From assembly GCA_051294375.1 (NCBI GenBank), contig CM119265.1, forward strand, positions 11,533,818 through 11,597,817: DNA of 64,000 nt, written 5' to 3'. Numbering within the stretch: the stretch's first letter is position 1; each line of letters begins with the position of its first letter. The notes beneath the pieces are model-generated. The model ran no database searches, had not been told where the DNA came from, and worked only from the letters and a program-made list of their open reading frames with translations. Shown here in pieces: positions 1 to 64,000 of this stretch. This stretch comes from Paraspadella gotoi (taxonomy: Eukaryota > Animalia > Chaetognatha). The translations under genes were made by a program, and so were the position numbers.

Positions 1-329
1 CGTCAAAACTTTATATATATTATATAATTAATAAATATTTAAAAGCTTCAGTGCAACAACCCAATGAACTAATTCAAAAAGTTCACATTGAAAATCGATT
101 TAGTAGTAAAAGGAAAAAAAAAATTTTAAAGAGAACTAGAAGTTATAAAAAATGTTCAATTTTGGCCCGCCTTACTAGATATATTGCATGTGATAAACAT
201 GTTATCGGAATAATAATTTTATCAATTTTATGTATTTGTATTTTAAGTATTTTTATTTTTATTTTAATTTTTTTATTTGCTAATTTTAATCTCGGACTCT
301 CTTTCTCTCTCTCTCTTTGCAATTGCAAC

Positions 330-1694
330 GATCCTTATGCTCATTTTTCTGCTCTCTCTCTCACATTTTTCTACCCCCACACAAAAAATTTGAACTCAAT
401 CTATCCATCCAATTATGATTAATTAGAGTACTTATTGGTTAAAATAAGTAAACATATTTTAGTAAATGCGACTTATGTTTTTTCCACTTAAACTCATTTC
501 CACTCACACGATTCCGTCGAAACTTTATATCCAGCTTTATCACACACTTTCCTACCCACATACAAAATTTCAATTTCAGCCAATCACAAGTTATTGGAGC
601 TTTTTGCTAAGGTGGAACGGATGGACGGATTGATTGACTGATTAATTAATTATTTATTAATTAATTGACTAATTGATTAATTAACTGATTAATTATATGA
701 TTTATTAATACATCCTGCATTTACATTTAATATAAAAATAAAAAAAGCATAATTAATTAGTGAAACAGGTTTTTTGTTTTTTTCCATTTAAACTCATTTC
801 CACTCAAAAGATTCCATCGAGACTTGGTTTCCTGTTCAATCACACACTTTTCTACTCACATACAAAATTCCACATTAAGTGGTAAGTGCAGAACTTGATC
901 AACTTGCAGAATTTTGTCAACTGGCATATTTGGTCAACTTGGCATAATTTGGTCAACTGGCATATTTTGTCAATTTGCATAATTTGGTCAATCAATCAAT
1001 CAATCAATCAATCAGAGAGAGTAGAGAGAGAGAGAAACATTTAAAAAATTCAAATAAATGTGTCTTTTGGTTTTCTAATTTGAACTCTTTTCCACTCCTA
1101 CGATTCCATCTAAAAATTTATATCCAGCTTTATCACATACTTTCCTACCCACACACAAAATTCAATTTCGATTTATCTATCCAATTTTAATAAACATTAT
1201 AATTATGAGTAAATATGACTTTTGTTTTTTCCATTTTAACTCATTTCCACTCGCACACGATTCCATCGAAACTTTAATATCCAGCTCAATCACACACTTT
1301 CCTACCATCATACAAAATTTCAAGTCAATTGCCCTATCCACTCATGAGCAATTGGCGTTCAAATAGTGAAATATATTTTTTGTTGTTTTTCTATTTAAAC
1401 CAATTTCCACTTGCATGATTCCATTGAAACTTCATATCCATCTCAATCACACAGTTTCCTACCCACACACAAAATTTCATACCAATCCAATCCATCCAAT
1501 CACGAGTAATTGGAGATTTTTGCTAAGGTGGGACGGACGCACGGAGGGACATCGTTTTTTTTTGCATAATTAATCATAATTCGATGTTCTGACATGATAT
1601 AAGTGTGTGCCCGACAATATTGAGGGGGCGGACCGACGGACCGACAAAGTGAATTATAGAGTCGGGATCTGCTGATAAGCAGATCCGACTAAAA
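330..1694 (+). mobile_element. Helentron-associated (HINE/DINE-1-like) non-autonomous element with internal tandem units
   Basis: About 5-6 degenerate units of TTTAAACTCATTTCCACTC...CACACACTTTCCTACCCAC, then a (GGAC/GAC)n microsatellite and a 3' hairpin AGTCGGGATCTGCT..AGCAGATCCGACT followed by AAAAA. Related units at ~38850-39300. Confidence 0.6.
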
Positions 1695-2175
1695 AGATTT
1701 AAAATTTTAGATAATTAACTTTTGACTCTCTTTATTGAACCAAGGCTGGGCAGCTTAATTTTTATGTTAGAGCTTTCGTAAGTATATCATTCTCTTCATT
1801 TTTTTAAGGGGTTTCTGAGGATATTAATATTGTTAATATATTAATAAATACTTTGTTTAAAAAAGTTATAAAAGTTAAAAAAAAAAGATTTAAAAACAGT
1901 GAGTTGGAAAATGAAACCCGATTTTACAAGCCAACTTTCTCCACTCATTTCCAAGGCATATCTTAACTGATCAATATAAAATTTGAACACATAAATGACT
2001 TGAATATGTTCCACTCAACTAATTTTTAAAATGAATGAAATAACCACTGGTTTGCAAATGACAGCGTATTTCTACCGGCGCTTGTAAAATTGTCACCATG
2101 TATAAGCAATATATATAAGAGAAATTAAGCAGTTACGTATTTAATTTAGTTTGCCTGTTGTCAAACCCAACTCAC

Positions 2176-5100
2176 CTTCGTCGACGCGTCGACATTGAAT
2201 GTCGTCGTGGCGGCGGCGAGCGAGTGAAAGCAATTGACGGTCGCGGATCGAACTCGCAGCCTCTCGTCGAACAGCGCCGCCAGAATCCGCGGCATGAGAT
2301 TCGACTTGCGCGGATTCATCGCCGTCTCCAATTGGGAAAAGGTCAATCGTTGGAAGAGAGTAGCTGCGACGGAAAGGGCATGAAATCGCGTCGCCGGAGT
2401 AACGAGAGCAGGAGACGACGATGTCCAGGTCGCCGGTGGCGTCGCGACCAGAACTAAGAAATCCACTCCGGTCGGGGCTTCCGGAAAGTAGGCGGCGAAA
2501 AAGGACTCCAGAGCAGAGCGAACAACACGCAAAGGACGACGAAATGGACGTTTCGCTGAAGCCTTTAACTTTGTCTTCGTCTTTTCTTTCTCCCTCTCCT
2601 TTTCTTTCTCGACCTCCCGCTCCGCCTCTTCCAAAGTCTCTGCGAGAAAGTTGAAAAGCGCCGCCGGTAGCTCCAAGGCTTTGGCCCTCGAAGTGAAGTG
2701 GGCATCGTGAACCTTAACACCCTTGATCGTTGCCCCGATCATCTTCCTCAGTAAATCCAAAAAGTCATCTGCGCCCATTTGAACAACGTTGGAGGTCGTT
2801 GCGGCGTCACTTTTGCCTCCTTCCGATGACAGGTCGACGTTGGCGAAAAACGACTCCAGAACTCTCAGAGCCTCCAGCATGGTCTTGGCCACGTCCGCTC
2901 TGCGTGAAAGAAATGTATATGACCGACTTCACTCGCAATTAGTCAGCGCTTATTCTTTAGTAAACTGTTTTACCTGAACCGTGACGAGGAGGCGGCGCGA
3001 ACTAGGGACGTCGCGACGAGCAAAGCAGATATGTGACGAAGAGGTTGATCCGCACGAGCCAACGCGACGAGTTCCGCGACCTTGAGGCGCTGATTCTCCG
3101 GCTCTCGATCTTGAGTCACCTGTCAATGTGGAGTGTTATATTTACAAAATAAGAAAAATAAATCTATAATTTAATTTGAGTGATGGGAAAATGTATTTAC
3201 TATTCAAGATATTGTCATTTCGAGATTATCTTTTTGTTGCGTTTGAAATTAAAATTAAATAAAAATTTGATTTCGGTGACCGACAACGAATTTGTTTTAT
3301 TTTCAAGGGGAAAAACGTTTTTAAAACGTTTAAAATGTTTAAAAATATTCATTTAATTCTATTGAAGGTAAAAGGTTTTAACTGAATCAGTTATTCAGGT
3401 AATTAAAAAATAGTTTTTTTATGTTTAAAATATTCACCTAACATTTTTATCAGAAAATTAAAATTGTTTTTTACACACCGCTCTTGCGATGACTTCCAAA
3501 AACTCTCGGTTGGCGGCGACGGGTTCCGTGGGCAAGAGGTCACGTTTCCGAGATTCCCCAACCAACGGATGCGACTGAACAAATCGTGTCTGACGCAGGA
3601 TGGCAACACCCTCTGACGAAAGAGTCCCGCCGTACCACAAGTGCGGGAACACGACGCGAAATATTATTTGGTGAGCGGAGTCGTCGGCGTCGTATTTGTG
3701 CCAACAGAGGCGCTCTAAGAATTTCGTGACAACGTAAGACCAGTCGGCAACGAGCTCGGGCGGCGCGGCCGACGCTCGTCGAAATAGCGGCGCGAGCAAT
3801 GCTGTCATAGTTTCGGCGTCACCGACTCCTTTCATTACGATGTCGGATTCGAGGACGAGTTTCATGATGGAGGGTTCGTCTTCGTCGCGCAGCCGAGTCT
3901 TGACAGCCTCGCTGATTTTGGATTTGGCGTTGACGACAAACTTGGAGAGAAGCGCCGCGGCGTCTTCGTCGTTTTCTGGCGTTCCTGTGGCGGCACGGGC
4001 TTCCTCGACGAATCGCACGAGGTTCTGAACTCCCGACAACCGCGTGATCACGTTCGGGTGAAGGCAGTCGAGAAGGATTGAGTCCACTTCTTTTCCTGCA
4101 AATTACGTTGTATTTTTTTTTAATAACTACTGATTAAGCTATCTTGTCCAAAGAGGTTCCGTCCACGTCTTCCCCTTCCACCACGATTCTCTGATAACTG
4201 GGTTAATATAGATACAGATGACGTTTCTAAAAAGCAATTCAATAAGGCCTCACCACAAATGTTACAATCAAATTAAATAATTACTAATTATTTATTAATT
4301 AGCGATTGAAAATTTGCTACTCACTCTTAAATTCGTTTCCGGTCGACATGAGATCCAAGATAGCTCCGTCGCTCTCGCCCGCCATCTCGCGCCCGCGATT
4401 CTCAAACTCGCTCGGAAATCGCCGCTCCAGGCCGCGCGCGATTTCAGAAGCTTCGAGGCGTCGCTCCGCCCGCGCCTCAGAGTCTAAAGATTTGTAGGCG
4501 TCGAAAACGGCTGCGACGATGGCGTCACGCTGACCGGAATTCAGTTCCACGTCTCCTTTTAACAAGTCCTTCAACAATGAGTTATTTTCGAGGACGGCGT
4601 GGCGAGCGGCGCCAACGGCCACGGCTTCGACCAGAGTGTCGACATTGAAGGCGGTTTGAATACGGTGAAGGGTCGAGTGGAATTGCTCGTGACGCCATAG
4701 GGACTGAAGGATGGGGAGAGGTAGGGAGCGAGGGACATCGTCTTGCGTTTGGAAGGCAACGGCGAGACAACAAAGACCTAAATTTGAAAATAGACGTATT
4801 GTTTAAAAACTGATATGTTGATAATTCTTTATCCACCCTCCCTCCGCACACCTTGCTCCAACGTTGCCTCGTCGATATTTTGTGCCACGCACTTAACCAA
4901 CTCCTCCACGAGTTTCTTATTAAGCTGCTTTTTGATCCAAAGCGCCGAAACAATCATGAGCGTGGCCATCTTGTAGTCGGTGCATTTAGACTTAAGCCCC
5001 TTGAGGACGAACTTGAGAAGAACCGCGATCTCTTTGTTGCCGAAATTCTCGGCGACTTCGATGGCGCCTACGACGGCGGAAGCGTAGAAAGAAAGAAAGG

Positions 5101-8100
5101 GACGCAGCGGCGCCGATAGCCGCTCCGCTTCCTCAGAACTCAAGGCGCCGTTCGCTCCGAAAGCCTCCAACGACTTTGGCGCCGCCTCGCAGACGCGCCC
5201 GAGCAACGAGGGATCCGACGCCATTCGTTTAGCCAGAGCGCGACGCGACAACGGAACGCCGGGTTTCTGTAGAGGCGCCAACCAGGACCAGCGTGACGCC
5301 AGTTTGGATTCTGGCGATGTCAGGTCTAGCGTCTGCACCGCGCGGACGAAGAGGTTGGTCTCGTGAAAGGGCAGGAGGGCAAGAAGGAGAGAGTCTGCGT
5401 TGAAGATGTGGATCTGGAAGCGGAAAAAAAGCCATTCCAGCGCCTTTTGGGCCGGACGCAGGAGGACGAAGGGAGAAAGGCGGAAGAGGAACGATTCAAT
5501 CGTGGCATCGACAGAGTCGTTGACGGAGGCAGTTTGGACCCGTCTAGGGATAGATAGGGAGAGAATTTGTTAATATTATTTTCATATGGCGGAAAATTTT
5601 AAATTCATTCTACTTCAAAGCGGAAAAAGTTTAACTTTAAATTATCTTTCGCCCTTATAAAAATCTTAAAAGTATAGTGATCTCGCAATACGTTACTAGC
5701 AGGGATTTTGATTCGGGTATTTTCAACAATGAAATTGGAACTTTACAAACTATTATTTCTTTTTTTCCCACTGATAAATATGAAACGGCCTTTATTTAAA
5801 GAAACGGTTGGCTATAGCTATATTGTCTTTATAACATAGAAGTCACTTGGTGAATTTCTATGCTTTCAAAATATGGTAAGACTATGGCTAGCGGTAGCCG
5901 ACCAAATTCAAATTTTAATGGGAACATTGCATTAAACTAATCCATTATTGGTATTAATTATTGTGTTAAAATATTTTTTTGCAAAAATGTTCCGAACCAT
6001 GAGTAATTCGCTAATTAATATTATTATATTACTATATAATGTTAAAAATTATTTTTGGATATTTTAAGTTTTTTTAATTGATTCTGATAGAGCTTAAAAA
6101 GTTAAGCAAAAAATATAATTACAACTTTTTAAAATTTTGATGTTTTATTACTAAAAATTAATAAAAACTGCTAAAATCATCGGATGATGATGATGATGAT
6201 GATTTTTAAAGGTTTTTCTCAATTTTAACCCACTTATCATCAAAATATTGAAAAAAAGAATTATACTTTGTGTAGATAACTTTTCATAGGCTATTTGAAT
6301 CTGCTTTTAAAAAATAAAAATTCTAAAAAAATTTTTTGACATTTCCTATCTATAAATAAATATTAAAAAATTAATTACTAATGCTTCTTGCCATTTTAGA
6401 AAATTTTGCTCCATTGAAAGTTTTCTCAGAAATGTATGAAGTTTCATTGGAAAGGTTCCCAAATCAAACTTTCTGACCCACCCCATTGACGAAGTTTGGC
6501 TCTACTATGGCAACAGCCGGGTTGCCTGTGATGAGAGAGAGAGAGAGAGCGCGAGTTGTGGGGGCATAGGCGTTTGTCGTAGCGTACCCTGAGAAGGTTG
6601 CGTGTTCGATAGTAGGGCTCACCACTTATGGCAACAGCCGGGTTGCCTGTGATGCCCATTGGGATGGGGCATCTCACCGTTGGCTTTGGGGGCTTCCGAC
6701 CCTCAGTGACGCCTCCAGTCACTGGCGCGGTTACCCTAGGACGGTCTCGCTTTGCCAACGCAGAGGGAAGTCATTAGGACTGGATGGAACACTACGCCTG
6801 GAATGGTGTGTTCCCCCTCTGAGCCAATGGATTTGGCTGAAGGATGGTGGACGTGAGGCGGTGTGAATATACCGCCACAAAACACAATTTCTTTTGCGAC
6901 GATCATTCCAATTACAGTATCAGCCTTAATTAAGAAGAAACTAAAAACGATTTTTCATGGTAAGACCAACTTTTAGAATAGGACTAAGCTCTGACGAAAA
7001 AAGCCAGAGGTTTTTTTAATATATTCTTTTAAAATATTAACCAAAATCTTCGGAAAATCCACCCCTTCTTTGGAAGATTTTCGCCATAGAAGATTTTTCC
7101 CGAATCTGACTCCCGGTTGAAAACTCTTAGAATTCCGATCGTAAGCTCCTCTTTTACTTTTACTTTAGATAAAAATTTCACCAAAATGGACTAATTCACT
7201 TTACCATGATCGTTTCATATTAAATAATAAAATGTAAAGAAAAATTTGAGAGCCCTTCAGACATATGGCTATCGGATTCCTGAATTCGAAGTTTATTGTA
7301 AAATCACAACATGCCTTAAATGCATTTATATAGTATTGAAGTTGAGAAATTCTTTTATTTTATATAGAAAAATTTAGATGAAAATGTTTTCCTAAGCGGA
7401 CCAGTCCATTTAAATCTGATGGTTTGATGTCAAAATGATGGTTAATCATGAAGAGATGAAAAATGCAAGCCCTTCAGATGCAACAGGATCTGAATCGAGT
7501 CTTTTTATATCAATTTATCGGAATTTTTCCCAGGACCGTTTATATTGTTTTGTAGTCTTCGATCTTGAGTACACTGTCAATGTGTGAGTGTTAATATTTA
7601 CAAAAATAAGAAAAATAAATCTATAATTTAATTTGGAGGGATGGAAAATGTATTTACTATCAGATTATTGTCTTTCGGAGATTATCTTTTGTTGTTGCGT
7701 TGAAATTAAAATTAAATAAAAATTGGATTTCGGTGGACCGACAACGAATTTGTTTTATTTTCAGGGGCAAAAAACGTTTTTTAAAACGTTTAAAATGTTT
7801 AAAAAATATTCATTTTAATTCTATGGAAGTAAAAAGTTTTAAACTGAATCAGTTATTCAGGTCAATTAAAAAATAGTTTTTTTATGTTTTAAAATACTTC
7901 CACCTAACATTTTTATCAGGAAAATTAAAAATTGTTTTTTACACACCGCTCTTGCGATGGACTTCCAAAAACTCTCGGTTGCGGCGACGGGTTCCGTGGG
8001 CAAGAGGTTCACGTTTCCGAGATTTCCCCAACCAACGGGATGCGACTGCAACCAAATTCGTGTCATGACGCAGGATGGCCAACACCCTCTGACGAAAGAA

Positions 8101-11100
8101 GTCCCGCACGTACCACAAGTGCGGGAACACGACGCGAAATATCTCTACATTGTTCAGTGACGGAGTCAGTCGGCGCGTATTTCCTGGCCAACAAGAGGCG
8201 CTCTAAGAAACTTTCCGTGACAACGCCCGGCCCGCGTTTCAAGAACGAAACCTGAAGTCCGGCAACGATCTCTACTCGGGGACTTCCACTATTCTCCTGC
8301 TTTTTGCTCTCAGTCCCGACGCTCGTCAGAATTAAGGAATAGCGCTCGCGAGCTCTTATTTCTGTATCTTAGTTTCGGGCCGTTCACCATATTTCCTTTC
8401 TTTATTACGTTATATCTGATTCCTTACGAGAGTTTTCCATGATGGAGGGTTTCCGTACTTTCGTCGCTCTAGCCGAGTCTTGACAGCTCTCTCTCTTTGT
8501 TATTTTATGATTTGGGCGGTTGACGACCAAACCATTGGATATCGGCCGCGGCGGTCTCTCGTCGGATTTTTGCGTTTCCATGTGGACACTTCTCGGCATA
8601 ATCGCTTTCCCCCTCTTCACAGACGAAGCACGATCAGGTTCTCTGAACTCCCGACAACCGCGTTGATCTCCACGTCTCGGGTGAAGGCAGTCGAAAGGAT
8701 TGATGGCCACTTCTTCTGAAATTACGTGTAATTTTTTTTTAATAACTACTGATTAAAGGCTATCTTGTCCAGAAGAGGTTCCGTCACGTCTTCCCCTCTC
8801 CACCACGATTCTCTGATAACTGGGTTAATGATAGATACAGATGACGTTTCTAAAAAGCAATTCAATTAAGGCCTCACCACAAAATGTTACAATCAAATTA
8901 AATAATTACTAATATCGTTATTAATTAAGCGATCTGAAAAATTTGCTACATCACTCTTAATTCGTTTCCGATCAGCCGACCATGAGACTCCAAATAGCTC
9001 CGTCGCTCTCCGCCCGCTCAATCTCGCGCCCGCCGCATTCCCTTCAAACTCAGACTGCCACGGAAATTCGCCGACGCTCCAGCTCTGCCCGCGGCGATGT
9101 TCAGAAGACCTTCGAGGCCGTAATCCTTCCGCAAATCTCAGCCCGACCCGCCGCTCAGAGTTCTCTTAAAGATTTGTAGGCCGTCGAAAACGGCTGCGGG
9201 ACCTTTAACCCGCGCGCGCTCACGGCTCCTCTCCTGATCCACTCGCCCGGCAAGCGATGCTCCACACATCATATGACAGAGCGCTATCGCCGCTCTATAC
9301 TGTCTACTTCACGCTCCCTTAGGAACCGGGAGATTCACGGTTTCCACGTCTCCTTTAAACAACGTCCTTCAACAATGAGTTATTTCAGAGGAACGGCGTG
9401 CCCGCTGAAAGCCGCCCGCCAACGGGCACGGACTTAATGACCAGAGTCGTAGCTCCGACACTTGAAGGCGGTAATACGGTGAAGAGGGTCCAGTGAATTG
9501 CTGCGTGACGCCATAGGGAACTGAAGGACATGGGGAGAGGTAGGGAGCACGAGGAGCACATCGTTTCTTGCCGTATTGGAAGGCAACGGCGAAGGACAAC
9601 AAAACCCCTAAATTTGAAATAGACGTATTGTTTAAAAAAACTGATATCGTTGGATAATTCTTTATCACCCTCCCCTACGCACACCCTGCTCCAACTATGC
9701 CTCGTCGATATTTTTGTGCCCACGCACCATTAACCAACTCACTCCACGAGTTTCTTATTAAGCATTGCTTTTTGATCCAAAAGCGCCGAACAATCCAGAG
9801 CGTGGCCCAATGCTTGTACTGTCGGTCTGCCCATCCGCTCACATTAGACCCTTAGCCCTTTGAGGATCCGAACTTGAGAAGGAACCGCCGATCTTCTTTG
9901 TTTGCCGAAATTCCTCGGCGACTTCGATGGCGCCCTACACTACGGCGGAGCTAGAAACAGAAAGAAAGGGACCGCAGCGGCGCCGCATTAACAGCCCCGC
10001 TCCCGCTTCCTTTCATAACTCAAGGCGCCGTTCTCGCTCCGAAAGCCCTCCAAACACGCCGACTTAGCTGGCGCCGACCGCCTCGCCAGCACAGCACGCG
10101 CAACCCGAACCCAACCACCAGCGAAACACAGCGGGAACATCTCCACGCAACGCCCTAATTCGCTCACACTTACGCCATGAGCGCGACGACGCACAGCCAT
10201 TCTCGCTTCCAACCATATCATCTCGTCTTGCAGATCGACTACGCTGCCGACTCGGCCCCCGCCAGCCATCCCAACCCCTCGCCCCTACCCCACACACCTC
10301 ACACCGCCTCACCCACTCAACCCATCACCCCTCTCTCCCATCAACCAGCTCCAACCCACCACCCACCACCCATTACGCGTACCTCCACACCCACACCTCT
10401 CCCCTAGCCCACAACCCCCCCACACTTCAGCGATCTACTAATCCCGCCACAAAACACCATCACAAGCTCTCTCAACTCGCCCCCCCCAACGACAACCACC
10501 CCCCGAGCGCAGCAGTCAGATCCACACAATTATCACACAACCATAATAACCGGCATCCAACACACCACCAAACGCAGCACAACACCTCCATAGACTTCTA
10601 CTTCGACACCTCCTAAACTCTCACTTCAAATCTACTAAACCCCTAAAAACACACGACGTACCACACACCCACAGCCCCACAACACAAATACTAAACCACC
10701 GCCCCTAAGCCTAACAGCGACCACCAACCCAGCACACACCGACCAATAACCTGCCCGTACAACAACACCACGACAAACCAAACCTACACAAACACCAACC
10801 CAACCACAGGACATCAAAACACAAAAGACTCGACCCACCACACACATGCCAAATCAACGGACACTACCTGCAGTACAACCTCCGACACGCACCACCACCA
10901 CCAGACGTGCACGAACTCAACCCCACTCAACACCCTGAAAATAAACAATCAACAATCAAGACTATTACGCACTCCCCCCCCACACACATCCGAATACACT
11001 CCACCGAACCATCAGAGCAACTCTACCACCCACACCACCCCATCCACCACAGCCGACTGCCAATACACCACCGACAAGCATCAAAAACCGGAACTACACG

Positions 11101-14100
11101 GCACGACCCTACAATAATACCACAACCACCATACAAAACCAACGTCGCGGCACAACCGAACCACACACGCCGTCATGACACACTAGGTCCCTGCCACTCT
11201 AGAGGCCCCTTGCCCCCGACACTGCCACCGCCTCTAAGCCCTCTCCCACTCCCAGCGTGCCCAAACACCCACACCGCGCTGATCAACCGAACCGCGCCGG
11301 GCCAACGCACAGCACCCGCCACACTAACACCCGCACACGCTTACCAACACCTCCAACCCACCGCGCATCCCACCGCACCAGCGCACCACTAGCCAGGATT
11401 CACAACCAACCACCCAACCACACACCAACCACAGACCACCACCTAGCACGCCTCAAACGCGCGTCGATCGCCCGACGACCTAATCCACCGCCACAACCGC
11501 CCAAGCGGCGCCAACTTCTCATAGCTCACGTGCGACGCTCACCCACGTAGCCCACATCTAACATTCCTCCTGAGCGGAGACCTCAGATCGGATGTATCTC
11601 CAACTTCAGCGTTTCTCACGGATCCCGCCACGCCCAGTCTTGCACCCCAGCCACGATCACCGCTCCACACCACCGCGCACCCACACTCCCCACAGCAAAA
11701 TGACAACACACAGAACCGCAGGCGTCGAGCACCCAGTCCCACCACCGCAGACACAAGCCTCACGAACAATCCATACACGCGAAATTCATAACCGAGACAA
11801 CAAAGCAACATACTATCCTGCAGACACCAACCCGGGTCCACGATGGCCTCCCTACACTCCAGACGGCCAACACTTACCTCCCTGCTGCCATGACGAGCGA
11901 CGCTCCGCCACGCATCGGTGGCCGCACACTCAGCCACAGCACCGAAAGATCAATTACGTCGCACTGACCACCCGAACCCCGAACGAGCGTTGCCGTCCTC
12001 GGTGACCCCCAAAAGGGCAGGAGGGCAAGGAAAGGGGACCGGAGAGCTCTGCAGTTCGTAAGCATGCTGGATCTGGCCACAGCGGAAAAAAAAACACAAC
12101 GCCTTCCAGAGCAGCCAAATCTCCTTGACAAGGAGCCAGCGCGAACCAGACAACAGCCAGACACACGAGACCACTCACAAAGCCGACACACCACAACACA
12201 CTCACGAGAAAGGCCGGAACAAAAGACACCCCACACACACACCCCACAAACAGGAAACCAACCCAATACCACAACCACACCAACACAAACAAACACACCC
12301 TCACACCTCCCAACACATCCACACCACTATCGTCTCCACCCAAACCGGCCAACACATCGACAGAGCCACCACCCTAACCCCACACCAACCAACAAAACTC
12401 ACCAAACACATACGCCAATACACACACCACCCCAACACCCAACCCCCAGACCAACAAGACACCATACGCGCATCTTGCAACCCAGCACACCAACACAACA
12501 CCCCACCACATCACAGGGACCACGCAACCATCTTCCCCCACAAAACACACAAGGCCAAGACTCCCACGAACCTAACGACGCACCCCCAAACCCGCACCAC
12601 ACGCCACAACACGCTCATCACAAACCGCATTCTACAGAAATATAACTTACACTACTCCTCACCACTAAACCATCGCCGCACCCACCGGAACAACTCTTTT
12701 AAATTCATTCTACTTCAAAGCGGAAAAAGTTTAACTTTAAATTATCTTTCGCCCTTATAAAAATCTTAAAAGTATAGTGATCTCGCAATACGTTACTAGC
12801 AGGGATTTTGATTCGGGTATTTTCAACAATGAAATTGGAACTTTACAAACTATTATTTCTTTTTTTCCCACTGATAAATATGAAACGGCCTTTATTTAAA
12901 GAAACGGTTGGCTATAGCTATATTGTCTTTATAACATAGAAGTCACTTGGTGAATTTCTATGCTTTCAAAATATGGTAAGACTATGGCTAGCGGTAGCCG
13001 ACCAAATTCAAATTTTAATGGGAACAGCATTAAACTAATCCATTATTGGTATTAATTATTGTGTTAAAATATTTTTTTGCAAAAATGTTCCGAACCATGA
13101 GTAATTCGCTAATTAATATTATTATATTACTATATAATGTTAAAAATTATTTTTGGATATTTTAAGTTTTTTTAATTGATTCTGATAGAGCTTAAAAAGT
13201 TAAGCAAAAAATATAATTACAACTTTTTAAAATTTTGATGTTTTATTACTAAAAATTATAAAAACTGCTAAAATCATCGGATGATGATGATGATGATGAT
13301 TTTTAAAGGTTTTTCTCAATTTTAACCCACTTATCATCAAAATATTGAAAAAAAATTATACTTTGTGTAGATAACTTTTCATAGGCTATTTGAATCTGCT
13401 TTTAAAAATAAAAAATTCTAAAAAAATTTTTGACATTTCCTATCTATAAATAAATATTAAAAATTAATTACTAATGCTTCTTGCCATTTTAGAAAATTTT
13501 GCTCCATTGAAAGTTTTCTCAGAAATGTATGAAGTTTCATTTGGAAAGGTTCCCAAATCAAACTTCTGACCCACCCCATTGACGAAGTTTGGCTCTACTA
13601 TGGCAACAGCCGGGTTGCCTGTGATGAGAGAGAGAGAGAGAGCGCGAGTTGTGGGGGCATAGGCGTTTGTCGTAGCGTACCCTGAGAAGGTTGCGTGTTC
13701 GATAGTAGGGCTCACCACTTATGGCAACAGCCGGGTTGCCTGTGATGCCCATTGGGATGGGGCATCTCACCGTTGGCTTTGGGGGCTTCCGACCCTCAGT
13801 GACGCCTCCAGTCACTGGCGCGGTTACCCTAGGACGGTCTCGCTTTGCCAACGCAGAGGGAAGTCATTAGGACTGGATGGAACACTACGCCTGGAATGGT
13901 GTGTTCCCCCTCTGAGCCAATGGATTTGGCTGAAGGATGGTGGACGTGAGGCGGTGTGAATATACCGCCACAAAACACAATTTCTTTTGCGACGATCATT
14001 CCAATTACAGTATCAGCCTTAATTAAGAAGAAACTAAAAACGATTTTTCATGGTAAGACCAACTTTTAGAATAGGACTAAGCTCTGACGAAAAAAGCCAG

Positions 14101-17100
14101 AGGTTTTTTTAATATATTCTTTTAAAATATTAACCAAAATCTTCGGAAAATCCACCCCTTCTTTGGAAGATTTTCGCCATAGAAGATTTTTCCCGAATCT
14201 GACTCCCGGTTGAAAACTCTTAGAATTCCGATCGTAAGCTCCCTCTTTTACTTTTACTTTAGATAAAAATTTCACCAAAATGGACTAATTCACTTTACCA
14301 TGATCGTTTCATATTAAATAATAAAATGTAAAGAAAAATTTGAGAGCCCTTCAGACATATGGCTATCGGATTCCTGAATTCGAAGTTTATTGTAAAATCA
14401 CAACATGCCTTAAATGCATTTATATAGTATTGAAGTTGAGAAATTCTTTTATTTTATATAGAAAAATTTAGATGAAAATGTTTTCCTAAGCGGACCAGTC
14501 CATTTAAATCTGATGGTTTGATGTCAAAATGATGGTTAATCATGAAGAGATGAAAAATGCAAGCCCTTCAGATGCAACAGGATCTGAATCGAGTCTTTTT
14601 ATATCAATTTATCGGAATTTTTCCCAGGACCGTTTATATTGTTTTGTAGTCAGATTTGAACGAAAATCTCCATTGAAAAAATCTTCCTCGATCTCTAAAA
14701 CGACGTCGACTCCTATTTAGAGTAGGAGTCTACGTCGTTCTTAGAGATCGAGGAAGACTTTTTCAATGGAGATTTTCATTCAAATCTGACTACCAAACAA
14801 TATAAGACACAATGAAAAATGGCGTAACGTTACTGTTCCGTGCATAAAAAAAATTCACTGTTCAATATTATTGTATTCTTTTTTATTTTTTTAAATGTTA
14901 TAGTTTCATATGTCGATATCCAAAATATCAATGCAAAATCTTTTTTTGTTTTTTAGATATGACCGAATATAGGGTGAAAGATGATAATTTTTTTAAAAAA
15001 AGTTACTTATTCATATTTATTCCTAGAATTGTAATAGAAAAAAATAAAAAAAAATAATAGTACCAATAGTTAGTGTTATGTCTCAAATAGATGGAAAAAA
15101 AACCTCATTTAAAAATTCGATCGGAAGTGGGGTAACTAAGGCTTACCAATGGCATCCTCCACGCGATTGTTCTCTCAAATAATTTTTTTTATTTAATACA
15201 TTTGAAAGGGAAAAAAAAGAAAATTTGGAATGCAGGTTTGCAGAAAGGGTACAAGATAATCTGGAACTTTTTGATATGATAACCATGACCTTTTATATCT
15301 TGTGAAATGGGGGCAGTAAAGAAATCTAAAAAATTTCATCATTAAGTCAGTCAATGAACCCTTTCCAATGGGCTATTACGCAGAAATATTTTTTCTTAAT
15401 TAAAATGGATGATAAATAATAGAATTAAATTCCTTGCTATATTTAAAAGAAAATTATCAATACAATTTAACACAATGATGTCTTGCTTTGTCAAATATAT
15501 TGCCAGCTATATAATTTTTTAAAACTTTATTATGATAAACAAGCAGTTGTGTCAAGCTTTTAGTTTGCAGTTAAAGATAATTAAAAAATGCCGATTTTTT
15601 TTTCAAGACAAGAAGGTAGATGTCCAGACTGTTTATATCAAGCTGAAAACATTTTTGTATTTATCATTTTTGATATTTAAAAAGACATTTTATCAAGCTA
15701 CAATATAAATTTTTGCTTGTTTTTTTACTTTAACTTAAAAATATAAGCAGTTTTATGGAATAAAGAAAATTTAATAATAAACAAAATATAATTCAGTCTT
15801 TCCTTTTTCAAATTACAAAAGAAAAATAAAAAATTTCATATGCCTTCATTGAAATTTTTAAAGCAAAAAACTGTTATACTTTTAACTCTGATTTAAACAA
15901 AAGCTGTGTAAAGATTTATAGATTTAATTTAATAAAACTTTTTAGAAAGGTGTCCCATGATTAGGGCTTTAATTTGATACCACACCCATCTTGCTAGCTC
16001 TTTTCTTTCAAAAGTTATTTAAAAAAAATAACTTTTTCCAAACTACGCAGTACAAATCTTTGTTAAATAAAAATTTTGGCAAAGCGGGAGGATCTCACTT
16101 ATTTCTATTGATACAATACTTAAATTTTAAAATAAAACTTGAAGAAAATTTTTTGTCATTTAGAGACATATCACTTTCAGATATACCCATTGTATAATAA
16201 TTGATTTATTATTTCCCCCAAAAAGCCTAATTAAAAAAGTTGAAATTTTTTCAAATTGTTGGAAAAAAATTTTGTCCGACCTATGCTCATTGAGAATAAT
16301 GGTTTTGCATAGAAAATCAGAAATATCAAAAAAAATAAAAAAATCAAGCCTCTAGAAAAATTGAAAGGCTAGAGGCTGATTTTTTTAGAATTGCAAATTT
16401 TTTTTCCTAACTCGAAATCCATTATTCTCAAGTTTCAAAATATTTTTTTCCAAAATCATTCAATCAATTTTTTTTTATTAATTTAAAATGTTTTTATGAT
16501 GTTGTTTTGTTTGAAAGAATTGAAAAAAAAATGAAAAAATATAGTAATTATATAAGGTTTTTTGGAAATACCTCTAAAATATTAGATAATTAAACACAAG
16601 GGGAATAAGCAGAGAAAACTTCCCATTCATAAAAAAAATTGAAAATGAATTTGTCATATTGTTATTTAGATTAATTGACTAATTACAAACATATAATTCA
16701 TATAAATTGAAGAAATGATGGGTAAAAAATATTCATCTTGGTCTCGGTTAACTATTAAGTTATCGTTAAAGTTTTGTTTTAATAATATTAATTTTTTTTT
16801 TGCATTTATAAAAGCAATGGTCTAAAATTTTGTAAGCGTTTCGAGCTATATTGCATCATCTTTTTTACTATTTTTGATCTATTTAGCTTTTTTGTTGATG
16901 GTCAAGGGTTATGGTCAGACACAATAATGTCCAGTAGTGTATATCGCACATATTACCAAAAGTAATAATCAATTAATTTGGCTCAGAAACAATTTTAAAG
17001 GGACAAAATCAGCACGAGACAGTAACGCCACGTTATTTTTCATTGTGTCATAAACGCTCCTGGTAAAAATTCTGGTAAAATATCGATGTAAAAACACTTG

Positions 17101-20100
17101 ATTCCGATCCTGTTGCATCTGAAGGGCTCGCATTTTTTTTCTCTTGTCAAATCATCAACATCTTGATATCAAACAAGCCAGAACAAATAGACTGCTTCTG
17201 GACGGAAAAATTTTCCATCTGATTTTATATAGAAATGAAAGGGATTTTTTTCCTTGAAAACGATATAAACGTGACTGAGGTATGTTCCTGTTCAACAAAT
17301 GAGGTCCAATTTTGGAATCCTTTGGCAAAGTGTCTGAAGGGCTCTCAAAATTTTTTCTTTACATTTTATTAGGTTATTTTGATATGATACGATCATGGTA
17401 AAGTGAATTAGTCCATTTTGGTGAAATTTTTATTTAAAGTAAAAGTAAAAGAGGAGCTAACGACCGGAATTCTAAGAGTTTTCAACCGGGAGTCAGATTC
17501 GGGAAAAATCTTCTATGGCGAAAATCTTCCAAGAAGGGGTGAATTTTTCCGAAGATTTTGGTTAATATTTTCTATATTTATAGTCGCATTTTTTTGAAAC
17601 TTAATATTAACAATATTGCCATCATTCTACCTTGGCCGGTATAAGAATATATTAAAAAAGCCTCGNNNNNNNNNNNNNNNNNNNNNNNNNAGTCAGATTT
17701 GAACGAAAATCTCCATTGAAAAAATCTTCCTCGATCTCTAAAACGACGTCGACTCCTATTTAGAGTAGGAGTCTACGTCGTTCTTAGAGATCGAGGAAGA
17801 CTTTTTCAATGGAGATTTTCATTCAAATCTGACTACCAAACAATATAAGACACAATGAAAAATGGCCGTAACGATTACTGTTCCGTGCATAAAAAAATTC
17901 ACTGTTCAATATTATTGTATTTCTTTTTTATTTTTTTAAATGTTATAGTTTCATATGTCGATATCCAAAATATCAATGCAAAATCTTTTTTTGTTTTTTA
18001 GATATGACCGAATATAGGGTGAAAGATGATAATTTTTTTAAAAAAAAGTTACTTATTCATATTTATTCCTAGAATTGTAATAGAAAAAATAAAAAAAAAT
18101 AATAGTACCAATAGTTAGTGTTATGTCTCAAATAGATGGAAAAAAAACCTCATTTAAAAATTCGATCGGAAGTGGGGTAACTAAGGCTTACAAAATGCGC
18201 ATCCTCCCACGCGATTGTTCTCTCAAAAATTTTTTTTATTTAATACATTTGAAAGGGAAAAAAAAGAAAATTTGGAATGCAGGTTGCAGAAAGGGTACAG
18301 ATAATCTGGACTTTTTGATATGATAACCATGACCTTTTATATCTTGTGAAATGGGGGCAGTAAAGAAATCTAAAAAATTTCATCATTAAGTCAGTCAATG
18401 AACCCTTTCCAATGGGCTATTACGAGAAATTTTTTTCTTAATTAAAATGGATGATAAATAATAGAATTAAATTCCTTGCATATTTAAAAGAAAATTATCA
18501 ATACAATTTAACACAATGATGTCTTGCTTTGTCAAATATATTGCCAGCTATATAAATTTTTAAAACTTTATTATGATAAACAAGCAGTGTGTCAAGCTTT
18601 TAGTTTGCAGTTAAAGATAATTAAAAATGCCGATTTTTTTTCAACAGACAAGAAGGTAGATGTCCAGACTGTTTATATCAGCTGAAAACATTTTTGTATT
18701 TATCATTTTTGATATTTAAAAAGACATTTTATCAAGCTCATAATAAAATTTTTGCTTGTTTTTTACTTTAACTTAAAAATATAAGCAGTTTTATTGGAAT
18801 AAAGAAAATTTAATAATAATCAAAAATATAATTCAGTCTTTCCTTTTTCAAATTACAAAAGAAATAAAAAATTTCATATGCCTTCATTGAAATTTTTAAA
18901 GCAAAAAACTGTTATACTTTTAACTCTGATTTAAACAAAAGCTGTTAAGATTTATAGATTTAATTTAATAAAACTTTTTAGAAAGGTGTCCCATGATTAG
19001 GGCTTTTAATTTGATACCACACCCATCTTGCTAGCTCTTTTTCTTTCAAAAGTTATTTAAAAAAATAACTTTTTTCAAACTACGCAGTACAAATCTTTGT
19101 TAAATTAAAAATTTGGCAAAGCGGGAGGATCTCACTTATTTCTATTGATACAATACTTAAATTTTAAAATAAAACTTGAAGAAAATTTTTTGTCCAATTT
19201 AGAGACATATCACTTTCAGATATACCCATTGTATAATAATTGATTTATTTATTTCCCCCAAAAAAGCCCTAATTAAAAAAGTTGAAATTTTTTCAAATTG
19301 TTGGAAAAAAATTTTGTCCGACCTATGCTCATTGAGAATAATGGTTTTGCATAGAAAATCAGAAATATCAAAAAAATAAAAAATATCAAGCCTCTAGAAA
19401 AATTGAAAGGCTAGAGGCTGATTTTTTTAGAATTGCAAATTTTTTTCCTAACTCGAAATCCATTATTCTCAAGTTTCAAAATATTTTTTTCCAAAACATA
19501 ATTCAATCAATTTTTTTTTATTAATTTAAAATGTTTTTATGATGTTGTTTTGTTTGAAAGAATTGAAAAAAAATGAAAAAATATAGTAATTATATAAGGT
19601 TTTTGGAAATACCTCTAAAATATTAGATAATTAAACACAAGGGGAATAAGCAGAGAAAACTTCCCATTCATAAAAAAAAATTGAAATGAATTTGTCATAT
19701 TGTTATTTAGATTAATTACTAATTACAAACATATAATTCATATAAATTGAAGAAATGATGGGTAAAAAATATTCATCTTGGGTCTCGGTTAACTATTCAG
19801 TTATCGTTAAAGTTTTGTTTTAATAATATTAATTTTTTTTTTGCATTTATAAAGCAATGGTCTAAAAATTTTGTAAGCGTTTCGAGCTATATTGCATCAT
19901 CTTTTTTACTATTTTTGATCTATTTAGCTTTTTTGTTGATGGTCAAGGGTTATGGTCAGACACAATAATGTCCAGTAGTGTATATCGCACATATTACCAA
20001 AAGTAATAATCAATTAATTTGGCTCAGAAACATTTTAAAGGGACAAAATCAGCACACGAACAGTAACGCCACGTTATTTTTCATTGTGTCATAAACGCTC

Positions 20101-22163
20101 CTGGTAAAAATTCTGGTAAAATATCGATGTAAAAACACTTGATTCCGATCCTGTTGCATCTGAAGGGCTCGCATTTTTTTTCTCTTGTCAAATCATCAAC
20201 ATCTTGATATCAAACAAGCCAGAACAAATAGACTGCTTCTGGACGGAAAAATTTTCCATCTGATTTTATATAGAAATGAAAGGGATTTTTTTTCTTTGAA
20301 AACGATATAAACGTGACTGAGGTATGTTCCTGTTCAACAAATGAGGTCCAATTTTGGAATCCTTTGGCAAAGTGTCTGAAGGGCTCTCAAAATTTTTCTT
20401 TACATTTTATTAGGTTATTTTGATATGATACGATCATGGTAAAGTGAATTAGTCCATTTTGGTGAAATTTTTATTTAAAGTAAAAGTAAAAGAGGAGCTA
20501 ACGACCGGAATTCTAAGAGTTTTCAACCGGGAGTCAGATTCGGGAAAAATCTTCTATGGCGAAAATCTTCCAAAGAGGGTGAATTTTCCGAAGATTTTGG
20601 TTAATATTTTCTATATTTATAGTCGCATTTTTTTGAAACTTAATATTAACAATATTGCCATCATTCTACCTTGGCCGGTATAAGAATATATTAAAAAAGC
20701 CTCGGGCTTTGTTCGTCAGAGCTTAGTCCTATTTAGAGATTAAATTGCTCGTAAGATCTGTCACGTATTGCTTGGGCAAAAAAAAAAGCATGCTATAGTA
20801 TAAAACTTTTTTTATTTACTTTTCTCTTTTGAACTTTCTCTCTGTCCCTCTCTCTTTCTCTTTGTTTTTTCCCCCTTTTTCTTACTTTTCTCTCCTCATA
20901 ATTATCTGTGTCATCCATTCTTTTTTCCTTTACCTTTATTTCCCTTCCGCTCTATCTCTGCTTTTCTCTCCCTCTCTGATTCTCTTTCTTCCTTCTTGTT
21001 CTTTCTTTCTCTCTTAATCATTCTCGTTCTTCCTCTTCTCCCCATATAATAACTCGGGCTTTGTTCGTCAGAGCTTAGTCCTATTTAGAGATTAAATTGC
21101 TCGTAAGATCTGTCACGTATTGCTTGGGCAAAAAAAAAAAGCATGCTATAGTATAAAACTTTTTTTATTTACTTTTCTCTTTTGAACTTTCTCTCTGTCC
21201 CCTCTCTTTCTCTTTGTTTTTCCCCCTTTTTCTTACTTTTCTCTCCTCATAATTATCTGTGTCATCCATTCTTTCTTCCTTTACCTTTATTTCCCTTCCG
21301 CTCTATCTCTGCTTCTCTCCCTCTCTGATTCTCTTTCTTCCTTCTTGTTCTTTCTTTTCTCTTAATCATTCTCGTTCTTCCTCTTCTCCCCATATAATAA
21401 TTTTTTTCCACTTGTTCTCTCAGAAGTCGAAAGTGAAAATGGACAAAAATGGACAGGATTTTACCCCCTAAATGTTGCAAAAATTGTACTTTTTTATCAT
21501 TAGAAACAGGTAGAGATGATTTTAACCAATCCCTAGTTCGGCCCAATTTGTATTGTGGTACAAATTAAATTAATATTGTAAGTAACAACTGAGCAATATT
21601 AGAAAAAGTTGTTTTTTTGCTAAATGCGACGTTTGTAAGCGGAACCATAATTAAAAGAGAGATAGAGAACGAGAGAGAAGCTGGATAGCCTTTTACACTT
21701 ATAATTTACGATGGTAAAGAAGCGTGACGCTGCCACCAACGACAACGACGGTCACAAAAAAGAAGAGGCGATTCTTAATATCGCCCAAGTCAGGCTTTTG
21801 CCCGTTTGGCGAGATAAAAAAAGAAAACTACTAATCTCAAACTTCGGCCGAATAAAGAATGCGAAACCCCACCCCTTTTTCTGCAATTCGATTTCCCATC
21901 CCCCTCCCCATAAATTCGACTGACCTGTCAAAGTCGACGCTTGCGTCGCTAAACAACGCCGAGTGAAACATTTCGAATCCGGGATCTACTGTGACGAGCG
22001 CCGCTAGACCGGTGACGCCGACTTCGTGCACCGTGGCGCGGTCCAACGACGCCGCCTCCTTCTCGTCGAAGAGAAGAGAAACTCGTTTTCGGTCGGACGC
22101 GAACTGCGAAGTGACGTGCGGCAACGTCAAAGCGCGCAACTGCTGCGCCAAAGGAGTCGTCAT
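2176..22163 (-). CDS. HEATR1: HEAT repeat-containing protein 1 / U3 snoRNP protein UTP10 (BP28), 5' part; gene continues past window position 1
   Basis: Exons 22163-21925, 5543-4852, 4777-4325, 4095-3479, 3119-2974 and 2899-2176 have GT-AG boundaries with consistent phases (957 codons). The N-terminus MTTPLAQQLRALTLP..KRVSLLFDEKEAASLDRAT and FLFRLSPFVLLRPAQKALEWLFFRFQIHIFNADSLLLALLPFHETNLFVRAVQ match the UTP10/HEATR1 N-terminal signature. The length of intron 1 is inflated by assembly duplication. Confidence 0.93.
6470..6879 (-). mobile_element. Same LTR (6879-6627) followed by a PBS-like TGG motif, a short internal segment, a (CT)n run and a repeated LTR 3' end
   Basis: On the minus strand the LTR end GCCATA is followed by AG-TGGTGAGCCC (from 6624), the usual LTR-PBS spacing. 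The LTR terminal 27 bp recur at 6506-6532. Possible AAAC duplication at 6466-6469 and 6880-6883. Artefactual duplicate at ~13562-13972. Confidence 0.6.
7557..14650. other. Assembly artefact: error-rich duplicate of 3107-7556
   Basis: 7557 to ~10130 re-reads HEATR1 exons and introns with dense indels. ~10130-12690 is C/A-rich noise with embedded exon fragments. ~12695-14650 is near-identical to 5598-7556. Confidence 0.9.
14072..14715 (+). mobile_element. Non-autonomous DNA transposon with TAGG...CCTA termini (7-bp-TSD family), diverged subfamily; the same copy begins at 6979 before the assembly break
   Basis: Ends are TAGGACTAAGCTCTGACG and GTCGACTCCTA, flanked by TTTAGAA / TTTAGAG. Homologous along its length to 42964-43917 and 51739-52478. 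Confidence 0.75.
14648..20705. other. Assembly artefact: ~3-kb direct duplication either side of a 25-N gap (17666-17690)
   Basis: 14648-17665 and 17691-20705 differ almost only by homopolymer indels. Confidence 0.88.
17766..20731 (-). mobile_element. 7-bp-TSD TAGG...CCTA transposon carrying a nested 2.2-kb TIR element; duplicated artefactually at 14723-17665
   Basis: Ends are TAGGAGTCTACG and GCTTAGTCCTA, with TTTAGAG on both sides (17759-17765 and 20732-20738). Confidence 0.75.
17849..20090. mobile_element. 2.2-kb AT-rich non-autonomous TIR element with 4-bp TSD (ATAA); duplicate at 14806-17049
   Basis: TIRs GACACAATGAAAAAT / ATTTTTCATTGTGTC with ATAA on both sides. The empty site CAAACAATATAAACGCTCC is visible in the paralogous host copy at ~43035-43053. 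Confidence 0.8.
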
Positions 22164-22530
22164 ATTTATTTTTGTTTGTAACAGTTAAAAGAAAATTAGC
22201 ACCGATAAGAGAAAAGTATATTATGTATCTTTGATCTGAAAAAAAAAAGAAGTTAGAATTATACATAGTTCTTCGGCATAAATTGGTGTCGGGCTTCGGA
22301 AAAATAAAATATTCGTGCGAATGTAAATATGTTTTGTATGTATTTTGTATAATATTTTCAGTAGTGAAAGAATCAGATTTTTGTCAAATTTTTATAACAT
22401 TTGTTCGTAGACTAAGTAATATTAAATAATATTAAAGCCAAGGAGGATGGGGCAATTGATGCTACAAAAGATATTAAAATTAACCCCTTTTGGACCTTCC
22501 GATAAAAACGGTTAAATCGCCTCTCAGCTA

Positions 22531-24139
22531 CTAAACGGTGTCTTCCCAGAAATAGACCCAAGCCTCGACCACCTTTCTCTGATACGGCAAAACCGCTCTT
22601 TGTCCAAAAGCCGCAAACGCAGCTCCGAAGATCGCGCCGCCCAAGTGAGCCGCGTGATCGAATTTTTTAAAACCCATCAAAAGACAGGCGGCGTCGAGGG
22701 CGATCACGAGAGCAAGGACGACAATGCTCGGCATGGAAACGCCCGACAGATAATACATGACCAAGTCATCGTTCGGGTACAAAACGCAAACGGCAGCGAA
22801 GAGACCGAGCGCTGCGCCGGAAGCGCCCTTGGTGTCGAAACTGTGACGACGCGCCACCTTAACTGCGTGGGAAGTCAGCGAAGCGATCGTTCCCGCGGAC
22901 AAGTAGAGCGCAATCGCCGTCTCTTTGCCCAAGTTGTAAACGGCCGAGGGAAGCGAGTAAACGAAAAGGAACATGGTGGCGATGAGATGGAAGAAGCTCG
23001 AATGAGAAAAAATGGAAAGGATCATGGGCAAGCATGTCGATTTGCTGAAGGGATTCGAAGTGAAGAGACGACGCATTGTCCGGGTGGGAAAAACAAACCA
23101 CAATAGGTAAACCATTAGGTTGACGATGATCCAACTCAAAATCAGCTTCACTCGACAATCACGCCGGTGCAAATGAGAACGTTAAGAATAAGAATATTCG
23201 TCGACAAAGGAGATTACAGAAATATAAAAATATTGTCTCACTAATTAACAGCTAATAACTATTGTAAACTTCGTTTCGCAGACGTTTTGGTAAAACACTG
23301 AACATAATAAAAGTATTATGGCAACAGCCGGGTTGCCTGTGATGCCCATTGGGATGGGGCATCTCACTGTTGGCTTTGGGGACTTCCGACCCTCAGTGAC
23401 GCATCCAGTCACTGGCGCGGTTACCCTAGGACGGTCTCGCTTTGCCAACGCAGAGGGAAGTCATTAGGACTGTGGATGGAACACTACGCCTGGGATGGTG
23501 TGTTCCCCCTCTGAGCCAATGGATTTGGCTGAACGATGGTGGACGTGAGGCGGTGTGAATATACCGCCACAGTATCCTTATTTTTTTATGGTATTGGAAA
23601 TCTTATGATTTACATATATATCAGTGAGGTTACGAAAATTGCAAACTTACAATTTTTTTTTTTATATTTAAAAAATATAATTGAATCCCAAATATTCTAT
23701 AAATACTTGGTCTTTCCCTACCGTCCTCATTAGCGACCTTGCTTTCGTCCTTAATTCGACCCCACTTGGAATGTTGATACGAGGCCTTCGCGTGAGTCAT
23801 GGAGAACAGGCGTTGAGGATCGGGATTTCTGGAAGTCCTGGACTCGATCCTCGCCTCCTCGTAAGTGTAAACCGCGGAGATGGCGAAGGCGCCCAAGCAA
23901 GTGACGGCGGCGAAGAGGACGGGTTTCAGCAGGAGGCGTCCGAATCCGCCTGCGAGTGGGTCAGGAACTTTCGAACCCAATTCTCTTCGGTAACCGGAAC
24001 CGATGTTTTCCCTTTCCGATTCTCTCTTTGGATCCATAATCGAAAAGCGACGGCGAAGGGGCGAGGAAAGAGCGGACGGAACAACAGAGAACCGAGTTTT
24101 AGGTAAAAGAAAAAATGCCTGGCGGAAAACGGAACACAT
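22531..24139 (-). CDS. PARL: Mitochondrial rhomboid intramembrane serine protease, PARL-like
   Basis: Exon 1 (24139 to ~23722) encodes an Arg/Ser-rich presequence-like N-terminus and LLKPVLFAAVTCLGAFAISAVYTYE. Exon 2 (~23151-22531) encodes FTSNPFSK..CLPMILSIFSH, catalytic GASG and FDHAAHLGGAIFG. The exact exon-2 acceptor is uncertain (GAG at phase 1 or AAG at phase 0). Confidence 0.88.
23317..23571 (-). mobile_element. Solo LTR-like element (255 bp), highly structured, in the PARL intron
   Basis: Minus-strand termini TGTGGC...GCCATA, flanked by the 4-bp duplication GTAT (23313-23316 and 23572-23575). Near-identical copies at 6627-6879 and 13720-13972, and a diverged partial copy at ~39715-39911. 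Confidence 0.7.
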
Positions 24140-24754
24140 TTGTCTTTTAGCGGCAGAAACTTGTCAGACTTTCAAGACTCGAACACCAGGTAACGTTAAC
24201 AAAAGTTCAAATATTTTTAAAGATATTTCTCTTTAAACTTTGCGTTTAAACGGTGAAAAATAAGAAAATAGAAATGATAAAAGGGTGAGAAATTTAACCA
24301 GCAAATTTTTTTAAGCGCAAATGTAAAGAATGATTGAAAAAGGCACAGAATCAAATGCTGTAAATATAAAAATATCAGTATATAAGAAATATAACAATAT
24401 TATCACATCGACGTTACATAACTTGAAATTGAAAAAAAAAAAAACGCATCGGCAAATTTGTGGCTCAAAGATAGGCAAGATAGATAAGAGGAACAGCAGC
24501 TAAGACTGAAGAGATCAAACAAAAACTACGTAAAATAACAATAGATTTGTAAAGGGTGTAAAATTAGAAAAACGACTGCCTCCGTAAAAATAACAATATA
24601 AATTCGAATATAATTTCAAAACAATCGGTGCTAGATTGAGTAGAGATAGATCCGTTAAAATAATTTTGTACATCAAGTTGTACATAACGAATTGGGAGAG
24701 GAATAGGCCTCTCAGAGAAGGAAGTAAAACTAATTCCCAATGAATAGGAAGTAA

Positions 24755-27700
24755 CTACCACATTTCGCACTTGTCGGCCGGGTTCATCCGCGACCCGACG
24801 GGACACTGAAATGCCCTGGAAAATTCTGGAGAATTCATTAAAAACCCATTGACCCGCTGTTGATCAGGGGTGTGCTTCCCGTGAGCGATCCGCTCCAACA
24901 AGCTCCACGGGCGGTGAAGGCTGCAAGATATCTGAGCTGAGGACAAAAAGAAAAGCTGATTTCGGTCGAAGGCAATACCCGGCAGCAAGGGCTCCTGGAC
25001 GCCCCGAGTCTCGGCCCACTTCCGGTACGCGGCATAGGCAACTTTGACGCCCACACGATCCGCCACGTTTTCCGTGAGAGTGTAATTCCCGTCGAGAGGG
25101 TAGGACTTCCCAAAAGCAGGAATGAAGACCTTTTTCGCCGAGTACTGATCCGCGAAGCAGCGAGACTTAAGGTGAAAAAAGGCGGCGTCGGAGGGCGACC
25201 ACCAGGGGCGTAGGTTGCCGTCCTTGTCGTACCGGCCGCCGTCGTTGTCGAAACCGTGAGCGATCTCGTGGCCTATCACCTTTTAAATAAAAAAAAATTT
25301 ATTCCTCAAACAATAATGTGAGGCGAATTACCACCGGTCTCTCTCTCTAAACCCTTCCTCTCTCCTCTTTCTCCGTGCCGGTCAATCCACACGGTCACTT
25401 TGCCCAAGCTTTGGTAATGACCTTAGATTGACCGGACCCAGTAATAGGGTCGAGGTCAAGTTGGTCCGGGCAATGATAAGAGTGAATCAGGAGAGAGCTC
25501 GTCTCACTTCTTTTCTACTTCTATGACATCGTCACAATCCCTCACCTTTTTTCCTACCTTTATTTTCTCGTATTTTCGTCCTCTACAAATGATTATAAAG
25601 TAGAAACAAACTACCGCTGTGATTTTTTTTCTCATAAAAACTAACCTTGCCAACGCCGCCAAAGTTAAGGTAATTCGGGAGCTGAGGATCGAAGTAAGGA
25701 TCATTGAGGATGGCGGCCATGATGCTAAACTGGTTCCTCGTCGGCGAATAATAGGCGTTAATTTGGTAGGGCATTCGCGGCCAAACCCTCTTCGACGGCT
25801 TCCTGGCCAACAACGAAAACTGCGACACCTTTCTAAGCACCCGCGCGTCTATCATGTTCTTGAAGAACTTTTCGGGTCGCACGGGAACCGAGCGAGTCAG
25901 CCGGTCTACGAGTGTGTCGTTGAGTAGGTAGAGCGGGTAGGCCACCTTGTGAGTCATGGCGCGCGCCTTTTCCTCGGCGTACGATCGGGCGAAAGAAGAC
26001 ATCCAGTTGACGCGACGAAGGTTGTCGACGAATGCGTCGCGGACGACGTCGACGAGTCGTTCGGCCTGTTCTTTGACATCGGGACCCACCTTCGCTTTGA
26101 CGTACATGGAGGCGAGAACTTGTCCGAGGAGGTACTTGGAGTAAGAGACGCACTTCCGGGATCTCGATATCTGAGGAGTCGGCCCAGCGAAGTGCAATTT
26201 CTCGCGGGCATCTCGCATCCTCTGCGGCAGCAACGGCGCGATTTCCAACAACAGCTCTGTCATCAAAAAGTCGTTGAGCGTGTCTTCCTCTCGAGTCCAA
26301 AACTTCAGGAAGCTGTTGGCTCGCATGAGGTATTTTGGCGAGCTGATGTACACCTTGGTCTCGGGAGACATGAAGTAATTAAAAGGCATGAAGCTGCTAA
26401 GTAGCCTGATCCAATCCAGCGCCGGCATGAATTTGGTCTGGAGGTCATCGATGGTATAGCGATGCCAGAAGGACTCGTCGGCCGCATCGCGCAATGCCGC
26501 CATCTCAACGCTCTTTGGCGTTGGCTGAATGAGCAGCCGCATTCGGTTGGCGTCCACGTAGCGGCACGCCTTCTCCCTCGCCACGGGTACTCCGGCAAAG
26601 ACGGTAAAAATCTCTCGGTAACGGTCGCAGAATACATTGTAAAAGGCGACGGCTTCGGCGCCGTTGCCACCGCGGAGCAGCGCCGGCGGTAGCGAGGGCA
26701 GCTTCCAGGGATCCCAAGGTCGGATCTGCAGAGCGTGATGTAATGAGTCGCGTGGGTCGACGATGACACTGAGGTCGAACAGCGGGAAGACGCCGAGGAG
26801 AATGAGATTGGAGGCGACTGAGGTCAAGTCGAAGGACGACGACGACGAATCGCGACGGACTTTGGGTTTTGCGGCGGCGGAGAGAAGAGCGAAAGGACGA
26901 AAATCGGTGGCGCTGGCGGCGGATCGAGGAGATCGCGATTCAAATTCTAAATCCGGAACGGCGTCCACGACATCGACGGAATCGCGCCATTTCCAACCGC
27001 GCGACATTTGACGGCGTCGATCGGCTTCTTCGTCTCGAAATCCCAGCCACTGATCTTCCTCCAGATCTCCTCCGCCACCTCTCAGCCTCAACGAATCCGC
27101 AAAACGGAAATCGTCGGCCAGCAGCAGTGGGTCTTCGACCTCCCTTTCGAAGGTCGACGCGGCGGCGGCGCGGAGCTGATGAAATTGGCGTCGCCACAAC
27201 ACCCTTGGATCAGATCCGTCGGCTCCGTAGTGAAAGGGTTGGGCGCGAGGGCGAGTAGGGTCATCAGAATCATCAGAATCACGGCGTCCCCAGTCGCCCG
27301 TCAGGTTCATTCCGCCTACTTTCCGGATTAACTCTCTGCCCAGCGCCATGCCCTTTTCCTCGATCGCAGCCTCATCCATGCACGACCGGTAGAAGGTCTT
27401 GGCCTTGGACACGTGCAATGGGTCTGAAGCGGAAAATGCGGCGCTTAAAGTGTCGGCAAAAAACCTCTCCGTTTCGCGTTCCACGTGCGAAAATGCGTTG
27501 ACGTGATCCCGTCCTTCTGGGACGCGCGCTTTGTCGCGCCAACCGCCGCAAGCAAATTCGTAAAAATCCTGGCAGGGGTCAGCAGAGGTATTGATGGCGC
27601 TAACGATACGTGCAGCGGTTCGGATGCAGGGCGGCGTAGAGCAAACGTCCGGTAATCGTATGTCGTCGGGGCTACTGCGAGGACGCTGCGAAGTCGCGGC

Positions 27701-28105
27701 GGCCCGTTTGACCGTCGTCGATCGCGGGTTCTTCGTGACGTCGCTCTCGCAGATCGGCGCCACTGGGACGCCAGAGTAGGCGGCATCAGCGTCGCCGTAA
27801 AGAAGGAATCGGCCGATGGCGTCGAAGACCGGAATGCGCAGGTGGCGCTGACCGTGAAGATACATGGCGACCCCGAAAAATGCGCCCAGGAGAATTAGAA
27901 TGACCATGGACCAGACCAGCGTGAGTTGGCACCCGGTGGCGCGGCGCTTGCGCGGAAAGAGACTGACGTTGCTGGAGGTTTCGTGACGAGAGGAAGGCGT
28001 GGCGGAGGCGGAACGAGATGTTGCGGCCATCGCGTCAGAGCGTTGAGCACGTCGATCGGCCAGAAGAAAGTTTCCTCGCAAAACGCGATCGAGCGGAGGA
28101 TGCAT
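24755..28105 (-). CDS. Neprilysin / endothelin-converting-enzyme family (M13) type II membrane zinc metallopeptidase, ~994 aa
   Basis: Two exons, 28105-25646 and 25279-24755 (phase 0). Motifs: N-terminal TM helix, CSTPPC..DPCQDFYEFACGGW, INAYY, GHEIAHGFD (HExxH), ENVAD (third Zn ligand) and C-terminal CEMW. Confidence 0.93.
25317..25508. mobile_element. ~190-bp inverted-repeat-bounded structured insert in the M13 intron (solo LTR or MITE-like)
   Basis: Termini TGTGAGGCGA / TCGTCTCACT; internal 10-bp stem CCGGTCAATC/GATTGACCGG. No TSD found. Confidence 0.4.
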
Positions 28106-28487
28106 CGAGATATTTTACTTATTTTAGTAATCTTATGATTTTTTTTCCCTTTTTAGTCTTTGTGCCTCATTTAAATATCCTTTGTGATTCGGAAATTTTA
28201 AAAACTCGAATCCAGAAAGCGTGGATAGTTAAACTTCGATGTCATTCCCGCCAGAAAACGCTTTTAGGTCTGCAAAAGCGTCGACGGCGACTCGCAACTA
28301 CCCCCCTTTGGCAACAAAGAAACAATGAGATCAGTAAAATCAATTATCAAAAATAACGGAAAAGTAGTCGTACTCTCCGTTTGCCAAGGCAATTAATAAT
28401 TTAATAAAGAAGGAATGCTTAACAATATAAAAAACTAAAAAAATCAAAAACTAAACATAAAAAAGGAAAAAAAAGAAGATTGTCAAT

Positions 28488-31400
28488 TCAGACATTTTCG
28501 AGTTTTTCCAACTCGTCCATGTCCTGAGCGTTGAGCGGCTCGATCGCCCGACCGAAGTGAGACTCGATCTTCTTAATGTTTACAATGTCTCGGTTCCCTT
28601 CCACCATTGTAATGGCGATTCCCCTCTTGCCGAATCTTCGAGAGAAAATAAATCAAAATAATGAGATAGTGAAACCGTGTTGCTCGCTTCCCATCGCCCC
28701 ACCCGCTATCCTTCACCTGCCCGTCCGGCCGATCCGGTGCAAGTAGGTATCGTAATCCGGTTCTCCCGTTCCGCTGACGGTGGGCAGGTCGAAGTTAACG
28801 ACGACGGTGACCTGCGCCACGTCGATCCCGCGAGCGCTCACATTCGTCGAGATGAGAATCTTCTCGTTGCCTCTGGAGGTGTGAGAAAAAGAGAAGAGTG
28901 AGAGATGATAATGACGAAAGTCTGTATTTAAATGATTATCAACCTGCGAAATCTGTTGATTATAACAGCTCTTTGTTCGATGTCCAATTCTCCTGACAAG
29001 AGGCCGACGAGATGCCCCTCCTGCCGCAACTTTACCGCCAGCCTTATTAAAGAATACGTTAATAATGAATTAAAGATATCGCCAAGACAACATCGAATGA
29101 TTAAACGGCGAGATTAAACGGAATCGAATCAATAAAAATAACTCTCTCGCTTGAAAAGATCGTCGCCACGTGACCAATCAGCTTACAAGTTGATTCTCAC
29201 TCGCGTTCAATTCACAAATAATTGTTTTTTTCGAAATCTCGTCCGTTTTCTCTGTTGACACAAATAAAATAAAAATAAAAATCAAGAGACGACTGATCTT
29301 CGACCTACCAGTTGGCATCTTTCCGCGTCCGACAAAAAATGATGGCCTGCCCGATAGTGATGGTCCCGTAAATATTAACGAGCGCCTCGAATTTGTCTTC
29401 GATAGCGTGACAGGCTATGTAAAAAGCCTTGATGTTGTCGAGACTCTCCTCTTCCCGCAGAAGGCGGATGATGACGGGGTTGGGGACGATTTTCTCCGCG
29501 AAAGATATTACGTCTAGACGGAGGATTATTTTTCTTTTTCATACCATAAACCCATTCATTTAACTTTAATAAAAATAATCTATAAAAATCTTAAAAGTAT
29601 AGCGATCTCGCCAGACGTTAATATCAAAGAAAATTAATAAAAGAATAAAAAAAAACTTAAAAGCATAAGGATCGTCGCATTTAGAGTTCCGATAACCGTT
29701 AACAGTTAACGGTTATTAACGGTTAAAAATAATTGTAACTTAACCGTTAATATATTTAGTTATTAATTAATAAATATTTTTTTCAATTTTATTAAAGTAA
29801 AGTATATCATTATTGAAAGATAGTTTTAGTTAGCCTTAATGTCTTTTCAAAGATTTATTCCTTCTATTGTTCATTTTTTAAATGTATTTTAATAAATTTT
29901 TTTAAAAAATTTATTCGGTTTTATTTTATTTACTTCTTTGTTCATTTTAAAAAGGGAAAGAAAAAGTAAGAAAAAGGAAAATTATAAAGATTATTTATTT
30001 TTTTATTAGCAATATAGAATAATATTGCATGTAAGAATTTTATTTGCAAGAAAATATATGCAGATGCATATTTCTTTGATGTAAATGTATAAAATTAACT
30101 GAAAGGAAAAACGAAAACAATTAGGAGAAAGTAGGTAAAAAAATTCTGAAAGGGCCAAAAAAAACGATAAGAGATTAGGATAGAAAAAAGATTAAAAGGG
30201 TTGAAAATAACAAAGGAAAAAAAAGGGAAAAAATGTAGAAGAGATGGGGGAAAATTATAGTGAGAAAGGGAGAGGAGAATAAGAGAAGACAGAAAAAAAA
30301 ACTTTTCTCTTAAAAAATCAAAGTTTTCCTAACAAAAAATAACAAAAATCATACTTGAAAATTAACCGAATTTAACCGTTAAAATAAATAAATTAACGGT
30401 CAAGTTAAAATTATTTTTAACCGTTAATAACCGTTAACTGTTAACGGTTATCGGAACTCTAGTAAAGACTAAAGTGAAATAAAATGAAATGAAGTAAAGT
30501 AAAATAATAAAGTAATAAATATATATTGAAAAAATCTTAAAAGCATAAGGATCGTCGCAATAGCATAAGAAAAATCTGGATTGACGACAAATTTTGATAC
30601 TAAAAAAAAGAAAATTTGAGAAAAAAAAATTAAATTATAAACAAAGAAAAAAAAATAAAAAAAAATAATAAAGTACAGAAGAAAATTAAAGTTACAGTTT
30701 CTGAAAAATAGCAAAATAATAACATGAATAATAACATGAATAATAATAACATAAAAAAATATTATTCTGATTGATAATTAGAATATTTAAGAAAAAAAAT
30801 CCACGAAAATCTCGGATGTAAATTTGGGAATAAATGGTGATAATAAAAGTTTTTAGAGGGAAAAAATTATTTAGAGAGAGAAAGAGAAAGAGAGAGAGAG
30901 AGAAAGAAATAAATCAAAAGGCAGCAGCAGAAGCAGCAGTTGAAAAGAGAGAAAAAGAACAATATAAAAGACCTCAATGATGAGAAGCCATATCTAAATT
31001 TTCAGCTTCCTATGGTTACTAAGGCGGGTCAAAATTGAACACTTTTAATTCTCTCAAAAAAATTCCTTTTTTCCTTCTATTACTAAATCGATTTTCAATG
31101 TAACTTTTTGAATTAGTTCATTGGGTTGTTGCACTGAAGCTTTTAAATATTTATTAATATATAACAAATGACAAAAATTTTTTTTTTGAAAATTAGTTTT
31201 TAAGAACGGATTCCTATAGAGCTTGAAAAGTTAAATGAAAGTTAGTACTACAATTTTTAAAAATTTTGACAAGAAATTGGTTAAAAACAGAAAAAACGTT
31301 AAAAAATCATCATCATCATCATCATTGGCTGAATTTTATAGTTTTTTAAAATTTTTATCAATAAAACAAAAAAATTTTAAAATTTTGTATTAATAACCTT

Positions 31401-34400
31401 CATCTAACTTTTAAAGCTCTATCAGAATCCATTAAAAAAAATTGAAAAATTCAAAAAAAATTTTTAACTTTATATAGTAATAAAATAATCTTTAAATGCT
31501 TCCGTGCGCTTATTAATAAGATAATTTTTTAAAATTATTTTTATTTTCATATTCTCTAACAGTCACTTTATCATTATTTATTTGAGAGAACTTCTAGTTT
31601 TCAACCTGTTCCGGCCTAATGGTTACACACTTGAGCTATTTTCAATGTTAAAACAGCGTGACGACGACGGTCAAAAGAAGTAGAAACGAATTAACATCTC
31701 GCACAAGACTAAGTCGGTCATTCGCCCATCTGGCAAGATAAAAAATACCTTGATGGTAGGTGGCGGAGAAGAGCATCTGCAAGCAGCTTTCCTTCTCAAG
31801 CAGCCGATGAATCCTGACACTCTGATCCTGGTGACCTTGAGTGGCGATCATTACGTCGGCCTCGTCCAAAACAAAAACCTGTAATTGATATGTGATTTTA
31901 AAATACACGGTGACAATTTTACAAGCTCCGTTAGAAATACGCTGTCATTTGCAAACCAGTGGTTATTTTATTGATTTTAAAAATTAGTTGAGTAGAAAAT
32001 ATTTAAGTCATTTATGTGTTCAAATTTTATATTGATCAGTTAAGATATGCCTTGACAATGAGTGGAGAAAGTTGGCTTGTAAAATCGGGTTTCATTTTCC
32101 AAATAACTTTTTTTAGATTCAATTTTTTTTTCTTACTTTCAGTAAGTTTTCTGAAGAAATTTAAAATAAAATAATATTAATATTATTATCTTCTGAAAGC
32201 CCTTTCAAATCTAAAGAGAATGACATACTTACAAATACTGTAGTATCAAATTTAACCGGCCCAGCTTTAATTTAATTAGGATACTCAAAAACAAGACATC
32301 TTTCCAAAAATCAATAGCTGCAGGGTAAATTTATCAAATTGTGATTGGCTATCTTAAATCTTTTTTTTTTCAGGCTTTTTCATGATACTTATATAAATAA
32401 TAATATTTTATATTATAATAATTTAAACAGGTCACATATTTTAAAAAAAGATTTAAAATTTTAGATAATTAACTTTTGACTCTCTTAATTGAACCAAGGC
32501 TGGGCAGCTTAATTTTTATGTTAGAGCTTTCGTAAGTATATCATTCTCTTCATTTTTTTAAGGGGTTTCTGAGGATATTAATATTGTTAATATATTAATA
32601 AATACTTTGTTTAAAAAAGTTATAAAAGTTGAAAAAAAAAAATTTACAAAACAGTGAGTTGGAAAATGAAACCCGATTTTACAAGCCAACTTTCTCTACT
32701 CATTGTCAAGACATATCTTAACTGATCAATATAAAATTCGAACACATAAATGACTTTAATATATTCTACTCAACTAATTTTTAAAATCAATGAAATAACC
32801 ACTGGTTTGCAAAGGACAGCGTTTTTTTACCGGCGCTTGTAAAATTGTCACCATGTAAATTAAAGTTTTATCGAATAAATTTATCTTCTAACACGACGCG
32901 CCTTGATTTTTTGGGGGTCAAAAAACTTGAGGCTCCTCGCCCAATCAAGTGTAGTGCCGGGAGTGCCAATCACCACGTGTTGGGTCAACTTGGACCCGCG
33001 GGGGAGAAAATTTCCGCGGATGGCGTAAGCGACTTGTAGTCCTGAAATGAATCGGGCCATGTTCTCGATCACCTTTCCCGTCTGAAAAAAAAAAGGAAAA
33101 ATCTTAAAAGCATAAAGATGGTTCCAATCGCATAAGAAAAATCTGGATTGACAAATTTTGATACTAAAAAAAATAAAATTTGAGAAAATAAAATTAATTT
33201 ATAAACAGAAAGAAAAATTATATTTTGCGATTGTCAATTAAAAAAATAATAAAGTACCGAGGAAAATTAAAGTTACAGTTTCTGAAACGAATTAGATATG
33301 TCGCTTCGTGAAGAAAAAAAATTCGAGCGATCAAAATTTTTTTCCGTTTTTTTTTTTTGGTTCATGACGAAAGTTTCACCAGTAGCGCTTTAAATACTAG
33401 CAAAATACGAATGGTTTTTGATAGTACATGGTTTTTAGTATCTAAAATCGGTGAAACAACATAAATCCATAAATAGTTTAGTAGTATTTAAAGCCATTTA
33501 AAACGATTACTCCGCGAGCGGTTTTCCTTTGACTTGTCGTTTTTTCGTATTTTACTGTAAATACTAAGGAATATTTTTAAATTTATTACAAGTTTCCTAC
33601 TCTCAGACAATCGTTGAACTCATTTCTAATGCAAAAAAGACTATAAATAATGGCCCTGGTACAATATTAAGCATTTTAAAACCGGTCCTCTACTCAAAAA
33701 TGTCCGTTCATTGCTATATTTTACAATATTTCCTAGGTATATTCCTTTGCAGGAACAAAGAAAATCGGTAAAGGTCTTGATATGAAACAAAGCCAGTAAA
33801 ACATAATACTACATTTAAGAATTTATGTCAAGTTTAACTGTCCCTCGTCTAGCGCTGGTACTAAAAAGAGAACTCGTCACAATACATATATTTAGTTTAG
33901 TGTCTTGCCAATATTTTAATTAGCCTCCAATTTAGTAATTATCGTTCTTTCAAATTTTGTCTCTCTTAATTCTGTAAGTTCCAAAGTTTAATATTTCATA
34001 GATTTCCAGGAACTCGGCGCCTATTTTGTAAACATTTTGTCTAAGTAGAATAAACAAAGGAAGAGAGACGAGAGGGAGGCCGAGATTTTAGTGCATTCCA
34101 TTTTAAGATCCCAAAGGATTAAGAACCGTTTTTATTTCTCCTGTAACTTTAAGTAAATTTCAACTCTCTCAAACTACAATCATTTCAGGTAACTTCGAAA
34201 ACAGACAAGTCAAACATGTACCACCTCGCTCTCTATATAACATCTTTGAGGGTCACAGGTCATGTTACCGACACTAAGCTATTTTGCTTGTTAAAATTAT
34301 CTCATTAAAAAGTCCTAAACCAACTTTTATTAGAGGCTTTAATTTGCACCTGAAGATAACGTTAACTTACCATTATTATTTGACATCTGGATAGTTCAGT

Positions 34401-37400
34401 GTCTGAACTTTCCAAATCTGGGGGAACAAAGGCGTAGATTTCGTGGTTTCATCGTGAAATTTATTATTTTATGGAGCTGGTCGGCATAAATTGCGCTTAT
34501 TTTCGCTACTCGTCGCTCCTCGTCGCTCTCGAAATTTTTACACCGCCTAATCATCTAATGCACGATCAAAACCAAATTTCGCACTCCTTCGCAGTTCGTG
34601 GCCGCACTGCGCGCTGAGGTCGAATCCCTGACGATTGACCATCTCAGCGCGATCCTGGCCGAGGTCCTCCCAGCCCATGTGGTCGGAAGGGTAGTCAGCG
34701 ATGGGGACGAGACGCCGGAAGCGATCGCCAAGAAGGCAGACGCATTTTACTCTGCCCATGGTGATCTTCAGATCACCTCAAAACCCATTGGAAAAGTCGT
34801 CAGTCATGTTGAAACCTCCAATCGATGGGGCATCTTTGAGGACGACCTTTCCGACTCAGAGTGCGATGAGTATGCGCCCGACTTGGCGGATGATGCATCT
34901 ACCACAGAGGATGTGCCTCCACGCACGTACGCCAGCGTGTGCCGCGACTTCCGGACGTGGCCAACTATGCCCCAGGACACAGGTCCGACCTGGCTACCGA
35001 AGACCAGCGACAACACAGCAGCGCCGTTTCCCCAACAACAGCAACAGCACACCAGTTGCAAACTCTTTCAACTCCTCTCCTGATTTCATCAATGGACTTT
35101 GTTTCTATCATCGGACATTTGGAGACCGAGCAATCAAATGCTACCCAGGATGCAAGCGGGGAAACGGTCGAGCCAGCAGCCGGAGGCAGTAAACGCCGTT
35201 GCTGGTAGTACAGAACCCTTACTGCACGTGTACGACAACAACAACAACTTGACATGGCTTGTGGACGGTGGTGCAAGCGTCACTTTGATGGCACCTTCGC
35301 CATCAAAAAAGCTCCGTGGTGGCTCTGCGCCTCAACTTTATGCTGCAAACGGGTCTCCAATCTCTTCCTACGGCACCAAACAAATCACTATCAGACTAGG
35401 AAGACGCACATACTCACTAACAACCGTACTCGCTGGCGTTACGACCCCTATTCTTGGAGCTGATTTTCTGATGGAGCATCATTTAGCCGCCGACCACAAG
35501 CTCGGCCTACTCGTTGATCTTGATTTTTCAACAATCGCTGGCAAATCTTACCTGGACAGGCCTTTCAGAGTCAATACAGTCAATAATGCCTATTTCAAAT
35601 TGATTGACGAACGCCCAGAACTCACACAACTCAGATTTGAGCCTTCGAAGACCAAGCACGGTGTAGAACACCACATTCCAACCAAGGGTCTGCCTGTCCA
35701 CTCCCAAGCACGCCGACTTGCACCTGGACAAACTCCAAAGCAGCCAAAGAAGAATTTGCAAAAATGGAGAAGCTGGGCATTATACGGAAGAGCAAGAGTG
35801 CTTGGGCATCACCACTACATGTGGTTAAAAAACCTGACGGCTCACTTAGATGTTGCGGCGACTACAGGCGCCTCAACGCAGTCACAAAAGACAACCGCTA
35901 CCCCATCAAAAATTTGATGGATTTCAACGCACATGTCGCAGGCAAAACAATTTTTTCAAAAGTAGACCTTTGTAAAGGCTACCATCAAGTACTGTAGCAG
36001 AGCAGGATATTTGCAAAACAGCCGTCATCACTCCCTTTGGCTCTTGGGAATTCCCGTTCACCCCATTTGGTCTCAAGAATGCAGGGCCTGATTTTCAAAG
36101 GATGATGGACGAAGCCCTCAAAGATGTACCACACATCTTTGTATATCTAGATGACATCCTGGTCGCCTCAAGCAACGAGAAAGAACACATGCAAGATCTC
36201 ACTACTGTTTGACACGCTGCAAGCAAATGGTTTAGTAGTGAACAGGGCAAAATGCGTACTGGGCGTACCATCACTCGACTTTTCTCGCGTTACCAGGTAG
36301 ACGCAACAGGCGTCAGGCCATTGGACACAAAAGTCGAACACATCAAGCAATTCTCCCAGCCAACATCAGTCAAAGAGGTTCAAAGATACTTGGCATGCTC
36401 AAATACTACTGGCGTTTCATTCCACACATTGCCGAAGTCCTTACACAATTATACCAAGCCTTAAAAGGCAACCCCCGAGTCCTTAAATGGACCGAGGATA
36501 TGACTCAAGCCTTCAACAAGTCGAAGAAGCTCTAGCAAACGCAACTATGCTTTTCCACCCTGTGGACGGGCACCTCTGGCCCTGACCGTCGATGCGTCAC
36601 TGACGGCCATCGGCGGCATCCTGGAGCAGAAGATTGGTGGTCAATGGCAACCCTTAGGCTTTTTCTCAGCCCCGCTAGCTCAGAACCAGACAAAATGGCC
36701 ACCTTTCGACGGGAACTCCTTGCGCACCACCGCTCAGTCCGGGCACTTCAGGCCCTTCCTGGAAGGGCGCTACTTCGTTCTGTTTCTCTGACCAGAACAG
36801 CCTAGTTCCCGCCATACGCAAGAAATCTGAGGCCACACTCAATGCGTCAAACATATTAATTATCTGCCATCTCCAAATACACAACAGACATTTGATACAT
36901 TGAGGGCAAGGCCAACGTGGTAGCGGACACACTATCAAGAATCATCAGCCCAGCAAGCAGTGGCCCAGAACCTGAGGATCATCAGGACCTTCAGAAATGC
37001 CCTCTTTGGTCGCAACGGTCAACGCAGTTGGCCCCCAAGCGGTCGATTTTGCCGCTTTAGCCGGTGACCAGAGTTCTGACGAGGAGATCCAGCGACTCCG
37101 TGCGGACGCCCACACCAGGCCTGGCGATTCAAGATAGTTCTTGCCTGAACGACTTTGACATCTGTGATGTCAGTTCAGGCACGGCGCGCCCTTGGTTCCA
37201 CAACTTGGCGCCGTCGAGTTTATGATGCCATCCACAACCTAGCTCAGGGCTCAGGCTTGCCTTGACTGCCAGCGCAGCAAGGTACAACGACCACACCCAG
37301 GCTCCACTACAACCTTTCGAAGCACCATCGAGGCGTTTCGAACACATTCACATTGACTTGGTGGGTCCTTTGCCCACCTCAGGCGGTTACACGTACCTGT

Positions 37401-40400
37401 GTAGACCGTTTTTTCTCGCTGGCCTGAAGCATATCCAGCTCCATCCTAAATTTTTTTCCAGCTCCGACTCCAGCTCCACTAAAAATTTTGAGACAGCTCC
37501 AGCTCCCCGCTCCCAGCTCCGACCCTTTAAAGTTTAATGATTAATGTTTGCTTATATTAAATTAGTTCTAATTTTATTAATTTACTTATTTGCTTATATT
37601 TAAATAAATAATAATTAATTAATTCATGTATGAAATCATTTGATAATTCATTTATTAATAATAATTATGTATTTTTTAATATTTAATGTATGAGAACACG
37701 ATTGTACTTAAATGTAGACAAGAGAGTATAAGAGAGTAAGAGATAAACATTTACTCCCCACATAATTAATAGTTTATTTACTTTATATAAAAATAACATT
37801 TATCTAAAATTTTACTTTTACATTTTAAAATATTTTGATTATTTATCAGGATTTTACTATCTTAGTTTAAGGCTCAGTATTTCATGAGTTATGCTGCATT
37901 GAATTCTGTTTCATGTGATCACCTTTTAAGGTGATCAAGAAAAGTAGGATACTTATGCACGTTAAAGGTCTTTACCTTAACCTTACCTTACCATCTGACC
38001 CCACCGACCGACATAAAAGGTGGCTACAGTTAGAGTAAGGGGAAGGTCTCACTCCCAATGCCAAGGAACCAAGGACAAACTTTAGCCCGCCTTGTCTTAA
38101 GGCAAGAAGAGGGCAGCCGGCAGACATATCAGGTCAGATGAAGTAGCCCAAGGCATTTTTCCAAGAGGTCCATAAAGTCTGGGAACTCAAGATCCAAATG
38201 ACCTATGACATGCCAATGACCCGGTCAAGTCGTCACTTGCTTTCCTTGTCCAGAAGCGGGGGGCCAGCTCTTTCTTCTCTTATTTTTTACTAACTCTCTT
38301 CTTTTTAATGTAGTTTATTGTTACTTTTACAATTTATTATTTAAAATGATAATGTTTGCAAACTTAAATTGTTAAATATATTAACTTATCTCAACTATCT
38401 CTTTCTTTATCCCTCACTCTTAGTACTTATTCTAAACCTGTCTTTAACCTCCCACTGTTTTTTCTTATTTTTTTTGGAAACCTCTCTCTCTCCCTCTTTC
38501 ACTTTTCACACACGCAAACCTTATAATTTGGCAAAAATTTTCACAAATGATTTATTAATTTTTTGCAGTCTAATGTTTAAAAATTTTCATTTTTTCTCCT
38601 TTTCAAAATAAATTTGTTGCATAAACAAAAACAAGAACGGTCATATCCAATGTTTTGCGCCACAGTGACTTTCTTTTCATGTGTATTTCCATGTGATCAC
38701 ATGATTAGAAAATTATTTAAAAACAAGTTTGAGCAAACAATGTCGGATCTGCCCACAATCATTATCGGTAATTAATTAATTAATTTATTTAATTAATAAT
38801 TAATTTATTCAAGTTAATTATTTAATTAATTATGAATTAATTTGATCCAAAATGTTTGTTTTGATTGATTAATTAACTGATTAATTAATTGATTAATTAA
38901 TTGACTAATTGATTAATTAATTAATTAATTATTTGATTAATTATTACATCTTGCATTTACATTTAAAATAAAAAGAAAAAGAAGCATAATCAATTAGTGA
39001 AACAGGTTCTTTGTTTTTCATTTAAACTCATTTCCACTCAACGATTCTATCGAAACTTGATTTCCAGTTTAATCACCACTTTTCTACCCAAATACAAAAT
39101 TTCAAGTCAATCGCCCATCCACTCATGAGTAATATTTTTTTGTTTTTTCCATTTAAACTCATTTCCACTCGGACGATTTCTATCGAAACTTCATATCCAG
39201 CCTCAATCAACACACTTCCCTACCACACACAAATTTCATTCCAATCCATCCATCCAATCACGAGTAATTGGTGTTTTTAGATGGTGGATTTGTGGATTGG
39301 TGAATTTAGATACTGTATTATATGGGGCATAATGCCCTGAGGCCAAAATTCGGAAAAATTATATTATTATTATTATATAATTATCTGAGTATATTATGCT
39401 GTATAAATAACATAGATTGATGGTTTATAAGTCGGGGACCTAATCCCGGTAATTGTATGGTACTGCAGCTTTAATTTTTTTTTAAATTTTTTTTTAAGAT
39501 ATAAAATTTTAAAGTACTAACTGATTTTGGCTTATTCTATAAATTTTATTTTTTAATTGAGAATTCCTTTTAAGGTATTTTAATAGGCCCACAAGGTACA
39601 AATTCTTTATATAATTAACTACAGAAGCTATAGAGGCTGATGATATAAATTGTAATTTTTTAAAATATAATTTTGTTAAAAAGAAAATAAAACTCCTTAT
39701 CTCTCTCTTTTATCACTGTTAGCTTTGGGGGCTCAGTATCGCCTCCAGTCACTGGCGCGGTTACCCTAGAACTGTCTCGCTTTGCCAACTCAAAAAGAAA
39801 TCGTTAGGACTGTGGATGGAACACAACGCCTGGGATGGTGTTTTCCCCCTCTGACCCAATGGGATTGGCTGAACGATGATGGACGTGAGGCGGTGTGAAT
39901 ATACCGCCACACTGTGATAATTTTCTATTAAAAAAAAAAAAAATTAGGCTCCCACAGCTGGAATTGTAAGTTGTGTCTCGAATACAAAAAAATTACTGGA
40001 AAATTCATTGCCTTTTTTCGAAATATTTTATTTTAATATTCATTCTGCTAATGGCCTACCATCATGAATATTTATCTCTATATTTGTCACGTCAATATGC
40101 TTAATTATATTATATTTAGAATTAGATTGTTTGAATTTTATGACGCGTCCACCAAGTCCCTGACAGTTTTTAACTATCGATCTTTTGCACACGAATTTAC
40201 GAATTCACACCTACGCTGCTTCAATCTTAGAATGCGACGAAGGAGGATCAAAGGTAAAATATATACTATTATATAGTATTTACTGTGTGTCCCAATGGTA
40301 CTTTCCATTAAAAAAAGCTTACTACTTGTGCTTACTACTAGTTACAAAAACTTTTTCAATATTTACATCACCTGCAGCGCTAGCTCATAGGTGGGCGAGA

Positions 40401-41841
40401 GAATAAGAACTTGCGGATGCGGTTGCGTAGGGTCGACCTTGTTGAGGGAGGCGATGGTGAAGGCCGCTGTTTTACCGGTTCCGCTTTGACTCTGAAAGGA
40501 GAACGAAGATTCACGTTTAGCGGTGTTGGAACAAAGACAACGAAAAAAAACAAGATCGGTTAATGTAAGGAACAAACTTGTCGTCGCCCCTTAATGCAAA
40601 CTTATGGTAGCCTAGGCTGTCTGTAAAATTAGTTCCTTAAATTAAGGCTTAATTCTCCCACGAGCGAGATTAAGAATTAAAATTGTAACGGACCTGCGCA
40701 ATAAGATTCTGTTTCGGATGTCCGAGAAGAAGAGGAAGGGCCGTCTCTTGAATCTTTGACGGTTGATTGTACCCCAAAGCGTAAATTCCTGTCGTTTTCA
40801 TGGAAACAATGCAGACCATATATTATCCTTAGAGTGAAAACGGGAATTTTCTTTCTCCCTTTCTTTCTCCGCACCCTTTAATAAATCCGGTCGAAGATTC
40901 AACTGATCAAAGGTTGAACAGGAGTAAAGCGGGGAGTTGGGATCCTTCCGTTGCACTTCCACGCTGTCCGTCACGAACTGATTCAAGACCGTATTCAAGT
41001 GTTTGTTCATCAACGAAATCTCTTCAGCCTTCGGGTGGTCCGTATCTTCCGTTCCCGCCACGACGTCCACAGCTGCAGCAGCCACTTGAGTCTTTTCCGG
41101 AGAAATGGCGGCATCGCGCTGCCGTGTGAAAAAATCGAGCGTGGAATCGGCGGCGGTGGCGAAAACGTCCAACTCTCCTCCGGGGCATTCTCCAGATCGG
41201 TTGGCCGCCAAATGAGCAAGACTCTCGTCCCTGAGCGTCTGTAGCTCGTGACTGGAGCAGGCCGAGAGTCTTTTGATCATGGCGAGTGAGGCTTGGGCCT
41301 TGGCCAATTTCTTGCTCGGCCTGGTCGACGTCTCCACGAGGGAGCCGCACGATACCTTGACGCTGACACCGAGGTGGGGCCTAGAGACGTCGAAATGGTA
41401 CTCCGGATATGGCAGGTGGTGGAGACGAATAAAGTCTAACAGCGCCTGGACGGGATGGTGCCCGCCCAAGTCCACAGAAGACGAAGATGAAGAGAGGGAA
41501 CGTGGAGTGACGTTGGAGAGCGGAGCCGGGGCTGGAGAAGGAACTGAGTGATCCACGGAAGGTACAAGGGCTTGCGTCAACGTTCGGGACAGTTTTTTAA
41601 AAGGGTCGGCGATGGGCGATGTCCTACTTCCAAAGAAGGGCGTCGACGTGGGAGCTGAAAAATCAGCAGAACCGAAGACGTTGGACGTTGGCGCTGGATT
41701 CGACAAGCTATACTGTGCGGCTGTCGCGGTTGTCGCGGCGGCTGCAGGGTTGGCCTTGATGGAAGAAATATCAGAAGAACAAAGTCCTCTCGCTTCCTGG
41801 AGATCGACGCTCGTCGCCCAATCGTCGTCGTCCAAAGCCAT
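28488..41841 (-). CDS. DDX19: DEAD-box mRNA export helicase DDX19/DBP5 (DDX19/DDX25 family), ~699 aa, with an extended N-terminus
   Basis: Exons 41841-40875, 40788-40694, 40491-40372, 33081-32902, 31878-31749, 29513-29309, 29042-28944, 28872-28717 and 28635-28488 total 2100 nt in an open frame. Motifs: [11 protein letters not shown]-motif [66 protein letters not shown]. Confidence 0.95.
29584..31745 (+). mobile_element. HINE-like element (ATCTCGCCAGA subfamily) filling DDX19 intron 5
   Basis: 5' AAAATCTTAAAAGTATAGCG-ATCTCGCCAGA (29605-29615). 3' TCTGGCAAGAT-AAAAA (31729-31745), ending 3 nt from the exon. Confidence 0.6.
29682..30461. mobile_element. hAT-like MITE with TAGAG...CTCTA termini and TAACCG/CGGTTA subterminal repeats; related half copy ends at ~45784
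   Basis: TAGAGTTCCGATAACCGTTAACAGTTAACGG is matched by CCGTTAACTGTTAACGGTTATCGGAACTCTA. No clean TSD seen. Confidence 0.7.
31906..32855. mobile_element. MITE with long (~200 bp) TIRs and TA target duplication (Tc1/mariner-like); right half also at ~1695-2100
   Basis: TA|CACGGTGACAATTTTACAAGC ... GCTTGTAAAATTGTCACCATG|TA. The arms are reverse-complementary over ~200 bp. Confidence 0.8.
34560..37402 (+). mobile_element. Decayed Ty3/Gypsy LTR retrotransposon internal region (gag-PR-RT-RH-INT, truncated) inside DDX19 intron 3
   Basis: Gag Cys motif [18 protein letters not shown]; protease [10 protein letters not shown]; [29 protein letters not shown] and VYLDDILV (~36141); RNase [17 protein letters not shown]; integrase [17 protein letters not shown] cut off at ~37402. 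Many frameshifts; no flanking LTRs recognised. Confidence 0.9.
37965..38270 (-). mobile_element. Putative short retroposon (SINE or LINE 3' fragment) with a (TAAGG)n-type tail
   Basis: GC-rich ~300-bp island in an AT-rich intron, bounded on one side by TACCTTAACCTTACCTTACC, a short tandem tail on the minus strand. Confidence 0.35.
39715..39911 (-). mobile_element. Diverged partial copy of the 255-bp LTR
   Basis: Same terminal GGCGGTGTGAATATACCGCCACA and internal hairpins as 23317-23571, with substitutions. Confidence 0.75.
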
Positions 41842-42020
41842 ATTTTCAAGTATTCCGAACCTTGAAATTTTGGTATAAAATTATAACACAAAATGGAAAT
41901 TACCCAGTAACTCGGAACGAAAAAATTAATTAGGCTAAAGATTTGAAAAGAGAACAGAGGGATTAACATATAAATGGCAACGAGAGTAAGAGCTTTTTTA
42001 AGAATAAAATCACTCATTCT

Positions 42021-45000
42021 TCAATGTTGCTCGTCGGTTTTCGGCGACAAACGCAAAACGAAGAGAGAATTGCCGGCGCAGGGGGCCCCAGCCGTCACCA
42101 CTGCGACGTCAGCGACGTCGGGGAAAGCGAGTCGAAAATCTCGGGCTAGTTGGAAAGGGTCCAGAATTTTGGCTCCGCGGGTGTGAGAGGGCGCCACGAA
42201 AAAGGCAGACTTGGTCCAGTTCGCGGCTGCGCCCAAGTTGGCCAATTCGGCTAGAACTTTAGCGGCGAAGGCATCGAAGTGAGGAACCAGACGGGGATTG
42301 GTCGGGAGGAGTAGGAAGGCCTCGTGCTTGCCCGGTCCGGGTCGAGCTGAGTAAAGGCGTCGGCGTAGAAGTCTGTGGAGGAGATGGCAAGATTTGTTGG
42401 CGTCGTCGTCGACGAAAAAATGATCCTAGAAAAGGAAGGATTTTTCAATGATTGTTTGAGATAAATAAATATTGAAGGCGTGAGGAAATAGAGGGGGAAA
42501 AAAAAGCATAAGGATCGTCGCAATCGCATAAGAAAAATCTGGATTGACGACAAATTTTGATAATAAAAAAAATAAAATTTGAAAAAAGAAAATTAATTTA
42601 TAAACAGAAATAAAAATTCTATTTTGCGAGTGTCAATTAAAAAAAATAATAAAGTACCGAGGAAAATTAAAGTTACAGTTTTTGAAAAAAGAAAAAAAAA
42701 ACAAACTTTTTCATTATCAAAAAATAAACTGATCAGCAGAAAAAAAAAAAAAAAATGGTAACATGCACAAATGCGATGAGAGAGAAGCCAAATCGTTTTC
42801 GGACAAATCAGCAGCAGCAGCAGCTGCACAGGCAGCCAGACAAAAAGAAAGCAGCAGAAGAAAAGAGAGAAAAAGAAAGAGCCCCTGCAGAGCCAGCTGC
42901 AGATACGTTTTTTTTCCAATGAATAAGCACTGGGGAAAAGAGAGAGAGAAAGCTACATAAAATTAGGAGTCTACGTCGTTCTTAGAGATCGAGGAAGACT
43001 TTTTCAATGGAGATTTTCGTTCAAATCTGACTACCAAACAATATAAACGCTCCTGGTAAAAATTCTGATAAAATATCGATGTAAAAACACTTGATTCCGA
43101 TCCTGTTGCATCTGAAGGGCTCGCATTTTTTTCCCTTGTCAAATCATCAACATCTTGATATCAAACAAGCCAGAACAAATACTGCTTCTGGACGGAAAAA
43201 TTTTCCATCTCTGATTTTATATAGAAATGAAAGGGATTTTTTTCCTTGAAAACGATATAAACGTGACTGAGGTATGTTCCTGTTCAACAAATGAGGTCCA
43301 ATTTTGGAATGCTTTGGCAAAGTGTCTGAAGGGCTCTCAAAATTTTTCTTTACATTTTATTAGGTTATTTTGATATGATACGATCATGGTAAAGTGAATT
43401 AGTTCATTTTGGTGAAATTTTTATTTAAAGTAAAAGTAAAAGAGCTAACGATCGGAATTCTAAGAGTTTTCAACCGGGAGTCAGATTCGGGAAAAATCTT
43501 CTATGGCGAAAATCTTCCAAAGAAGGGGTGAATTTTCCGAAGATTTTGGTTAATATTTTCTATATTTGTAGTCGGATTTTTTTGAAACTTAATATTGAAG
43601 AGACAGTAATTATTGTTATGAGTTAGTGACAGAACTGTTCAATATAAGCAGTCCCTGAGCTTCGGATCAGGCTGTAACACCATGTTACAGGCGGGTTAAG
43701 CGCCCCGTCCCTCTTAACTGTCAGACGACCACCGGGTTAGAACCCCGGACCTTTGGGTTGGGAGGTGAATGACTTGCCTCCGGCACCAATGGCCGCTGAT
43801 GAACGGTTGGTGGATTTTATTCACCATAATATTAACAATATTGCCATCATTCTACCTTGGCCGGTATAAGAATATATTAAAAAAGCCTCGGGCTTTGTTC
43901 GTCAGAGCTTAGTCCTAATATAAAGGAGAAAAGAGAGAGAAGGAGACATAAAAAAAATTTGTTTGTTTTGATAAAGGGTAAACAAAACATTTAATAACTG
44001 TCCTGACCCAATTTTAAGGATATCGATGATGAGAAGCTGTATATAAATTTTCAGCTTCATACACCCAAATTTAATCTTCAAAAAGGCGATCTATAATTTG
44101 GAACGCCGACGACGACGCCACTTATGTGCAAAACTACATTAATATCGTCGCAAACGCAAAGCAATTGCGACGATAAAAATGATGCCATCTTCAATGTCAT
44201 AGCACCTAATGTACATTGTACAAATCAAATTTTGGCCTGATCAAATAACACTTTTTCACATTTATGGAGTTTGTCTTAGATCTAATGGGTACAATATCCA
44301 TTTGCCAAAATTTTGTTTTTTGATTCAATTTGAAGATCATAGGAGGTGCTTGGGCTTCTAAATGAAAGTCGAGCCTCATGAGTTAAGTTATTTTGAAATA
44401 GTTTTACTACTCCAACGTGCGGTCCATCAAACGTTGAGGGGCTGATAAGTACTTGAAAGAATTTTTAAGAAATGCGATCTCTACTACATCTTCATTGCTT
44501 AATGTCGCGGGAATAGAGTAGGGTGGTGGGTGAGAAATGAGCTTAGAAGCTGCATTTTCAAATTGACTTTTCATTTGGTCCGGATTGGCCATTGCTTGAC
44601 CGTTGCAGGTTCATTTCTGGTACCGGTTTTATGTGTGTAGAGCATTTCTGAGCTGGGATTTAAAAAGGGAGAGAGAGAGATTTTGTTGTTGTTGGTGTCA
44701 CGACTTCGGCGTGGGCTTCTTTTTATATTGAATCGGATTTACAGGGAGCGAACTAGTTTGTCTTTTGTCTTGTGGAGCAATTTTGGGTCACGTGACGACG
44801 TGGCTCAGTGAGAAAGCACATGGTCGTCGGGAAAGTCCGGTAAACGATCTTTTGTTAAGTTTGGTGTCGTTTTTTTTTTTCAGGGAGGTCAGGCCGTTGG
44901 AATTTTAAAATTCTATTTTTAATAGTCTGGGAATATAGGATTGTTCGTATGAGCTTTAAATGAAGAAGAAATGTTTTTTTTGTTTATGTAGCTTTATTTA

Positions 45001-48000
45001 AATTTTCATGGAGATATGCCTTTTTTTAAGAGATGGAGATTTTTTTTTTGCACTCGGGCTACGTTTAAATGCTCTCCTGAATTCGCAAAATACTATTGTT
45101 TTTATACTATTCCTTATAACGGTTGAGACGAGAATCTCGCTTTAAAAAAAATTCAACATTTTTCTAATAGAGAGTTTCGTTCAAATCTGACTACCCAAAT
45201 TGCAAACGCGATTGCCAGAAATTCGGGTAGAAAACAGTTGTAAAAACGCAGGATTCCGATATTGTTACATCTGAAGAGCTTGTCCTATTCGTTTTATCAC
45301 ATTTTATGATGGATTTGATATCAAACAAGCCAGGGGAAATGCCAGGGGAAAAAAAATTGGGAGAAAATAAGAAAAATAAAAAAACACTGGAAGGGAAGAA
45401 AAAAAATGAAAAAGGTAAAAGAAAAGGGAGAAGAAAAGGGAGAAAAAAAGGAGAGAAAAAAAGGGGGAAAAGAAGGAGGGGAAAAGAGAGAAAGAAAAAG
45501 AAAGGTACAGAAGGAGATTAGTATAGAAAAAAGATTAAAAGGGTTGAAAATAACAAAGGAAAAAAATAGGAAAAAATGGAAAAGAGAGAGAGGTGAAAAA
45601 GAGAGGAGAATAAGAGAGGACAAGAAAAAATTATTTTTCTTTTAAAAAATCAAAGATTTTATACCAAAAAATAAAAAAATCATATTTAAAAATTAACCGA
45701 ATTTAACCGTTAAAATAAATAGATAGGTTAAAATTATTTTTAACCGTTAATAACCGTTAACTGTTAACGGTTATCGTAACCCTATCCAGAAGGAATTTGA
45801 TGTTTGTTTCTTGAAGGTAAGTTGAAGAGTGAACTCGTTCCCTCTCTCGTTTCTCTGCCGTCGGTTTCCTGAAGGAAGCCTCCTCTCTGATTGGTCAATC
45901 AGAAGAAAAGATGGAGAAGCCAAGAGGTAATCCATTCTCTAGGTTTGAGGGATCATGTATTCTTTCAGGGGTCCAGTTCTTTAATTTCTTGATTTTGTTT
46001 CTCATTTCTTGATTATAGACTGATAAGAGCAGGCTCGATTTTTGTATTGTTTCTTGTTAAGTTGATTCTTGCAAATGAAGTTTCTCCTTGGATTTTTCCA
46101 GCTGAAGTATCTCCAGCTTGAGTTTTCATATCTTTAGCATTGTCTTTGACAGTTAGTAAGTCGGTCTGCAGTTGAGAATCAGTCTTGGCAACATTGGTTT
46201 GAGTTGAAACATATTCAGAAATGATGGCGGTTGGTGTAGTTTGGGAAAAGAAGCTCGAGTTGAGTAGGGAATTTTAGTTCAAGTTGATTTATTGCAAATG
46301 GCCTTGGATCTTTTGGTCTGGGTTGAAGCATTAGCTTTGGTTAAATGGGTTTGAGTTGAGCTGGGGACAGTTTGGGTTTTTAAAGGTAAAGCGAACATGT
46401 TTGTATTCTGCACCAAATCAAGTAGATCCATTATATTCTTGTCCAGAATCTTGGGTTTGCATTATTAGTATGCAATCTTTTGGAAAAATTCATTAGGTTT
46501 TCTAAGATGCTAATATATTGTCCTTTGAGGTCAACAGAAGTGATTGGATCTTTATAGTTTATCGCGGCCATTTTCAGTGAGTTTTTATTGTGTATTTCAC
46601 AGTAAGGGTCTTGCTATTTCTGTATCTTTAAGGTTAACATCCAATATCAACTTTCACCATTTTCAGTTGCTGAGAAGAAGTGAGATTGAGAGACAGAAAA
46701 ATGGAGAGAGTTGAAGCGAGCTTGTTTTTAGTCGCCAAGTTCAAAGTTCGATGTTTAGATTTTAAAACTTCCAAGTTTCGGTTGAAAAAGAGCAAAGAAG
46801 TAGGATTTTGTTTCTAAAATTATGCAGTTTTTTGTAGTGGTTTTGTAAAATAAAATCCATTCTTTTTGGGAAGGAAGGTTTGCCCTATTTAGTTAATTTC
46901 CGAGTTTCTATTTTTGGTTGTTAATGCAGAAAGATAGTTTCTTTGGTAATTTCCACAGTTTTTTTGCTAAGGGTTCACACAGAAAACTTAATCCACGGGG
47001 AGCCGCGAAGAAGGCGCCACTTGTCTTGAGGGGTAATGAAGGCGTGAGGGAAAAAATCGTATATTTCGCGAAGAGGAGAAACTAAAGAATATATTGCTAG
47101 ACAAAATATACCAAGGGGCAGGAGGAAGAGGAAAGAAAAGGAAGAGGAGATTTGGACGGCAAGCAAAATCCTCTGCAAATCAATAGTAAAATCTTGTTAA
47201 AAAGGTAAAAAAACTATAATATTATTTCTTTCCTCTGAAATCCCTGACCGAAACCTACTTTCGGCGAAACTCCTAGGGTAATCTTGAACCCAGACGTTTC
47301 TTCCCCCAAGTAGTCGGCGATGGCGGCGGCCTCTCCGGCGGCATCTTTCACCGGCCAATCGATCAAATCCGGCGACGCCGATTCGGCCCTCTCCTCTTCC
47401 GGCGTCCAAGTGTGTGGTCGAGATGTTAACCGGCGCCGCGCCACGCCTTCGGGATCCACGACGTCGTCGAGGACGACGTAAACGGCGTTGGTCGCAGCGG
47501 CGAGGGCGTAGTCGTCGAAAAGAGTCACGTGGGAAACACGCAGTGCGGGAAAGGCGTTCCGGAGGCGCCGCGTCTCCTCGGAAAGTGTCTCCGCGTAACC
47601 GCCGAGGACGGCGGAGCGGTTTTCATCGGCGAGGTCGTCCATGCGGCGTGAGAGACCGTAGCCGCGAATGATTTCCGGGGCCACGTTGACGAAAATGAAA
47701 TCGTGGAGACGAGAGCGAAAAACGGCGGGGATCGAGGAGGAAGAGGAGGCAGACAAGGAGGAAGACTCTCGAAAAGTGCGAAAACTCTCGAGGGCGTGGT
47801 AGAGACTCAAATCAGGTGATATTTTTGGTCCGACGCACTCGGGCCACGTCAAAAATTGGGCGTCTGGAACCAAAGGGGCGTGTCGTGTCAGTCGCTCCTT
47901 CGAGAGAGACGTAGAGGACAAGAGCATGCAGAGAACGATGGGCGGAACGACGGGAGAAGGGGCCGAATTATCAAGGTTTTTTTCTCGTGAACTCATCTCG

Positions 48001-51000
48001 GTCTCTGTCGTTGTCGCGTCCGCGTTCTTGTCCCTTTGATCCTCTTCGCCCGATTTCAAGATCCGTAAAGCGACGAGTACCTTAGAAACGGCGGCTTTGA
48101 CCGCTGAAGTTTGAGGATCGAGTCGAGGGGATGAGACTTGAGTGCAGGGGCGGGACGGTGAAGATTCTCGAACCCCATTGATAGACGAAAGTTCGCGTAG
48201 AGGATTCGATCCGGACGGTTCCAACCTTCCTTCTTCGTTAGTCGTCTGATCGTCACCGTTCGCCTCGGCGACGCCGTCCGTCGAAGCTTTCAGGGACTCG
48301 TAAGAGTCTTCGGTTCTGTCATTGCGCGACGCCGTGTCAATCTCGGTTTCTTTCTCAGGGGAGGCGTGGCCGTTTGGCAAAGCGGCGTCAATATCTGAAG
48401 CAAAAGGCGGAGTCATCGGAGCATCAGGGTCCGTTCCATTCGGCACAGCTCCGGATCGATAACTTCTAGTGAAACTCGGTCCTGCGGAGTAGAGCATAGA
48501 CGAAGTTTTCGTTTTCATGGGCACGAAGGTTTCCATGATGCTCGCGTTGATGGAATCGAGAACCTTCGATAAGGAATTGGAGCGCATCGGTCGAGACGTC
48601 GAGGCGACGGGCGAAGACGGAAGAGTCTCTGCGTCGATCTCGCGAGAGACTTCGACGAGCCCGTCGCCGTCAGAGCGAACGAGTCGCATCGACTGAAGGA
48701 AAGGAAAACCAAAAGGCATGAAAGAACGGTCAGGGATTAATCAGCCGATTCAGTCGTCATTCATCCCCGTTGACTCTGGCCAAACCTGATGAATGACTTT
48801 GATTTCCTCGTCGCCGTCGACGGGCAGGGTAGAGCCACCGTTGACAAAAAGGCCGTTCACGACGGGACCATAGTGTTCATCTAAAGATTTCTATGGAAGA
48901 ACGAGAGAAACAAAGCATTATATGTGATACTATGAATACCGTGACGGTTAAAATGGAATCATATTACATATTTTTAGAGAAAAAAATCTTAAAAGAATAT
49001 GATCGAGCCTCCTTTCAATGATAACCAAATATTGATGCGATGTTAACCAAAGGATTTATGCGATGATAACCAAATGATTGATGCGATGATAACCAAATAT
49101 TGATGCGATGATACCAAATTATGATGTGATGATAACCAATGATTGATTGCGATGACAGTCATTCATTGATGTGATGATAATTCATTCATTGATACGATGA
49201 TTAATCATTCATTGATGCGATGATAATCATTCATTGATGCGATGATAATCATTCATTGATGCGATGATAATCATTCATTGATGCGATGATAACATTCATT
49301 GATGCGATGATAATCATTCATTGATGCGATGATAATCATTCATTGATGCGATGATAATCATTCATTGATGCGATGATAATCATTCATTGATGCGATGATA
49401 ATCATTCATTGATGCGATGATAATCATTCATTGATGGATGATATCATTCATTGATGCGATGATAATCATTCATTGATGCGATGATAATCTTTCATTGATG
49501 CGATGATAATCATTCATTGATCGATGATATCTGATGCGATGATAATCATTCATTGATGCGATGATAATCATTCATTGATGCGATGATAATCATTCATTGA
49601 TGCGATGATAATCATTCATTGATGCGATCTCGATATATTCTCATTGATGCGATGATAATCATTCATTTGATGCGATGATAATCATTCATTGATCGATGAT
49701 AGTCATTCATTGATGCGATGATAGTCATTCATTGATGCGATGATAGTCATTCATTGATGCGATGATAGTCATTTATTGATGCGATGATAGTCATTCATTG
49801 ATGCGATGATAGTCATTTCATTGATGCGTATGATAGTCATTCATTGATGCGATGTGATAGTCATTCATTGATGCGATGATAGTCATAATTGATGCGATGG
49901 ATAGTCATTCATTGATGCGATGATAGTCATTCATTGACGCAAATGAATCATTCATCATAAATAAAACAAACAAATATGAGTGAAAGAGAGAGAGAAAGAG
50001 AGAGAAAGAGAGAGAGAAAGAAAAAGAGAAAGAAAAAGAATAAATTCACGAAAATCTCGGATAAAAATTTGAGATTTTGCATGGAGAAAAAAGCGCAGAA
50101 TAAATGGCGATAATAAAAGTTTTTAAAAGGAAAAAAAAATTTTCAAAAAACGATCACGCAAGAGATCGTACAGAGAGAGGGAGAGAGACAGAGAGAGAGA
50201 GAAACAGACAGAAAGAGAAAGAAAGAGACAGACAGAGACAGAGAGAGAAAGAGAGAAAGCTGGACAGCCGCTGGAAGGCAGCTGTACAGTCACTGCAGAG
50301 TCTGAACTCGTTTTTAAAGGGTTCAGAAGCGGCAGCAACTGACAAAAATAGACAAAATATATATATATGTAATTTAAAGAAATAAAAGAAAAGAAAAAAA
50401 TGTTACAATTGGAAATTGTTACAATTTTTTCCAATCATAGCTTGTAAAAGATTTTATTTTTATTTGTATTAAAATTAAGATATAGCTTCTCATTAAAAAG
50501 TTATTTTGATTTCACATGTTTTTTATTGATACAAAGATTTTTTTATGAATTTAATTTTCAATATTATTTACTGCAATATGTAAATTAGATTAAAGCATTT
50601 CTATATAATAATTTGGATATTATATTGAGTTCTATAATCTCATTTGCATATTGCAGTAAATCATAATGAAGTGGAAATTGAAACAAAAAATACTTGAATC
50701 CAAATGTAATATGAAAATTTCAAAGCTATTTCAAGATGAGAAGCCATATCTATTTAACTTACTATGATCACACACTTTTATAAAACTTTATCGTAATTCA
50801 TAATAATTTTTATTTAAAAAAAAAGGTAAGTCCCAGCCAAAATTATAAAAGCGTAGTAGTTTTTATACAAAAAAGCGTGACGCCGACGACGACGTCACAA
50901 AGAAGCTGACCCGAATCAATATCGAGCCTGAACCGGCTTCGCCGGGAGGCTCGATAAAAAGAGGGTTCCCCATGTTTACCCTGACTTTCTTAGCGGAAAC

Positions 51001-51247
51001 CTCGGAGGCGTCAGAATCTTCGTCGTCGTCGCTGCTGGCGATGTGGTCGATATTCATTGAAACCAACGAAGCCGTATCAATTTCCTAAGCATATTTGTTA
51101 AACATACACTACCATCATAACATAACGATCAAATCGTTGCACCTTATGTTTTTCGCAGCACCAGACGCGATAAAAATCCAGAAGTTTGCCTCTGGAGTTT
51201 TTCTTTCTAATCTTTTGATGTAATGGGGCGCAGGGAAAGTGGAAAGC
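42021..51247 (-). CDS. Extended PHD (zf-HC5HC2H, PHF6/PHF11-like) finger-containing protein, 5' end missing; long low-complexity middle and an unrecognised C-terminal region
   Basis: Phase-0 GT-AG exons at 51247-51143 (AFHFPCA...YRVWCCEKH, resembling the second half of an ePHD), 51084-50980, 48890-48786, 48692-47259 and 42425-42021 (stop). A possible extra exon at 47172-46981 is uncertain. Upstream exons are not visible in clean sequence. Confidence 0.7.
42964..43917 (-). mobile_element. Copy of the TAGG...CCTA transposon family, containing a SINE insertion
   Basis: Same termini and body as 17766-20731 without the nested element. The TSD is not clearly preserved. Confidence 0.75.
43597..43826 (-). 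mobile_element. tRNA-derived SINE (probably tRNA-Gly-like head)
   Basis: Insertion absent from other copies of the host element and flanked by TAATATT on both sides. The minus-strand 72-nt head (43796-43725) has acceptor-stem-like GCGGCCA/TGGTCGT, an A-box-like TGGTGCCGGAGG, a B-box-like GGTTCTAACCC and CTCCCAA at the anticodon-loop position. Confidence 0.7.
48981..50960 (+). mobile_element. HINE-like element filling an intron of the ePHD gene and containing the 22-bp minisatellite
   Basis: 5' AAAATCTTAAAAGAATATG-ATCGAGCCTCC (49002-49012). 3' ATCGAGCCT..hairpin..GGAGGCTCGAT-AAAAA (50921-50960). Confidence 0.65.
49020..49940. repeat. 22-bp minisatellite (GATAATCATTCATTGATGCGAT), ~40 units
   Basis: Directly visible tandem array with three positional unit variants. 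Confidence 0.95.
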
Positions 51248-51738
51248 CTGAGTCAAAATATATTCATACTAATTCCTAATCGCAAAAAAAATTGTATAAT
51301 AGGGTAGTGCGGGGTAATTCGGAACACCTTTGGAAGTATTCAAATTTTTCACATAGTAAGTTTATTTAAAAAAAAAATTGTGGTAATATAACTAGGAAAG
51401 TGTCCCCGCTACAGATTGATGTAGGGGTCGCATTTTTTTTTAAATTTAAAAGTTTTCCGTTTTACTCCACCCTGAAGTAAAACGGAACACTTAATATATT
51501 ATGTATAATTTTTTATAATACCTCAAAAACAACGAAAAGAGAGTATATACATAATAAAATAAATATTAAAAAAATAATAACTAAAGCACTATTATTTGGA
51601 GCATAGTGCCTCTCATTGATGTTTTATGTAAACAAATTTTAAATCTAACATTCTTAAGTGGGTAAAATAATTTTTAATACCATGTTCTCAATTTTGAAAA
51701 ATTATTGAATGACAATATATATCAAAGGTATATATATT

Positions 51739-52478
51739 TAGGACTAAGCTCTGACGAACAAAGTCCGAGGTTGTTTTAATATATTCTTATACCGGCCAAG
51801 GTAGAATGATGGCAATATTGTTAATATTAAGTTTCAAAAAAATCCGACCATAAATATAGAAAATATTAACCAAAATCTTCGGAAAATCCACCCATTCTTT
51901 GGAAGATTTTCGCCATAGAAGATTTTTCCCGAATCTGACTCCCGGTTGAAAACTCTTAGAATTCCGATCGTTAGCTCCTCTTTTACTTTTACTTTAAATA
52001 AAAATTTCACCAAAATGGACTAATTCACTTTCCCATGATCGTATCATATCACAATAATCAAATAAAATGTAAAGACAATTTTTGAGAGCCTTTCAGACAC
52101 TTTGCCAAAGGATTCCAAAATTGGACTTCATTTGTTGAACAAAAACATACCTCAGTCACATTAATATCGTTTTCAAGGAAAAAAACCTTTTCACTTTCAT
52201 ATATAAAATCATTGAGCATCGGAAAATTTTTTCCGTCCAACAAGCATCAGTCTAATTGTTCTGGCTTGTTTGATATCAAGATGTTGATGATTTGACAAGA
52301 GAAAAAAATGCGAGCCCTTCAGAGCACACGAATCGGAAATCAAAGTTGTTTTACATCGAATATTTTACCAGAATTTTTACCAGGAGCGTTTATATTGTTT
52401 GGTAGTCAAGATTTTGAACGAAAATTCCACATTTAAAAGAAAGTCTTCCTTGATCTCTAAGAACGACGTAGACTCCTA
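51739..52478 (+). mobile_element. Complete ~740-bp copy of the TAGG...CCTA transposon family
   Basis: Perfect 7-bp flanking duplication ATATATT at 51732-51738 and 52479-52485. Confidence 0.8.
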
Positions 52479-53375
52479 ATATATTTTTTGATTTATAGTA
52501 TTTTTGATAAAGTTTTTTATTTCTTTTCATTCCTGAATATCGTCCCCATCTTTATTTTCAATTAATATTGGTTTTTTCCCCATTTTTAATTTTTAATTTC
52601 CAATGTTATTTTTTCTTATTCTTTTTATTTATCATTTTAAATTGTCTTTTGAAATTTAGCTTATCTTTTATTTCCTTTTATAAATTTTTATATTTATATT
52701 AATTTTATATTAATTTCATATTAATTTTGTCTCAAACTAATTTTTTATCGATATTTAGGCGTTAAATTCCATTCTCAACTTTTTATATTTTTTATTGCTA
52801 AAAATTTATTTTTTACTGTAACATTAATAATATATGTAATAAAAAAGTAGGCGACTACTTTTTTATTAGTTTACTTAGTAATTGATATTGCAGGGATAGG
52901 CTTTAGGCAAAGCAAGGATTGGCTTTGAGCAAAAGCAAGGGTTGGTCTTAAGTAAAGCTTAAGGCCAGGGATCACTCAACCTAAAATTGTAGACATCTTA
53001 ATTTACTGTATCTTAATCATTTTCTCACATCTTGTAAGAGTTTTTCTATTAAAAAATAATCGAAAACTTTTCAAAATCTACCCAAAATGTTCATAAAAAT
53101 TTAAACAAAATTTTTTTTTCGGTAAAACTAGATTTTCAAGAGAAAAATAATTTTTTAACTGTAAGCTAAATTTTTACAACCAAATTTTTAACTTAAAACT
53201 GATTCTTTACCGTAAGCTCAATTTCTACTTCTTATATTTAATTCTTCTTTTGGTAGAAGTCCATACTTGGAGTTGTATCACTAATAAGTCTAAAATAAAC
53301 TACTCTACTTATTTTCCAGACGGATTTTTATGCTTTTATGAGTTTTATGANNNNNNNNNNNNNNNNNNNNNNNNN

Positions 53376-56300
53376 GTAGTGCTTATGCAACTAGGAAATC
53401 TGACTCCGTGGCGAGCATCTCTTTTATAGTTTTGCTTATCGGCGCGAGAAGTTTATCGAGTGAGTTATTGATCTGTGTATTATCTACAGTAAGGGTCTTG
53501 ATGAAATCGTATACGGTATCTTTTCAGGTTAACGAGCTCAATATCAACTTTCATATCCTATATTCAGTTGCGAGAAGAAGTGAGACTCTGAGCAGAGACA
53601 GAAAATGGGAGATGAGTATTTCCAATGATGAGTTGGAAGCGCAGCTTGTTTTCTTGTAGTCCGCCAAGTTCAAGAGTTTTGAGAATTGTGTGTATTTAGA
53701 ATTTTTAACATTTACCGAAAGAGTATTCGGCTTGTAAACAGAGAGAGCATAAGAAGATGAGGGATGTAGTATTCTAGAGAGAGTAAGCACGGTCTTTATA
53801 GTTACGTGGCTTTTGTGAGAAAGTAACGTCAGAGAGTCCATAGGCGACGGTCGCTTTGATTTGAGAGCGAGAGGAGAGAGAAGGTTTTGCCCTCATATTG
53901 AGTCGTTAAGTTTCCATGAGTTTCCTATGTGGCGTAAGTTGTAATGACGCATGATACGAAGCAGAGGCTCCTCTCCGGTGCTGTGCACACTCTGACTCAA
54001 GAGAGTTTTATGTGCGCACATAGATAGTCGGCGAATCGGTTCTACACAGAAAAAACTTAATCCACATGAAGGAGACACGCGAGAGAACGACAAGATAAGG
54101 AGAGGCGCAATGCAATATAGGAGTCATCGAGGGGTATATTGAAGAGGGGCGGAGAGTGAATCAGCCGGAATTCAGTCGGAAAATCACATATCGTCAATAT
54201 TTTCGCGAGAGGAGCACACTCAAAGAAGTTATATGACTTGCTAGACAACACTTAGAGGCCACACAAGGGAGGCCCTAAGAGAAGGGAGAAGGAATGAAAA
54301 AGCGATAGTAGGAGAGTGAATCTGGCAAGCTACAATCCTCTCGCAAATCAAATATGTAACATGTGTTAATAAGGTAAAAAACGAGCCTATCAATGTTACA
54401 TCATGACTTCTGGTTTCCGCTCAGTGAAAGTCCGCCGTGACCTCCGAGGAAACGCTAACTTTGCCGCAGCGAAGATCTCGCCTCAGAGGTAATAAATTAG
54501 AAACGCCAAGTGACGCCTTGTCTTACCTCCCAAAGCGTAAGCTGCGGGGAGACTCGGCGGCGGCCAATCTCTACGTTCGGCGGCCATCTTTTCACACTGG
54601 CCATCGATCAACTATACGCCGAGCGAGCGACCCGATTTCCGGTACCCTTCGGTCATATCATTTGCAAGGACGAATCGAAGTGATGTGGATCAGACAAGAG
54701 CAATTAATCTGTGTTGATTAAACCTATGAAATCAGGCGCGTGACCGCCCGGGCTTGAGCAGCAACGCCTTCGGGGAAAATCTATCACAGACTGTCACATA
54801 TTCGTCGAGGTACGATCGAGAGAACAGGCGTTGGATCGACAAGACTCTCTCGTTAAAAAGACGATAGCGAGGGACTCGTGAGGATCCGGTCGCAAACGAG
54901 TCCGTGGGTAAACTACGAGACTCGAGTACGGGTAAAAGGCGATAATATCCTGAGGTGCGGAATGCTCTAACCGCGTACATCCATCGATGTAAAGTGTCTA
55001 TTCGCCGGGACTGTGAATAAACCAAACCAGAGTCCTCTGGAAGGTACGGCGGGGAAGCTCGGAGTATATTTCCCATCGAGACGAAGGTCACGTTTCGCAA
55101 TATGCGATGATAACCAAATTATTGAATGTGATGAATAACCAAATGATTGATGCGGCGATGGCGTGAGAGACCACGTTAGACAGCGTAAATTCGATATTTC
55201 CGGGCTGCAGTGTAGATGGTATGAAGAAAAATGAAAATATCATGAGAGTGGGATGAGAGCGATGACACAGAGAAATGCGAAAAACTGGCGCGCGCGAGTT
55301 AATGGAGGGAGAGAAGATGTGAGGCGAGCAGCAAGGATGAACTTATATCGAAACAGTAAGCGCGAAAACTCTTCTGACGCGGCGATTGGTAGAGACCTTG
55401 AAATTGCGCATGGGATGATATTTATATTGTGTCCGACGTCACAATACTCGGTGATGCGAAATGATCCAGGAGTCATGCTCACGTCATTGATGCGATGAAA
55501 TAAAATTTGGCAGCTAGTCTGAACTCCACCAGGGGTCTGTTGTCGTGTCAGTGCACTCCTTCGCAGAAGAGTAAAATCGCTAATGATTGGCACTAAGATG
55601 CATTGATGCAGCGAGATGTAGTAGGAACGGAAAACGACGGGGAGAAGGAGATGGCCGACCAATTTAATTCCATGATGGATTTGATTAATTTTTTCTCACT
55701 TCATTGATGGCTGAAGACTGAATACATCAATCCTGGCTACTTCTCGTCGATTGGTCCGATGATAATCAATGCCAGATCCTCTGATGCGATGGAATCTTTA
55801 GAGTTCACCTTGTAAATCTTCTGGTGCGATGCAATAGAATTCTATTCACAAGTATTCCGTATAATGCGCAGACGAAGTAGCAATTAGAAACATGGCGGCT
55901 ATTTGACCGCTGAGTTTTCCAGGATTCGAGTAATCGAGGGGGCGATTGAAGACTTGAAAAGTGCAGGGTGTCCGAGAGTGACGTCGTAGAAGTATTTGCT
56001 CAGAACTCGCGATGACCTAAATTATGACTAAGATCCGAAAGTTCGAGCACTTGGAATAGCAGGATGAATAGGAGATATTCGATCATTCATTCCGGACGGT
56101 GATTTTGCGCAGTGACAACGCTTATACCTATCTTCTGTCATATGTCGCACTTTGTATTCGATTGCGACTGATACACAGTCTTACGCATACTTCGGACGTA
56201 CTGATGGCGCCGAGTGTCCAAGTTACGAAAAGCTCATTTCATTCAGTGTGACTATGCGATGCACGTAATGAGAATCTTCGTGTTCATCTGTCGATCATTG

Positions 56301-59300
56301 AGATGTCGCGGGCGGCCGACGGGCCGTGTCAATCTGCGGTTTCTTTTCTCAGGGGAGGACGTGGCCGGTATTATAGCAATCAGCGGAGTCTCGATCAATG
56401 ATCTTGGAGAGAAGCAATAAGGCGGAGAATCATTCGAGATGACTATCCAAGGGTCTCCGTTCTCACTCATGATTCGGCGATGATTCAAGTCACATGCTCC
56501 GGATCGAGATGGAATCGCGTATTCTCGTAAGTGAAAAGCTTCCACTGGTCCTCGCTGCGGGAGTAGAGCATTACGAACTCTGAAGTTTTTTTGAGCTTTT
56601 GTACTATATGGGCAATCGTCACAATAGGTGTATTCGCGATGGAGATTAGCGCTTCGACGTTGAACTAGTGAAATCGTAGAGAACGCCTGTACTGAGTATA
56701 TAAAAAGAATTTGGCGATGCGTCATCATCGTGGATCGAGGACGATGATCGAGTGACGGACTGCGCGCAGTAAGCGGAAAGAGTCCTCTGTCGCTCATGCT
56801 CTTCGATGCGATGACATTGAGGCGTAGACGCACATTCGAATCAGAGCCACTGTCAGTGCCCGAGTCAGAGTAAGACTGACCATGTCGCATCGAGTAGATG
56901 TAGCAAAAAGTGGATAGATCACAACATAATGCATGAAACGAAGCGGATCAGTGAATCATTCCGTGATTAATCAGACTCTACATATTCAGTATATACGTAA
57001 CATCTCACAATACCAACACCCTGAGTGTTATGACTCGATCATAGGCCAGACACGTATGGATGAAAGATAGACCTATGTGAATATGAGTCACGAATATCGG
57101 AAGTACGAGAGGAGAGCCGAGTCGAACGAAGAGCGCAGGAAGTAGAAAAGAGGCAAGTAAATTCCACGCGTTGACAAACAGGCCCGAGAGATATTTCTAC
57201 CTGACCGGGGGACCAAAAAATGTTGAGATTTTTTGAGCCATGGAGAAAAAACTAAGCAAATGAGAATATTTGGCGATATCATAATGAAAAGAAACTTTGA
57301 AAACAAGGACATATAATAATGTGATATCTATGAATACAAAAAAACGATCAGTGACGGCTTATAAAATGGGAATGCATATACGTATCTAAGCAGTGAAGAT
57401 TGGATATAGAAGAAGACAAAACTCGTATATAGAGAGAAGAAGAGAAGTAACAGTGAATACGCAGGCCTACTTATCAGAATGGAGAAACAAGCAGAAAATA
57501 AAGTTAGACTAGACAGAGAGCAGAGAAGAAGAAAGAGAGAGAGCGAGCGCGTGATCGTTAACCAAAGGATTTATGCGAGATAACCAAATAATCGAGAGGC
57601 CCTGGAAGGCAGCTGGTACAGTCACTGCACGAGGAAGTCGCACTTGAAACTACGCTCAATTTATATTTGTATTTAGCAGAAAGAGGTTCAAGAGCGGCAG
57701 CAACCTGAGAAACATATATATAAAATTATATGCAAAATATATGAGTGTAATGAATATATCATCAATATATGATTAATATGATGACACGATGACTAAGTAA
57801 CATAAGTACAATATGAGAGTAGATAGATTAGATAATACATATGTTCATTGATTACAGAATGGATAAGGTCATAAAATTGTTCATTTTATTGTACGCTAAA
57901 AATCGATAATTGATATAAATTACGCAATATTTTATTTCTCTATTGAGATGTAGTCTCGAAATTTGAATAATCATTGCATATATGAGACTTGCGCATTGTA
58001 TATAAAAAGATCATTATTCTCATTTGAATTTACGACGGTATGTATATCTATTTATTGATACATCATTAGAAGATTTTGTCTGTATGATAAATTGAACTAT
58101 AATTTATCTAGTATATTATTGAGTAATGATCCAATCATTCATTGAAGATCAGCGAAATGATATATGCTATAATTAGATTAATCACGCTGATTGCTCTGTT
58201 ACTTAGATTAAATTAATATTACATATTGATTGACTCGAGAATGTATTAATCATGTCATGTTGAACTTGCACTGAATGTCACTATATTGCACTATATTGCA
58301 TCGAGTTGAGAGATATCAATGAACTGAAATGTGTATGAAATATGTAACACAAAAAATCATTGCATGCGCGAATGATTAACCTCATAATGCTAATATGATT
58401 GAAAAAAGCTGTTCAAAAGATGATAATCATTCATCTTTGAATTTTTCAAAGATGCGAGATAGGATAATGCATCATTCATCTATTTAAATAAGCTGTATCA
58501 TATAATCATCATCCACCAACTTTGATTGGCGATGTATATTATCATTAAAACTTTCATTTGAAAGCTGTCATGAATAATCATTCATTGATGCGATGATTAA
58601 TCATTCCATTGATGCGATGACGGGTAATCTATTCTATACAATTGAGATTTTTATTTTTAAAAAAAGGGTGGCGAAAGTGTCATCAATCCCATAAATTATT
58701 AAAAGCAGTTTAGTAGATTTGTTTATACAAAAAGCGGCATGATTCTGAGTACATCTCCAGCTCCGGTAGCAGGAGACTGATACGTATCGCTAGCATCAAC
58801 AGGAACTGATCCGACTCGAATTGCAAATATGGCGGGAGTGATAGGCTCATGCTGTCATTGAATAGCGCACCTGCATAGGCGAGGCTTCGCCGTCGATGTT
58901 AGAGCTCTCGATGCAGAGATGAATAAGTCACAATGAGGGTTCCTCATACCTGATCACTCGGTATTGTAACCAATATTCATTGATGACTGTCGATCTGTTA
59001 TAAGCGCTGAGTAGTCAATATAGCATGCTCATGCGGAGATAGTCGAAGGTAATTTGAACTCGGCGAAGAGATGATAACTAGTCTACTCGTCGTTCAGAGT
59101 TGATCGCTGGCTGCGATGATAGTCGCGAGCATGTCGTTCGCGCATTGACGGGGCACATGAAATGATGACATCATATAATATAATAAATACAATATCAAAT
59201 GATGAGTAGAAAGAAGGAGCGAGAAAGCAGAGACGAAAGAGAAGAGAGAAAGAGCACAAGAGAGTTAGAGATCATGATAATAGCACTAATAAATTCAACT

Positions 59301-62300
59301 ATGAAAATTTTTGGCTCTGGATAAAAATTTTGAGATTTGCAGGAGAAAAAAAGCAAGCAGATAATAAATGGGCGAACTAACAATATAACACGTATTTTAA
59401 AAGGAAATAACAAATAAAAACAAATTTATCAAAACGAATACCGAAATCACAGCTAAGCAGGTATCGTAACATGCAGTAGAGGGGAGACGCAGACAACAGA
59501 GATGTAAGAGAGGATAGAGGCAGACAAAAAGTTAGATAAGAAAGAGACAGTACAGAGAATGAGAGAGAAAGAGAGAAAGCTGGACAGCCGTGGAGGAGCT
59601 GTAAACATCACCGCTGCAGAGTCTGAACAAGCTCGTTTAATTTTAAAGGGTTCAGAAGCGGCAAAGCAAACTGACACAAAATAGCAAACAAGATATAATA
59701 TATAATACGTGTAATCGTTAGGAAAAAGAAAATAAAAAGAAAAAAAAGAAAAGAAAAAAATGCTCTCAATGACAAAGTTGGTATAGAGTCTCGTCATCAG
59801 AGTTAGTTTTCTTTCTACACTCTATATGCCTTTGTAAAAGACTTTTTATATTGTATTATTATAGTGGATTATGAAATTAGATATAGGGCGTCACGTCCAA
59901 AAGGGAGAAAAGTGTGTATATATTTGACTGTATATCACGCATGTTTCAATAATTATATTTGAATATCATCATAAGATTTATCTCCTTTATATGAATTTTA
60001 ACCTTTTAATTCCGGCACATATAATTATTAATAATCTTGGCGAGATTAAGATAAAAAATAGGGTATTGAGTAGTTAGAAGGCAATTTATATCTATCTGGG
60101 ATACATAAACTCTCTGGATATTATATTTGGAAGTATTTTCAAGAGATTCTATAATTCTTTCATTTTGCATCATCATAATGCTCAAAGTGTAAATATTCAA
60201 TAATGATAGTGGAAAATTAGAAAAACAAAAAAAATACTTTGTGGTTAAATTGAATACAATAATGTACATAGATGAGAGAAAATATTAAGATAGCTTACCT
60301 CTTCTCAGAGATATGAAGACACACCCATATTTATTTGAGACATTTATTGCTTAAGTGATTCAGCATTTAATCTTCTCTCTATCTTTAAAAAAATTAACTA
60401 ATAGTATTCTCGTAATTCATATTATAACACTCTATCTTCTTATTTAAGATAAAACAGGGGATAACGCTACTCTCAGATCACAAAATTATAAAGTTCGATA
60501 TGGTTATAAGGTTATTTATATACTAAATATAGTTTCTGTGACGACATGACCCTCACGAACGACCGTAACAAAAGAGAGGTAATAAAGTATAGCTGACCGA
60601 TACGAATATCAATAAATCGATACAGCCATGTATAATCCAAGGCTTCAGAGAGTCTACGGGAGGCTACACGATAATAAAAAGCACGTAAGGTGTTTCCCTC
60701 ATGTTATACTTTCTGGAGCTCGATAACTGTTCTTTGACGCTGCGATCACCATTCGGAGGTAGGGTGCGTCAGAATTTCTATGTTACAGAGTACACAGTTT
60801 CTGTTTACAGCATTTGCCTAGAGCGACTCATGTGGTTCTGATTATTAATCGATTGTTGGAGTATACCAACAGAAAGATCCGTAATTCTAATATAAATATC
60901 TCCACTAAGATTTCATTTCTCTAATATAAATCATTATTCAGAAAAAAACCCTTATTGAACATAACATTAGCACGATACAAATTATATCGTCTATAGAGCG
61001 ACCTTATAATTGATTTATTTTTTCTCGAGACCTAGAAGCACCCACGCCCATCTGCACGAGTAACACAAATAAACGCAGCCAACGGTTAGCCGTGTCTCTT
61101 GGAGGTTTTTCTTTCTAATCTTTTGTATGTTAAATATAGGGTGCGAAAGTGGAAAGCTTTAGTAGACACACGCCTGGAGTCAAAATACTAATTCAATGGT
61201 TTAGAATGGATGGTCAAATTCTCTATTGTAATTACATGACTTAATGTTTCAAAAAAAAAAAAAATAATTGTATTAGGAGAAGCGCCGCCGCGTAGTGAAT
61301 GGGGATAAAATTCGGAACACTCATTTGGAAAGTATTGTTAAATCACATATTTTTTCTATCAATAGAGTAAGTTTACTTTCTAAAAAAATATATACAGGGT
61401 GTGGTAATAAATAACTATAGTGCCACAAAACGTGTCCGCACCCTTCGCTTTTTCATGATGGGTGGAGAGTGATAGGTGGTTTTCCGGGCCATTTTTCATA
61501 GATATTAATTTTAAAAGTTTCTTTCCCGCTTTTTACTCCAGAGCGACTATGAAAGCTATAAGACGGAAGCTCTACTCTCCAGGATTTAGTAATTAAAGTA
61601 ACTACCTTAGAATTATTCCGTATCGAGTTTAATACGCTTCCTCTTTTACTTCTAATTATAACTATCGAGAAAAGAATGAGAAAGTAATATATTACATACA
61701 CATAAAATAATATTAAACAAAAAAATGGATCACATAACTTGTAAAAGCAACTATCATACTTTTTTCTGTGCGAGCACTATAGTGACCTCGTTATTCCATA
61801 TGATAGTCAAAGCAAATAATTCATTTATATGATTAAACGAAAATTTGTATAAAAGATCTACATATATCTTAAGTGGTAAAATATTTTTTTTGAAAAGACA
61901 ACTCACACCGAACCCATGTGCCCTATATAACGTGATCTCCCAAATAATTGTGTAGCACTTACAATATATTGTATTGAATGTACAATTAGTAAACAATAAA
62001 CAATAAGGTATATATCATTTAGCGCCTACATGTAACGCCTACTGAACGTAATCAAAAGATTCCATCGAGGTTTTTTCGCTAAAGGGTAAAAAAATAATAC
62101 TCACATTCTTTATACATCTTCTATATAGGAACAAAGGATAGATATGCAATGGAGACAATTAGGTTAAATTTATATAATTAATGTTTCTACCGGGTCACAG
62201 AAAAAAAAGCAAGCACTCAGTCCTCACGATGTTTACTCGCGCAATTGAAATATTTGTAGAAAAATAAATTCAAAGACAATGTTGATGACAATAATCTTTG

Positions 62301-64000
62301 TGCACGGAGAGATCACGAAAACACAAATGCCATTCGTAGCTTTGGAAAGCATTTTCCTTTCGCCAATTACGAAGAGATTTTTCACTTACGGCATTACAAG
62401 ATAATCGGAATCTCGAGAGAACTGAGACGTTGGTTTCTTCCCGGTATGACACAAATCTCCGTTATAGATATTAATCCTGAATTCTAGTCTACGACGAATA
62501 TTCTTACCAGGGAAATACGGGTCTTCACTTTAATTTGTACTTTTGAAATTATAATTAGAGTGTTCTAAGTACAAAATGATATTTCGACAAACATTGGAGA
62601 GCTGAAAATTTCTCCATCACTCTTCAACTTTCTCCAAATAGAATAGCTGCTAATCATCTTTCACATACCATAATCATATATGAAATCATGTAAAGTCCTA
62701 AAATTTTTTGAGAGGGCCTTTCAGACAAACGACACACTTTTATGCGACAAGGATCTCCCACAAATATAAGGAACTTATACATTTTTGTTTGAACTAAAAA
62801 CATTAACCTGAATTTTCTAGATGCACATTTATATTTATTCGGGTATATTACAGAAGGAAAATAAATCTCCTTTTTCATTTCTTATTTATATATATATTCT
62901 TCCAAGAGTATATTGCGAAAAAAATTCTTTTTTTGCCGAGTCCAAGTAAAAGCTCTCTACGTCTTGATATCTGCTTCTAGCGCTTGAAGTTTCTTGATAT
63001 TCAAAGTTGATTTTGTTTATCAGATTTTATTGAATTCAGGGGTAGGTAAAATAAAATTGTCGTTGAGCCCCCCTCCTCCCAATGTTAGTAGCAATACTTA
63101 GATATTAAATATCGAATTGCGCAATAACAATAGGTTGTTGATTTACTCTTCTATCTGATCTATTTTATTATAGATATTCTTTACCTTCAGGTATTGTCGA
63201 ATTTTATATTGTTTATTGGTGTCATAGTCATGATTTTTATGAAACTCTCTGAGAAAATTTCGCCATTTATAGAAAAAGATCCCATTTCCTTCTCTGATTC
63301 TCTAAAGAACGTAATCGTAACGGACCTTCCATTACATTTTATTAATATTTTTTCTCTTTTGATTTTTAATATGGATATTATTATGATTAATAAGTTTTTA
63401 TTAAATTTTCTATTATTTTTCATATATATATCCTTTTTAATATTAAGATTATAAAACCACCTATAACTTTTATATTATTCAATTAATTTAGGTGTGCGTT
63501 CTCTAATAATACTTAATCTCTCATTTTATCTTGAGATTATTTTAATTTTTCACAATGTTGGATTTTCTGTTTCTTTATATATATTATCTTTTTCTTAATT
63601 TATCATTTTATAATTCTCGTCACCATCTTTTTGATATATTTATTGTCACTTAAATTATTTCTTTTATTGCCTAAATATATAAAATTTTTCCTATTTTTTT
63701 TATTTAATATATTAATTTATCCATATTTGGTATAATACATTAAATAAATATATATAATTTGTTATAATATTAATAATTCAAAATATGTAATTAGGTTCGA
63801 CTTGTACTTCTAAAAATTCTATTTTAGTTTTAAAACACTTTAGGTAATTTGGTATTATTTGAGGAGTCGACTAATGTGGGTATAGGGGTTTAGGCAAAGG
63901 CGTCAATAAGGAGTATCTTCATTGGCTCAACTTTTATAGCTATTTTATATATTGAACAGTCAAGAGAGGATATAGTGTTCATTTTTTAAATGTTAAAAAC
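53376..64000. other. Assembly artefact: garbled, insertion-expanded copy of ~46575-52930 after a 25-N gap (53351-53375)
   Basis: Recognisable fragments of the ePHD gene exons, the minisatellite and the transposons appear in the same order but interleaved with each other and with noise. Confidence 0.88.

What the first reader, a model, noticed from the sequence alone, without database searches (positions are those of the whole stretch)
22163..42425. Five co-oriented genes with tiny spacers: candidate SL-trans-spliced animal operon (ePHD gene - DDX19 - M13 peptidase - PARL - HEATR1)
Seen: all five genes are on the minus strand. Stop-to-ATG spacers are 179 bp (42021 to 41841), 382 bp (28488 to 28105), 615 bp (24755 to 24139) and 367 bp (22531 to 22163). 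The spacers contain no recognisable transposons, whereas nearly every large intron here is transposon-filled and kb-sized. Each spacer has an apparently unpaired 3' splice-acceptor-like site upstream of the ATG. The clearest is HEATR1, with branch point CTAAC (22256-22252), a T10 tract and CAG (22238-22236), and no strong GTRAG donor between it and the PARL stop. The others are DDX19 TAG/AAG at 41937-41935 and 41863-41861, and pyrimidine-tract-plus-AAG sites before PARL (~24238) and the M13 gene (~28305). Known: nematodes, tunicates, flatworms and chaetognaths resolve polycistronic pre-mRNAs by SL trans-splicing, and their operons are enriched for RNA-processing, ribosome-biogenesis and mitochondrial genes such as DDX19, UTP10 and PARL. 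Inference: this is an operon, perhaps in a lineage where operons are not yet described.
Basis: partly seen in the sequence, partly recalled or inferred. Interest (0 to 1): 0.8.

Follow-up and report, generated by a model that had tools for sequence, protein, structure and literature searches.

The report
Arrow-worm spliced-leader operon
Five head-to-tail genes in what is likely an arrow-worm genome likely form one operon: an RNA assembly shows the last gene's message beginning with non-genomic letters that match a published arrow-worm spliced leader at the predicted splice site, a way of cutting up shared transcripts already described in that phylum.

Summary
The five minus-strand genes and the four spacers are at the stated coordinates. 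In the one run that holds the locus, a spliced HEATR1 contig begins with 11 non-genomic letters at the predicted acceptor (22235). They match chaetognath leader SL2.0, and the next 10 published letters predict exactly the 3 mismatches seen. A second spliced contig runs unbroken through M13, PARL and both spacers and stops at that acceptor, as expected for operons without intercistronic DNA, though contig ends prove nothing. So trans-splicing is shown at 1 of 4 junctions; the five-gene unit is inferred, and DDX19|M13 is the weakest link. The 'undescribed lineage' claim fails: chaetognath operons are published (PMC2481426; PMC12460157, 18% of genes), and this scan already noted another operon in this genome (e1-10588163). 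Verdict: real, a new member of a known kind.

The parts
42021..48890 (-). Gene 1, 3' part: exons 48890-48786, 48692-47259, 42425-42021 (a further tentative exon near 51085-50981); unnamed, narrowly distributed protein; 5' end and promoter not readable in the window
41842..42020 (-). Spacer 1 (179 nt); trans-splice site not determined
28488..41841 (-). DDX19/Dbp5 DEAD-box helicase, 9 exons, about 700 aa, with a dsRBD-like insert in exon 1
   Evidence: PDB match to DDX19B E 3.5e-8; all helicase motifs looked for, no internal stop; last three introns spliced in RNA contig; other introns predicted
28106..28487 (-). Spacer 2 (382 nt); ATTAAA at 28405-28400; candidate acceptors AAG 28308-28306 and CAG 28272-28270; two upstream ATGs; least certain junction
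   Evidence: the M13 contig begins at 28275 without a leader
24755..28105 (-). M13 (neprilysin-like) metallopeptidase, 2 exons, about 994 aa from the first ATG, HExxH intact
   Evidence: Pfam PF05649 and PF01431; intron 25645-25280 spliced in RNA
24140..24754 (-). Spacer 3 (615 nt), crossed without gap or cis-intron by the 5,083-nt contig; trans-splice site not determined
   Evidence: record 4
22531..24139 (-). PARL mitochondrial rhomboid protease, 2 exons, 338 aa
   Evidence: Pfam PF01694; best named relatives are PARL, 39-45%; intron 23737-23146 spliced in RNA
22236..22530 (-). Spacer 4, upstream part: likely PARL 3' UTR that also serves as the HEATR1 outron; no AATAAA/ATTAAA
   Evidence: Covered by the M13-PARL contig, which stops at 22235; hexamer scan
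22236..22256 (-). Trans-splice acceptor of HEATR1: predicted branch point CTAAC 22256-22252, T10 tract, CAG 22238-22236; leader joined to 22235
   Evidence: 11 loose letters plus 3 other letters; SL2.0; 2 of 500 shuffles
2161..22235 (-). HEATR1/UTP10, 72-nt 5' UTR, ATG 22163, first intron 21924-5544; the gene likely runs out of the window's low end
   Evidence: the 6,728-nt contig joins 21925 to 5543

Best explanation
The five genes likely form one operon of what is likely an arrow worm (Chaetognatha), likely transcribed from one promoter upstream of gene 1 and cut into single messages by spliced-leader trans-splicing, which an RNA contig shows at the HEATR1 acceptor. Shown: an SL2.0-type leader is joined at 22235 (one contig, one run); RNA is continuous across spacers 3 and 4 with cis-introns removed. 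Inferred: the spliceosome uses the branch point and AG in each upstream gene's 3' UTR to add a capped leader to the next gene; the upstream message ends at or within a few bases of that AG (no intercistronic DNA), as in Ciona and in the Spadella RPS14-PCNA operon; DDX19, M13 and PARL receive leaders likewise; repeats are tolerated in introns but not in spacers because the spacers are UTRs and splice signals.
For:: the HEATR1 contig (6,728 nt, spliced 21925 to 5543) starts with 11 letters absent from the window (0 exact matches), then 10 letters that align to 22245-22236 with 3 differences in the whole 321-letter piece and none listed away from the contig end; 2 of 26 chaetognath leader forms in PMC2481426 Table 3 (SL2.0, 70.83% of Spadella leaders, and SL2.8) hold those 11 letters exactly 10 letters before their 3' end, and those 10 letters differ from 22245-22236 at 3 places (compared by hand); a 5,083-nt contig spans 28275-22235 with 0 other letters, both cis-introns removed, spacers uncut. 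It stops 1 base past the acceptor AG; PMC2481426 reports 3 bases between poly(A) site and acceptor in Spadella, PMC1488885 zero in Ciona; about 3.0 kb of the DDX19 contig lies before its ATG. PMC12460157: about half of Paraspadella genes are trans-spliced and 18% are in operons. CpG o/e above 1 in exons and 0.79 in a retroelement fits the transposon-only methylation that paper reports (weak).
Against: One run, one study, contigs only; the run may be the source of the genome's own RNA. A leader is seen at 1 of 4 junctions, and only 11 of its letters were read directly. A contig across two genes does not show a single transcript, and contigs cannot show an RNA's end. The M13 contig starts at 28275 with genomic letters, no leader. 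Acceptor-like sites in spacers 1-3 are not above chance. Chaetognaths trans-splice many monocistronic genes too (10,197 trans-spliced against 18% of 21,072 in operons). Lack of AATAAA/ATTAAA before the acceptors is not significant (chance of none 0.14-0.51 per spacer).
Confidence: 0.65

Rival explanations
1. Two adjacent operons: gene 1-DDX19 and M13-PARL-HEATR1, with a normal 3' end and a new promoter in spacer 2.
For: Spacer 2 is the only one with a poly(A)-signal-like hexamer before its candidate acceptors (ATTAAA 28405); DDX19 and M13 lie on separate contigs and the M13 contig starts without a leader; PMC12460157 finds signalling genes depleted from operons.
Against: One such hexamer is what shuffles give (mean 1.0); 382 nt must hold a 3' UTR, terminator and promoter; the contig starts 6 letters before a TTTTGCAG; short leader tips may be dropped from contigs (inference).
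Confidence: 0.2
2. Closely packed monocistronic genes, each with its own promoter inside the upstream neighbour's last exon or 3' UTR and each trans-spliced; overlapping UTRs merge in the assembly and mimic a polycistron.
For: Most trans-spliced chaetognath genes are outside operons; contigs merge overlapping transcripts (tool caveat); no promoter data here.
Against: The upstream contig runs to the HEATR1 acceptor itself, leaving no separate room for a promoter; four short same-strand spacers in a row where introns reach 16 kb; the same layout was read as polycistronic in Spadella and Ciona.
Confidence: 0.12
3. The 5' letters on HEATR1 come from an ordinary cis-spliced exon outside the window, an adapter or an assembly chimera; no trans-splicing.
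For: Only 11 letters in one contig; the same 11 letters occur in 10 papers of the library, and of the 9 listed 8 are on unrelated subjects; the rest of the genome could not be searched.
Against: The match is to a leader table, in the right register, joined at a strong acceptor, with the predicted mismatch count; a hand estimate for 11 fixed letters is about 1 in 4 million per leader; a cis-exon would have to skip four genes.
Confidence: 0.03

Closest known systems
Chaetognath SL-resolved operons: Spadella cephaloptera RPS14-PCNA (PMC2481426) and the 1,470 validated operons of Paraspadella gotoi (PMC12460157)
   Same: Same leader family (SL2.0/SL2.8 letters), same-strand genes with very short gaps, housekeeping content (mRNA export, ribosome biogenesis, mitochondrial protease), upstream RNA reaching the downstream acceptor.
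   Different: Other genes; five members if whole (longest reported is nine); spans at least 47 kb because of repeat-filled introns; includes an M13 peptidase and an unnamed gene. Whether this operon is listed in that paper's Supplementary Table could not be seen (xlsx too large).
Ciona intestinalis operons without intercistronic DNA (PMC1488885)
   Same: Upstream 3' end at the acceptor AG, no AATAAA within 40 nt (16 of 18 there; none here before 22236), one leader pool for all positions.
   Different: Unrelated leader sequence and phylum; mostly two-gene units; there the 3' ends were mapped on poly(A) cDNAs, here only a contig end hints at it.
Caenorhabditis elegans SL2-type operons (as described in PMC7986045 Background and PMC1488885)
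   Same: Polycistronic precursor resolved by leader addition.
   Different: About 100-nt intercistronic region and a dedicated SL2; the leader here is of the chaetognath type, no operon-specific leader is reported for chaetognaths, and the PARL-HEATR1 junction shows no sign of an intercistronic gap.

Membership tests
Chaetognath SL-resolved operon | Two or more same-strand genes closely spaced (under 250 bp between gene models in PMC12460157) | tested here: met
   Stop-to-ATG gaps 179-615 nt; with UTRs, RNA of PARL and HEATR1 abuts at 22235 and RNA is continuous between M13 and PARL; contig ends at DDX19|M13 are 74 nt apart
Chaetognath SL-resolved operon | A chaetognath spliced leader on a member gene's mRNA, absent from the locus | tested here: met
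   HEATR1: (11 letters read, 10 inferred from register and mismatch count)
Chaetognath SL-resolved operon | Leaders on all downstream genes (DDX19, M13, PARL) | tested here: inconclusive
Chaetognath SL-resolved operon | Polycistronic precursor RNA | tested here: inconclusive
   One contig crosses spacer 3 and spacer 4 up to the acceptor, but a contig is not a molecule
Chaetognath SL-resolved operon | Single upstream promoter, none in the spacers | not testable with these tools
   No CAGE/ATAC or raw reads; gene 1's 5' end lies in or beyond a poor-quality stretch
Chaetognath SL-resolved operon | SL RNA gene elsewhere in the genome (5S cluster in Spadella, PMC2566580) | not testable with these tools
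   No genome held; none in the window
Chaetognath SL-resolved operon | Organism is a chaetognath | tested here: inconclusive
   Leader type says so (PMC2481426 found no similar leader in other phyla); no named chaetognath protein among hits; an unchecked scan note agrees
Ciona-type operon without intercistronic DNA | Upstream poly(A) site at the acceptor AG | tested here: inconclusive
   Contig stops at 22235, one base past the AG, no tail letters seen; contigs cannot show ends
Ciona-type operon without intercistronic DNA | No AATAAA within 40 nt upstream of that site | tested here: met
   None in 22530-22236; absence is not significant against shuffles
C. elegans SL2-type operon | Nematode SL2 leader and about 100-nt intercistronic region | tested here: not met
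   Leader matches chaetognath SL2.0 (the shared name is a coincidence of numbering); upstream RNA reaches the acceptor
ePHD (zf-HC5HC2H) protein, for gene 1 | Extended PHD finger | tested here: inconclusive
   No Pfam hit in exons 48692-47259 and 42425-42021 or in 4 relatives; about 0.8 kb of its RNA is unaccounted for, so a finger further upstream is not excluded

The most novel reading that the evidence does not exclude
[quoted passage not shown] That would give a second phylum in which to test how a branched upstream RNA becomes a mature mRNA.
Probability: 0.4. Interest if true: 0.42.

Novelty: new member of a known kind. Interest (0 to 1): 0.22.

Why it matters
It confirms that operons can be called from raw sequence and fixes one trans-splice site to the base, but leader trans-splicing and operons are established in chaetognaths. 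The residual value is mechanistic: the PARL|HEATR1 junction is a ready test of the question raised for Ciona (PMC1488885, section 17) of whether trans-splicing makes the upstream 3' end and whether upstream and downstream messages exclude each other.

Tried and rejected
No listed run is on record as RNA; X1 is taken as RNA because its contigs lack GT-AG introns. X2 and X3 laid 0 contigs: no evidence. No laid contig covers 28276-28324 in spacer 2 (bin arithmetic); a hole proves nothing and is not used as evidence. Homologue searches did not name the organism. The Atlas gave no answer for gene 1. Rfam found 0 families in the window. Acceptor scoring and poly(A)-hexamer counts had little power. 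The single-sequence fold of the dsRBD-like insert was poor (pLDDT 48) and the fold search found nothing at E 0.001. Three PDF supplements of PMC12460157 held 0 mentions of DDX19, HEATR1 or PARL; its xlsx tables were unreadable. Scan look-ups for relatives and by words were empty. A leader of 37 letters ending in G was considered: it would put contig letter 12 at 22246, not 22245 as reported.
Full report
Observation. The genes are DDX19 (PDB match to DDX19B, E 3.5e-8; helicase motifs and no internal stop), an M13 peptidase (PF05649, PF01431), PARL (PF01694; named PARL relatives at 39-45%) and HEATR1/UTP10 (PF12397; 39% to a bee HEATR1). Gene 1 has no Pfam family in its two largest exons and only 4 unnamed relatives among 1.84 billion proteins; the ePHD label is not confirmed. 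None of the 4 spacers holds a within-window repeat; two introns of similar size (366 and 592 nt) do attract repeat-derived contigs.

With a matrix from 12 acceptors of this locus (5 RNA-supported, 7 predicted), only the HEATR1 site stands above dinucleotide shuffles (2 of 500; spacers 1-3: 79, 341, 173 of 500). Of 12 donors examined (6 RNA-supported, 6 predicted), 0 are GTRAG, so absence of GTRAG cannot show that an acceptor is unpaired. Poly(A) hexamers are absent before the acceptors in spacers 1, 3 and 4 and present once in spacer 2; neither departs from chance.

RNA evidence. One run (X1) holds 80% of the sampled words; it is not on record as RNA, but its contigs lack five GT-AG introns. 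A 5,083-nt contig covers 28275-22235 with 0 other letters: M13, spacer 3, PARL and spacer 4 up to one base past the HEATR1 acceptor, with no cis-intron in either spacer. A 6,728-nt contig is HEATR1, spliced from 21925 to 5543. Its first 11 letters lie on nothing in the stretch; letters 12-21 align to 22245-22236, the 321-letter piece has 3 other letters, and none is listed away from the contig's end. The 11 letters have 0 exact matches in the window (2 with one mismatch, 1.85 expected).

The leader. A full-text search for the 11 letters gave 10 papers, 9 listed, 8 of them on unrelated subjects and one the chaetognath transcriptome paper PMC2481426. In its Table 3, 2 of 26 leader forms (SL2.0, found in Spadella and Flaccisagitta and 70.83% of Spadella leaders, and SL2.8) contain them, ending exactly 10 letters before the leader's 3' end; those 10 letters differ from genomic 22245-22236 at 3 places (compared by hand). 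Register, mismatch count and acceptor all agree. So HEATR1 is trans-spliced at 22235 to a chaetognath-type leader; 11 letters are read, 10 are inferred. The paper found no similar leader in other phyla, so the organism is likely an arrow worm. An unchecked note of this scan on another piece of the same genome reached the same phylum from proteins and describes a nine-gene operon (e1-10588163); I saw it after forming this reading and did not test it.

How it likely works. One precursor, likely started upstream of gene 1, is cis-spliced and then divided at acceptors in the spacers, each downstream gene receiving a capped leader. At PARL|HEATR1 the branch point, T-tract and AG sit inside what appears to be the PARL 3' UTR, and the upstream contig stops at the AG plus one A. 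In Spadella three bases separate the RPS14 poly(A) site from the PCNA acceptor; in Ciona poly(A) is added to the acceptor G and 16 of 18 operons lack AATAAA. The same design is the best reading here, but contigs cannot show RNA ends, so it is a hint. Shown: leader on 1 of 4 downstream genes; continuous spliced RNA contig over spacer 3 and spacer 4. Inferred: leaders on the other three, a single promoter, a single precursor, 3' end at the acceptor. The DDX19|M13 junction is the weakest: separate contigs, no leader at the M13 contig's start, an ATTAAA; two adjacent operons remain possible (0.2).

Comparison. It works like, and on the features tested belongs with, chaetognath SL-resolved operons: PMC12460157 reports 10,197 of 21,072 genes trans-spliced, 18% in operons, 1,470 validated operons, the longest of nine genes, no operon-specific leader. 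It is not of the C. elegans SL2 type. I cannot say whether this very operon is in print: three PDF supplements gave 0 mentions of DDX19, HEATR1 or PARL and the spreadsheet with the operon tables was unreadable.

Papers seen: PMC2481426, passages including the operon section and section 12 whole; PMC12460157, passages, section 10, search of 3 PDF supplements; PMC1488885, passages and sections 14 and 17; PMC7986045, outline and Background; PMC2566580, passages; others as search listings only. That GTRAG is common in other animals, and that short tips can be dropped by contig assemblers, is recalled, not from a call.

Verdict. A real, trans-spliced, likely five-gene operon in a phylum where such operons are published: new member of a known kind, interest 0.22. 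The boldest reading not excluded is that trans-splicing itself makes the upstream 3' end (probability 0.4, interest 0.42).

Noticed in passing
window 41266-41454 (-): DDX19 exon 1 holds a dsRBD-like stretch between the conserved N-terminus and the helicase core (Pfam dsrm E 0.001, below cut-off; all 7 PDB hits are dsRNA-binding proteins, E 0.018-0.19; fold model too poor to judge). I recall no dsRBD in DDX19/Dbp5; the listing showed no paper on it by title.
   Followed up: partly
window 21924-47258, 12 introns: 0 of 12 donors are GTRAG (e.g. GTCGCT, GTGCGG, GTCCGT); one DDX19 intron near 32901 may use a GC donor. Loose donors in a trans-splicing genome deserve a genome-wide count.
   Followed up: partly
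window 53376-64000: After an N gap the sequence is a largely colinear, gap-rich 62-88% copy of about 47000-52900; likely an unpolished assembly duplicate, which hides the 5' end of gene 1.
   Followed up: partly
window 7559-10053: Three degraded copies (83-90%) of HEATR1 exons 3105-5170 lie inside HEATR1 intron 1, before the gap at 17666-17690; the 16-kb intron may be partly an assembly artefact.
   Followed up: partly
window 34559-37537 (+): Broken Ty3/gypsy-like retroelement (by eye: gag, protease, RT, integrase pieces) in a DDX19 intron, opposite strand; CpG o/e 0.79 against 1.1-1.5 in exons.
   Followed up: no
window 47259-48692 and 42021-42425 (-): Gene 1 belongs to an unnamed family with 4 relatives on short unnamed contigs, whose similarity ends near the same splice donor; candidate lineage-specific gene.
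   Followed up: partly
window 25646-28105 (-): The M13 peptidase has only one intron, a 2.4-kb first exon with a long low-complexity insert in the N-terminal domain, and two short upstream ORFs (ATG 28245, 28170) in its likely 5' UTR.
   Followed up: no
window 49018-49955: Tandem repeat array of about 21-nt units in a gene-1 intron.
   Followed up: no
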